The notes beneath the pieces were generated by a model, which had not been told where the DNA came from, did not search any database, and saw only the letters and a program-made list of their open reading frames with translations. From the NCBI GenBank assembly GCA_964035545.1, contig OZ037770.1, forward strand, positions 372,001 through 436,000: a stretch of DNA of 64,000 nt. The letters are read 5' to 3'. The stretch is from Bugula neritina. Its lineage: Eukaryota > Animalia > Bryozoa. The position numbers were made by a program, and so were the translations under genes. Below, piece after piece: positions 1 to 64,000 of the stretch (its first letter is position 1; the number at the start of each line of letters is the position of its first letter).

Positions 1-207
1 TAATATAACATATATTATATTATAATATATGTTATATTACATCTTATAATCTATATTATGATATAATATATATTATATCATAATTATATTAAATATATAT
101 TATGATATAATATGTATTATAATATATATTTTAAGATATATTATAATATATATCATGTTATATGATATATATTATAATATATAGTATATTGACTGGACAA
201 TTTGCAG

Positions 208-1203
208 GTTTAGTCACCAGTATGACATCACACCTGGACGAGAAGTGGGTGGCTGTGGGTACGAGTCAAGGTTCGATAACTCTATACGACATGAGATTTC
301 AACTTCCTGTCAACAGCATCATTCACGGTTCAGACGCAGGTAAATATTTCACCTTTCAGTCAGTGCCTGTTTTTCCTGCTCGCTGCAATTCAGACGTTAC
401 AGCACATGCTCTCATGACATCACAGCACACTCTCATGACATCACAGCACACTCTCATGACATCACAACGTGTATTGCAGGCCGCAGAGTCAACCGTCTCT
501 CGAGTCACCCGGCGGAGAGCTCGTGGGTGGTCGGAGCTATGGCCGGTCACAACGAGCTCTCCATCTGGAATCTGGAGACGAAGCAGAGACAGAAGATGTT
601 GTGGGCGAGCAGCTCTCCCGTGTTTGCCAGAGAGAGTAACAGGATGTGGGTCAACGGGTTCCACGTCCACCAGAGCGGCTCTCAGTCCTTCGTCATCACC
701 GCCGGCTCTGATAGGAACATTCGCTTCTGGGACCTGAACCAGCCGGCCAACTCTGCTCTGGTGGTGGGGGGAACGGCGGACAAGGTGGACACCAAGGTGT
801 ACCGCTACAAGTACGTTACGCTATGTTACTAATCTGTAATACTGTGTATATTACTGTGTATACTATACTGTGTATATTATACTATAGTACTGTATATTAC
901 TGTGTATATTACTGTGTGTATTACTGTATATTACTGCTCTATGTTACTGTATATTACTCTGTGTATTACTACTAATGTATCCCCAATAACCTCTACAGGT
1001 CCAGCGTAGTTGACGGCACAGACTGTATAGTAGAATCTAGTGAAGAGGTCAATAGGTCAACTACTGAAATGGGAGAACGAGTAATCCGGGCCAAGCCTCA
1101 ACCCGGCCACCATAACGCCATCACAGACCTGGGGGTTTACCACACTACACACCCCTTTATTGTGTCTACATCCGCCACTGGCATCGTCAAAGTGTGGAAA
1201 TAG
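208..1203 (+). CDS. PIK3R4: PI3-kinase regulatory subunit 4 (VPS15), last three coding exons (C-terminal WD40); gene starts upstream of the window
   Basis: Exons 208-339, 480-810 and 999-1203 have canonical AG/GT ends and join in frame: ...KWVAVGTSQGSITLYDMRFQLP...GHNELSIWNLET...LWASSSP...ITAGSDRNIRFWDL...PGHHNAITDLGVY...GIVKVWK*. This matches the VPS15 C-terminus (DMRFQLP, TAGSDxxIRFWDL, GHHDxITD, GIVKVWK). Confidence 0.95.
405..466. repeat. 21-bp tandem repeat (CTCTCATGACATCACAGCACA) x3 in a PIK3R4 intron
   Basis: Direct periodicity in the sequence; it explains the HTLMTSQ repeats in the spurious ORF 162..737. Confidence 0.85.
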
Positions 1204-2047
1204 CATGCAATAGACTTACCTTAATTTACCTGTAGATACACGTTTATTTATCCCTGACTATTTATTGCTCTCTCAATCCCACGATACAGAGAGTTCAACC
1301 CACAGTTGTGCATAGTACTTCATTCTTTTACCTTATCTTGTAATTAATTCTTAATATAATGTATTAATATTCATTTATGATTTCCTGTTTTTAAATGCTC
1401 CAATCTGTCCTTTCAACTGTGTGCTAGATTTTATACACGCAAATTAACAAATATGACTGTTTCCTGCTATAAATATGGCGGCTAAAATACAAGACGAAAG
1501 ATTTTCAGTTTCATAAATTAATGACTATTGTAATGTAGCATGATGGAAAGTAATAATCAAGTGTTTGATATGAAGTTGTGTTCTCTCCAGTTAAAAGAGA
1601 AGATAACTACAGCAAGATTTTTATTATAACAAAAAGTATAGCTGTAATTGTCCTCTCTTTTAAATTCAGAGACCAATAATTATATTTGTGGGTAAATTTT
1701 ATATACAATTATGTTCCAATATAATACAATCTACTTTCTCTTGAGCAATGAGTGATTGAAAATTTCTGCTATAGAGAAGTTGTTTTTTATTAGACTGTGT
1801 TCTTATAAAAGCTGTTGATTAACGGGTAGTCAACTAGCTACCCTGTAAAAGATCTAATAACTGTCAGAAGCACTGGCTATTTCTGCTGTTGATTGTCTTG
1901 TGAGAACTGAGAGTTGTCTTTCCTTTTTAGCTGCTTCAGTAATATACTGTAGTATGTAGTAATACACTGTAGTATATAGTAATATACTGCAGTATATAGT
2001 AATATATTGTAGTATATAGTAATTCATACTGTAGTGGTGTAATATAA

Positions 2048-2765
2048 TGTGGTAGTAGCGGTGTGGTGTGGTAGTAGGGGTGTGGTGTGGTAGTAGCGGT
2101 GTGGTGTGGTAGTAGCGGTGTGGTGTGGTAGTAGCGGTGTGGTGTGGTAGTAGCGGTGTGGTGTGGTAGTAGCGGTGTGGTGTGGTAGTAGCGGTGTGGT
2201 GTGGTAGTAGCGGTGTGGTGTGGTAGTAGCGGTGTGGTGTGGTAGTAGCGGTGTGGTGTGGTAGTAGCGGTGTGGTGTGGTAGTAGCGGTGTGGTACTAG
2301 CGGTGTGGTGTGGTAGTAGCGGTGTGGTACTAGCGGTGTGGTGTGGTAGTAGCGGTGTGGTGTGGTAGTAGCGGTTTGGTGTGGTAGTAGCGGTGTGGTA
2401 CTAGCGGTGTGGTGTGGTAGTAGCGGTGTGGTGTGGTAGTAGCTGTGTGGTGTGGTAGTAGCGGTGTGGTACTAGCGGTGTGGTGTGGTAGTAGCGGTGT
2501 GGTGTGGTAGTAGCTGTGTGGTGTGGTAGTAGCGGTGTGGTGTGGTAGTAGCGGTGTGGTGTGGTAGTAGCTGTGTGGTGTGGTAGTAGCGGTGTGGTGT
2601 GGTAGTAGCGGTGTGGTGTGGTAGTAGCGGTGTGGTGTGGTAGTAGCGGTGTGGTGTGGTAGTAGCGGTGTGGTGTGGTAGTAGCGGTGTGGTGTGGTAG
2701 TAGCGGTGTGGTGTGGTAGTAGCGGTGTGGTGTGGTAGTAGTGGTGTGGTGTGGTAGTAGCGGTA
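2048..2765. repeat. 19-bp minisatellite (GTGGTAGTAGCGGTGTGGT)n, about 38 units
   Basis: Near-perfect 19-bp periodicity; a short ~20-bp AGTAATATACTGTAGTATAT repeat precedes it at ~1938-2025. Confidence 0.95.
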
Positions 2766-4495
2766 GTGTACGAGGCAATTATTCAACACTAATGTCTGAT
2801 TAACACCGTATTATAAATTACCTCCTTATTATTAGTAATTATTGTTTCCAATCACAATGGCCCATTAGTTGTCTTAAATTCACAACAAGTCATGTTGAAA
2901 AAGTAGAAATATTTCAATATATGATTATCTGAGCCAACTTCAAACCTGTTGATCCTGTAACTGTATAGCACCACACACCGTATACTGCACTCTGTTGTGT
3001 ATAAAGTAATAATATATAATACAATATAAGTATACAGTGTGTAGTGTACAATCTATACCACACACTGTGTGCTATACACTGTATACCACAAGGTGTATAA
3101 TTCACATTGTATATATTGATACTTTATATGCACCACATTATGTGTTATTTTATGTATTCTATTACAACATAACATATAATATACCATTTTATATATAACA
3201 TGTGATATATATCATTATACTTACTCTACAGTAAGACACCTGAATACATTGTTGCATCATATTAGACTATCTTCATAAGTAGCACATGACTGTACATCAG
3301 AATGTCATTTCGTAACATAATACGCTTAATATAGTCCGCGTCAATCCTTAAAGTTTGTCTCTTGACAATTCTTAACCTATACAGTTATACTGGACATCAA
3401 CTCACATCGAATATGACTGTACATGTATAAATCTATAAGTATTCAATATTAATTATTAATTGATTAATTGGAGATGCAAGAAATACACTAATTTATACGA
3501 AGTAAGTAAATATCAGCTTATAGTTAGAAAGAAGTACAGCTAAACTCAATTGGCACGCATAACCATGATGAAGTGATACAGTTGCCATGCTAAGTGTTCC
3601 TGACAGGCTTATAAATTATTCCTACAATTAATATACAAATAACTTCCAGATGTACGTCTTCCTTTCCCTCTCCGCTCACAGTTGTACTACTAGGTGAACT
3701 TTCTAGCCTGCTAAGACTTGAATTAAATAAGTTTTCTTTTGGGTAGAAATCATTTTCTTAAAGGAAGGGCATTTGGGTAACAAAACATGTGACTGCCAGA
3801 AAAGCTACTACATTTTTAGTGTTCTTTTTTCATTTGTCACTCTATCCTCCATTTTGTCCCCAGTTGCACCTGGAATATTGTAATAGAAGTAGCTATAGTA
3901 CGGGTGGGACACTACACGCACCACAATTCACCAAGCAGGGTTATATACTATGTGTGCATGTAATAACCTATCATGTCTAACCATGCATTGCATTGAGCTT
4001 CATAAACTAGTACTAAGTTAGTTATATATTTGTTATTGTGTAGTTTGGCATTTCACACCAATAAATCATCCAATTCATCAACTCATCAAATTTCACAATA
4101 TGTGTGCATATATATAGCGGAAGGTGTATTCATAGTCACATGAACTAAGCAAAATAACACTTTTAACTTGTTTTCAGTTATCATTCACGCTACATGTGGT
4201 GCTTTATTGACAAATGAATATGCACTTTCCTCTTATAACTACAAATTCGAACACAGTATTGTGTACAAGAGGGCAACACAATACTATGGCTAATCAAAAT
4301 ATAAAACATTTCTCCAAATGAGCACAACTTTTTCCATATGATAAAAAACTGTCAGATAAAAAAGTTGTCATAAATAATTTTCATACTGTACACCGGGGAA
4401 AATTTACAGCTTTTACACTAGCATAACTAATGTCAAGGACATATCTCTGTGTAGCCACACGTCAGCTGCCGTGCTTTGTCGTTAATTACAAAATA

Positions 4496-5833
4496 TTAGT
4501 AGGTTGAGCGTTCATCTGAGGTGATGCCCGAGAGACCGCTGTAGGTACGACTCAGCTCAGACTTCTCGCTGATAACTGACATGACGTCTACAGCGTCGAA
4601 TACGCTGTGTCTGTCCCTCACCGAGCCCGACCTCGTTCTCTTCACCTCGCCTTTGATGTCTCCACTCCTGCCAAACGTCAAGTCCTCAGTGATGGTGATG
4701 AAGTCACCGTCTGAGTCTGAGTCATCGGAGTTGTGCAGACGGTCGCATACGGACTCCTTGCTTGCTGTCACAGAGTTAGACGAGATCGTCACGACTTGCT
4801 CCATCTGTTTGGGGCGTCTCAAAGTCGCCCATATTTTACGCCTTAAAGCTGGATTGAGGACGAGGAAGACAACCGGTAAAGCAATTAGACAGAGTTTGTG
4901 GAGTATAATACACGCCCTGAATATCACGTCTGGCAGGATCTCGTTACAGAAATAGTCTCCTGTCAGCTCATTGCTGCCGCACATCAGTACTAGTTGGAGA
5001 GAGGCAGCGAATGGTACGAGAGCAAGGAACAGCAGGCCAGTAATGACTACCGCCGACACTGTTCCTTGTTTCATCACTATTTTCCTCCGCATAGAGGTGT
5101 GTAGGTGACTGAGTCTGAGCTTGAGCCTGAATACTACTGCTACAGAGAACACGCTTGTCAGAGCTACAGAGAAGATGGTGAGGGCGGTGTAGACGTAAGC
5201 AAATGCATAACCATATAGTAGGTTCCTATTGCACCTGGTGTTGACGTCTGCACTGAATAGGTTGGTAGTCGGGAGGATGCTGACCACCAGCGCCATGGAG
5301 TAGGCAATGACCAGCAGACAAGCGAGTAAGTGCTTGGTCTGTCTGGTGGATAAATACTCCTTAGACTCCAGTCGTATAAGTCTCTCTACGCTCAGCATGG
5401 GTAGAGACAGCAGTATCGCTATCATGAAATAGTCTGGGGTCAGTGTCATAATCATACACAGTACGGGGTGTGTTATGCCCATCCTATCTTCCTTCATTAC
5501 CATGAGAGGAGCTCTCAGTCCGAGGTCACAGATTGCTACGAGACAAATGTTGGTGAGAATACTGATCATGACCAGACTCGCGTGTTTGGCGATTTGTTTC
5601 CTCAGAAGAAAGAGTAGCAACAGGAAGCCGCACGTCACCAACTGACCAATAGAGGAGACTATAACAGTGGCAACAGCCGGCACACTAAATGTCGTGTCAT
5701 TCAAAATGGCTGCAAACTCGTCATCCATTGTATCGGTTTGTAACTCGGTAGAGTTTAAACGGAAGAGCAGCTCACTTTCTGCCGGGGTGCTTCCTGTTGA
5801 CATCATGCCTTCATTATACAGGAAGTATGTCAT
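4496..5833 (-). CDS. Orphan rhodopsin-like (class A) GPCR, single coding exon, ~445 aa
   Basis: Seven hydrophobic segments and N-terminal N-glycosylation sequons (NST, NDT). TM3 Cys and ECL2 Cys are present, SVERL lies at the D/ERY position, and TM6 has ALVPF. TM7 LPVVFLVLNPALRR is followed by an Ser/acidic C-tail. A splice acceptor just upstream (~5878) suggests non-coding 5' exon(s). Confidence 0.85.
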   Translation of the reverse strand: MTYFLYNEGMMSTGSTPAESELLFRLNSTELQTDTMDDEFAAILNDTTFSVPAVATVIVSSIGQLVTCGFLLLLFLLRKQIAKHASLVMISILTNICLVAICDLGLRAPLMVMKEDRMGITHPVLCMIMTLTPDYFMIAILLSLPMLSVERLIRLESKEYLSTRQTKHLLACLLVIAYSMALVVSILPTTNLFSADVNTRCNRNLLYGYAFAYVYTALTIFSVALTSVFSVAVVFRLKLRLSHLHTSMRRKIVMKQGTVSAVVITGLLFLALVPFAASLQLVLMCGSNELTGDYFCNEILPDVIFRACIILHKLCLIALPVVFLVLNPALRRKIWATLRRPKQMEQVVTISSNSVTASKESVCDRLHNSDDSDSDGDFITITEDLTFGRSGDIKGEVKRTRSGSVRDRHSVFDAVDVMSVISEKSELSRTYSGLSGITSDERSTY

Positions 5834-7404
5834 CAGCTACAGAGTGTGCAGCGTCGTCTATGGGTTCAAGTTCTAACCTGTAATGAGGTAATGACTGCTC
5901 AGTATATTCTAAAGACTTACACAACGTCCACCATGTCGCATCACATTACATTCTGTCACATGTGTCAGACATGATGTCTGTCACATCACACTACATTATG
6001 TGACAGTACATTACGTCAGACAGTATCATACTATATGTCACCAAGGTGTAAAAGAGCAATACAGAAGGTAAACTTACAGATAAATCTATATTCAACTTAC
6101 CAGCTTGGTGAACCACCAGGATCTGGTGACTTTCTAAAAGGAAACAAGATCTTTTCTTCTTAATAACTATTTCCAAATTACTTGGTTTATAAAGTATCCA
6201 TTGTAATGGCTACAGCTGAAACTTCTCTTGGCGTCTTACCCTCTTACCTTCTCATCTAGCTTACCTTTGTCTCGTTTACAAACAAGCCAATGCTCTCACT
6301 CGTAATGCTCCACTGGGCATGCTCCTTCGGATTAGGCTCACCACAACCTATCATTCACCGTTTCCATACAATCACTCTAAAAGTGAGACTGAAAATCCTG
6401 AATGGTGCACTTTATCATAGAGTAGGTCTGGGAAGTTACACGCCCTTCCCAATTTGCTTGGAGCCAAAGCTAGCTCAGGGCAAATAGCTTAATCTCTTGA
6501 TCTCCCAATTGTGTTTGGAAACGGAGTCACGTAATAAAAGTGTTGATCTGCTGTTTGCTGAAAATGTGTTCAAAATAAATATAAGAATACAAGCAGAGCT
6601 AAATACAATTTTATATACACCAACACACAGATGTGTCAGAAGTGACAGAAGTGTCAGATGTGCTGTTGTTAACATGACACACTGTACAGGTTCCCTCCTC
6701 CATATTCTCATCTACCTAAATGTATAGCCATTAGATATGGTTAATTAGAAAGTTTCCTACAGCATCCAAGCGTTCAAAAACTGGTGATAAGAAGACACAC
6801 AGACAGACGAATCACTCTGTCACCCTGACTCGGCAATTTTTTGTGATTTATATTTTCGTTCTCCGTTACTTCGTCTCACTCTGTAAAAGGAAGTTGATTT
6901 ATGAGAAAGATTCATATATTTGATGAGTTTAACCAGGAATATATGTGATTAGGTCCAACATGCTACAGCAGTATAGAGTGTGTTATAAACATCAATGACT
7001 GTATATGTTACATATGTTATTATGTTACATGTGGGGGGGGGGGAGTATAACTTCTTATAAATTGAGTGGGAATCTAAGCAGTATATAATTGAGTATTTTT
7101 CTATCAAATCATAATAGGTGTTAGAATGTAGGACCTGCATCTAGTTGCTGTAATATAATATTATATACTGTCAACTTGCTATAATAATATATAATATATT
7201 ATCAATAACTGTTATATTATATATGCAAGTTAACAAATTTTTTATACTACATTATATATACTCTATTATATTATTTATTATATGCAAGCAGTCTTTTCTC
7301 TATACAAATTTGCATAAAGCTGAAAATATCATCTATGTGTGCAAATTTACAAGAATTACATAATGTTTATTTGCTGCTATTTCATTGCATATAACAATAT
7401 AGTG

Positions 7405-7601
<197 letters not shown>

Positions 7602-7680
7602 AGAGCAGCAGTAGCCTAGATATTAGAGTGCTGACCTAGTAAACCTTAGGTCAAAGGTTCAAGGTTGTTGGTGACGTCAT
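7602..7680 (+). mobile_element. Degenerate, truncated copy of the tRNA-derived SINE head
   Basis: Alignable by eye to 8366-8455 (agag..gc.gt.g..cagA.gttagagtg...ctagtaaac...ggtca..ggttc...ttggtga). Confidence 0.55.
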
Positions 7681-8365
7681 ACACAGCCCATACCATTCTT
7701 AAAAACTTCTTCAAAGGCTTTCAGAGAGTGGAGATTTTAAACAAATTTTGTATAATACTATGGGCTATTTATAATAATACAATAATATATTACATACCTA
7801 CATAAAATATAATAGTATTATGTTATGCATTATATAGTAATATTATACTATACACTATATAGTAATATATATTGTTATGCATGTATTAAGTAATATATAC
7901 ACAAAATAATATATCATTGTCGTTAATCTGCACTTGAATCTTTACTTAAAAAACCTGCAATGATGTAAAAAACAGTATTTTCATTTTTCCCATTTAACCC
8001 ATCACTATAACTACTGCATCAAGTATCAGACGAGACTGTGTGACTTATCGTCACGTGTCCCATTAGTAGGTCAGTTACTCTGTGACCTTTTATACTCTGC
8101 ACATCCTCTTGGAGCTTTTCCCTGACTGCATATTTCAGCTTCTCTACTCACATACCACAATGAACTCCTGTCAGTTCCTATACCTGCTTTACACAAGCAG
8201 GAAATGCAACTCGTTTCCTTGCCAACTGCCTTCGAGAGTTCTTCAGCCTCTTTTTGAATTACTTCAAACTTTTAATCACAGTTGGAGCCAAACTGGTTAT
8301 TATTAATTTCTTCTACTAGTTTTATAAATTGGTGATTACCCTCTGTATAATAAGCCATTAGGCAA

Positions 8366-8570
8366 CAGAGTAGCCGTGGTCCAGAGGTTAGAGTGTCTGC
8401 TTAGTAAACAGGAGGTCATGGGTTCCAACCCGACAAAGACCATTGGTGATGATAGGAAGAGCATTCAGTCATAATTGCTCCTGTGCCCCATCTAAATAAA
8501 TCCTTAACAGAAAAACCCTTCCACTAGGAGTTCTCACAGGGATAGTGACTATAAACCTGTGCAAGTGTTT
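8366..8570 (+). mobile_element. tRNA-Thr(AGT)-derived SINE with ~20-bp target-site duplication
   Basis: The head GCCGTGGTCCAGAGGTTAGAGTGTCTGCTTAGTAAACAGGAGGTCATGGGTTCCAACCC resembles metazoan tRNA-Thr(AGT), with A and B boxes but no 3' acceptor stem. It is flanked by TATAATAAGCCATTAGGCAA (8346-8365) and TATAATAAGTTACTAGGCAA (8571-8590), 17/20 identical. Confidence 0.75.
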
Positions 8571-8786
8571 TATAATAAGTTACTAGGCAAAGCCGTTTAG
8601 TTCTCACCATAGATACAGATAGTAGATTTACACTCCCCATACTTCCCTGTACGCTCAGACTGACTGGTCATATTGTAAGTTATAATTTCAGGGGTTGGAT
8701 GTAATAATGAGCCCCTCCTTTTTACTGACCCAGCACACTACTTTTATAGTGTATGTGATGTGCAGGGAAAGACTTACTGTAACTGA

Positions 8787-8889
8787 TGGATATCTACCTC
8801 TACCAGTGGTGGATAACAACCCCTGCCAGTGGTGGATATCAACCCCTACCAGTGGTGGATATCAACCCCTACCAGTGGTGGATATCAAC
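8787..8889. repeat. 23-bp tandem repeat (CCTACCAGTGGTGGATATCAACC) ~4.5 copies
   Basis: Direct periodicity; a single related monomer (CCAGTGGTGGATATGAACCCCT) occurs at ~38478-38499. Confidence 0.85.
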
Positions 8890-10343
8890 TTTTATACCTG
8901 CGGCTGCAGAAAGCTTTGTTTAGCATGAGTTTTAAGGCATTGAAACTTTAATTTAAAGGAACTGATGCTATGTGAAAGACGTCCCCCACCTGCCCTGTAA
9001 GGCAGGCCTAATTGTTCACAGAGTCACATGACGTGACTTCTCGAATGGGAGGATTAGGCTACAACCCAGCATTACTGCAGCTCTCGTAAATGTTGGGGCG
9101 AGTTGTTCACACACCCCATATGCTGGCCCAGCAATAGGCTAACCTAAGTCTATAATCCTGACAGATGGCTACTTACAATCTGCGGTGAAAAGTTCATTCC
9201 TCTAGGATGTCATGAGATTAGAGGAACATACCAGATCACCATGTGAAGCTCTAAAAATCCGGCTGAGTTAAACAATTTTCATCAAATTGCTACATCAAAC
9301 TGAACCTGGTTTCAGCTCAACAAATGTATAACTACTAGTCAATAACATGAAGTTGTCTGCTCCTTATTGGATAAATTCTCTGAAGTCTGCATTAACTAAT
9401 GAAATCTTACCAGTACATATGCCAGAGAGCCAAACTATTTAAAATAACGTAACAAAACTAAATGTTTAAAAGAACTTACAAAAGCTAACCATAGAAAGTA
9501 AAGTTGCTCTCGGTTACAGTGGGGTCCAGTAACTACCAGCCCAGAAACAGGGGGGAGGGGGGGTCCCGGCCCTAAACCGTAGTCCCTAAAGACACTAGCC
9601 CAAGGTCAGTTTTCTTATAGCTAATCAAGATGGCTCAACGTAGCTATAACCATTCATATACTTGTTATATAGAATATATTCAAGTTATCTTCAACCGAAT
9701 TTATGTCTCAGCAAAACACATTTAATTTTAATCTGCACAGCTTGAGCCACTGCCCTGAGTTCTACAGCCATTACACTGAGTTCTACAGCCATTACACTGA
9801 GCTCTGCTTACTCCATGAGAGCACTCGAAGCTGGCACAGAGACAAGTATGTATGGGTAAGCCTAACCCAGGCACTAATAGTATAAATTACTCGCAATGTA
9901 TTCCTTTACTGTAACTCATCAATTATAATTAGTCTACTTTCATTACAGCATCTGGCATGTTCAGCTGTTTGTTAATTACCTTCTCTTACACTGAGAGGGG
10001 TCTACACCCGCCCCACCTTTTACTAATAGCAGCGAGGAACTAGGCCAGCTATTGAGTGAACTAGTTGTGTTACGAGTCTGGTGATGCAAGACAGAGTAAA
10101 CAGTGTATCACGAGTTTCAGATATAGCTTGAGTACCACAACGTTTATTGCAGCAAGTGAGGGTGGCAATGGAACCACCCGATAATCAGCAGAATATAAAT
10201 ATCTTCTGAGAAATTATAGAAATTATATCACGAGACCATAAAATAGTTCATGACATGCAATGGGGTATATTTGGTGTAGAGGGAGATAACTGTACAGGAA
10301 ATAGTCTTATGCTAAGAGAAACTGCGGGCTATATAGTCTGAGT

Positions 10344-13300
10344 TCATGTAGAGTCTAAGGGAGGGTAAGATAACTTCTCAACTGTACAAGAGACTAGGGG
10401 AAGATGGTCCACAACCTTGCTGGCATCAGTTATATCTGTTACAGGAATCTACAAACAAAGTGTACGGAGTTGTTCTGCCTTGTAAATATGCAACGACATG
10501 CTTCTAACTAATGGTAACAGATCTAGTGTGTTTACAAGTAATAATTGAACTACTAAAAGTAAAAAAGCTACAAAATATGCTGCGATATGATTTCTTTCAA
10601 TTCATGCGGAATATGCATTTTATTTTCATCATTTTTAAAACATATTCTCACAGCAAATTGGGGAAACAATGACTGTGAATGACTCACTCACTCACACCCA
10701 CTCACTCACGCTCACTCACGCTCACTCACTCACTCACACTCACTCACGCTCACTCACTCACTCACTCACGCTCACTCACGCACTCACTCACTCACTCACT
10801 CACTCACTCACTCACTCACTCACTCACTCACCCACCCACCCACCCACTCACTCACTCACTCACTCACTCTCTCACTGAATACTCACTCTCCCACTCACTC
10901 ACTCTCTCACTCACTCACTCACTCTCTCACTGAATACTCACGCACTCACGCACTCACTCACTCACGCTCACTCACTCACTCACTCACTCACTCACTCACT
11001 CACTCACTCACATGTATCTAACCAATCAAACAAGGAATAGAGTGAGTTACACAAGAAAGCCTGAGTTCTTAGACTCACATCTAGCTGGTGGTAGGGGCTC
11101 TCCCTGAGGCTACACTCTCTGAGGATGTAATTCTTACTATAATCACAGTATAGCCTCGTATCACGAATCCTGACCAAAACATTGTCAACTCTGAGATAAA
11201 ATCTCAACAATATGAAGTAACCAGACGCCATTGCTCTCTACAGTAACACACATTGTGGAATATAGACACGCATAATGATCTCTACATGGATATAGTATAT
11301 ACAGTACTACTCACTAGTATATACCGTATTACTCACTAGTATATACAGTATTACACACTAGTATATACAGTATTACTCACTAGTATATACAGTATTACTC
11401 ACTAGTATATACAGTATTACTCGCTAGTATATACAGTACTACTCACTAGATTATATACCGTATTACTCACTAGTATATACAGTATTACTCACTAGTATAT
11501 ACAGTATTACTCGCTAGTATATACAGTATTACTCACTAGTATATACAGTATTACTCACTAGATTATATACCGTATTACTCACTAGTATATATAGTATTAC
11601 TCGCTAGTATATACAGTATTACTCACTAGATTATATACCGTATTACTCACTAGTATATACAGTATTACTCACTAGTATATACAGTATTACTCACTAGATT
11701 ATATACCGTATTACTCACTAGTATATACAGTATTACTCGCTAGTATATACAGTATTACTCGCTAGTATATACAGTATTACACACTAGTATATACAGTATT
11801 ACTCGCTAGTATATACAGTATTACTCGCTAGTATATACAGTATTACACACTAGTATATACAGTATTACTCGCTAGTATATACAGTATTACTCGCTAGTAT
11901 ATACAGTATTACACACTAGTATATACAGTATTACTCACTAGATTATATACCGTATTACTCACTAGTATATGAAGCATTACATACTAGTATATACCGTATT
12001 ATTTACTAGTATATACAGTATTACTCACTAGTATATACAGTATTACTCACTAGTATATACCGTATTACTCACTAGTATATACCGTATTACTCACTAGTAT
12101 ATACAGTATTACTCGCTAGTATATACCGTATTACTCACTAGTATGTACAGTATTACTCACTAGTATGTACAGTATTACTCACTAGTATATACAGTATTAC
12201 TCACTACTATATACAGTATTACACACTAGTATAGACAGTATTACACACTAGTATATACAGTATTACACACTAGTATATACAATATTACTCACTAGTATAT
12301 ACAGTATTACTCGCTAGTATATACCGTATTACTCGCTAGTATATACCGTATTACTCACACACTTTAGACTGAGTATAGAAGCCCCATTATCAGCCAGCTC
12401 ATCTTCATAAAGTATCAAACTGGCGAAAAATAAAATCTTTTCTTCTATCTTCAATTTTTCATAATCAATTTTCTCAGTCGTTGGATGTACCTACAGATCA
12501 TATAATCTTCATTATATGGTAATATATATAAACTATAAAGTATAGTATGAGACAATATAATAAATATATATATTATACTGTAAGATATGTATCATAGCAT
12601 ATATTACACTATAAAATATAACATAACATAATTATTATGATAGTATAATGTATAATATCTACTGATGGATATTCAAAAACTGAAATACTTCTACTACTGA
12701 AGACGGCAGACAGTAAATGAAGTGCGCATTGCTAATTGTAGGGAAGAAAACTCCAAAGTATAAATAACCGGGTTGCTTAAACTGTTTTAGTTACTTTGCG
12801 AAACAGCCCCTAAAATGGAGACAACTCTAAAGTATGGCACATCACTACAGAGTGTACACACTGAGTGCTACTCACAGTGAAAGCTTTTTCTCCCTCATTT
12901 ATAAGAGTCCCGCTGTAGGTTGTGCTGAATGTCCAATCAAATGGCTTGAATACTTCATGAATGTGTTGACTCTCGTCTCTTGAAGTACACAAACAGATCA
13001 CGTTCTCACAAAGTTACTAACTCAACACAACTCAAATCAATGGTTGCCTGAACTTGGCACTTTTGTATTACATTACTCTACATGACTTAGTTAGCCATTA
13101 ACTTGACTTACCCAACTTGAAACTAGTTTTAGTATGAGTGCGGATGCTACTAGTACCACTGCTACTAGTACTACTAGTAGTAGGCTATTACCACTACTAG
13201 CACTATGAAAATAGACTCTCTAACTACTATTAGTAACACAATACAACATAATTTCTACCTGCTGGACTTCCATGCCTCAGCCACAGCAACTTTCATCAAG

Positions 13301-14037
13301 TCTTTCTCTGCATTCACCAACTTTAAGGCATCTAAAGCTGAAAACTCAACTCCAAACCCTTCAGTATGAGTCACTCTGAGTATATTCTGATCATAAGTCA
13401 TTTCTGGAGTCTGGGGGAGAGGTGAGAGAGTCTTCTCAAACCTAGATAGTCAAAAGTAAACCAACAAAAACACACACTACTGTGACTACAATGAAAATTC
13501 TAATTTTTATTATTACTATTTGAAATATTTAGACTAGTGAAACTAGTAAATTTTAAAGTAACTGCAACTACAGCTACTCATACTAATTACTATATAATTA
13601 TAATTACTATAAACAAAATATTGAATTTAATTTTAACTATTAGATATAAAACCACACATTTTGGTTATCATTGGCTATAAAATGAGATTAAATTATAAAT
13701 AACTCTAACTCTAAGCAACAAAACACAAACCTTGAAAAAACTAACAGTTTACTCATTACTGTTTAGACTTGATTTGAATACCGTAAAGTAAATTTGCCTA
13801 ATGAAAGCAAAAGAGTCACCTACTCTTAAGGTTAGAAATAATCTTATAAGTAATAAATATAAGTTATAATTTATAAGTTATAAGACTAAGTTATAAGTAA
13901 CAGTTATAATAATAGTATAACTTGAACTTAGTTACTTACGCTTCTCTGTCTGGTCCATCTGACTTTAAAATATGACTCTCTGTAATATTAAAGTCCCAAT
14001 TACCAAAACTAAACAAACCATGTTTTGCTGTAGCCAT
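10344..14037 (-). CDS. TIPRL: TIP41-like protein (PP2A regulator), complete, 6 exons, 259 aa
   Basis: Exons 14037-13940, 13441-13259, 12978-12876, 12490-12359, 11237-11079 and 10448-10344 (780 nt, all GT-AG). They encode MATAKHGLFSFGNW..SHILKS / PEMTYDQNILRVTHTEGFGVEFSALDALK / KPFDWTFSTTYSGTL / YEDELADNG / FILLRFYLRVDNVLVRIRDTRLY / VEKLSYPPLDST*. AATAAA lies on the minus strand at 10143-10148. Confidence 0.96.
10680..11030. repeat. (ACTC)n microsatellite in TIPRL intron 5
   Basis: Direct observation. Confidence 0.95.
11290..12358. repeat. 22-bp minisatellite (ACTAGTATATACAGTATTACTC)n filling TIPRL intron 4, roughly 48 units
   Basis: Direct periodicity; the array runs right into the exon 4 donor site. 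Confidence 0.95.
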
Positions 14038-14039
14038 AG

Positions 14040-14460
14040 CAGCAAAAAACTTATTGAAGTCAAGATTACACAACTTAATTAACAATCGTTACTGTTTAAG
14101 TTTCCAAAATAACCTCCCTTCCATTTCGATTGAAATAAAAAATTGTTTCTCATAAAGGAAGTGTTAGAGAAATTGTGGCACTACCTTCGCCAAAATGATG
14201 CAATAAAAAGCGTGAATGGTATCTTTATAAACAGTCATTTGTACGATAATAAAACTACTATCAATGAGACTACAAATTACGTCATCGATAAATATAATTT
14301 AGGGGACATTCGTCTGCTTCCGGGTTTGTCAACTAATTTGAACAACCATCGTCCACTTCTAGCCAGTGTGATTTAATCCTTTATCTCTTTGCCTTCATAT
14401 TCTCTGCTGAAATAATATTGATACTGGAACAAGTATAACTAAACACAGTTATAAGTAAGT
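14040..14460. promoter_or_regulatory. Probable bidirectional promoter of TIPRL (-) and NTase-TPR copy 1 (+)
   Basis: Head-to-head gene arrangement and a CpG-containing patch with TTACGTCA (14277-14284) and CTTCCGGG (~14317). A + strand GTAAGT donor at 14455 could end a non-coding first exon. No transcript data are available. Confidence 0.45.
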
Positions 14461-16318
14461 CATAAATAGTTGCTTTCAATAATTATTGTGGGCCTACTAA
14501 TAGTAACAGTAACTATTTACTAATTTAGAGTTAGTAAGTGTAACTGAGTTAGTAACTAAGTTGAAAATAAAAATATCTTCAAATTCAAGTTGGAGTTTAA
14601 GTTAAACTTAAAAACTAAAGTATTGATTGTCATTAAATGTAACTTATTATGAATATTTACTTCCATTAATCTACGACTCATAGTCATAGATATTATAAGT
14701 ATAACTATATACTTCAGGAATATTAACTACGTAATTTCATGGCCAGTAGCCTATTGACTCAGTTGTTTCTTAATCTGAAAGTGAAGTAATATAAATCAAT
14801 TTGGAGCTTGACTTCAAGTCAGAGTCAATAGTTGAAATTATTGTAAACTTAAAGCTAAAACTTCTGCATCAATTTCTACTTGAACTTGTTAAAAATTAAA
14901 GTATTATTTTGGAAGCAACTACTCTAACTTAAAATAACAAGCCAATAGATTTACATTGTATCTATTAATTCTAGAAGATTTATAACCCCCACTCCTTTCA
15001 TTGAAAAGGTGGACACTAGAAGTTTGCTAGACTCTATTTCCTTGCTTAGAGTTGGTCAGTGGTTGGTAGGAGCTTCCGATACCACTCGTACTCGTGGTAA
15101 AAGTTCCAGGTAAGATTTTAACTAAAATTGATTTCTTAATGCTTAAAAAGATAATTTTTATCTCTTGCGGACTCTTGTATTTTAACATTAAGAAAGGGCT
15201 TTTCAGTTCCTAAATAAAATTTTCTGCTGACATTTGTATGTGTACAATTAACAATGAGTTAATAGAACACTGCTGGAGTGAATTCACAACAATCTAGTTA
15301 AAATATAATTATTACTCTATACTCTATAGTCTGTACACTTACAATTATTGAACTTCTCTATAGTCTGTATGTTAAACTAGTTGCATTTCACAATATCTTT
15401 GATAAACAATATTCAGATGGAATGACATTTTTGTAATTACAATGCTAGTTACCACACTGAACCGCCCTTTTTAGTCTTTTCTCTGTCAGTATCTTATTTG
15501 AAACATTCAGATAAACTGTCAGAAGTTACCCTCTCCCTGTATATTAACTGAATGAATAGGTATTATTAGACACAGTCATACTAAATAGAGAACATAGAGC
15601 TAGTAATAGACAAGGTTGAACATAAGTGAAGCTATTATTGACAATTTTTATCTAATAACAACTCACTTGCCTGTTTCCTGTTTCCCAATCGACTAAAGAT
15701 TAAACTCCATTTGGTGCTAACATACTCTCACTTTGCAGATTAATTAGCAGAAGTTACCTCCTCCTGTAGTCTACTAACATCTCTTCTACTGAACTGACAT
15801 ACAATTATACATTTCAAAGGAGATAATGTGTATTTATTAGTACAGGTATGAGTGCGTGAAATAACTACCTAATAAATCAAAGTAAAGTATATGGCTTACA
15901 AAGCTATACAAGTGTTGTTATATTATGGTTGTTGTTATTGTTGTTGTTATGAATGTTTATCAATTTGTTTTAGTTTGGGTTGAACTGACAGATACAGGAG
16001 CTACTGTACACTTCATTTCTATGCTGTATTGAAATCTTATCAGGTAAAGAACAGGTAAATAATTGAATAAACTATTGACATTGTGTAACATTATAGATCA
16101 TATCTTTTTTTACATTCTTGTAATTGCCTGCGATATCTCCTGGTCCACTTTTTTTTATTATGTATTCTCATTATTATACAGCTTTAGATTGGGTTAAACT
16201 GACATATTCAAGTAATACTCACCCTATATCATTAGGTTTGGAAGTGTGATATATAAATCTATTGTGTAGGCCAGTATCAGTTCTATTTAATATTATCAGA
16301 TGTGATTCATATCACAAC

Positions 16319-19300
16319 ATGGAGGACTACACTAATATATTAAAGTTAGAAGAGCTGACCATAGAATACCAAAAGAAGGCTGAAACTAGTAGAAACTGGG
16401 TGCACCATCTACAGGTATAGTTTGTTGCTATTTTAGTTAAACAGTTGTTTAGCTATCATAAACATGATATGACATAACATGAAAGTTTATTAGAAGGGTT
16501 AAAACTAACTACAGAGGAGCATGTATGTTGTTGAAGTCGAAGACCAGCTGAAGACAAATTAGACATGTGTATTTTTCTAATGAGTTTATAGGAAGTACAT
16601 TTTATTATTCTGAATAACGACTGCATATTGCTCAGCTTGAAAAAACTGCATCATCCTTGATCTGTAGGCTCATGGACTAGCTAACAGATGTCTGGCTCTA
16701 GAGTTCAGTGAGGAGAGACAGAGGAGAGTCTACCAGATAGAAGACTGTTGGTACGAACGAAGACATCCACTCAGCTATGAGGAACATCAGGAATTGACAA
16801 AGAAACATCTCAAGCTACTGGAGGACTACAGAACTGAGACAACAACTGACTTCAGCTCTATTGACACAAGTAACTTGAAACTTGATAACTATCCTTCAGC
16901 TAATCAGCTCACTGAGTTTAGTAATTCTGTATTTGAATTAAGTCAAAAGTGCAGTGATAACTTTATATCAACATGTAGTAAGTTTATACAGTCCAGTGTT
17001 GATACTTTGAGTACATCAGGTTTAAATATTCCCTGTTCATTTGCTGTGATTGGTCTTGGTTCTGTTGCTCGTGGTACAGCCACTCCATATTCTGACCTAG
17101 AGTATGCCTTTGTCGTTGAGTCAGACTCTCATATTGACTACTTTACTAAACTAGCAGTTGATAGCTACTTTAGAATTGGTAATATGGGAGAGTCACCATT
17201 GAAGGGTTTTAATATTCCTGAACTAGACAAATCATACACAGATAGTGCTACTGTAGGGTTCCGTATTGATGGAATATCCACAAATGCTGGAAATATTCCC
17301 ACAGGGAAAGGAGATGGTAGCAGGGGTTTGATATTGACTGTTGAACAGTTGACTGAACTATACTCTGAGACACTGACTACACCAGCTGGTGATATAGCAG
17401 ATATAGCTGATCTGTTATCTTCTATTGTCATGATATGTGCATATGAAAATGGTGAAATTCTGTTTGACAACACTCTTGAAAACTTTCAAACTATTTTAGC
17501 AGAAAATGTAAACAATTCAGTTGTGATAAACAAACGACTGAAATTATTAAAAACAGATGCTGAATCTTACAATTTTCTCCCAACCTTCAAATCCTTTGGA
17601 CCTCCTGACAACACAAAACTCAAACTTAAAGGTGATATTTTTCGATACCCAACACTGTTAGTTGACCACCTGAGACTGTTGATAGCTTTAGATAAAATGA
17701 CTCCTTGGTCTATAATATGCCACTTGAAAGAGCAGAACTTTGTGACTGACAAACAACTGTTTAGACTAAACCTAATAACAGCTATGGCCATATACATCAG
17801 AACAACTGCATACTTACAATCAGGAACTCAAAAAGATCATTTCTCTTTATATCCTCCCACTGAATGTCACACCAAAGGAATTTATCATTTATCTAGAGAC
17901 ATGTTTGTTCTATTAGCATTTATGATTGTTCCTGTGAAGAAATTTGTTAAAAGAAACTTGAATAATATTAATTGTGAAAGTGAATGGATAGGCTCTGCTG
18001 TTTTGAGAAGACTAGTGAACCAAATTGGTTTAGATAACCCAGGTTTCACATTGAAAATGGAGGTGGAATTTTTTTGTGGAGATTTTGAGCAATCCATTCA
18101 AACTGTTAAAGCAAATTGTGGTGCTGATATATTTGATAAAAATCCTAAAGATTTTGGTGAAACAATCAACAGTTCATATTATTCAGACTCTTTAGTTGCA
18201 TCTCAGGATTTTGAGCATGGAGACAATAATGTGTTAACCGCTCAACTCAAATACATTGAAATGGCTGCATATCTATTGTACTCCTCTAGAAAGTATGATA
18301 GTTGTCTTAAGTATTTTACTTGGTTAGCAGAAAACTGTGTAAAGTCTGCATCTGATAGGTTGAAATGGAAAGTGTTAGCTGCTGACTCCGCCAATCAGCT
18401 TCACAATTACCATGACGTCTTCTCTTTGATTGGTGAAGTTTTGTGTACCATTAGATCAAAGTACAAACTAAAGAATAATCAAACTCTGTACAGATTTGTG
18501 AGAGACCAGGCTAAACACGATCAGCATTCAGCTGAAGACAGAGAGTTGTTTGAAATTGTTGCACAAGCTTTAAGAGTGACTAGCAAAGCTTATGAGAATG
18601 TAAAACATTATGTGCAAGCTGAAGAGTTGGCAAATGCAGCACTCTCACTTTTTGATAGTCTGTATTCCCAAAGGTCAGGGCAGCAATTTGGCAGTCATTA
18701 TGTAGATTTGATAGTTTCCCTTGCTTTGCTACAGTCAGAAAGAGGTGAACATGATGAAGGTGTTGAATACTTGACTCATCATTTAGATAAGTTAAAAGAA
18801 GTTCACACTGACCAGACTAACCACCCAGACATTGCCCTTCTACTGAGTGGTTTAGGTCAACTTTATGAAAAAGCTGAAAATTATGACATCTCCTTAGATT
18901 TCTATAACAGAGCTTTAGCTATGACAAAAAGTTTGTACAGTTTGGATCATGTTGATGTTGCTCAGTGCTATCGGAGAGTTGCAGCTCTACAGGCTGAAAT
19001 AGGTGATTATAATTTATCTTGCAGCAACTATCAAATTGTAGAAAGGTTGTTTGATAAGTTGAAGGTTAATGAGCATGAGAAAGCTGGTCTGTTAGTAGAA
19101 ATTGGTCTTCTTCATTGCTGTAAGAGTGAATATGACTCAGCTCTGTCATATCTTGATTTAGCTCTCAGTATGATAGAGTCTAAAGTAGAAACCATCCACA
19201 TAGATATGGCAGATATAAACTCTGCATATGGTAGAGTTTATAGTAAAATGGGACAAACAGAACTTGCATTAGAATATTACACAAAGTCTCTAGAAATAAC

Positions 19301-22300
19301 CAAAGAAGTTCTGAGTAGTATTGATGGTATTCCATTGTTATCTCAACTCTATGGTGAGATGGGAAAGTTGTCTGTCGAACTGAGCGCAGAGGCTATGATG
19401 TTGAATATTGAGAGAGCTAGTAGAGAGGTGAACAGTGTTAGTCCTGATGTAGCTTCTTGTTATATGAGAGTTGGTAATGTCTATAGAGATATGTGTCTGT
19501 ATGAGCAGTCTTTGCTGTACCTCAATGAGGCATGTGAAATGTTCAGGGCTGTCTATGGCAGTGATGCAGTGCATGCAGATATTGCTAGTAGTTATAACAA
19601 TATTGGTCTTGTGTATAGTGACATGGGTGAATATAGCAAAGCACTAGAGTACTATAGGAAGAGTCTTGAGATGAGACAAGCTGTGTATGGCAGTGATGCA
19701 GTACATGCAGACATTGCTAGCAGTTATAACAATATTGGTAATGTGTATAGTAACATGGGTGAATATAGCAAGGCACTAGAGTACTATAGGAAGAGTCTAG
19801 AGATGCTGTTAGCTGTCTATGGTAATGATGCAGTACATGCAGACATTGCTGGTAGTTATACCAATATTGGTATTGTGTATGGTAACATGGGTGAATATAG
19901 CAAGGCACTAGAGTACTATAGGAAGGGTCTAGAGATGAAACAAGCTGTCTATGGCAGTGATGCAGTGCATGCAGACATTGCTAATAGTTATAACAATATT
20001 GGTGCTGTGTATAGTAACATGGGTGAATATAGCAAGGCACTAGAGTACTATAGGAAGGGTCTAGAGATGCAGCTAGCTGTCTATGGCAGTAAGGCTACAC
20101 ATGCACACATTGCTAGTAGTTATAACAGTATTGGTAGTGTGTATAGTAACATGGGTGAATATAGCAAGGCAATAGAGTACTATAGGAAGGGTCTAGAGAT
20201 GAGACAAGCTGTCTATGGCAGTGATGCAGTGCATGCAGACATTGCTAGTAGTTATAACAATATTGGTATTGTGTATAGTGACATGGGTGAATATAGCAAG
20301 GCAATAGAGTACTATAGGAAGGGTCTAGAGATGAGACAAGCTGTCTATGGCAGTGATGCAGTGCATGCAGACATTGCTAGTAGTTATAACAATATTGGTA
20401 GTGTGTATAGTGACATGGGTGAATATAGCAAGGCACTAGAGTACTATAGGAAGGGTCTAGAAATGAGACAAGCTGTCTATGGCAGTGATGCAGTGCATGC
20501 ACACATAGCTAGTAGTTATAACAGTATTGGTAATGTGTATATTAACATGGGTGAACATTGCAAGGCACTAGAGTACTATAGGAAGGGTCTAGAGATGAGA
20601 CAAGCTGTCTATGGCAGTGAGGCTACACATGCAAACACTGCTGGTAGTTATAACAATATTGGTATTGTGTATAGTAACATGGGTGAATATAGCAAGGCAC
20701 TAGAGTACTATATGAGAGGTCTAGAGATGGAGCTAGCTGTCTATGGCAGTGATGCAGTACATGCAGACATTGCTAATAGTTATAACAATATTGGTATTGT
20801 GTATAGTGACATGGGTGAATATAGCAAGGCACTAGAGTACTATAGGAAGAGTCTTGAGATGAGACAAGCTGTGTATGGCAGTGATGCAGTACATGCAGAC
20901 ATTGCTAGCAGTTATAACAATATTGGTATTGTGTATAATCACATGGGTGAATATAGCAAGGCACTAGAGTACTATAGGAAGGGTCTAGAGATGAGACAAG
21001 CTGTCTATGGCAGTGATGCAGTGCATGCAGATATTGCTAGCAGTTATAACAATATTGGTAATGTGTATAGTAACATGGGTGAATATAGCAAGGCACTAGA
21101 GTACTATAGGAAGAGTCTTGAGATGAGACAAGCTGTCTATGGCAGTGATGCAGTGCATGCACACATTGCTTGTAGTTATAACAATATTGGTGGTGTGTAT
21201 TGTAACATGGGTAAATATAGCAAGGCACTAGAGTACCATAGGAAGAGTCTAGAGATGAGACAAGCTGTCTATGGCAGTGATGCAGTACATGCAGACATTG
21301 CTAGTAGTTATACCAGTATTGGTAGTGTGAATAGTAAGATGGGTGAATATAGCAAGGCACTAGAGTACTATGAGAAGGGTCTAGAGATGAGACAAGCTGC
21401 CTATGGCAGTGATGCAGTGCATGCAGATATTGCTAGTTGTTATACCAATATTGGTAGTGTGTATAGTTACATGGGTGAATATAGCAAGGCACTAGGGTAC
21501 CATAGGAAGAGTCTAGAGATGGTGCTAGCTGTCTATGGCAGTGATGCAGCACATGCCCACATTGCTGGTAGTTATAACAATATTGGTAATGTGTATAGTG
21601 ACATGGGTGAATATAGCAAGGCACTAGAGTACTATAGGAAGGGCCTAGAGATGAGACAAGCTGTCTATGGCAGTGATGGAGTGCATGCACACATTGCTGG
21701 TAGTTATACCAATATTGGTGGTGTGTATAGTAACATGGGTGAATATAGCAAGGCACTAGAGTACCATAGGAAGAGTCTAGAGATGCAGCTAGCTGTCTAT
21801 GGCAGTGATGCAGTGCATGCAGACATTGCTAGTAGTTATAACAATATTGGTGGTGTGTATAGTAACATGGGTGAATATAGCAAGGCACTAGAGTACCATA
21901 GGAAGGGTCTAGAGATGCAGCTAGCTGTCTATGGCAGTGATGCAGTGCATGCAGACATTGCTAGTAGTTATAACAATATTGGTTTTGTGTATAGTAACAT
22001 GGGTGAATATAGCAAGGCACTAGAGTACTATAGGAAGGGTCTAGAGATGAGACAAGACGTCTATGGCAGTGATGCAGTGCATGCACACATTGCTGGTAGT
22101 TATAACAATATTGGTAATGTGTATAGTGACATGGGTGAATATAGCAGGGCACTAGAGTACTATAGGAAGGGTCTAGAGATGAAACAAGCTGTCTATGGCA
22201 GTGATGCAGTGCATGCAGACGTTTCTAGTAGTTATTACAATATTGGTGTTGTGTATAGTAACATTGGAGAATATAGCAAGGCACTAGAGTACTATAGGAA

Positions 22301-23471
22301 GGGTCTAGAGATGCAGTTAGCTGTCTATGGCAGTGATGCAGTGCATGCCCACATTGCTGGTGGTTATAACAATATTGGTGGTGTGTATAGTAACATGGGT
22401 GAATATAGCAAGGCACTAGAGTACTATAGGAAGAGTCTAGAGATGCAGCTAGCTGTCTATGGCAGTGATGCAGTGCATTCAGACCTTGCTAGTAGTTATA
22501 ACAATATTGGTATTGTGTATAAATACATGGGTGAATACAGCAAGGCACTAGAGTACTATGGGAAGAGTCTAGAGATGAGACAAGCTGTCTATGACAGTGA
22601 TGCAGTGCATGCACACATTGCTAGTAGTTATAACAACATAGCCTCAGTTCATCACAAACTCTCAGACTACACCTCATCCCTCCATTACTATAGCAAAAGC
22701 ATAGACATGCATAAAGCAGTCTATGGTGAAGGAACCAATCATAATAACATTGCTGAAAGTTATAGAGGTATTGCTGATGTGTACACAGATACAGGTGAAT
22801 ATACAAAGTCACTACATTATCTCACCTTGTCTCTAGACATGACTAAAGCTATACATGGTGACAATACCACTCACATAGATATAGCAGACACTTACCATAA
22901 ACTGGGTAGACTGTATCATAATGCAGGTCAATATACACACTCAGTACACTGCTATAACATGGCCCTTGTAGAGAGAGATAGGTGTAATACTGCTCATCTC
23001 CCTCTATATACAGCTGTGTTAGTCAGTCTCTCTCAGACTGTAATCTCATCATCAGACTACAAACACGCTAAGGGTCTCCTACTACTCGCTCTCAAACATT
23101 CACCTACTGACTACTGTAAGGATACTCGGGCTAATATCTGTCAACTCTTAGGACAGTGTTGTCTCCACTTACATCAGTACAGAAAGTGTTGGAAATATTT
23201 ATATTCAGCTCTCTGTTACTATGAGTCACTTCCTTCCTCCAACTGGAAGATGAAATCTCTAGCTCAGGTTCATTTGTACATCTCCCACTTGCTCTTACAT
23301 CTGGGTCATGTTTCACAGGCTATAGAACACTCTGAGTTAGCTTTTGATTTTGTAGAAAGTGTTTTAGTTGACAGAGATAACATAACTCCTGAATTTACTA
23401 GACTGTATACAGACATTACACACATGATTCTTGGTTTATATTCAACTCTTACTCTGTATATAGATATATAG
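16319..23471 (+). CDS. Nucleotidyltransferase (DUF294/GlnD-like, Pol-beta fold)-TPR array protein, copy 1, intact, 2299 aa
   Basis: Coding exon 1 is 16319-16414 (MEDYTNILKLEEL...WVHHLQ, GT donor). Exon 2 is 16668-23471 (AG acceptor, in frame with ORF 16794..23471). The NTase motif FAVIGLGSVARGTATPYSDLEYAFV is at ~17040-17115, with a candidate third Asp in FRID (17268-17270) and a helical DUF294_C-like segment at ~17620-17820. Degenerate TPRs follow, then 23 near-identical 44-aa TPR units and degenerate C-terminal TPRs. Confidence 0.9.
19548..22583 (+). repeat. Coding 132-bp tandem repeat, 23 units (AVYGSDAVHADIASSYNNIGxVYSxMGEYSKALEYYRKxLEMxx)
   Basis: (22584-19548)/132 = 23 exactly; there are no indels between units. 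Confidence 0.95.
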
Positions 23472-25671
23472 ACATACAGTACTTCTATAGTATTTAGTAT
23501 TCTATATTCTCAGTTAAACAGTCTGTATGTTTAAATGACTTTTTCAGCTACATTTCTCTTGTCTTCTTCTTTATAGTATCAACATTTTATGCATTTTTAG
23601 TCGTTTTGTTGAATTTGTGTTGGAAAATGCTGTATTTAGTCAAATATACTATTCAAAGTCATTTTTTCTAATAGTTATCACTCCTTAGTCTTCTACTTTT
23701 ATACTTATTATATATAGTAATTGCATATACTAAGTTTGTATGGATATACATTTCTTGTTCATAAAATAGCCATCCCACAGCACATTTTCTTCTCTTTTCT
23801 TTTGCTTCATGGAGCTATGGTAACAATTTCTGTATTTTATTGTGTATATAATTGTATGTTGGTTTTCCTATTGGTTATCTTATAATGGCTTTACAGTGTA
23901 AATAATGCTGTTTGTAATTTTTGTGGAATTTCTGTATATAAATTTATTAAATATAATATATCTCAAGATGTCTAAAAGTTACACAAGACATTTCATTTCA
24001 ACAAGTTGGCTGTATAGCCTACTTTCTTCACACTGATGAAGACACCTCAGTGTTTGTATTTTAGGAATCAAAGTAAAAATTTATTGACACATTACAGTCA
24101 AGTAGTATTTATTTGTTCACACATATCTTGGCTATAATCAGCTAATTAAAGACAAAAAAGAAGTTACATTTTGCATTATATAATAGTTGCCTTCATCAAT
24201 TTTTGAGTGACTTGACTGCATATACTCAGTTCACCTGCATGTGTACAACAGCCAAAGTAATCTAATACTTGGTAATCTTTGCATTTATTACCATGACCCG
24301 TTGCCGTTTGAAAATAAGATTGCCTTACATCACATGTTAGCAGTAAATAAAACATGCATTATATATTTAGCAAAGCCTAATTGGTTAATCATGCATTAAC
24401 TATCTAAGCATAAGCTTTTTTCAACTGCGGCTATATAGTTTGATAAAACTGAACTTTAGTTAACATAAAAACTCTTTTTTTAGCTTAACTCTCTGTCCAA
24501 AAGAAGGATACCCTACGAGAAATAACTGCCTAGCAGATTATATTCATATACTTGCTATCAGTTTGCTCAGCCGGTAATTATATGCAGTAGAAAACAACAA
24601 GTAAAAACAAATCATTTAAATGAAACTAACTTTGATATACTTAGTAACCTCTGCAATTATCACAATGACCTGCTCCTATAAGATAATTAGTGATAGATTT
24701 GGTGAGAGGAACTAAATCTCGGTAAATGGCATTTGTATAAGATTAATATAGTTTCAAAGGTTTGTTGCATTAAACAGTAATTTACTTGGTAAAGAATGTC
24801 AGCTTCATTTTACTAATAGTCAGTATATATAGGAACTTCTCAGCTAAGATTAAGCTGAGGTTTTCTACGACTCAATTAACTTGACTTAGAACTTTGTAGT
24901 GCTAGCTAGCTAAGATTACTCTGGGTTTGGGTTATATATAAATATAAAGTAAAGAATCTGTAATTGCATGCAGTGGATTGAAGTTGCACAAGTGTGATTA
25001 GAAGCACTTTGCAATGAATTTGAAGAGTTTCAAACAGCTTGGCTTTACCATGAGTTATGTACACTATTATGAAACTTGTACTTTAATTATAGCCAACTTT
25101 CACCACATGCTATTTTTAGCTGCTATAACAACACGCAGTCCAATCACCAGGCTGGGTTAAAAGTCCAAATGCCAAATCAATTCAGTAAATGTGAGCAAAA
25201 TTCATCATAAACAAAATTATTTGAACATAATACAACCCTAAACCAGCATGTAGCAAATACATGTAATATAATCTTAATACTACATAAGTGTAGTGTTTCA
25301 GTTACCATGGAAACAACTTTCTTGAATCAAAATTTATTCACTTTTATTTAGAATAGAGAGCAACTGTTTTTATTAATAATAAAATAATAGCGAATATAAC
25401 ACCATGAAATGATGTATTATATTACAAGTAATCAAATCAACATAGCCTATCAGCATATGAAATAGATATGAACATAATTATGTGTCTAAAAAACTACAGT
25501 AAATACTAAGATGTGGTGAAATCAATTATATAGAATCTAATTTGGAGTTATATTCTCAATAGTGAATTGAATTATAGAAAACTTGGAATACTCATAGAAA
25601 ACTTTTAAAGAACTTTTAGTTCCCATGAATTGAAAAATCAGTCTACCCTGATATAGCATAAGTTCCAGTGT

Positions 25672-27141
25672 TTAGATGTAGCCAAGGAGAGAGAGGGCGG
25701 TGGAGATGACGCACCCAAACAGTACGAGTTTACCGAGAATCATGAACCCACCTCTTCTTCTCTTAGACGGATCTACAGACACACAGAGTGGTTTATATTT
25801 CATTTACCAGCTGCAGCTGAACCAGTCAGCCCTGCAGAGTGAGGGTTAAAATATGTGACATTATCAGAGGAGATAATCACTAAACAAATATATCATTACT
25901 TACTGCATACTATGAAAGTAGTTGTATAAGCTATACAGGTGGAGATAACTGTATATAACTAAACACTTTACTAGAGTTACAGATAAGGACACAGAAGATA
26001 ATAGGAGTGAGTTGATATCATGACTAGACTATACACTACATCCTATATTAGTATTACCAGAGAATTCCTAGATAAATTGGGAGTTATCTTACCACCAGTA
26101 TAGTATCCCAGTGCGTAGAAAACTCTGCCCAGAATCATCACCAGACCAGCACCAGCAGAAACAGACTACAATAGAGAGTATCTGGTGATGAGAGAAGACA
26201 GAGTATTATGAGAGTATAATAACGGAGGAGATAACTCAGTCACCAGATCTCAGTCTGACTACAGTCAGTGATACATGGGAACAGGCCAAAGGTCAAACTC
26301 AGTCGTTCTAATCAGTTAGAATCAAGTTTCATGCGAAAAAGACAGAAAAAGTAAATTGCTTGCAAAACATCTTAAAAATTAACCATTTATTTAAGAAAAA
26401 AGATTTAACTAGCAAGAAATAAAATGCAGGTAGTTTTATCAGAATTTGTGTCAAATAATGGAAATTTTCATTTAGTAACTACCAGCAGAATGAGATGGTG
26501 TATTGACTTTGTACATTTCACAAACATAAACACTTGTGGGATTACAATAAATTGCTGAATTTAAAGTAGAATATAGAATCATTTCTCTCTGACAACAAAT
26601 AAATTGAAAATATGAAAGTAGCTAAGTATAATAGAAATATGTTCAATTTCTGACTAAATAACTGGCAGACAACTGACATCTGTAAAGTATCACTCAGATT
26701 ATATTATTTGTTGGTTAATTCGACAAACAGTAATCAGAAAAATCTTAGTTTTTTCCTAAAACTGTAAGAGAAGAAAACTCACAGGGTGTTTCAGTCATCC
26801 AAGGAAAATGAGAGCCAGAAACTGGGGATAATCTTCCAAACTACAGAAAAGAAAGAAGTTAAATATTCAGGAAGAAAACTTCATCGACTGAGTTAATAGA
26901 TGCAAGTAGCATATACCATCATCACATGACCAGATACAGTCACATGACCAGATATAATCACATGATGAGATATAGCCACATGACCAGATATAGTCACATG
27001 ACCAGGTATAGTCACATGACCAGATATAGTCACATGACCAGATATAGTCACATGACTAGATATGAGTAGAACTCACGTATTCTGATGAACTCTTTGGATA
27101 CAGTTGAACATGTCACTCTTCGTAGAATAAAGTGCGGGATG
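25672..27141 (-). pseudogene. MGST3: Microsomal glutathione S-transferase 3 (MAPEG) pseudogene/fragment: last four exons only, internal stop
   Basis: Exons 27141-27077 (HPALYSTKSDMFNCIQRVHQN), 26840-26783 (TLEDYPQFLALIFLG*LKHP), 26165-26093 (SVSAGAGLVMILGRVFYALGYYTG) and 25772-25672 (DPSKRRRGGF...LLGYI*), all GT-AG. The FNCIQRxHQNTLE and GRVxYAxGYYTG signatures are present. There is an in-frame TGA at 26795-26797 at a Gly position, and no first coding exon is visible. Confidence 0.88.
26921..27063. repeat. 18-bp tandem repeat (CACATGACCAGATATAGT) ~8 copies in an MGST3 intron
   Basis: CACATG recurs every 18 bp (26941, 26959, 26977, 26995...). Confidence 0.9.
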
Positions 27142-27269
27142 CTACGAAATAGAAATTAGAATAAAAAACATCAATATTTTACTCATGTTTGGAACTTCAA
27201 AAATATAAATATATGACAGTATAAGAGGACTAAAAGCTGCTGTAGTAATAAAATGAGAAATTGCTAGAC

Positions 27270-28185
27270 TAGTATTACATTATACTCTATACAGTATTAC
27301 ACTATACTCTATACTCTATACAGTATTACACTCTACTCTATACAGTACTACACTATACCCTATACAGTATTACACTATACTATATACAGTATTACACCAT
27401 ACTCTATACAGTATTACACTATACTCTATACAGTATTACACTATACTCTATACAGTATTACACTATACTCAATACAGTATTACACTATACTCAATACAGT
27501 ATTACACTATACTCTATACAGTGTTACACTATACTCTATACAGTGTTACACTATACTCTATACAGTATTACACTATACTCTATACAGTATTACACTATAC
27601 TCTATACAGTGTTACACTATACTCTATACAGTATTACACTATTTTCTATACAGTATTACACTATACTCTATACAGTATTACACTATACTCTATACAGTAT
27701 TACACTATACTCTATACAGTATTACACTATACTCTATACAGTATTACACTTTACTCTATACAGTATTACACTATACTCTATACAGTATTACACTATACTC
27801 TATACAGTATTACACTATACTCTATACAGTATTACACTATACTCTATACAGTATTACACTATACTCTATACAGTATTACACTATACTCTATACAGTATTA
27901 CACTCTACTCTATACAGCATGACACTATACACTATACAGTATTACACTATACTCTATACAGTATTACACTATACTCTATACAGTATTACACTATACTCTA
28001 TACAGTATTACACTATACTCTATATAGTATTACACTATACACTATACAGTATTACACTATACTCTATACAGTATTACACTATACTCTATACAGTATTACA
28101 CTATACTCTATATAGTATTACACTCTACTCTATACAGTATTACACTATACTCTATATAGTATTACACTCTACTCTATACAGTATA
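27270..28185. repeat. 22-bp minisatellite (TATACAGTATTACACTATACTC)n, roughly 41 units
   Basis: Direct periodicity; it is the source of spurious ORFs 27521-28197. Confidence 0.95.
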
Positions 28186-28341
28186 CAACAGAACTGACAC
28201 CGTGTACTGAATGACATAATGGTGGAAGACTGTAGCTTTACTCCAACATACATGACTGAGTTTACACGAACTAACACTATTGTTCTATAGGTATATTACA
28301 ATGGTTAATAGCACCAACACTATCACACTACGGTCTAGAAA

Positions 28342-28580
28342 GACTACTAGCACTATTAAACTAGACTATCTAACTACAACATAGTTTCTACCTGCTGGAC
28401 CTCCATGCCTCAGACACAGCAACTTTCATCAAGTCTCTCTCTGCAATCACCAACTTCAAGGCATCCAAAGCTGAAAACTCAACTCCAAACCCTTCAGTAT
28501 GAGTCACTCTGAGTATATTCTGATCATAAGTCATTTCTGGAGTCTATGAGAGAAGTGAGACAATTTTTCTAAATGTAGAT
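28342..28580 (-). pseudogene. TIPRL: Duplicated, inactivated TIPRL exon 2 with part of intron 2
   Basis: 28392-28574 is colinear with 13259-13441. The acceptor AG is mutated to AC, a CAG>TAG stop is present, and the donor is retained. Intron homology extends to ~28342; the other TIPRL exons are not seen. Confidence 0.9.
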
Positions 28581-29559
28581 AATAACAGAAAATACAATAT
28601 CTAAAATATCTCTAAATATCAATGCCAGGAAAAACTAGAAGAATTGTTTAAAAACATGGTATAAGTATATTTAGGATACTGATGCTAATATTAATGGTAG
28701 TACCGATAGCAATAGTAATTTAACTAAATACATATATTACTATTACTATTAGTAGTAGCCTTACCCCTTATATTTGTGATACATTTACTATAAGGCTAAT
28801 AGTAATAGAAATAACATGTTATTATGTTAAATGATTATGCAGCTTTAACGACTTATTGAAAATTGAAGTTGTGCAAAATCTAGTGGCCAATAATTATAAA
28901 TTAAAATGCATAACCACATTTAATATTTCTGTTCGCCAAACGAGGCACGTCGCTTACACTAATTTAGTGGTCTAACGTGATTGCATCTTCAAGTAAGTCA
29001 AGTAAAATACTAATACTAATAGTAATAATACACCTACAGTGACAATTATTCATAAAATAATTCACATTGTTAATGTTACAGTTGAACCTACATTATCGCT
29101 CAAACTCAGCGTGAGTTTACTCAGTGCAGTACTTTGATTTGCTAAGTTACTAATACTAATAGTAATACAAATAGTAATAATTATAATAAATTTATTATTA
29201 ATAATAAAATATTAGTAACAACATAAATATAATATAAATATTAATATTTTTATTTGCAATAATATTATTATTAAAATTTTATTATCATCAAAGTTTCAAC
29301 TTATTGACTAAACATTACAAATTCTATCAACACTGAGTAACTGACTAGTACTACCGCTACGAGTACGACTACGAGCAATCATGATAGAAACGCTAATACT
29401 AATAGTAATAGTAATAGCAATTGTAAATCAAATGTAATTACTAGGTTTATTTTTGTGATCCAGTACTTAAGAATGACCATTTAATTACAAAGCATAGTTC
29501 ATCTTACAAAGCAATACACGTTTCATATGAGCATTAGTAACCGAAGAAAACAAGAACAT

Positions 29560-29841
29560 TCTACTCAGTTAGAAACAAATCTATACAGGAAGCGATAACG
29601 AAACAGCGGTATTACGCTCGCTGATGGCGTAGCTTCAAAACGAACGCTATTTGAACAAAGCTGGAGACGGTGGAGGAAGCAGAAGGGGCTAAAACAAAAT
29701 ATGACCTTGACATTCACGCCCACCGACGTTATCAGCAGACGTTTACGCCCTCTGAAACTTTACTGCATACGGCTCAGAGACAGCAGGCAATAACAATATT
29801 TTTGAGTAATACTGCTCGAATTCCACTTTTAATTGGTAAGT
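29560..29841 (+). promoter_or_regulatory. Candidate promoter/non-coding first exon of NTase-TPR copy 2
   Basis: CpG-rich patch in otherwise very AT-rich DNA, ending in a GTAAGT donor at 29836; further AG/GT-bounded non-coding segments lie at ~30377-30517 and ~30661-30775. Confidence 0.4.
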
Positions 29842-31936
29842 AAATACTAATAACTATTAGGCTAATTGCTTTTCTTCTTTTGCTATACGTCGTTGAACAC
29901 CATCACACTTACCAATTCAATAGCACTGAAGTTTTAAACCTGAAAACAGTTAGTCTGATAGATCTGTGTTGTTGAAAATTAGGACTTGCTTTCTATTCAC
30001 CACAAGCAACTTTAATTGTGTTGTATATTCTGATTGCGATTGAACATTGATGTTAAAATATTTTGAACTTATCGCATATGTTTATATATCTTAATTACAA
30101 TGAAATATGTCTCATGTCTTGTGGGCTGCAAGTCAATACACAAGATATATGTATAGCCCCTGGTAGTTTGATAATTCAAACTGAGTAAATAAAAATATTA
30201 TTTGCACTAGCTACAGCTTCAGTAAAGTATTATATTGTAAATATTTGTTGAACACATTGTGTTCTATAGTGTTGAAATTAGCGTTGTGAGTTGAATAATT
30301 TACCATCTTGCATAAAGTGAATTTGTAAACTATAACATTTGAGAATGTGCGGGTAAAATTTATATTTTAGTCTACAGAACTCAGTCCAAGGTACTAAAAG
30401 AGACTGACTCAGCTAGCTGTCTCTTTATATCAACTCTTCCTAGTACTGAATAGATTCACATTGATAGACTGGTTTATAGAAAGGACACAGCTTACATGTA
30501 TTCAGTGCCAACAGAAGGTATAAGTAAGTACAATGCACACACTTTTCTCTTAAGTATAATTTATAACCTGTATATGTATTTATATGAATTTAATAATATG
30601 ACGGTATTTTATTCATCAATTGATTTAATCAAGTCTATTTATATTTTTCTACTTTTACAGGACTGAGACTGTGAGGTGTAAACAGAAGTATAGATTAATA
30701 ATTCCCTTCCCTACAGTTTCCTTCTTATTGGTAGTTGTACTCAGATGATGTAAGACTACAGATTCAGCTGAGAAGGTAATATTATATACTAACATTGTTG
30801 AGTTATTACACACAGGAACTCTTTCTATTATAAGAATTTTTTTTAATTTCTATCAGTCAGTAAGACACACAACTAACTGCCTTTGAATTGTGTCAAGTAT
30901 AATATAGGATTTTGTTGAAACTGGTGGTCACTCAACTATGTTTTAGCTATTCCAGAAATTGTATGTTATATGTTGAGAAAAATACGATAGTGCAATAATG
31001 ATATTTTTTAAAGAAATGCATTATAGAATAATATTGTGTTTTACTATCAGGAGTTGTACCTCTATAACTTCATACTATAACAATGAGTACACTAGGTATA
31101 TATAACCATGTATGGTTTAATGATTTGCTGACTAATTAATAACATTATGCTCAGCTTTCCGTTGTAAATATCAGTGCCATGTCCTACTTTATTATACCTG
31201 ATACTTACCAGTTGTTTACTTTACCTCCCATATGTTATCTACTTGTTGACTTAGTAATATACATGCAAGTAGTTCTTAATTATATTAATCTGAAAAAGCA
31301 GGGGCTACTTCAAACACCTTCAGCTACTAACTATGTTTTGAAACTAGGCTATATTAAAGTTATAAAAATATGTTTGAACAGCTCAAGATAATATCTCAAG
31401 TGGATACATTATAAGAGGTCTTATCTTCATAATAAGAGTCTATAGTTGATCATAGTTACTTACCTATTGTTTTATATTCAGTTTATAGACTGGCAGATAT
31501 ACGGGACTTCTCAACAATTCCCCTACTGGCTAGAAACAGTCTGTTCCTGGGCTATAACAAAGTTCCAACTTTTTGTGTAGAGAGTTGAAAGTTAAAGTGA
31601 TATAAGTAGGTGAAACATATTTCTAAGTTGTATGTGAGTTTCCCAAGTACCTAATCATATATGTAGGAGATTGATAATATTACTTATAGCACTTTACAAC
31701 ACTACAGTGAATATATCTGAATGCGATAGTATGTTGTATATAAATTTAGTCACTCAACTATTGAATACACATATGTTTTGTGTTGATCATCTTTATTTCA
31801 TCACTAATACATATGTTAATATCTGGTATCACATGACTTATCATAGGTGTAAAAGATATACAAGTCTATTGTGTGAGATATAGTATAGCTATGTTATGTT
31901 TCATCTAATAGGATCAGATGTGGTTCATACCACAAC

Positions 31937-34900
31937 ATGGAGGACTACAAAGACATATTAAAGTTAGACGAACTGACCATAAAATACCAAAAAATGGCGG
32001 AGTCTAGTAGAAACTGGGTGCACCATCTGCAGGTAGCAATTACTACTATTTGATTCAAATTAATGGTGTACCTGTCATAAACATGATATGACATAACATA
32101 AAATGTTCATAGAAGGTTTAAAACTAAATACAGAAAAGCATGTCTGTTGTTGAAGTTGAAGACTGCAGCTGAAGACAAAGACATATGTATTTTTCTAATG
32201 AGTTTATAGGAAGTATACATTTTATTATTCTGAATGAGGACTGCATTTTGCTCAGCTTGAAAAAACTGTATTTTCTTTTTTATCTATAGGCTCATGGACT
32301 AGCTAACAGATGTCTGGCTCTAGAGTTTAGTGAAGAGAGACAGAGGAGAGTCTACCAGATAGAAGACTGTTGGTATGGAGGAAGACATCCAATCAGCTAT
32401 GAGGAACATCAGAAATTGACAAAGAAACATCTCAAGTTGCTGGAGGATTTTAGAGACGAGACAACAACTGACTTCAGCTCTCTTGACACAAGTAACTTGA
32501 AACTTGATAACTATCCTTCAGCTAGTCAGCTCACTGAGTTTAGTAATTCTGTATTTGAATTAAGTCAAAAGTGCAGTGATAACTTTATATCAACATGTAG
32601 TAAGTTTATACAGTCCAGTGTTGATACTTTGAGTACATCAGGTCTAAATATTCCCTGTTCCTTTGCTGTGATTGGTCTTGGTTCTGTTGCTCGTGGTACA
32701 GCCACTCCATATTCTGACCTAGAGTATGCCTTTGTCGTTGAGTCAGACTCTCATATTGACTACTTTACTAAACTAGCAGTTGATAGCTACTTTAGAATTG
32801 GTAATATGGGGGAATCACCATTGAAGAGTTTTAATATTCCTGAAATAGACAAATCATATGCAGATAGTGCTACTGTAGGCTTCCGTATTGATGGAATATC
32901 CAAAAATGCTGGAAACATTCCAACCGGGAAAGGAGATAGTAGCAGGGGTTTGATATTGACTGTAGAACAATTGACTGAACTATACTCTGAGACACTGACT
33001 TTACCAGCTGGTGATATAGCAGATATAGCTGATCTGTTATCTTCTATTGTCATGATCTGTGCATATGAAAATGGTAAAATGCTGTTTGACAAGACTCTTG
33101 AAAACTTTCAAACTATTTTAGCAGAAAATGTGAACAATTCAGTTGTGATAAACAAACGACTGAAATTATTAAAAACAGATGCTGAATCTTACAATTTTCT
33201 CCCAACATTCAAATCCTTTGGACCTCCTGACAATACAAAACTCAAAGTTAAAGGTGATATTTTTCGATACCCAACACTGTTAGTTGACCACCTGAGACTG
33301 TTGATAGCTTTAGATAAAATGACTCCTTGGTCTATAACATGCCACTTGAAAGAGCAGAACTATGTGACTGACAAACAACTGTTTAGACTAAACCTGATAA
33401 CAGCTCTGGCCATATACATCAGAACAACTGCATACCTACAATCAAGAACTCAAAAAGATCATTTCTCTTTATATCCTCCCACTGAATGCCACACCAAAGG
33501 AATTTATCATTTATCTAGAAACATGTTTGTTCTATTAGCATTTCTGATTGTTCCTGTGAAGAAATTTGTTAAAAGAAACTTGGATAATTTTAATTGTGAA
33601 AGTGAATGGATAGGCTCTGCTGTTTTGAGAAGACTAGTGAACCAAGTTGGTTTAGATAACCCAGGTTTCACATTGAAAATGGAGGTTGAATTTTTTTGTG
33701 GAGATTTTGAGCAATCCATTCAAACTGCTAAAGCAAATTGTGGTGCTGACATATTTGATAAAAGTCCTAAAGACTTTAGTGAAACTATCCGTAGTTCAAG
33801 TGATTCCAATTCCTCAGTTACATCTGAATATTGTAAACAGGAAGTTAATAATGTTTCTGCTGCTTCATCCAAATACATCGAAATGGCTGCATATCTATTG
33901 TACTCCTCTAGAAAGTATGATAGCTGTCTGAAGTATTTCACTTAGTTAACAGAAAACTGTGCAGACTCTGCATCTGATAGGTTAAAATGGAAAGTGTTAG
34001 CAGCTGACTCAGCCAATCAGATTCACAATTATTATGAGGTCTTCTCTTTGATTGGTGAAGTTTTGTATACCATCAGATCAAAGTACAAATTGAAGATTAG
34101 TCAAACTCTGTACAGATTTGTTAGAGATCAGGCTAAACACACTCAGCATTCAGCTGAAGACAGAGAGCTGTTTGAAATTGTTGCACAAGCTTTTAGAGTG
34201 ACTAGCAAAGCCTACAAGAATGTGAAGCATTATGTGCAAACTGAAGAGTTGGCAAATGCAGCACTCTCACTTTTTGACAGTCTGTATTCCCAAAGATCTG
34301 GGGAACAATTTGGCAGTCATTATGTAGATTTGATAGTTTCCCTTGCGTTGTTACAGTCAGAAAGAGGTGAACATGATAAAGGTGTTGAATATTTGACTCA
34401 TCATTTAGATAAGTTGAGAGAAATTCACACTGACCAGACTAACCACCCAGACATTGCCCTTCTATTGAGTGGTTTAGGTCAACTTCATGAAAAAGCTGAG
34501 AATTATGACATCTCCTTAGATTTTTACAACAGAGCTTTAGCTATGACAAAAAGTTTGTACAGTTCAAATCATGTTGATATTGCTCAATGTTATCAGAAAA
34601 TTGCAGCTGTGCATGCAAAAATGGGTGATTATAGTTCATCTTTCAGCAACTATCAAAGTGTAGAAAAGTTGTTTGAGAGTTTGAAGATTAGTGAGCATGA
34701 GAAAGCTTTTCTGTTGGTGGAAATTGGCCTTCTTCATTGTTGTAAGAGTGAATATGACTCAGCTCTGTCATATCTTGATTCAGCTCTCAGTATGATAGAG
34801 TCTAAAGTAGAGACCACCCACATAGATATGGCAGATATAAACTCTGCATATGGTAGAGTTTATAGTGAAATGGGGCAGACAGAACTTGCATTAGAATATC

Positions 34901-36981
34901 ACACAAAGTCTTTAGTGACAACCGTAAAAGTTCTGAGTAGTATTGATGGTATTCCATTGTTATCTCAACTCCATGGTGAGATGGGAAAGTTGTCTGTGAA
35001 ACTGAGTGCAGAGGCTATGATGTTGAATATTGAGAGAGCTAGTAGAGAGGTGAACAGTGTTAGTCCTGGTGTAGCCTCTTGTTACATGAGAGTTGGTAAT
35101 GTCTATGATGATATGTGTCTATATGAGCAGTCTTTGGTGTATCTCAATAAGGCATGTGAGATGTTCAAGGCTGTCTATGGCAGTGATGCAGTGCATGCAC
35201 ACATTGCTATTGGTTATAACAATATTGGTAATGTGTATAGTAAGATGGGTGAATATAGCAAGGCACTAGAGTACTATAGGAAGGGTCTAGAGATGCAGCT
35301 AGCTGTCTATGGCAGTGATGCAGTGCATGCCCACATTGCTAGTAGTTATAACAATATTGGTAATGTGTATAGTAACATGGGTGAATATAGCAAGGCACTA
35401 GAGTACTATGAGAAGGGTCTAGAGATAGAGCTAGCTGTCTATGGCAGTGATGCAGTGCATGCACACATTGCTAGTAGTTATAACAATATTGGTGTTGTGT
35501 ATAGTAACATGGGTGAATATAGCAAGGCACTAGAGTACTATAGGAAGGGTCTAGAGATGAGACAAGCTGTCTATGGCAGTGATGCAGTGCATGCAGCCAT
35601 TGCTAGTTATTATACCAATATTGGTAGTGTGTATAGTGACATGGGTGAACATAGCAAGGCACTAGAGTACTATAACAAGGGTTTAGAGATGCAGTTAGCT
35701 GTCTATGGCAGTGATGCAGTGCATGCCCACATTGCTAGTAGTTATAACAATATTGGTAATTCGTATAGTGACATGGGTGAATATAGCAAGGCACTAGAGT
35801 ACTATGAGAAGGGTCTAGAGATAGAGCTAGCTGTCTATGGCAGTGATGCAGTGCATGCCCACATTGCTAGTAGTTATAACAATATTGGTAATGTGTATAG
35901 TAAAATGGGTGAATATAGCAAGGCACTAGAGTACTATAGGAGGGGTCTAGAGATGAGACAAGCTGTCTATGGCAGTGATGCAGTGCATGCAGACATTGCT
36001 AATAGTTATACCAATATTGGTGTTGTGTATAGTAACATGGGTGAATATAGCAAGGCACTAGAGTACTATAGAAAGGGTCTAGAGATGCAGCTAGCTGTCT
36101 ATGGCAGTGATGCAGTGCATGCACACATCGCTAATAGTTATAACAACTTAGCCTCAGTTCATCACAAACTCTCAGCCTACACCTCATCCCTCCACTACTA
36201 TACCAAATGTATAGAGATGTTTAAAGCAGTCTATGGTGAAGGAACCAACCATAATCACATTGCTTTTTGTTATAGAGGTATTGCTGATGTGTACACAGAT
36301 ACAGGTGAATATATAAAGTCACTACATTATCTCACCTTGTCTCTAGACATGACTAAAGCTATACATGGTGACAATACCACTCACATATATCTAGCAGACA
36401 CTTACCATAAACTGGGTAGACTGTATCATAACACAGGTCAATATACACACTCAGTACACTGCTATAACATGGCCCTGGTACAGAGAGATAGGTGTAATAC
36501 TGCTCATCTCCCTCTATATACAGCTGTGTTAGTCAGTCTCTCTCAGACTCTAATCTCATCATCAGTCTACAAACACGCTAAGGGTCTCCTACTACTCGCT
36601 CTCAAACATTCACCTACTGACTACTGTAAGGATACTCAGGCTAATATCTGTCAACTCTTAGGACAGTGTTGTCTCCACTTACATCAGTACAGGAAGTGTT
36701 GGAAATATTTATATTCAGCTCTCTGTTACTATGAGTCACTTCCTTCCTCCAACTTGAAGATGAAATCTCTAGCTCAGGTTCATTTGTACATCTCCTACTT
36801 GCTCTTACATCTGGGTCATGTTTCACTGGCTGTAGAACACTCTGAGTTAGCTTTAGTTCTTGTAGAAAGTGTTTTAGTTGACAGAGATAACATAACTCTT
36901 GAACTCACTAGACTGTATACAGACATTACACACATGACTCTTGGTTTATATTCAACTCTTACTCTGTATACAGATATTTAG
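31937..36981 (+). pseudogene. NTase-TPR copy 2: colinear paralog with 7 core TPR units and one in-frame nonsense codon (583-aa NTase-only product, or 1595 aa if read through)
   Basis: Exon 1 is 31937-32032 and exon 2 is 32290-36981. ORFs 32416..33945 and 33994..36981 are in the same frame. TAG at 33943-33945 aligns to TGG (Trp) in copies 1 and 3. The length difference to copy 1 is exactly 16 x 44 aa, and the NTase motif is intact. Confidence 0.85.
35170..36093 (+). repeat. Coding 132-bp TPR tandem repeat, 7 units
   Basis: (36094-35170)/132 = 7. Confidence 0.95.
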
Positions 36982-38248
36982 ACTTACTGTACTTCTAGTA
37001 TTTAGTATTCTATATTCTCTGTTAAACAGTCTGTGAGTTTAAATGACTTTTCAGCTACATTTCTCTTGCTTTCTTCTTTATAGTATCAACATTTTATGCA
37101 TTTTTAGTCGTTTTGTTGAGTTTGTGTTAGAAAATGCTGTATATAATTAAATATAATAATCAAAGTCATGTTTTCTAATAGTTATCACTCCTTTGCTTTT
37201 TATTCTTATACTTATTATATATTACTTGTATATATTAAGTTTGTATTGGTGTAGATTTCTTTTCATAACAAAGCCATTCTACAGCCCATGTGTCATTTTC
37301 ATTTTCTTCTCTTTTCTTTTACTTCCTGAAGCTATGGTAACAATTCCTGTATTTTATTGTGTATATAATTGTATGTTGTTCGTTCCTATTGATTACCTTA
37401 TTATGGCTTTACAGTGTAAATAATGCTGTTTGTACTTTTTGCTGAATTTCTGTAAATAAATTTATTAAATATAATATTTCTCAAGAACATACAAACTGCA
37501 TATAGATGCCTAAAAGTTACTTAACACATTTCATTTTTTCGACATGTTGGCTGTATAACCTACTTTCTTCAAAATGACGAAGAAACCTTAGTGTTTGTAT
37601 TTTAGGATTCAAATTAAAAATTGGTTGGCATATTAGAGTCAAGTAGTATTTATCTGTTCACATAATATAGCTTGGCGATAAACTCACTGAATACAGAGGA
37701 GAGGTTAGATTTTGTGTTATATAATAGTTGCCTTTATATCAATTTTTGAGTGACTTGACTGCATATATTTAGTTCACTGCATGTGTACAACAGCTAAACC
37801 TCATCCCTGAATAAGATTACTTTATAGCGCATGTTAGCAGTAAAGAATACATGCATTATATATACAGCAAAGCCTTGGGTTAATCATGCATTACCTAGCT
37901 AAGCAACAAGCTAATTTCAACGGAAGTTATAGTTTCATAAAATTGGACTCTAATTTAACATAAAAACCCTTATTTTAGCCACACTCTTTGTACAAAGGGT
38001 ACCCTAAGATAAATAGCTGTCTGTATAGCAGTTTATTGTGAAACTTGCTGTATTTTTAGACTTACCATATGTGTTTTGCTAAGTCTGTAGTTATGTTGAA
38101 GACAACAGATAAAAGCAAATCATTTAAATGAAGTCAACTTTCATATACTGGGTATAATCTCTGCAGTTATCACAATGACCTGTTGCTAGAGGTAGTTGGT
38201 GATTGATTTTGAAAAAAAAATCAATATTGGTTAAAGATAGCATTTGTA
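36982..38248 (+). repeat. Segmental duplicate of the copy 1 3' UTR/flank (23472-~24738)
   Basis: Colinear non-coding similarity that ends near GCATTTGTA (38240-38248 vs 24729-24737). Confidence 0.85.
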
Positions 38249-41200
38249 AACTTTCTATAGCAGTTGCTCTACTTTGCTGCATAATTAAGCCATAATTTCA
38301 GTATATATTTTCCTAGAATGTTGTTTAGAGACATAAAAAAACTGCCTATGCACAACATACTTTGCATCTGTTTAGTATCTCGTAATTAGATATAAAAAAA
38401 TCAAAGCCAATTATAAGGCAAAAGACCATAATACTGTACTATCATTGGATAGTTCTTCATCAATAAACAGGTAGTCGCCAGTGGTGGATATGAACCCCTC
38501 CTAGATGTTTCTCGTACTTCTTCCTCAAAAAACATTTTCATTAAGCCAAAAAGAAATAACAATACACCTTTTTAGTAGACACTTTTTAATTTCTGACTGA
38601 TATTTCACCTTATTTCCAATTATAATTAACTTTTAACCGGCACTTTTCTTTGTAGTAATTCCTACCCTTTAGACTGTGTACTTTGAAATGAGTCTGTTTT
38701 ACTCGTTACATAAAGTATAGTTGCACTGGCTACAGGTTGACACAAAAGCAAGCCTATCTTGATAAAATCATGCGCAAATGTAGAAACTACCGAGGAGTTT
38801 GTTCCTCATAATTAGAAATTGACAAATTATTTTTAATCCGTTTAAAAGCATCTGGTTAGGGAAGCATATGCCGTGTTCAATTTGTTATTCTAGCATTAAC
38901 AATAACAGAATGCAATAATTATAAGTTTATGAAAGTAATTTGTTTTCTTTCTAATTACAAATATAATATTTTAGTATATATTGTAAATTTATAAGGCTTG
39001 CATTAGGAATAACGCAGCTAAAACATCATTTTCCTTAAAGTCTTAAAAATATATAAGTATAACATAATACACTATGCCAATAAACTTATTAAAGTACCAA
39101 GCAAGCTTAGCTAGTTTAAGAAAAATTACACTAGGTAAATTCCCATTATTTATAGAATGCTTGCTGATATTAGCTTTTGATGTAATTAAAGTAAATTATT
39201 ATTTATCTTTCTAGCTAAGGATTTCTTGCCGTAAGTTTTGCTTTTATGCATGGAGAAATGTCGTAACAAACCAGTTAAATTTTTATAGCACATAAAAATG
39301 TAATCTATAAGTCGAAGATATTTAAACTTAGCCATTAACTCATTTTAATTAGCAATGTAGCCTAAATCTAATACAATACAAAATATATACCAGTATATAT
39401 AATATATTTTTACCATGCTGTTAATTACAGTATTTGTAAAACAAATTTTATGCTCATTAATTAAATGCAACAAATATTTATAAAATACTAATAATGTTGA
39501 ATAAATAAATTCAATAATTCTTTTTCTATTTAAATGGCTGCATAATTTCTTGCAAGGTTGTATAAAGGAGTTGTGGCCCACAACTTATTATGTGTTCAAT
39601 TGCCACATATGTCTTAGGAAGAAGAAAACTCCCCAAAAATTCTTGGTTTGAAAATTCTAGTATAATTAAAATCACTTAATATATGTCTTTGAAATGCATT
39701 TTGCCACTCTGCAAAATTGCAGGAACAAATATTGCATGAAGTAATAAATGATTTATGAAGTAATTAACAAACCAATGTAAAAACTGTTGTTGTATATAGA
39801 ACACAACATATTGATTTTCTTCAATCTCCACATCAAATCTATATATTCAATTATATCTAACCAATGCTAATAAACTAAACATGCATGCATACAAATATTT
39901 GCATCGTATGCAAGTAATATTAGCTAATTAGCAACTATAGCATTTTTTTCATTATCTTTATTGCTTGCATATGTCTAAGTATTATTAAAATAAGGTTTTT
40001 ATTTGCAACTTTGCACCACAAATTACATAAAATCTAAAAACTTGAGTTGTGACATGCATTAGGGCTACCTATACACAAATAGACCTTCATAAAACTCTCA
40101 ATGATTTTATTCAACTCATGTATGCAAAAGTTTTGCATTAAAACAATTCTTCTAAATCACCCTAGAGCAGGAAATTATTACAAAAACAGCTTCTCATATA
40201 TAATCTTTCTCCAGATTAATTTTTTTTCCTGTATTTAAACTAACTTAGCAAGTGAAGATTGTGATATCACTCAGGTAATCACATATATATTATTCATAGC
40301 TGTAATACTTTAGCAATGAATAGATCATGTTTAATTTCCACTCTACCTAGCAGTTTTTCAGAATTATAGAGCTATGTATATCGTGAAATTGGAATAGCCT
40401 AATAGTTTTACATGTGTTTATAGCTAGACAAATTAACTTAAAAAACTTACAATAATTAGATGATATTTGCATTCTTTTGAAGGTTATGGTGAAGCTACTG
40501 CAAAACTGGCCATTAGTTTAGCATAATATGCAATGCCACGCAAAAGCATGCCAAACAAGCAATGTTTATTTACCTTACCAGTGCAATTTTATCACCTTAA
40601 ACACAAAAGCAAGTATAAAATACACATCCATATTAGATTAACTGTCAAGTTAAAAAAAGACAACATATATTCATGAGCTGGTTCTGTTTGCACAAGTACA
40701 ATTTAGACCAGCTTATTATTTAGATTGCCACAAAAATATGACGTAAAATATGTCTTTAATCATTATTTTGATATTCACTGGTTGAAGATATTTTTTATAT
40801 CCTAATATGTAAATATTGTACATAAATCTTAAAAATTAACTAGGTGAATAAGGAAAACTGCTAATTTTATGAAACTGTTATGTTAATAAAGACAATGGCT
40901 ATCAACAAATCCCACCAGACCACAAACTAATTGTAAATACTAAAGCAATTATATAGTGCTATGTGTTGATCTAGCCTAGTCAATACACCACAAATATGTA
41001 TTATGACATACCACATTTTAAGTACTGGGTTACCATTTATTCTAATGGGTATTTGTTTAAACTGTTATATACAGCTTTTTGCACTACCAATATACAAGCC
41101 AGTTGTTATTCTGTCACTTTTTATCTACATCTCTTTTTAATGCCAGTTACTTGTTAGCTTCAGTACAAACAGCTAAACATTCTACTCTACAGCCAATCTT

Positions 41201-43359
41201 ACTGTTAACTCTTGTTTAACAATATTACAAGAATCTAAAAATTTGAGTGCGTTTTAAGTATAATATTCTATTATTATAACTTTTAAATGAAACAATAATA
41301 TGATAAATGCATTATAACTTTCTGAAAAGTTTTTTTGCAAAGTATATGTTTTTGGAAAATAGTTTTACAACATTTGCTAGGAGCGTTATATTTATTCCTA
41401 TCTAAAATAATTTTGTTTGAACTGCTATGTTTGTAATCATGTAATCAGAAGTAAAGCATCAGTAAAATGAGTATAAGTAGAAGCTTGACAGCTACATTAG
41501 GCATTGCTACATAGTACATAAATATATGGCCGTATTAAATACTTAGCTGCATTCACAGATAAATGCATGGCTTGGAATTACAATACCATGAATACATTAT
41601 TTATTTAGCTGGGTAACTATACAATTATGCCAAAGTGAAAAGCTTTTGGTTATTAATGCCTGAAATGTCTAACAATCTACTTGGGAGACCACCTTGTTGT
41701 TACAGAGTGAATGAGTTATTTGTTTGGCATTTGGATGATGGCACAAAGAAAGGCTATTTGGTTTGTTACTTGAGACTAGTAGCAAACTGCTACAGTCATA
41801 GCATCTTAGAAGATTTTGCATCACTTGCTAGAATTGTACATTATTTTAATGTAGCTATTGAAATTAATATCGCACTGAAAACACAGTATTGCAAAATCTT
41901 AAGCTGTACATAATTATATTATGCATCAAAAAGTACTTCTGCTATTCGACTATCCCAGGTTTATTTTAAACTAGCACTGCCAAAGTGCCTTGACTCTATT
42001 ACAGTGTTTACTAGCTAATTTTGTTCTTCTCAATAGTGAAATAGATCTATTGCAAGAAATTAATGACTAGATATAACAATAATGATTTTTAGGCAAGACT
42101 TTCGCATCTATATTGCTCATCTGCTAGCTTGAAATACCCCTCTCCTTGGACTAATCTCAGGCTTTTCATTGTTGTTTAAACAGTTTTTAAACTCCTATTT
42201 CAATAAATCATTACCAACACTGCCTGCATGTATTAATATTCATTAGTGCCATCAATGCACTGTGGAGACAGCACCTGATGTTCTGTATATTACATTATAG
42301 TACAGAGATACTAAATCCAAAACATCTAAAATAATTGATGCTTCTACCAGATTTTTAGCACACCTATAATATGTATTCCTGTAGTAAATATTAATAAGAT
42401 GTTTTAACTGATAGTTTTTATGCCATTATAATAGTTTGATACTATAACTACAACTTGAAACTCTTTAACCAGCACATTGGTTAGTAATATTGCTTCTTGA
42501 TATTTAATTGCTGGTTCACAAACTATCAATAATAGGGATGCATATCAAAACTTGACTGCATTCATAATATGATTTTAATGCTAGGTAATGACTAAGCATG
42601 TCTGGCTGATATGAGGTGACTATTTTGTACACTGTTTAACAACATCAGCTTTTTGGGTTCATTTAAAGCATCTGCAAATCTGTATTATACATAATTACTG
42701 TTAGGGCCAATTAATTAAATTGTTAACCCTGAAATGCTTTTTACACTGTAATACTAAGTAGTAAAAGATATGTATATATATATAAACTGATTGTAATTTA
42801 TACATAACATTGTACATTTAAAAAAAATCACAAAATACATAATTTATTAGCTAAATTTCAAGGCGTTTTGTAGGTAGTGGGTTAATGTCAATAAAGTAGA
42901 ATCCGGGAAGTTGAGTAGCTTTATTCAAGAGGAAGGCTCTCCAACAGTTCTACCAAAGCCTAAATAACATGTATAAAATAAAGGTTATATGCACAATTTT
43001 TTTTCCAAAACAGCCTGCAACTGTTTTGCTATTGCATATGCCCTATGCCATTCATCAAGTAGAACAATTTTAACCAGGATATCTAGAAAAGTTGACACAA
43101 GGGCTTTATAAACTATGTAACAGTAAAACTGTGAGTAGAAATTAATTGACACTAATGAATAATGCTTTAGGTGCTGGCAACAACCATAAAAGAAAAGTTA
43201 TATAACAAACAAATAGAAAAAGCACTAAACAAATCAACAGCATTATATACAATTGGGGCACATACATGAAAACAGCAGCTAGTGTCATTTTCTTAAGACA
43301 GCACTATTTTAGGTATAAATTTAAGAAGTATTAGAAAATGCAGAAATTTACTGCAATTG

Positions 43360-43752
43360 GTTCATTTTATTTAAGTTAGTACATACTGAAGATCTCAAGT
43401 TTTTGCTAATGAACATGAGTTTTGGCCCGAAACTAAAAAAATATCAATAAATACACCTAAATAATCAAGGCTCTTTTTAATTTTCTTTGATTTCCTATGC
43501 TTTTTTTCTAATTACAGCAACTTCTGACTGGGGATCGCCACGGTTAGTTTGTAACAGTAGGCAATCCAAATGAAATGAATAAATAGGAAAAAACATGAGA
43601 AATCATGCACAATTAAGAAGAATCTTGATTATTTAGGTGTATTTCTTGATGTCTCACTAATTTTAAGCAAAAAGCATTGTTCATTAGCAGCTAAAATGTA
43701 AAAATGGCTAAAAACTGCAGATTTCCAGTGTGTACTAAATTAAATAAAAGGA
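43360..43752. mobile_element. Degenerate MITE/foldback element with ~120-140-bp inverted arms
   Basis: AAATACACCTAAATAATCAAG (left) vs CTTGATTATTTAGGTGTATTT (right); TGCTAATGAACA vs TGTTCATTAGCA; TTTTATTTAAGTTAGTACA vs TGTACTAAATTAAATAAAA. Confidence 0.7.
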
Positions 43753-45821
43753 CTCAATCACCTTTGCAACATAATTCAATAATTGCATGGTCAAGCAGAA
43801 TAAACTACAATTAACAGCAACAACAGTGTAATAGTTGCGTAGAAAAGTTGTACTGCAAAAAACTAAAAGAATGCAAAATCTATAAATGTGTGCTACCAAG
43901 TAAATGCTGAACAGACATCATGAAATAGTGTACGAAATACAAACTATTAAACTTACCTGTTGATCTAATGCAGCCAAAACCTTAAGCTTAGAGTAGTGGA
44001 ATGGTGCTGTTCGATGTTGATATGCTACAAGTAGCTAAGATGACTCAAATTCTTGCCTTTAGGAGTAAGAGGCCTCAGCTCAGTTTCAACAAAACTTCCA
44101 ATAATCTCAACGGATGCGCTCAATTAGGAGCCACAACAAAGCACACCCATGTCATTTTAGTAAACTCTAAAAAATGAACGGAAATAAAACTGTTAGAGAG
44201 TAAACAGAGAAACATATAGTGATGGGGGAAAAACCTGTCAGCAAAGGTTATATACACTCATAGCCATAACACGAAGAAAAAGATAATGAATAACAACCTA
44301 TTCAAGATGACACAAGAAACCAAACAAATTTCTTTGACTAAAAAATATAATTAAATACTATATTACTTGGCAAAAAATATTTGTTTTGAACAACGTATTA
44401 TTGGGAAGAATTGCCAGTGTCTTAAATTTTGAGATTAAAATTTCTGCCTTATAGCGGAAATAGAGAGGCAATCAATAGTGTACAAAACATGTTTTCAGTC
44501 ATTGGCTGTTGACTAAATTGACAAAGTTAAAGAAAGCTTCCATATCATTATTTATTTTGTTCTCAAGTGTGTGGTTACAGTTTCATGAGTCAGAAATATA
44601 ATTATTTGAGATATGAAATCAAATGTAGTCAAAAGAGTGTCATACAATTTAAAATGTAGTAATAGAGCTTTGACAATAATTTCTTCTGCTAAGTAAAACA
44701 GGTACCATTATGTGCTACTTATCTTTTAGAGATGAACGTCAAGGATGTTGAAAACAAAATAGTTGTAAATTACAGCAAATACCTTTCTACTTACCTAACC
44801 AGAGAAAATAAGTTTTCAACCTTGCATGCACTCAGCTGGTTTTCAATGTTTGGATCAGTGACATCTTTATAACTGATAGCAGCATTATGTGATAGCTTTA
44901 GGAATTGTTACCTTAAATCTAAATTATATAGAACAAGAAGTGCAAAAATATGGCATTAGTACTCATTGCACAATACACACTTGCTAGAGTAGCTAATCTA
45001 GCATCACATTAATTTAAGAAAGACAAAATTTTATTACTGTTCACAAATGATGAATATTAAAATTTGAATAATTAGACAAATTAACAATGATATTGATGTT
45101 ACTTCAAACATTACTAATGGTAAACACCAAAATACTAATAGGAATAGTCATGTTAACATCAATTAGAAAAGTAAAGATAATTTGAAAATGAGACAGTTTA
45201 TAGGTCTAACTCTTATAGTTGACAAGCAATTACAGGGCAGTCATATTGATGTAGGCTACCCTCAAAATGTAGCACTTTAAAAATATTAAAAAGACAGCAC
45301 ATATAAGAACATAATCTTAAAAATAGGCATATGTGACACCTATATTTTGATTAACAAAGAAATCTTCTTTACTTTATTAATCTAGCTCATATAATGGTAT
45401 TCTGTCTTAGTATGTTATTTTAATACTTGAAATCTAATCAGCTACAGAAAAGTACTTCAATTCAAAGGCCTTCATAATTATTCTTTAGTTTGCTATTTAA
45501 ATAGACAGTAAGGTTGATGAATAAAATAAAAGTTAGTAAAGTAAAAACTAAATAAATTGAGAATAATATCTCCACTCTAAGGTTATAATCCTTATAAATC
45601 AACATTTTAATACTCCTGTTATCCTTAGGTATAGTTGTTAGCAATTTAACTATGAGCTCAAAGCCAAATGTCAGTATCAGCATCCCCATTACATTGACTA
45701 AGACTGACTTTATAACCCTCAAGCTGTGGCACTCAATTTCTATAAGTAGTAACTAATAACAAATATAAAATTATTTATTTGCTACTGATAGTGATAATAA
45801 TAATAATTAAAAATAATAATA

Positions 45822-48783
45822 TGATCCATTAAAATAGAACTAATAAAGCCAACGACGTTAATGGTATGTCTAACTAAACATGGCATGTCTCGTCTGGCAG
45901 TGGGTATGTGGAGGGCCAGGCAACCTACGGCCGTCAACCCGTTAATGGCACAACTAAAAGAAGATACTCAAGAGAAGACAACACAGTTGTCATGAAATGC
46001 TGCTTCAAAAGTACACCCAAATTGAGAGGTTATAGAAAAACAATGTATGAGCTCTGTAGACCCGGATCAAAGAATTATTTAAAAAGAATGTGCAAACGCT
46101 GGAAAACAGAGGAGAGTTTAACATCAGCGAATAGAGACTAGCAGATTAAGCAAGAACTATGAAGAAACACAAGCATTTTATGGAAGAAGAACTCCATAAG
46201 ATTGAAGAAGGAACCTTGCAAGAACTAGGCACATCAATTGGTAAAGAAGATAATGAAGAGCTAAATTTGCAAATAGAGGATGTTATAGCACAACATGAGA
46301 TAGCATATAAATCAGCCATGAGAATTTTAAGAGTACCTAGTTCAGAGGTAGAAAAAGTGTTAGTAGAAAAATTATAAATGAGCATAACAAACTATCTAAT
46401 GATCGACTAACACTAAGAGCCCTTAGGCACATTGAGAGGGTCAAATTACTACAGGCAGTAAAACAGATTAATGATGTGCTAAACTGTGTTGAGATTATTA
46501 ATACCATTGAGCTTAATAACACCACCATGGCTTGTGCGAAAAATAGTAACAGAACAAGTGTGTAACAAAAAGGAAAAAGAAAAACTGACAATGTACAAGT
46601 ATGGAAAATACGACTGCAGAAGAAATAAAAAGAAATTAGATCAGACTTAAGTAAAATAGCAGAGTGAAAAAGTAGAGCTTACAATGATTCATTGAGAAGA
46701 ATGGTTGAAGAAAAATATAGGATAAAGAACAAAGAGTGTGGTGTAGTGATTGAAAAACTGAAGCAAAACCTGAGAGCTGTAAGCCAGAAGATAAACAGAT
46801 ATACAGAATGAGTTGATCAATATAATCAGAACACAATGTTTACAATGATAAGCGCTTTTATCAAGAATTACGAGGAAATGAATACGTACATCTAAAGAGG
46901 CACCTGACAAGGAAATCAAAAGCATTCTGATAAAATATATGGGGTCAGCCAACTAAAAATAATACCAATGCAGAATGACTAAATAAAGTTAGCAACAAAT
47001 TGGAGCATATGTAAAGACAAGGAAATTAGATCTTAGAAACGATGCAAACAACTGGAATAGCAATTATTGTCATAAGGTTGATAAGAAAAAGCATGAAACC
47101 TGGAAAACACAACTGAAATACCTGGAAGAAAAGATAGGAGAAAAAAAGATCAAACTAAGAATTTTCCAAGGAGACTCTTTATCTCTATCCCTTTTCTCCA
47201 ACTACCGATTCGCATGACAGAAGCGGCTCAATGATGCAAATTTCGACGAGACAGAAAACAAACCATCTCCTATATGTGGATGACCTGAAGGTAAATAGGA
47301 AATCAAAGTGGGAACTGGAAGCTTTGGTAAACACTGCCGGGATCTTCACAAGGAATATAGAAATGAAATTTGGATTGAAAAATGTGCCACACTGGTTATG
47401 AGAAAGGGAAAGAAAATTAAGGACACAGGAATCAGTTTGCCTGATGAACAGGTAATCAAAGATCTGGGTGAGAAGCCGTATAAATATCTAGGAGTTCTTG
47501 AGATTGATGGAATACAAATATATGAAATGAAAAATAAGATCAAGGAGTACTACAAACAAATAAGAAAAGTTCTGGATTCAAAACTGAATGGTGAGAACAC
47601 AATCAAAGCAATAAACACATGGGCAGTAACAGCAGTGCATTACACAGCTAGAATACTTGACTGAACTGTTTCATGAGCTAAAAAATATAGACTGAAAGAC
47701 AAGGAAGCTAATGACAACAAACCGTGCACCCTATCCGAGAGCAGATGTAGGCAGGCTGTATTTTAGCAGAAGGGAAGGCGGTAGAAGAATGTTGTCAACT
47801 GAAAAATGCATAAAGATTGAAAACTGCAGCATGTCAGACTACATAAATATAACATAGACTGATAGAAACACCACACTGAATACCTTCCTAAAAGACAGAA
47901 CAGCGGTAGAACTAAATAATGATAAAGTGATAGAAAGAACTGATGAGTGTAAAGAAAAGCTTCACGTGGTCAATACATCAAAATGGTGGAAGACATGAAA
48001 GCATTTTCCTGGAACTGGTTGAAGTATGGTTGGCTGAAAAAGGAAACAGAAGGACTGCTGACAGCTGCGCAAAATCAACTATTCACTACTAGAAATTATA
48101 AAGTGGCTATGATGAGAGAACAGGGTAGCAAGAAGTGTGGAATGTGTAACGCAAGAGACAAAACTTCGATGCACGTATTGAGTGAGTTTGAGAAGGTAGC
48201 AGAAGGAGAATATAAGAAAAAACACAACCTTTTGGCATTGATAATTTCAATAGTAGTTGTGTGAACTTCGTGGGTTTCAGAAAAGTAAGAATTGGTACGG
48301 CCATCAAGCAGAATAAGTACTGGAAAATGATAATGTGAAAACCTTGTAAGATTTTAACATACACACTGACGTAGTCATCAAAGTTAGGAGACCCGATATA
48401 TTAGTAGTTGACAAGCATAATGCTGAAACAACGATAATTGATATCACAGTCCCTGTTAACTACAGAGTAAAAGAAAAAAATTCGAAAAGTTAGGAAAATA
48501 TCAGAATTTAGCACTAGAATAAACCCGCCTTTGGAAAACATCAAAAAAGTCATCCCGTTGTAACTGGAGCCTTTGGAGCTTTATACAAGATTGTAGACTG
48601 GCTGACACTACTTGGAGTAGCTGAAAACAGATGCTCATTAATTCAGCAGACACCCTTACTAGGATCAGGATAAGCTCACATCCTGAGGAAAGTTCTAGCC
48701 ATTTCAGCCTAGTATAACTAGGCTAATGGTAAAAGGTTACACCAGCTAAAAAACTACGGTCAATCAACAATAATAATAATAAT
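45822..48783 (+). mobile_element. Decayed non-LTR retrotransposon with restriction-like endonuclease (R4/Dong-like)
   Basis: Broken frames retain IFQGDSL (47161), YVDDLK (47273), EKCA, YKYLGV, SKLNGENTIKAINTWAV and LKKETEGLLTAAQNQ. They also retain a CxxC...H zinc-knuckle remnant and RRPDILVVDK...IIDITVP...KYQ (RLE, ~48385-48510). The element has a (TAA)n tail and a TAA-rich 5' flank; there are many stops and frameshifts and an internal RT deletion. Confidence 0.85.
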
Positions 48784-49829
48784 AGTGCAGTTGGTTCTAT
48801 TATTATATTAGCATATCGATTATGACTTTTCGATTGCCACCCTGATACTATGAGTAAAATGTACAAGCATACGTGAAAGTATAGATATGATCATAAGTAT
48901 AAAAATAGGTATAAGTATAAATATAAATATAGGTACAAGTATAAAACGAATGATTATATTATTAATAATATTAGTCAGTGATACCTATAACCGTAATGGT
49001 TTTTAGACTTACAGTTATCATTAACATTAGCTGAGTAATATGATTAGTTAAAATAATGGTATTCATTATTATATCATAGTTATAAGTTATAACTCTAGTC
49101 TCTAAAGAGCAACAGCAAGTGTAATTGGGATATTCATATTAAATTTCATATTCACATAGTGAAATGTTTATGTTATGAACTAATTTATTCCTTCAACATT
49201 TAACTATAAATATGATTAACACTCACTTTGACCAGCAGTATTACTAAAAGAAGCGTATTACAAATATAAGATAATAAAATTCTAGTAGTAGGACTAATAG
49301 TATTACTAGGTCCAGTATTATTCTTGTTATCTTATTCATCATTCATGAGTTATCAAATTTAAAATTACTACTTATTAGCATCAGCATATAAAAAGTAAGA
49401 TCATTAGGAATAATTATCATGAGGTATGATCTATGATTTGCATTATCCATATATAGTTTAATATCAATATGATATATTATTATTGCTGATAGTCTATGTT
49501 ATAGTTAAATTTATACTTATCTTTACAGTTACCTATAGTAGCACTTATTAGTTATTTGTGGTAGCCAAACTAATGTTTAATATTAATAAATTAAACTGAG
49601 TATCATAAAAGTGTTACTAAGAATTTTAATTATAATCGTAATGGTGATCATATTACTTTATTATAATTATTATATTTTATCATTAATGCTAAACTGAGTT
49701 AATGCATATACTTTGAGTTTTACTATTACTCATTATATTTACACTTATAGTAAAACTAAATATGTAAAAGTTATACTTATACTATTATTATTCGTATTTC
49801 ATTAGACTTACATCTAAGATCGCAGTCCT

Positions 49830-49980
49830 ATTACTACTACCACTGATACTAGTACTACAACTAGTACTAGTACTGCTACTAGTACTAGTACTACTACTAC
49901 TACTACTACTACTAATAGTACTGTTACTACTACTACTACTAGTACTACTACTAGGTCTACTACTGTACCAGTACAACTAC
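49830..49980. repeat. Imperfect (CTA)n / CTAGTA microsatellite
   Basis: Direct observation. Confidence 0.85.
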
Positions 49981-52900
49981 AAACTTTGAAAATAACTGCA
50001 AGAAAGGTATGACTTACTCTTTTTCTTAGTCTTACTGTGACTCTCAGTCGTAACGGTAATGTAAAATAAAATTGTGAACTGTAAAGTTAAACCCAAGGCT
50101 GAAATTTATTTAATTAAATTTAGACAATCTGAATCATTGGCTCAATCCTTGAGTTTGACTATTACTATTATTATTAGTGTTACGATTGTGATTATCATTG
50201 GCATTATGCCATTATGATTATCATTATGATTGTAATTGTGGTAATTCTAACATTAATTATAATCATAAATTAAAAGGTAATGATTAATGATAATTATTTT
50301 CATTTTGTAATCATAATGATAATCATAATGATGTAAATTTTGATGTAAAACCAAAATACTAAAACTAAAAGTAAAAGTTATAAAATTAAATGATAAAATA
50401 TTATAATGATAATTATTATATTTATTATATTATTATTGAATATATTATTTCATTAGAAAATAGGTTGCAGCTTAGCATGATTAAAATTCAGTAAAAAATA
50501 GTTTACCAACAGCAAACATGCATGCGTCTTGTCAACATTCAATTCGTAGTGTCATAGCGAAGCCAGATTACTGGTAGTACGACTACTAGAACTACTACTA
50601 CTAGTGATGGATTACAGATCCTTGGCGATTTTAGCTGTGAGTGACCTTCACCTCACATTCTCGTCATGTGCGCGGCATTAGACTAAGTAGAGGGTATGAA
50701 GCACTGAGCTGGAAAAGAAAGAATATATTTTAATTATAGGTAATACTAATAGTAATATAATTTATGGTAATATATAGGTAATATTATTGAGTTCATTGGT
50801 ATGGAGTATAGACCTATCACTGATAGTATCAGTATCAACTACCACTTACGTACTACTTCAACTTATAACTTACCTTCAACTCAAACTCAAACTGAAACTG
50901 CTTGGAATGAGTGAATCATTTGTCTTTGATCATATTGGCATTGTCATTGTGATTGTAATAACTATTAATAATATTTTTAGTTCAACATCAATGCCGAACA
51001 TATTGTAATAACTAATAAGATAATCATAAGGTTGATATATTTTGCTAATACTAATACTAATAGTTATAGTAATAGTTATAGTAATTCAGTGTCACTCTCA
51101 CTCTGGTGGAGTGAGACTCAGACTTAGAGTTAGAGACAGAGTGAGTCCGAGTAAGTCTGAGTGTTGGTAATAGTAATAGTCATATAAATTTAAATTATAT
51201 TTACTTATTTCTAGCAATCACAATGGCAATAGTTATAGTAACTTTCACTTACTCTTAAATCATTGAACCTGAACTAAAAGTAAAATTAAGCATTATCATT
51301 ATGATTATCATTATGATTATACCTATGATTTTATTATGTTTAAATTAAAAATCAATATCATGATAATATCATAGTGATAGACATATTATTGATAAATGAT
51401 AATATAAAAGTAATTTGATAAATTATACATTTATTTTGAATTAAGGTGATACTGATACTAGACCGGTACTGAAAGTGATAGTAATACTAATAGTAATAGT
51501 AATAGTCATATAAATTTAAGTTATATTTACTCATTACCGGCAATCACAATGGCAATAGTAACTTAAACTGTAACAGTAATGGTATGGGTATGTTTGAAAT
51601 TGTCACTATCAGTAGTGCTATGAATCAAAATATAATGCTATCATACCAATAATTTAAAATAATATTACAAAGCTTCAGTAGCAACTTTTACTTGTACCAG
51701 TTTGGAATTTTGAATTATACATATTCTTAGTTAAAGTCTTCAAGTTTATTGTCAAAATGAACTTGAAATTAAAGACTTAGTAGTAAAAATTAAACTAAGA
51801 CTGACTGTAAGTGACTAAGATTAAAAATAAGTAATTTTAAATATCGATTTAGTATTTTTCTTACTCTTTGTCTTAAAATTGACTTTTATTTTGCACCTAC
51901 TCCTGGTCAATGATTCTTTTTTCTATTTATATTACTATTGCTATTAGTATAATTGACTTAAATTTAATAATAGATATGATTATATCTTTATAAATGTGAT
52001 ATTTGATTTTATGAATAGTAATTCGAAAACTCTTTGGTATTATTTATTTTTGATCATTGTAGTTATTATCATTATATTTGTATAATAATTATGATTATCA
52101 AATTCAATATCGATATTTGTATTATGGTATGGATATCTGCCTCTATCCCATGTTCTGTTTTCCAGTGCCTTTTTACATTCACGTCTAGGTTCACATTGCG
52201 ATGGTCATACTGATAGCACTTGGGGACAGTGATGTTAGGATTATCGTTATTAGGATTTAGAATAATTTAATAAACAAGCAACTTAAAACAAATGTTTTTA
52301 CTAATATACATATTAATTACTAATATAAATATACTACTATGAATATTATAATTATTATACTTTACAATTCAAAGTAAGATAATCATAATACGAACTGGTA
52401 AAACTAAATATAAAGTAAATGTAATAATACTAATAGTAGTTATCCATTCCCCTTTGGTTTCACATACTAATAATTGGAAACCTCTGTCCTAATATTATTT
52501 CTATTAATATTGCTCAAAGTTTGATCCCTATTTAATTTTATAGTTCACTCACCAGCTACATAATTTTATTAAAATACATGTGGTATTGGTTATAGTACTA
52601 GTGAAACTTGAAGTTGAATAGCATGCTTATTACTCACTGCTCTTTGCTTACATTATTAGGGTTACTCTTTAGTCTTAGAGATACCCTAACATAAACTTGA
52701 AAGCTGGAGGTAGTACTAGTCTAGTGCTGTGTTAATCCTACACTGTTGACTTATCAACACTGTGACTATAATTATGACTCCTAAGTCAAAGTCATTTTCA
52801 TATAGTAGTAATCACTATGACAGACTGAAAGTCAGGAAGACTAAATATAATGGTAAAGTGTGTAAGAATAAATCATACTTAATCAATTACTTTTAGTTTT

Positions 52901-54517
52901 GTTACCAGTGTTGGGTCAACTTTCAGAATAAAGAATAAATATAATTATAAAGATAAATGGATAAAAATTCCAATCATGGTTTAATGTGCCTATTTTAAGC
53001 TGTTAATTTAATTACTATAATATAAGTGCTCAAAATACAACTTTTGATTTTCATAATTATGTTTTAATTTAATACAGATACCATAGTATCATATACAGTA
53101 GAGTCAGTTGTATCTTATTTAATAATGAAGTAACTTATTGGAGCTTTCACAGTTATTAATTATTTACTTGTTAGTCTTTGAACTAGGACAATGTTTGAAA
53201 CTTGAAGTAGAATGAAGTTTGATTTCAGTTACCGCAATGGTATCTGCAGTCACAATAGGAATACGCATATAACTATGTTTATATTTGTGAAAAATATATA
53301 GTCAAAACTAGATAAGGTAATAGTAATTATAATTGGTTTCACTTTTAATATATTCCTATAAACTGGAAAATAGACAGAAGCATTTAATCATGAAAGTAAA
53401 CCTAGTGGAAGTAAATCAATTCACTAAGTATAGTAAAATATTTACTATTCAGTAAGTTTATTTACTTTAGTTAATTGTACTTGATTATTTCTGTCGGTTT
53501 TTCAGTTGATTTTTCTACCTTTTGCTATAGCATATCAAACTACCACAAAGTCATGCTTCCGTATTACAATTATAAACATAGTGTTACTGTGTAATGTTAT
53601 AGTAATGTAATAGTAATATTTGGATCATTGTAAGTATTTCTGTTGTTGTACTGATTGATAAATATTTTTTAGCTTGCATGGATATTTGCAACGATCAAGA
53701 TGTCATTTGAACCTGGACTGGAATAAAGATGGCAAATCGAGAAGCTAGCTACAATTATTCTGCAGAAAGAAACTTGGTAAGCAAAAATAAGCTGCAGCAT
53801 TAAGCAGTAAGCAATATGACGATGAACTTTGCTTGATTTTGATTGACCTTAAAATATCTGGTCACCTTTCACCAACGTGGTCCTGCGCGGGTGGCGGGTG
53901 ACCTTAAAATGTCTGTTGCACGTAAAATAAATTTTGTGACAGTCAAAAGTATGCTGATCTTTTTCGTATTTCAGTGCATCGGTGTCTTAGCTTAAGAGCT
54001 GAACCTAACAATTATGATCTAAAGCTATTTTTTAATAGAAAGTGATTTTACTGTCTTTCTGATTATTCTTGGTTTTTCAGCTTGATGAATTGAATAAATG
54101 GATTTGATTTCGGGTATTATGTAATGGATGAAAGAAATTTTTCTTAAATTTGTACTGAGCAATTTTTGCTATTGCTATGATGTTTAGTGATAAAATTGCA
54201 CCCTTAATAACCCTGAAAACTTTCATTACTAGCATTTGTTTATGCTCATTTTTAGGAAATTAAAATGAAGACACAACTCACCGATGTTATCTCACTGTGC
54301 CTGCATGCAGTTTATCTAAAAAGGTACTCCTATTAGCTGGCTCTTGCCCAATACCTGGTTGTCTCTGTAACTATTTTTTGCTCGCAGATGAGTTTTTTGA
54401 ACTTGACATTTTATTGATTTTGAAAGTTATAGTGAGCTTTGAACTTGCTAGCATCGTTTTTAAAGACTTGCTGCAGTTTTTATCAACATTTTTTCAGTCA
54501 ATGGTGTTAGTTTGGAA

Positions 54518-54772
54518 GCTCTCTCACTCCTCTCTCTGTCTCTTTCTCCCACACCTTCCACTCAACCTCTCTCTCTTTCTCCCCCTCTCTCCCACCTTCT
54601 CTCTCTCCCACTCTCCGTCTCTCCCACCTTCTCTCTCTCCTAACCTTTCTCTCTTCCCTTTTCCACTATCTCTCTGACTCTCTCCCTTTCTCTCTTCTAC
54701 CCCATCTCTCTTCCATCCTCTCTCCTAACCTTTCTCTCCCACCCCTCCCTCTCCCACTCTCTTTCTCTCTCT
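54518..54772. repeat. CT-rich polypyrimidine low-complexity tract
   Basis: Direct observation. Confidence 0.85.
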
Positions 54773-56304
54773 AGTTTGCATGGCTTTACCCAATTTTGGT
54801 TTATTTTTTTATTTTGTTTCAGAGTATCCAAAAGGAAAGCTAAAATTTATTTAATATATATTATACCAACTTGAGCTTTACATATAATATCAAATAAATG
54901 CTGTGTTTTGTTAAAACAATGTTTGCAACTTTGTAGTATATTCAAATTCATAATTTATTTGTAGAGTCACACAACAAGACACTACTCTGACACACTCACA
55001 AGTTGCCACTGATCCAGCAGTATAGATGATTGTTTTCTCCACTGGCTATGCTGTCACGCTTTACTGTTGTGGTGTTTGAAACAAACCAATTGTGTAGTGT
55101 CCTTTATAATAAATAGTAAAATTTCATAAATTTGGTTTTATTTAGTTTGCTTACTGACACTCTGCTGCCAATTTGTTCATAACTGTCATAATATATATCA
55201 ATTAGCAATTTAGCATTTACCGACATTGCCACACTGCGTTTGTGTTGTCACATATTCCAACAGCGATGAATCACCCATCCTTAGTGTACTCTTTAGCACT
55301 TGTTTGTCACTGTTTTTTTATCTTCAAGACCATTTTAGTATCACTCGGTGCATTGCAAGTTTTATTTTGCACTGGCTGCACTCAAAAAACCATGACTAAG
55401 AAACTGAGTGCACTAGCTTTACACATACCGACAAAAACAGTTAAAATACATTTAGCCAGGACATTATCGTAAGAACCCTCAAGCGTCAAGGTTCCATTCT
55501 CATCTACTCTCACATAATATTATAGCTATTTTTACAAACACACGGTATAAAATGTTGCTTTCTTTATACTACTAACTCTCTCCTAGAAAGGGTGAAAGAG
55601 GTATGCTTTTATATATTATAACTTTGTTGATTTATACTGTTACTTTGAATATTTTAATAATTATAAAACAAGCAATTTATCAAATTCTTTTATGTACTTT
55701 TCTGTGTTTAATTTGCTCTTATTCTATCATATTTTAATCATTTTGTTTTGTGAAAATTGTAGTTTCACGGTGTAAAAGGTGTAAATGGTGTGAACAGTGT
55801 AAATCAATAAACTATCTACACTAAAACATACACCCGTATGGAACTTTCATAGCAAACTAGGAGGGCAGTTACAAATTGTTTGCCTACGCAGATTAGGGTG
55901 AGAAAAAAAGTGGGAAATGAAAGCTGTTTTTAATACCAACTACACTTAGTTTTTATTGAATGAAAAACAAAGTGAAATCATTAGTTATCCGTTAAATGAC
56001 TAAATCATTGTTTATAAAGATGAAACACAAATAATCTTATAATATGCTAATGAAATTTGGCTTTCAAATAGCTTTTTTCTGTATATTTGTTGAGGAAGTT
56101 TATCTTCAACAAAACTTCGTAGCTGTTGAATATGTGGAGAGTATTTTATATTGCATAAATTTATAGAGTAAAAGGTTCTCATCAAACTTTTACAACTTAG
56201 CTCATCGACGGTTTAAAAGTGTGAGTCACCCTTCACACTAGAGTTTTATAAAGTTTTAATGAATGTGCAGTATTTTATAAAATATTGTGTGTCTCGTAAA
56301 TTTA

Positions 56305-57271
56305 GGGGAAACCTGGGTGATATGAACCACCCGGGTGATATGGACCATGCATGTTTTGCAGTATCCAAGGTTACCAGAAAGTTGAAAAGTGTCTTATTCT
56401 TCAGAAATAGGAATATCTAACTTCCTGTCTACATATTTTAAACTTGTCTCTTCGTCTTAAAGAATAGAGACACATTTTCTCTTTTTGCTCATTTTCTTAT
56501 AACTTTTCACAACTTTTGTGGATATATTTTCATTGAAAAAAATTGCCTGAAGTAAGGGGCCTGTATCTACAGATAATGTGTGGCAGGTGTGTATAAATAT
56601 CCGAACAGTATATATAATTCTTGCCCGCTCTCTGTCTGTAGAAAGTCAAAATTTTTGGTGACATGATTTCTGGGTGATATGGACCGCCACTTGGGGGTGA
56701 TATGGACCGTGTACCATATTACTCAGCAAATTGAATTTTTCTCTTCATATACTTGTTTGAAGAAAAATAATACTATTTCTTAAGGATTTCTAACAATGAT
56801 GAAGCATTAAACCCCTAAATATTGATTAGACAACATTATAGCTATAGTTGCTGTAAAATGGGTGCTTGAAATATTCATACTCGTGCAATGCATTTTAGAT
56901 GCCAAGATATTCTTCCAAAAAAATTGAAATGCTTTGAGTTAGGAGGCACTAAGAGAAGCTGTTACACACTTATTTTAGATCTATTGTTTTATGTTACTTT
57001 TTAATATAGCAAAATGCATTTTCAACACAAAAAAGCTGACTTTATGTGATGGAGTCTGTGGTGGCCCATATCACCCGAAATTTCAAAAAATCTCCGGGTG
57101 ATATGGTCCACCAATTTTCATTCATAGCTCAGTCAAGCATCTGTATAGGAGCTTCAAATATTGTTTGTATGTCAGTAGAGATAGCACCCACATGTTGAAA
57201 TACTAATTTTCAATCAAACATTGTCAGTATGGGCTGTGAGCTTAAGTGGTCCATATCACCCAGGTTTCCCC
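56305..57271. mobile_element. Non-autonomous DNA transposon (Tc1/mariner-pogo-type MITE), 967 bp, TA target-site duplication
   Basis: 26-bp TIR GGGGAAACCTGGGTGATATG(A/G)ACCAC at both ends (1 mismatch), flanked by TA at 56303-56304 and 57272-57273. Internal copies of GGGTGATATGGAC lie at ~56333, 56672, 56696, 57064 (inverted) and 57096; there is no transposase ORF. Confidence 0.88.
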
Positions 57272-60204
57272 TAGCTATTTCTACCTTTTCAGTGAGATTG
57301 GAGTAAACACACCTCAAAATTCACATCTGGTATCACATTGATTTATCGCAAGTCAAAGTACACCTACTAACTCTTCCTTCCTTAATACCTGCTTGATTTT
57401 GCACTTCTACTCATTTCATATACCTAACATTTCTCTTGCAGATGAATTACATCTTTTAAGTTGTAAAAGCCTTAAATAGCATGAAATTAATGAGGTTTAA
57501 ACCGTGGCCACACTAACTATTGATGCGTTTATTGATGGGTTAAATTACACGAAAATATTGTCTCTTTCTTTTTAGTTTCACCTAAAGTATTACATACTAT
57601 TGATGGAGGCTGTGCTGAAGTTTTTGGGTGATGATTTGTCAATAATTTTCCAGAGAAGATGATGCCACGGTGGCTGGCATCATTATGCAGTTTCCAAATT
57701 TCTTTCGGCTTTGCTCTAGTGAAAATGTTGGAAAACAATCAACAAAAAGGTTTGTACCATAAACGAAGTTATTGTGTGCGTGTTGTCAAAGCATAAAGTG
57801 TGCTGGAAATTTTTGGGTTTCTGTTGAGATGCGTTTTTGCTTTTCCTGCATGAAAAAAGTTCCAGTTTCAGTTAATATCACTAGCGGAGTGCCCACCTAT
57901 ATTTTAAATCATATTGATGCATAAGTTCTTTTTGTAATATTAAAAGTATAACTTGCTTAATTGCTATTCAATGCCCTTTGAAGTTTCCAACTGTAATTAA
58001 TTAGTTGATTTGGCAGCATAGTATCGATGATTGATGAAGGCAGCCGATATAATTATAAGCATAAATATCTATATCTACATGAAGATGTCATTCCCAATGA
58101 TTGTTATTCTGAAATCAGCTGATTAAGTTATCACAAACTAAACATTTTGACCAGCGGCTTGCAATGCAACTCGGTGAAATTTCAGACCTAGATAAATTGA
58201 ATTTCTTACTGAAAATCGTGAAGGTATTAAAGTTTAAAGTGAAAGTTTAAAGGGTCATCTCTCTGCGAATTCTAATAGCATGGTGCCAATTAGACTTGAA
58301 AAAATTTCAAGGCACTACAAAGCACTAAGCCCATTCTTACAAGTAGTTTCCAAGTGCACTGGAATTTCAGTTTACTTGTCATTGTATAGAATCCTGATCT
58401 ACACTATATAGCATTCACTATTGCCTGCTTCTTCTAAGCATCTATAATGTAATAACTACAGTTTGCTTTGAGAAGTGAATTTCTACTTGGTATTTTGTCC
58501 TTATCGTTCCGTTGTTTGCCAGTAGTCTTAATTTAATGGATTTTCCCTTTTCAAAAGTGGTTGTGACAATCAAAACACATCATGCAGCCTGCAACTACAC
58601 AATCAGTCAGTAATTTCTTCCATTAAAGTAGCTCTTCTGGTTACTCTTGCTCACCTAAAAGCCTGAGCCTCATTCAAATTGCAATTTTTTAGAGTTGTTA
58701 GTTTTTCATGCAGTCTTTCATTTTTTTTTTGTTAGGCACAAAATTAGTATTCACTAGACCTAATCTTTCATCTGCATGTATGCCTATTGTTTGTTCATTA
58801 AAGAAAAACCTCTGCTGAGTATTGAACTAATAATGAAAATAAATTCCCTAAACTAAAAGTAGCAGTGTGATTTTGGTATTACAATTAGTTGTTAGCATAG
58901 AGTCAAGTTATTGACAGGAATTTTCAAATTGAAATGAATGAATTTCATTGTAAGTCAGCAAGATTTAGTCTAAGTAAACATAGCATTACATCGTGTTTTA
59001 TTTAGCATTTGCAGAAGGCAACATATATTTTAAGGATTATTGTAAACTTAAATGTAATTTTAAGTACTTTCCATGTTATTGTAGATGGTCTTGTTCTTTG
59101 GGATGGATGTGACAACTCCTTGTGTCAAGCTTAACTGATTGACTACTGAATCCCAATCATATGTTTTGCCAAAAAATGTGAAAATGGCGTGCATGTCTAC
59201 TTTATTTGAGAAAATATTAAAAATACTTTTGAAACTTCATCTAGCCAAACAATACAACAGTTTCATTTCATTAAAAAATATCATTTGCACAAAAATGTAT
59301 TATGTAATCAAACAATTTCTAGAAAAAAAGTGCTTTCCTCCAGTTTTGCTAATGAACTACATTTTTCATTATATGCTTGTCTTTATAATTTTATTAATTG
59401 TTTTTTCTGGTGAGTCAATTAAAGTCAATTCAACCTAGAAAAGTCTGAATTTCAGACTTAATTTCAAGCTAGAATATTCACATTTTTAGGTCTGCGTTTG
59501 CAAACATTGTTGTGTTACTTTACTTTTTATATTTTTTGAAATAAATATCTTTTTAGCTTGTGCCTATTCATGGTTAGAATAGTATAATAATATTTAACTT
59601 TTCTTCAATTTCAATAGATGAAAATGTTGATCAGTTGGAGTATTCAGTTTAGCTGAATTTTACTTGCTTCTGCGAAAACAATCTTTTGGAGTTGTCTGCC
59701 CTCTCTTTAGGTAATTTTTTGACCTATGGTCAACGCAATAATGTGGTGGTTCGTGGAACTACCAGCAGCACAACATGTAGGGTCGCGTAATTGACCCGGA
59801 ACAATGGATAGCCAATTAGCGTAGTTGATAGTTAGCAGCAATTGTAGTTTCCCGCTGCTAACTCAGTCGAAGCTAGAGTGTGAAATAGATTAGATGTGTA
59901 ACTTGTTGGAAATAATGTATCGTGTTTTTATAATGTATAATTGTGTATAAAATATACTCGTTCACTCGACTTAGCCTGGTGCAGTTCTATACTAGATAAA
60001 TAGACTCTCTGGATAGCATATCAACCCAAAACAGAAAATTATAACAATAATTATAACTTTTTAAAGATGCTTGTGAACCTAACAATATAGCATAACTATC
60101 AAACCACATTATTCAATATCTGCATAAAATTTAGCCGATAAGCTGCCACCCAATGAGCTTGAAAAGATATTAGAATTCTAGCTCAGTGCTGCCATCAATG
60201 TAGA

Positions 60205-60293
60205 TATTTATAATGATATAAAGCCAAAACTCATTATTTATAATGATATAAAGCCAAAACTCATTATTTATAATGATATAAAGCCAAAACTCA
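60205..60293. repeat. 30-bp tandem repeat x3 (TATTTATAATGATATAAAGCCAAAACTCAT)
   Basis: Direct periodicity. Confidence 0.9.
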
Positions 60294-60629
60294 ATATTGC
60301 ATGAAATTATCTAACCATTCCTGACAAAGAATCGAGATAATAACTCCAAAGTTGGTCATTTGAAACCACAGCAATAATACTTTAATCCTTATAATTGTCA
60401 GGTTTAATTTTATACCAAGCCCCAATAAGTATATATCACTATGACAACACAGCCTAAGCACCTCCAATGCAAGAAATTTAGTATTGTGGTGCTGCAAATC
60501 CTCCAGTTACAAATGAGTAGAGCACTCATGATTATTGGTCTACCATAATGTTTATTTAGTTTTAAGGACTAGCATAAATGCTATTATATGTGGGAGGTAT
60601 TTGAAAAGCTTCCAACTCCATCTTCAACT

Positions 60630-60809
60630 ATGGGCTATTATAATTATGCCGATAAACGAGATACTACACTCAGACTGCCCTGTTATAGTACTATGATTGG
60701 CTACTGCAAAATTTTTGCCGATAGACAACATTTATTTATGATGTAATGTATCTCGTATTGGTACATAAGTGTTATGTCTGAGGACGAGATACTGTGAAAT
60801 TATGCCCTG
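60630..60809 (-). mobile_element. Probable hAT-like DNA transposon terminus abutting truncated copy 3
   Basis: The segment ends ...AATTATGCCCTG (reverse complement CAGGGCATAATT) exactly at the homology breakpoint. The subterminal motif ACGAGATAC is repeated (~60656, ~60748 inverted, ~60784). No clean matching second end was found. Confidence 0.45.
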
Positions 60810-63800
60810 ATAATATGCCACTTGAAAGAGCAGAACTATGTGACTGACAAACAATTGTTTAGACTAAACCTAATAACAGCTATGGCCATATACATCAGAA
60901 CAACTGCATACTTACAATCAGGGACTCAAAAAGATCATTTCTCTTTATATCCTCCCACTGAATGCCACACCAAAGGAATTTATCATTTATCTAGAAACAT
61001 GTTTGTTCTATTAGCATTTCTCATTGTTCCTGTGAAGAAATCTTTTAAGAAAAACATGAATTATATTCATTGTGAAAGTAAATGGATAGGCTCTGCTGTT
61101 TTGGGAAACCTTGTGAACCAAGTTGGTTTAGATAACCCAGGTTTCACATTGAAAATGGAGGTGGAATTTTTTTGTGGAGATTTTGAGCAGTCTATACAAA
61201 CTGTTAAAGCAAATTGTGGTGCTGATATATTTGATAAAAATCCTAAAGATTTTGGTGAAACAATCAACAGTTCATATTATTCAGACTCTTTAGTTGCATC
61301 TCAGGGTTTTGAGCATGAAGACAATAATGTGATAACCGCTCAACTCAAATACATTGAAATGGCTGCATATCTATTGTACTCCTCTAGAAAGTATGGTAGT
61401 TGTCTTAAGTATTTTACTTGGTTAGCAGAAAACTGTGTAGACTCTGCATCTGATAGGTTGAAATGGAAAGTGTTAGCAGCTGACTCAGCCAATCAGCTTC
61501 ACAATTACCACGAGGTCTTCTCTTTGATTGGTGAAGTTTTTTCTACCATCAGATCAAAGTACAAATTAAAGATTAATCAAACTCTGTACAGATTTGTGAG
61601 AGACCAGGCTAAACAGGATCAGCATTCAGCTGAAGACAGAGAGTTGTTCAAAATTGTTGCACAAGCATTAAGAGTGACTAGCAAAGCTTATGAGAATGTT
61701 AAACATTATGTGCAAGCTGAAGAGTTGGCAAATGCAGCACTAGCACTATTTGACAGTCTGTATTCCCAAAGATCTGGGCAACAATTTGGCAGTCATTATG
61801 TAGATTTGATAGTTTCCCTTGCTTTGTTACAGTCAGAAAGAGGTGAACATGATGAAGGTGTTGAGTATTTGACTCATCATTTAGATATGTTAGTAGAAGT
61901 TCACACTGACCATACTAACCACCCAGACATTGCCCTTCTACTGAGTGGTTTAGGTCAACTCTATGAAAAAGCTAATAATTATGACACCTCCTTAGATTTT
62001 TACAACAAAGCTTTAGCTATGACAAAAAGTTTGTACAGTTCAAATCATGTTGATATTGCTCAATGTTATCAGAGAATTGCAGATCTGCATGCAAAAATGG
62101 GTGATTATAGGTCATCTTTCAGCAACTATCAAAGTGTAGAAAATTTGTTTGAGAGTTTGAAGATTAGTGAGCATGAGAAAGCTTCTCGGTTGGTGGAAAT
62201 TGGTCTTCTTCATTGCTGTAAGAGTGAATATGACTCAGCTCTGTCAAAGCTTGACTCAGCTCTCAGTATGATAGAGTCTAAAATAGAGACCACCCACATA
62301 CATATGGCAGATATAAACTCTGCATATGGTAGAGTTTATAGTGAAATGGGGCAGACAGAACTTGCATTGGAATATCACACAAAGTCTCTAGAAATAATCA
62401 AAGAAATTATGAGTAGTATTGATGGTATTCCATTGTTTTCTCAACTCCATGGTGAGATGGGAAAGTTATCTGTAAAACTGAGTGCAAAGGCTATGATGTT
62501 GAATATTAAGAGAGCTAGTAGAGAGGTGAACAGTGTTAGTACTGATGTAGCTTTTTGTTACATGAGAGTTGGTAATGTCTATAGAGATATGTGTCTACAT
62601 GAGCAGTCTTTGCTGTATCTAACTAAGGCATGTGAGATGTTCAGAGCTGTCTATGGCAGTGATGCAGTGCATGCAGACATTGCTAGTAGTTATAACAATA
62701 TTGGTAGTGTGTATAGTGACATGGGTGAATATAGCAAGGCACTAGAGTACTATAGGAAGGGTCTAGAGATGCAACTAGCTGTCTATGGCAGTGATGCAGT
62801 GCATGCAGACATTGCTAGTAGCTATAACAATATTGGTAATGTGTATAGTGACATGGGTGAATATAGCAAGGCACTAGAGTTCTATAGGAAGGGTCTAGAG
62901 ATGAGACAAGCTGTCTATGGCAGTGATGCAGTGCATGCACACATTGCTAGTAGTTATAACAATATTGGTAATGTGTATAGTGACCTGGGTGAATATAGCA
63001 AGGCACTAGAGTACTATAGGAATAGTCTAGAGATGAAGCTAGCTGTCTATGACAGTGATGCAGTGCATGCAGACATAGCTAGTAGTTATAACAATATTGG
63101 TAGTGTGTATAGTGACATGGGTGAATATAGCAAGGCACTAGAGTACTATAGGAAGGGTCTAGAAATGCAGCTAGCTGTCCATGACAGTGATGCAGTGCAT
63201 GCAGACATAGCTAGTAGTTATAACAATATTGGTATTGTGTATAGATACATGGGTGAATATAGCAAGGCACTAGAGTACTATAGGAAGGGTCTAGAAATGC
63301 AGCTAGCTGTCCATGACAGTGATGCAGTGCATGCAGACATAGCTAGTAGTTATAACAATATTGGTATTGTGTATAGTGACATGGGTGAATATAGCAAGGC
63401 ACTAGAGTACTATAGGAAGGGTCTAGAGATGCAACTAGCTGTCTATGGCAGTGATGCAGTGCATGCCCACATTGCTAGTAGTTATAACAATATTGCTGGT
63501 GTGTATAGTGACATGGGTGAATATAGCAAGGCACTAGAGTACTATAGGAAAGGTCTAGAGATGAGACAAGCTGTCTATGGCAGTGATGCAGTGCATGCAG
63601 ACATTGCTAGTAGTTATAACAATATTGGTGGTGTGTATAGTGACATGGGTGAATATAGCAAGGCACTAGAGTACTATAGGAAAGGTCTAGAGATGAGACA
63701 AGCTGTCTATGGCAGTGAGGCTACACATGCACACATTGCTAGTAGTTATAACAGTATTGGTAGTGTGTATAGTAACATGGGTGAATATAGCAAGGCACTA

Positions 63801-64000
63801 GAGTACTATAGGAAAGGTCTAGAGATGAGACAAGCTGTCTATGGCAGTGATGCAGTGCATGCAGACATTGCTAGTAGTTATAACAACATTGGTGTTGTGT
63901 ATCAAAACATGGGTGAATATAGCAAGGCACTAGAGTACTATAGGAAGCGTCTAGAGATGCAGCTAGCTCTCTATGGCAGTGATGCAGTGCACCCACACAT
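60810..64000 (+). pseudogene. NTase-TPR copy 3: 5'-truncated (no NTase), open frame running off the window end, >=10 core TPR units
   Basis: Homology to copy 1 starts abruptly at 60810 (= 17712, codon ~381). There is an in-frame TGA upstream at 60795 and the first ATG is at 60882. The offset to the array start is identical to copy 1 (1836 nt). 132-bp units run from 62646 to 63965 and continue. The ORF track omits this frame, apparently because it reaches no stop in the window. Confidence 0.85.

What the first reader, a model, noticed from the sequence alone, without database searches (positions are those of the whole stretch)
16319..64000. Tandem family of nucleotidyltransferase-TPR proteins: candidate undescribed variable sensor-effector (immune-receptor-like) system in an animal genome
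Seen: three paralogs share an N-terminal domain, complete in copies 1 and 2, carrying hG[GS]x10DhE (GLGSVARGTATPYSDLE) and a later FRID. This is followed by a helical segment, degenerate TPRs and an internally homogenised 132-bp TPR array of 23, 7 and >=10 units. The cluster shows birth-and-death features: a nonsense codon, a truncation and mosaicism. Known: this motif defines the Pol-beta nucleotidyltransferase superfamily, and the GSxAR...YSD form is typical of bacterial GlnD/GlnE/DUF294 enzymes, which nucleotidylate proteins. The same fold makes second messengers in cGAS/OAS/CD-NTases. High-internal-conservation repeat arrays with variable copy number are the recognition modules of fungal NLR/HET receptors. 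Inference: the TPR solenoid recognises non-self ligands and activates the NTase (protein AMPylation/UMPylation or signal nucleotide synthesis). That would make it an NLR-like receptor with no NACHT/NB-ARC domain (no P-loop is visible).
Basis: partly seen in the sequence, partly recalled or inferred. Interest (0 to 1): 0.92.

Follow-up and report, generated by a model that had tools for sequence, protein, structure and literature searches.

The report
Animal DrrA-like enzyme with variable TPRs
A marine invertebrate, probably a bryozoan, carries about 60 transcribed genes that join a conserved enzyme shaped like the Legionella protein-modifying effector DrrA to a fast-diversifying repeat-built binding groove, which points to an undescribed and untested recognise-and-tag defence system in animals.

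Summary
Three paralogs lie in the window: copy 1 intact (23 x 132-bp TPR units), copy 2 with a premature stop (7 units), copy 3 cut off by a young transposon and lacking the enzyme core (10 units). The genome has about 57 near-complete loci (69 matches). The N-terminal module folds like the Legionella AMPylase DrrA/SidM (Z 26) and GlnE (Z 20-21), not cGAS/OAS. D143/E145/D201 are 98-99% conserved and the core is under purifying selection (dN/dS 0.15-0.18). Known TPR ligand-groove positions diversify (pN/pS 2.1 and 2.6 in two clades; framework 0.5-0.6). The family is spliced and transcribed, with no signal peptide or P-loop. Kin: bryozoans, Owenia, a large amphioxus expansion, and, among bacteria, mainly intracellular lineages (Chlamydiae, Rickettsiales, Amoebophilaceae); a Hydra copy nests inside Rickettsiaceae. 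Best reading: cytosolic protein AMPylases whose TPR groove picks variable, probably foreign, proteins. Activity, targets and immune role are untested. DUF294-TPR is described as a putative chlamydial effector family; I found no paper on the animal expansions. The scan noted this family elsewhere in this genome.

The parts
14305..14454 (+). probable 5' untranslated exon of copy 1 (approximate start)
   Evidence: RNA-type contig piece 14305-14454 and joints from 14454 in 4 runs
14975..15105 (+). second probable 5' untranslated exon
   Evidence: GT..AG joint 14454 to 14975 and joints from about 15105
16319..16414 (+). copy 1 first coding exon, 32 codons from ATG, hydrophilic, no signal peptide
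16668..23471 (+). copy 1 large coding exon, 2267 codons plus stop
16668..17987 (+). DrrA/GlnE-like module: N-terminal helices, NTase core (G131-S132, D143, E145, D201) and HEPN-like helical domain (K321, R326, R378); numbering from the exon start
   Evidence: AlphaFold pLDDT 92; Z 26 to 6yx5, 21 to 1v4a; conservation
17955..19547 (+). all-alpha solenoid with degenerate TPRs, no beta-sheet, no P-loop
   Evidence: Pfam
19548..22583 (+). copy 1 array, 23 units of 44 aa, hypervariable at TPR groove positions
22584..23471 (+). C-terminal divergent TPR-like cap shared by the three copies
31937..32032 (+). copy 2 ATG exon
32290..36981 (+). copy 2 large exon, NTase module 94% identical to copy 1, broken by a stop at 33943-33945; array of 7 units at 35170-36093
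58800..60809 (.). end of a young high-copy repeat (probable DNA transposon; left end not found) that abuts truncated copy 3
   Evidence: 79 matches, 825 candidates in the genome
60810..64000 (+). copy 3, 5'-truncated (no NTase core), mosaic of copy-1-like and copy-2-like blocks, array of 10 units at 62646-63965; runs 853 bp beyond the window

Best explanation
An expanded family of cytosolic protein nucleotidyltransferases, most likely AMPylases of the DrrA/GS-ATase type, used in a biological conflict. The enzyme module is held constant. The TPR solenoid is diversified by groove substitutions, unit gain and loss, and exchange between paralogs, so that each paralog binds a different, probably foreign, protein (from intracellular bacteria, viruses or parasites). 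I think it most likely that the bound protein, or its complex, is itself the substrate, and that binding also licenses catalysis, as Rab1 does for DrrA. Shown by computation: fold, catalytic residues, selection pattern, copy number, transcription, phylogeny. Inferred: AMP transfer to protein, non-self ligands, substrate recruitment, defensive role.
For: Best PDB fold match is DrrA 16-352 (Z 26.0, 320 residues, rmsd 4.1), then GlnE domains (21.2, 19.6); the next non-DrrA match is below Z 9. The family profile finds DrrA first among solved structures, E 3e-8. Acidic triad and basic residues conserved 96-99% in 103 homologs. Core dN/dS 0.15-0.18 in three clades. Groove positions 2, 5, 9, 12, 13 (PMC1261162) have pN/pS 2.08 and 2.55, step-count p 0.007 and 0.0002, against 0.5-0.6 elsewhere. 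All 40 window units differ in protein sequence. Paralog lengths mostly differ by near-whole multiples of 44 aa. Named bacterial kin are mainly intracellular lineages, where DUF294-TPR proteins are putative host-directed effectors (PMC4209131). TPRs select the substrate in the AMPylase FICD (PMC8065156); DrrA is activated by its own target (PMC7815794).
Against: No activity, ligand or induction data. DrrA D249, listed as a metal ligand in one review (PMC8097203), aligns with S/T here. The D201 to D150 match rests on position, not on a superposition I could inspect. Bacterial CBS-DUF294 proteins with no known substrate are also structurally close (TM about 0.65). Recombination can inflate selection estimates, and the window's groove signal was seen before the literature positions were confirmed; the C5/C7 clade is the independent test.
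Confidence: 0.45

Rival explanations
1. Sensor-switch: the TPR solenoid holds the enzyme off; binding a non-self ligand releases it, and it AMPylates a fixed host protein (for example a small GTPase or a death or trafficking regulator) to stop infection or kill the cell.
For: A strongly conserved enzyme core across paralogs fits one constant host substrate; array evolution matches fungal NLR TPRs (PMC4986451); the DrrA N-domain is cytotoxic when expressed alone (PMC8097203).
Against: No switch NTPase or oligomerisation domain. The same layout in bacterial effector candidates is more simply read as targeting plus enzyme.
Confidence: 0.25
2. The enzyme makes a diffusible nucleotide signal (cyclic or oligonucleotide) after ligand binding, analogous to cGAS, OAS or CD-NTases.
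For: Same superfamily; the products of close DUF294 relatives are uncharacterised.
Against: CD-NTase CdnC scores only E 0.5 in Foldseek and no cGAS or OAS is in either top list; no Mab-21 or OAS Pfam match in 103 members; the solved relatives DrrA and GlnE modify proteins.
Confidence: 0.1
3. Allorecognition or another self-versus-kin conflict (colony fusion, gamete or selfish toxin-antidote system) drives the diversification, not microbes.
For: Colonial animal (inferred); fungal high-identity repeat arrays serve allorecognition (PMC4986451).
Against: The largest expansion found is in solitary amphioxus; the proteins are predicted cytosolic; loci are spread over at least nine contigs.
Confidence: 0.12
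4. Housekeeping or neutral: a domesticated enzyme or scaffold whose arrays vary only by slippage and gene conversion.
For: Tandem arrays are intrinsically unstable; groove positions are surface-exposed and tolerant.
Against: Non-synonymous change at groove positions exceeds the synonymous rate about two-fold in two clades, which relaxed constraint alone does not give; about 60 copies; patchy distribution in animals.
Confidence: 0.08

Closest known systems
Legionella DrrA/SidM AMPylase domain (PDB 6yx5, Pfam SidM_N PF20879)
   Same: Whole module superposes (Z 26): N-terminal helices, GS-x10-DxD/E core, C-terminal HEPN-like bundle; K, R and P of the helical-domain motif align.
   Different: 15% identity; no GEF or P4M domain; fused to a TPR solenoid; animal-encoded, spliced and multi-copy; substrate unknown.
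GlnE/GS-ATase and GlnD/DUF294 (PF03445, PF10335)
   Same: Fold (Z 20-21); weak DUF294 match in 93 of 103 homologs.
   Different: Those are bacterial metabolic regulators; no CBS, ACT or HD domains here.
Neochlamydia NEX2 family (F-box, DUF294, TPR; PMC4209131) and its Rickettsiales and Amoebophilaceae kin
   Same: Same NTase family by profile, C-terminal TPR arrays of variable length, lineage-specific expansion.
   Different: Bacterial putative secreted effectors with N-terminal F-box or OTU domains; here host-encoded with nothing N-terminal to the enzyme.
Fungal NLR/HET receptors with high-internal-conservation TPRs (PMC4986451)
   Same: Concerted evolution, unit-number variation and diversifying selection on the concave face.
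   Different: No NACHT/NB-ARC switch; the enzyme is fused straight to the solenoid.
Metazoan AMPylase FICD/HYPE
   Same: AMP transferase whose TPRs select the substrate (PMC8065156).
   Different: Unrelated Fic fold, two TPRs, single conserved ER gene.
Amphioxus proteins auto-named 'Protein-PII uridylyltransferase N-terminal domain-containing' or 'TTC28'
   Same: Same family and architecture, heavily expanded: the top 120 of 865 hits are nearly all named Branchiostoma; best Atlas structure match TM 0.83.
   Different: Database labels only; I found no functional or comparative study.

Membership tests
Pol-beta nucleotidyltransferase superfamily | G[GS]-x9-13-D-h-[DE] motif | tested here: met
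   G131 99%, S132 99%, D143 99%, E145 98% of homologs
Pol-beta nucleotidyltransferase superfamily | third carboxylate after the core motif | tested here: met
   D201 98% conserved; equivalence to DrrA D150 inferred from flanking aligned blocks
DrrA/GS-ATase protein AMPylases | NTase core plus C-terminal HEPN-like helical bundle in one module | tested here: met
   Z 26.0 over 320 residues to 6yx5; residues 281-435 match DrrA 209-345 and HEPN domains
DrrA/GS-ATase protein AMPylases | transfers AMP to a protein Tyr/Ser/Thr | not testable with these tools
   needs biochemistry
DrrA/SidM proper | Rab1 GEF and P4M domains | tested here: not met
   rest of the protein is TPR or alpha solenoid
NLR/STAND receptors | central P-loop NTPase (NACHT/NB-ARC) | tested here: not met
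   no Pfam hit among listed families, no Walker A, no beta-strand in residues 430-960
NLR/STAND receptors | C-terminal repeats with diversifying ligand face | tested here: met
NLR/STAND receptors | ligand-triggered oligomerisation and cell death | not testable with these tools
   needs experiments
cGAS/OAS/CD-NTase | Mab-21/OAS-type two-lobe architecture | tested here: not met
   CdnC E 0.5; none in the VIA top 50; no Pfam match
MNT-HEPN toxin-antitoxin RNases | conserved R-x4-6-H RNase motif in HEPN | tested here: not met
   R378 is conserved but the following H is at most 41% across homologs and absent in copy 1
Neochlamydia NEX2 | DUF294 NTase followed by TPR array | tested here: met
Neochlamydia NEX2 | N-terminal F-box or OTU domain | tested here: not met
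   the enzyme module starts at residue 1 of the large exon; F-box present in bacterial P0123

The most novel reading that the evidence does not exclude
Bilaterian animals hold a third class of protein AMPylase, descended from or shared with endosymbiont effectors, and bryozoans and amphioxus have independently expanded it into a repertoire of NTPase-free intracellular immune receptors that recognise microbial proteins through shuffled TPR grooves and disable or flag them by AMPylation.
Probability: 0.4. Interest if true: 0.9.

Novelty: new variant of a known kind. Interest (0 to 1): 0.76.

Why it matters
A 2021 review lists only two metazoan AMPylase classes, FICD and SelO (PMC8097203). An animal family of DrrA-type enzymes would be a third, and AMPylation has so far been a pathogen weapon, not a host defence. 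The constant-enzyme, variable-groove design without a STAND NTPase would be a simpler kind of intracellular receptor-effector, found in two distant phyla. The claim can be tested directly: the enzyme module is a soluble domain of about 440 residues with defined catalytic residues.

Tried and rejected
Bacterial contamination: rejected; the genes have spliced GT-AG introns and sit on 14-36 Mb contigs beside TIP41 and a GPCR-like gene. cGAS/OAS and HEPN RNase readings: rejected by fold and motif tests. A hidden P-loop in the middle region: none. Viral origin: no Foldseek match at E below 0.001. One clade holding the bilaterian sequences and the Hydra protein: rejected, p-AU 5e-10 (this group was named after the tree was seen). 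CpG hypermutation as the cause of groove variation: unlikely, 0.1-0.4 CpG per unit. Allele-level array variation between individuals could not be tested: the best outside matches are only 77-91% identical, so orthology is unclear. A genome search with 39000-58800 returned no score, so that interval is only partly annotated. The spliced model was examined exon by exon; the joined protein was not built or searched. Copy 2 was left broken and only its separate pieces were searched. Ten literature searches found no description of the animal family; subscription journals are mostly not covered. My notebook entry calls the copy 2 stop TGA; it is TAG.
Full report
OBSERVATION. The window holds three paralogs on the + strand. 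Copy 1 has a 32-codon ATG exon (16319-16414) and one 2267-codon exon (16668-23471). RNA-type contigs from three of four independent studies skip exactly the 253-nt GT-AG intron between them, and further joints define upstream exons at about 14305-14454 and 14975-15105. These contigs mix paralogs and alleles and the runs are only guessed to be RNA, so this shows that the family is spliced and transcribed, not the level of this copy. Copy 2 (31937-36981) is 92% identical in DNA over its 5' part but has a TAG at 33943-33945. Copy 3 starts at 60810, exactly at the end of a young repeat with 79 scored matches in the genome, and lacks the first 348 codons of the large exon. The arrays have 23, 7 and 10 full 132-bp units. 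Copy 3 alternates between copy-1-like and copy-2-like blocks (40 runs against 75.8 expected). The spliced model was handled exon by exon and the joined step was left out.

FAMILY SIZE. A profile search of the 216-Mb genome gives 69 matches, about 57 covering nearly the whole enzyme module, mostly inside open frames of 860-2267 codons, clustered on contigs C6, C5, C2 and C7. Open-frame lengths of the eight nearest paralogs imply about 5, 5, 6, 9, 11, 14, 17 and 17 units (inferred from length, arrays not read).

THE ENZYME. Pfam gives only weak DUF294 and SidM_N hits. An AlphaFold model from 103 homologs is confident (pLDDT 92). Its best match among 48,161 solved chains is the AMPylase domain of Legionella DrrA/SidM (Z 26.0, 320 residues, rmsd 4.1), then the two GlnE domains (21.2, 19.6); the next non-DrrA chain scores 8.5. 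Foldseek returns the same proteins, with CD-NTase CdnC at E 0.5. The family profile finds DrrA at E 3e-8 and aligns both the core and the helical domain. DrrA uses D110, D112 and D150 (PMC7815794). Here D143, E145 and D201 are 98-99% conserved, as are K321, R326 (96%) and R378 in the HEPN-like bundle. The core motif and the third Asp are kept in 53 of 54 fetched loci, some fetched twice; my pattern found no motif in L023. The core is under purifying selection in three separate clades (dN/dS 0.17, 0.15, 0.18). The HEPN-like part lacks the RNase histidine. Residues 430-960 model as a pure alpha solenoid. No signal peptide and no clear membrane segment is seen.

THE REPEATS. All 40 units in the three arrays differ in protein sequence and are as alike between genes as within them (90-92% DNA), the mark of concerted evolution. 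Variation is concentrated at unit positions 11, 14, 17, 21, 24 and 25, which are TPR positions -1, 2, 5, 9, 12 and 13. Positions 2, 5, 9, 12, 13, 33 and 34 are the published concave ligand-binding set (PMC1261162). With positions 2, 5, 9, 12, 13 only, pN/pS is 2.08 in the window and 2.55 in 61 units of a distant clade on C5/C7, against 0.52 and 0.59 for other positions. Counting distinct mutational steps gives ratios of 2.1 and 1.9 (p 0.007 and 0.0002). These simple tests do not model recombination. Unit position 43 also varies strongly and is not explained by the groove. The pattern matches fungal NLR TPR arrays (PMC4986451).

KIN AND ORIGIN. 984 clusters at 50% identity match the module. Named animal kin are the bryozoan Watersipora, the annelid Owenia, a very large Branchiostoma expansion and Hydra; one close homolog comes from a sample labelled BRYA. 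I infer that the host is a bryozoan; this is not confirmed. Among 185,579 prokaryotic genomes, one conserved peptide pattern found 46 loci. Those named to family are Parachlamydiaceae, Rhabdochlamydiaceae, Rickettsiaceae, Holosporaceae, Amoebophilaceae and Legionellaceae; the rest are unclassified Bacteroidota, Alpha- and Gammaproteobacteria. Many carry their own 42-44-aa homogenised TPR arrays of 4-24 units. One has an F-box, as in the Neochlamydia NEX2 family of 50 F-box-DUF294-TPR putative effectors (PMC4209131). In a 57-sequence tree the bryozoan-type genes form one group (100/100) joined by Owenia (98/98). Amphioxus lies between them and the bacteria, and the bilaterian-versus-bacteria split has moderate support (87/83). 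The Hydra gene sits on a 64-Mb chromosome beside a hAT transposase and nests within Rickettsiaceae (99/95); forcing it in with the bilaterians is rejected. So at least one recent bacterium-to-animal transfer is indicated. The bilaterian genes may be one old gain with many losses, but the tree is unrooted and direction is not shown.

MECHANISM. The computed pattern is a fixed, apparently active enzyme fused to a groove under diversifying selection, in a birth-and-death family. The solved relatives of the module modify proteins, so AMPylation is the likeliest chemistry (inference). Diversifying selection on a cytosolic binding surface implies a moving target, most simply proteins of intracellular microbes (inference). 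Whether the groove brings the substrate or releases the enzyme cannot be read from sequence. I favour substrate capture with target-dependent activation (0.45), because TPRs select the substrate in FICD (PMC8065156), DrrA is activated by its own target (PMC7815794), the bacterial kin with the same layout are putative effectors, and no switch NTPase is present.

NOVELTY. The domain and the DUF294-TPR layout are known, and databases auto-label the amphioxus proteins. Ten literature searches found no account of the animal family, and a review names only FICD and SelO as metazoan AMPylases (PMC8097203). It is not an NLR and not a cGAS-like receptor by the tests above, though its repeats evolve like NLR sensors. 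Other windows of this genome were flagged for the same family, and one follow-up reached the same DrrA reading; these are not independent support. Verdict: real, a new variant of a known kind, interest 0.76.

Noticed in passing
window 13242-13427 (-) and 28375-28560 (-): An exon of a TIP41/TIPRL gene lies head-to-head with copy 1 (Pfam TIP41); a 94% identical copy lies upstream of copy 2, so the duplicated segment included part of this neighbour.
   Followed up: partly
window 56305-57271: A 967-bp element with terminal inverted repeats beginning GGGGAAACC and TA on both sides, probably a MITE.
   Followed up: partly
window 59743-60045: About 300 bp inserted in the high-copy repeat and absent from its other copies; possibly a solo LTR.
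   Followed up: no
window 47299-48261 (+): Decayed reading frames that look like a non-LTR retrotransposon by eye; no convincing Pfam hit.
   Followed up: partly
window 4496-5833 (-): Single-exon 445-aa ORF with a weak rhodopsin-family GPCR match, E 0.009.
   Followed up: no
L110:10001-15457 (Hydra vulgaris chromosome, P0007): Uninterrupted NTase-TPR-ankyrin gene nested among Rickettsiaceae sequences beside a hAT transposase: a probable recent transfer from an endosymbiont.
   Followed up: partly
P0008 (Bacteroidota-like by the tree), 2128 aa: The same NTase and TPRs followed by a NACHT domain: a relative that does carry a STAND NTPase.
   Followed up: no
L105:1-11293 and P0340, P0355 (Branchiostoma): Amphioxus members lie next to an ankyrin-CARD gene, and two carry CARD domains themselves; several carry two or three NTase modules.
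   Followed up: no
ESM Atlas cluster, 61 members: A DUF294 cluster that is 75% eukaryotic, commonest phylum Ciliophora from only four records, resembles the module (TM 0.76 by its own length).
   Followed up: no
array unit positions 43-44: A linked RQ/QL dimorphism with high non-synonymous diversity outside the canonical groove; unexplained.
   Followed up: no

Follow-up and report, generated by a model that had tools for sequence, protein, structure and literature searches.

Near-identical repeats whose ligand-facing residues are hypervariable are the mark of rapidly diversifying receptors, such as the fungal NLRs, the lamprey VLRs and the LRRs of plant NLRs. The TPR is a helix-turn-helix unit, stacked as a superhelix, with the signature residues W4/L7/G8/Y11/A20/F24/A27/P32. 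To our knowledge, nucleotidyltransferases of the DrrA/GlnE type are known from bacteria and are absent among described metazoan AMPylases. The metazoan AMPylases that have been described are FICD and SelO (PMC8097203). The closest precedent for the locus studied here is Podospora Pa_2_10340, a fungal NLR with highly conserved TPR repeats (Dyrka et al. 2014, PMC4986451); among the repeat proteins of metazoans, the same study found repeats of this kind in just 0.8%. Ligand binding by the TPRs of HOP runs through TPR positions 2, 5, 6, 9, 12 and 13 (PMC1261162), and the KLC1 residues that contact JIP1 and TorsinA are known from solved complexes (PMC6214655). In the literature that we searched for a nucleotidyltransferase-TPR family or for bryozoan TPR receptor expansions we found no description of either, in a search of limited coverage that is not proof of novelty.

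Here we analyse a window of 64,000 nucleotides from the genome of the bryozoan Bugula neritina (assembly GCA_964035545.1, contig OZ037770.1, positions 372,001 to 436,000), which holds a long TPR gene, gene A, and two further copies, B and C (Table 1). The original prediction for gene A held that variation among its TPR units is non-synonymous and falls on the ligand-binding face, as a modular recognition code under diversifying selection against a background of concerted evolution. Overall, this interpretation is partly supported. We consider it probable that the array is a ligand-binding solenoid, with homogenised units and a groove diversity kept by selection, and that it ties a recognition surface to an enzyme.

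Results

Gene anatomy and transcripts

Gene A is spliced. Contigs from runs X2, X3 and X6 connect 16412-16414 with 16666-16668 at GT..AG ends, and the spliced frame (MEDYTNILK...HHLQ, joined to AHGL...) parallels the N-terminus of the Bugula protein P0019. The contigs are assembled and matched at a likeness of at least 90%, so they support transcription at the level of the family; its presence in RNA-labelled runs likewise speaks for splicing and presence, not for a paralogue-specific expression level. The open reading frame listed for gene A (16794-23471, plus strand, 2225 codons) contains the whole TPR array, and its protein is apparently cytosolic. Of the window's three copies, two are defective: where gene A reads Trp, copy B carries an in-frame TAG (33943-33945), and copy C matches gene A only from residue 307 on, with the nucleotidyltransferase core absent within the window.

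Table 1. Features of gene A and of copies B and C, in positions of the window
Feature	Position	Strand	Details
Gene A coding exon 1	16319..16414	+	ATG at 16319, exon start ~16297
Gene A intron, 253 nt, GT..AG	16415..16667	+	Joint in contigs from three runs of three studies; splice sites read in the sequence
Gene A main coding exon, one large exon	16668..23471	+	Open frame from 16668
Predicted DrrA/GlnE-like (DUF294-type) nucleotidyltransferase domain	16794..18233	+	AF2, Foldseek, profile, motif G89-X11-D101-X-E103
Helical linker and degenerate, non-homogenised TPRs	18234..19547	+	Pfam TPR_12/TPR_10 matches; N-terminal cap unit 19416-19547
TPR array, 23 highly conserved 132-nt / 44-aa units	19548..22583	+	Hypervariable unit positions 11, 14, 17, 18, 21, 24, 25, 43
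Divergent C-terminal cap TPR units and helical tail to the stop	22584..23471	+	Cap units start at 22584, 22716, 22848
Copy B	31937..36981	+	Exon structure as in gene A; 7 homogenised units, 35170-36093
Copy C	60798..64000	+	At least 10 homogenised units from 62646; continues past the window end

The repeat array and its variable sites

Tandem Repeats Finder resolved 19548-22636 into 23.4 copies of a 132 nt period with 90% matches and 0% indels, and the 23 array units have a mean pairwise nucleotide identity of 90.6%, above the mark of about 85% internal identity for fungal NLR-type repeat receptors. The units are KLC-type TPRs (TPR_12/TPR_10): Pfam finds TPR_10 (E 1.9e-244) and TPR_12 (E 1.2e-243) in 21-24 stretches of gene A, above the curated cut-off, and the units hold the TPR signature residues Y4, I7, G8, Y11, A20, Y24 and G/S27, with Q or L in place of P32, and carry a 10-residue extension, as does KLC. 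Between the nucleotidyltransferase domain and the array, the protein is helical/TPR. Upstream of the array, units -1 to -4 are conserved among copies A, B and C, while beyond its end the cap units A24 and A25 resemble B08 and B09 and the C-terminus of P0002, unlike the homogenised units. An AF2 model of the array (pLDDT 86.6) places helix A at unit positions 6-25 and helix B at 29-45, and its best fold matches are the superhelices of consensus TPR, OGT and LGN, all channel peptide binders.

The TPR numbering was confirmed against two designed consensus TPR structures, 9qhc and 8bu0, by HMM alignment; in it unit positions 11, 14, 17, 18, 21, 24 and 25 are TPR -2, 2, 5, 6, 9, 12 and 13, and position 43 is TPR31. 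Translation of the 23 in-frame units reproduced every residue and codon list that had been predicted. TPR9 is L, N, I, A, S, G, F or V, encoded by CTT, AAT, ATT, GCT, AGT, GGT, TTT and GTT, the third base fixed as T; TPR2 takes S/G/N/C, TPR5-6 NN/TN/NS/TS/YN and TPR12-13 SD/SN/GN/IN/NH/CN/SK/SY/KY; and the scaffold is essentially fixed across the 40 units of the three copies (Y4 40/40, G8 39/40, G15 40/40, Y17 38/40, A20 40/40). As claimed, the variation is concentrated rather than uniform: the six named positions, TPR2, 5, 6, 9, 12 and 13, hold 40% of the amino-acid entropy of gene A alone, against 14% expected (random-6 p = 8e-5). These six were named correctly, but the list left out TPR -2 (D/H/N in gene A) and TPR31, where TPR31-32 read RQ/QL/KQ/EL..., both as variable as several named sites, and it left out helix B, in which variation is milder than in helix A. 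TPR25 and TPR27 (G/S) of gene A also match several named sites in variability, and TPR6 is mostly a conserved Asn.

Position TPR -2 prolongs the helix-A stripe of named sites. The variation in helix B (TPR24, 27, 28) sits at packing positions, a poor fit to a purely groove-directed model, and the helical moment for helix-B variation as one single face was not significant.

Selection across the paralogue family

In gene A alone, pN/pS (against global pS) is 1.9 at the six named positions and 0.5 elsewhere. The claim that the variation is non-synonymous holds for the named codons themselves, with at least 25 non-synonymous against 3 synonymous changes, but the contrast with other codons is not significant in the window's 40 units (Fisher p = 0.11), and the significance of that contrast comes with the wider family. 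From the same genome we sampled 206 units in three paralogue subfamilies (loci L001-L030, the first ~10 units of most arrays). The same sites are hypervariable in all three, the other two being 53% and 32% identical to gene A, with entropy profiles that correlate between subfamilies (rho 0.38-0.69), and they are hypervariable again in proteins of Watersipora, another genus.

Units that are 91% identical at a 132-nt period are difficult to assemble, and mis-assembled or collapsed repeats could have yielded chimeric units. The array frame is intact across 2225 codons with no indels, however, and the site pattern recurs in ~20 other loci, in the independent metagenome-derived proteins P0001-P0006 and in the other genus, which makes an assembly artefact hardly credible.

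Within each repeat, the signal of positive selection is restricted to positions of the putative interaction surface. Pairing sister units by their distance at scaffold sites lowers pS by construction, and held-out and random pairing were used instead; the pN/pS that they give is not inflated by recombination because the measure is tree-independent. At TPR -2/2/5/6/9/12/13, held-out pairing gave 1.65, 2.78 and 2.73 in the three subfamilies (worst replicate p = 6e-4) and random pairing 1.7-3.0, and at TPR9 pN is 3.2-4.9 times pS; the units compared are paralogous repeats, not alleles, and the excess may reflect positive selection that recurs, old variants held in balance over a long time, or both. 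Third bases of the hypervariable codons are not hypermutated. The genes are under constraint, as scaffold omega is 0.27-0.38 in the three subfamilies and omega of the N-terminal region is 0.34. Per-site tree counts, which recombination may inflate at polymorphic sites and which we used for site ranking only, passed Bonferroni correction at unit positions 21 and 25 in the first subfamily, at 11, 14, 21, 24, 25, 36 and 43 in the second, and at 11, 14, 17, 21, 24, 36 and 43 in the third.

Could relaxed constraint alone account for the pattern, with groove residues free to vary (omega ~1) on a scaffold that is constrained and homogenised? Surface positions are the most variable across TPR proteins generally (PMC1261162), and a minimum-event count on the window's 40 units gives an omega of ~1.35, not significant at low power. 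Yet neutral homogenisation would remove synonymous and non-synonymous differences equally, whereas under unbiased pairing the stripe has a pN of 1.65-3.0 times pS in all three subfamilies (p <= 6e-4), and TPR9 3-5 times, and we regard this explanation as improbable.

A process that writes into AAY/AGY codons, by DGR-like adenine-directed or deaminase-like targeted mutagenesis, would be suggested by the hypervariable codons, which are mostly AAT, AAC or AGT and change at their first two bases with the third fixed, a superficially DGR-like picture. Against it, adenines in the scaffold belong to the least variable bases (2.3-3.2% non-consensus), many A-rich codons are invariant, in the hypervariable codons G is more variable than A, the variation is germline and lies between paralogues, and neither a template repeat nor a reverse transcriptase was seen in the window; the chance that such a mechanism is at work seems very small. 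A DGR target was rejected, the variation not being confined to adenines.

Homogenisation and array length

Synonymous divergence between units is 0.14, within and between genes alike, compared with 0.23 for the unique sequence that flanks the arrays in these paralogues, and because the units differ less than their flanks the data fit family-wide homogenisation, bearing out the proposed background of concerted evolution. The genome holds ~40 full-length loci of the family, and the complete paralogue arrays have 5, 7, 9, 9 and 23 units. The modular recognition code fared otherwise: the combinations at eight sites are distinct in 103 cases among 112 units, none occurs more than twice, and there is no small recurrent set. 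A discrete one-repeat-one-ligand code of the TALE/PPR/PUF kind is rejected, nearly every unit being a different combination.

The groove face

The helical moment of helix-A entropy is significant and points in the same direction, 309-317 degrees, in all three subfamilies. By alignment, the KLC1 contact residues correspond to unit positions 14, 17, 18, 21, 22, 24, 25, 29 and 43, and six of the nine most variable sites per subfamily fall within this set (p = 8e-4), TPR31 being among the hypervariable sites that match. Alignment to the solved complexes, together with helical phase, suggests that the hypervariable sites line the concave groove, and with a pN of 1.65-2.8 times pS at sites that match HOP and KLC1 contacts by alignment, the predicted diversifying selection on the groove face stands.

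The variable face might instead be an internal or self-assembly interface that co-evolves with the protein's own nucleotidyltransferase domain or with paralogous partners. The TPRs of KLC bind an intramolecular LFP-acidic segment (PMC6214655), those of LGN build hetero-oligomers, and the present data identify no foreign ligand. The N-terminal region, however, is under ordinary purifying selection (omega 0.34) with no matching hypervariability, and a near-unique combination in each of 112 units is hard to match with one conserved partner; we therefore think an internal interface unlikely.

The N-terminal domain

The N-terminal domain is predicted to fold like the DrrA/GlnE adenylyltransferases, an assignment that comes mainly from the fold, with weak support at the level of sequence. 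Its AF2 model (pLDDT 81.7, pTM 0.86) was matched by Foldseek to DrrA (6yx5_B, E 5.2e-8) and GlnE (1v4a, 4.4e-7; 3k7d, 3e-6), with E-values ranging to 5e-6 and a probability of 1.00, at moderate TM-scores of 0.40-0.54 and a sequence identity of 11-17%. A family profile run against the PDB matched DrrA over the motif, weakly (E 0.011). The motif G-X11-D-X-E, here G89...D101-L-E103, is invariant in 24 family members, the family's TPYSDLE aligning with ATEYSDLD of DrrA, and the invariant D159 is a candidate third metal-binding carboxylate. Pfam DUF294 reaches 19.9 bits for a cut-off of 21, the relatives P0008, P0029 and P0037 carry PF03445, and the Atlas leads to DUF294/SidM_N clusters score 0.88, under the reliable level. 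Across the 2225 amino acids of gene A, Pfam gave no match to NACHT or NB-ARC.

Discussion

Under the ligand-binding solenoid that we favour, unequal crossing-over and gene conversion, both inside single paralogues and from one to another, would keep the units ~91% identical and change their number, while selection would keep and renew amino-acid diversity on the helix-A stripe (TPR -2, 2, 5, 9, 12, 13) and at TPR31, along the concave channel. Much as in KLC1, the mostly conserved Asn at TPR6 probably holds an extended peptide by its backbone, and the hypervariable neighbours of this Asn would read the side chains of the ligand. The array would most likely present a diversified surface for the recognition of protein ligands that vary and are probably non-self, and would target or regulate the fused DrrA/GlnE-like nucleotidyltransferase.

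We infer a peptide as ligand, an active enzyme and an immune or allorecognition role, and more tentatively we offer a wider proposal, which may well prove wrong. There may be, in bryozoans and possibly in further invertebrates such as amphioxus, a so far undescribed form of non-self recognition inside the cell, in which a germline-diversified TPR solenoid captures variable foreign or allogeneic proteins and the fused DrrA/GlnE-type enzyme nucleotidylylates them or signals, an NLR-like logic without the NOD module, to which defective neighbouring copies could donate repeat variants. Two features stand out, namely that the TPR family, of ~40 genes or more, is an animal one and that its partner is a DrrA/GlnE-type nucleotidyltransferase. 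They point to a system of recognition and modification specific to this lineage, in a colonial animal for which genes of immunity and allorecognition are hardly known at all. The analysis also gives exact residues for mutation (unit positions 11, 14, 17, 21, 24, 25 and 43), and the units amount to a naturally occurring library of TPR binding surfaces.

Among known systems, Podospora Pa_2_10340 shares KLC-type TPR units (of >85% internal identity there), repeat-number variation, concerted evolution both inside and across paralogues, sites on the concave helix face that are polymorphic or under positive selection, and large clustered gene families. It differs in that the host here is a bryozoan, the NACHT/NB-ARC NOD module is missing, the partner is a DrrA/GlnE-like nucleotidyltransferase, the units have 44 aa instead of 42, and the variation in repeat number recorded here is that between paralogues. 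The NB-ARC-TPR genes of Ectocarpus (Zambounis et al. 2012, PMC3341825) are likewise a clustered family, in which TPR modules of the 42-residue type are repeated and bear signs of positive selection; there, however, each TPR is its own, shuffled exon, the partner is NB-ARC and the TPR signal is weak, whereas here the whole array is one exon.

KLC1 bound to JIP1/TorsinA (PMC6214655) is the closest natural solved relative in sequence (E 1e-23), with the peptide contacted at residues equivalent to unit positions 14, 17, 18, 21, 24, 25 and 43 and Asn residues that bind the peptide backbone, but the six repeats of KLC have diverged, serve one conserved function and show no hypervariability, in contrast to the 23 homogenised repeats here. 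DrrA (SidM, Legionella) and GlnE offer the fold match and the G-X11-[DE]-X-[DE] catalytic motif, though the present protein, known by fold and motif at 11-17% identity, is an animal one fused to TPRs. FICD/HYPE is an animal AMPylase whose TPRs are implicated in bringing the target to a nucleotidyl-transferring enzyme; unlike gene A, it has an unrelated Fic catalytic fold and two TPRs, and is single-copy, ER-anchored and not hypervariable. The repeat-receptor pattern is one known from fungal NLRs, and what sets the present case apart is the animal host and the different partner enzyme.

Repeat anatomy and variable positions

The array of gene A translates in frame as 23 units of 44 residues, which Pfam assigns to TPR_10/TPR_12 (E about 1e-244). 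When the units are aligned by HMM to structures of designed consensus TPRs, the register is A1, Y4, G8, X9, Y11, G15, Y17 and A20, in agreement with the TPR numbering of the original prediction. The residues and codons which that prediction had listed for TPR positions 2, 5, 6, 9, 12 and 13 are all correct (eight residues in eight NNT codons at position 9, S/G/N/C at position 2, five pairs at 5-6 and nine at 12-13), and the scaffold residues it had called fixed are near-invariant in the translated units. These six positions hold 40% of the amino-acid entropy in gene A against an expected 14% (p = 8e-5), and their pN is 1.9 times global pS, compared with 0.5 times elsewhere. The list of sites was nevertheless incomplete, as unit position 11 (TPR -2; D/H/N), TPR31-32, TPR27 and TPR25 also vary. 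The proposed non-synonymous bias held only in part among the 40 units of the window: the named codons carry 25 non-synonymous and 3 synonymous changes by minimum-event count, but the contrast with other codons (54 vs 19) does not reach significance (p = 0.11), which called for additional data from the wider family.

Within 19548-22583, D/H at TPR -2, G/S at TPR27 and RQ vs QL at TPR31-32 (unit positions 11, 39 and 43-44) are dimorphic, not hypervariable, and show no strict alternation along the gene A array. The pattern suggests at least two ancestral unit types that would have been mixed by exchange.

Features of the window
Feature	Position	Strand	Remarks
Gene A ORF	16794-23471	+	2225 codons; holds TPR array
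Main array	19548-22636		132-nt period, 23.4 copies, 90% matches, no indels (Tandem Repeats Finder)
Shorter array	35170-36146		Same 132-nt unit as gene A (Tandem Repeats Finder)
Second shorter array	62645-63991		Same 132-nt unit as gene A (Tandem Repeats Finder)
Copy B, TAG codon	33943-33945		At gene A's Trp site (YFTW to YFT*)
Copy C	60798-64000		Match to gene A starts only at residue 307
Satellite	2048-2764		19-mer x 39
Satellite	10682-11011		(ACTC)n x 81
Satellite	11293-12358		22-mer x 48
Satellite	27271-28184		22-mer x 41
445-aa ORF	4496-5833	-	Sub-threshold rhodopsin-type 7TM match, E 0.009, 15.9 bits vs cut-off 30.5

Copy B has only 7 homogenised units and has the look of a recent pseudogene; alternatively, its stop codon is possibly a sequencing error. 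For copy C, the first exon and the sequence for residues 1-306 (the nucleotidyltransferase core) are absent upstream within the window, and it is a 5'-truncated or TPR-only copy. Defective copies of this kind might donate repeat variants. Long satellite arrays lie among the gene copies, and the 445-aa ORF may encode a divergent GPCR.

Replication across the gene family

The whole 216-Mb eukaryotic assembly was searched with the non-repeat N-terminal 874 residues of gene A, which returned about 39 near-full-length loci plus fragments, clustered on C6, the contig of which the window is 372001-436000, and on two others (C5 and C7). Among named proteins, the closest relatives of gene A come from two bryozoans, Watersipora subatra and Bugula neritina. 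Paralogue loci, sampled at about 10 repeat units each, gave three sets. The first holds 112 units from 11 close paralogues, whose N-terminal regions share 81-92% identity with gene A; the second and third hold 49 and 45 units from more distant subfamilies, at 53% and 32% identity to gene A. Unit positions 11, 14, 17, 21, 24, 25 and 43 rank at the top for entropy in every set, and the profiles are correlated from set to set (rho 0.38-0.69). The Watersipora proteins have the same top variable positions; at positions 18, 36 and 37 variability differs between the sets.

Evidence for diversifying selection against a homogenised background

Pairwise diversities, being independent of any tree, are not biased by recombination, and in the three sets they place pN of the helix-A stripe (TPR -2, 2, 5, 6, 9, 12 and 13) at 1.7-3.1 times global pS, with position 9 at 3.1-3.5 and the scaffold at 0.29-0.55 times. 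In a held-out test, disjoint unit pairs were picked on half of the scaffold codons and pS was taken from the other half; pairing on all scaffold codons was set aside because it biases pS downward. Stripe omega was 1.65, 2.78 and 2.73 in the first, second and third sets (worst-replicate p 6e-4), 3.2-4.9 at position 9, 0.27-0.38 for the held-out scaffold and marginal (1.2-1.9) for the helix-B group. Parsimony counts on FastTree trees, which recombination may inflate, serve for site ranking only; they pass Bonferroni correction at unit positions 21 and 25 in the first set, 11, 14, 21, 24, 25, 36 and 43 in the second, and 11, 14, 17, 21, 24, 36 and 43 in the third.

A local mutational hotspot is argued against by the synonymous positions of the hypervariable codons, which are not elevated (local pS 0.15 vs 0.14 globally in the first set). 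DGR-like targeted mutagenesis, of which the AAY/AGY codons with first- and second-base changes are reminiscent, was rejected: in the scaffold, adenines rank with the bases that vary least, and within hypervariable codons G is more variable than A.

The predicted background of concerted evolution was borne out. Units of one gene lie 0.051 apart in scaffold nucleotide distance and units of different genes 0.055, and most units have their nearest neighbour in another gene. Among the same paralogues pS is 0.14 in the repeat units vs 0.23 in the flanking N-terminal region, where omega is 0.34, which indicates that the repeats are homogenised family-wide and the genes are under purifying selection. 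The complete arrays are 5, 7, 9, 9 and 23 units long. At their ends sit divergent cap units, themselves conserved across the paralogues, as is expected at the edges of arrays that undergo unequal exchange. The further proposal of a modular recognition code is not supported, and neither is a code of TALE or PPR type, the 112 units of the first set holding 103 distinct combinations at eight hypervariable sites, none seen more than twice.

Probable placement of the variable sites in the groove

An AlphaFold2 model of the cap unit and nine array units (pLDDT 86.6) places helix A at unit positions 6-25 and helix B at 29-45. Among solved structures it best matches the superhelices of consensus TPR, OGT and LGN/Pins (TM-score up to 0.82 for LGN, which binds peptides in its channel). 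The variable positions 11, 14, 17/18, 21 and 24/25 follow one another at intervals of 3-4 residues, and in each set the entropy of helix A has a significant helical moment with a common direction (309-317 degrees, p = 0.002-0.017); for helix B the moment is not significant. The most variable TPR positions reported by Magliery and Regan are 2, 5, 9, 12, 13, 33 and 34, on the concave face, and HOP binds its ligands through 2, 5, 6, 9, 12 and 13 (PMC1261162).

KLC1 residues reported to contact JIP1/TorsinA peptides (PMC6214655) were mapped by sequence alignment, with residue letters consistent throughout, to unit positions 14 (K340), 17 (N259, N301, N343), 18 (N302, N344, N386), 21 (V305, L347), 22 (L348), 24 (R266), 25 (K309, N351), 29 (Y313) and 43 (R327). 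In each set, six of the nine top-ranking variable sites are KLC1-type contact positions, of which there are nine in total (p = 8e-4). The R327 match makes TPR31, which the original prediction missed, a ligand-contact position in this TPR type. Homology and helical phase together argue that the hypervariable sites are groove-facing, and with stripe pN above pS in three sets, diversifying selection on a groove-lining surface, set against homogenisation across the family, is well supported; the original observation is real, and gains its statistical support once the family is included.

The TPR6 Asn (unit position 18) is retained in about 73-80% of units in the first and third subfamilies and predominates in the second, amid variable neighbours, much like the backbone-binding Asn ladder of KLC1.

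The N-terminal domain and comparison with known systems

Gene A has an upstream exon with an ATG at 16319 and an N-terminus resembling a Bugula homologue; no signal peptide was apparent there by eye. In contigs from three runs, drawn from three studies, 16412-16414 is spliced to 16666-16668 with GT..AG ends, and since these contigs were accepted at a likeness of at least 90%, this evidence of transcription and splicing is family-level. RNA-labelled contigs also have 5' joints within 15102-16297 (16051 to 16297, GT..AG; 15102 to 15967/8; 15105 to 15737), suggesting one or more extra exons, or alternative first ones, 5' of the ATG exon.

The N-terminal 480 residues, modelled with 24 homologues (pLDDT 81.7, pTM 0.86), have as matches DrrA in complex with Rab8a (E 5e-8) and the two adenylyltransferase domains of GlnE (E 4e-7 to 5e-6). 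A G-X11-D-X-E motif, of the catalytic type defined in PMC8097203, is invariant in the family and aligns to the catalytic motif of DrrA. Branchiostoma and other chordate-labelled clusters also contain proteins with a DUF294-type nucleotidyltransferase, in some cases together with TPRs (P0057 and Atlas clusters), and the nucleotidyltransferase-TPR architecture may be wider than bryozoans. Literature searches of limited coverage found no published description of such a family.

The most likely reading is that the gene A family encodes receptor-enzymes of immunity or allorecognition. In fungal NLRs, TPR units that are highly conserved occur together with varying repeat number, concerted evolution and positive selection at concave-face sites, as modelled on KLC2 (PMC4986451), and a like combination is more weakly described for brown-alga NB-ARC-TPR genes (PMC3341825). 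Gene A works alike but is not a member of either family: its protein contains no NACHT or NB-ARC module, its host is an animal, and in place of the NOD module stands an enzyme of the DrrA/GlnE type.
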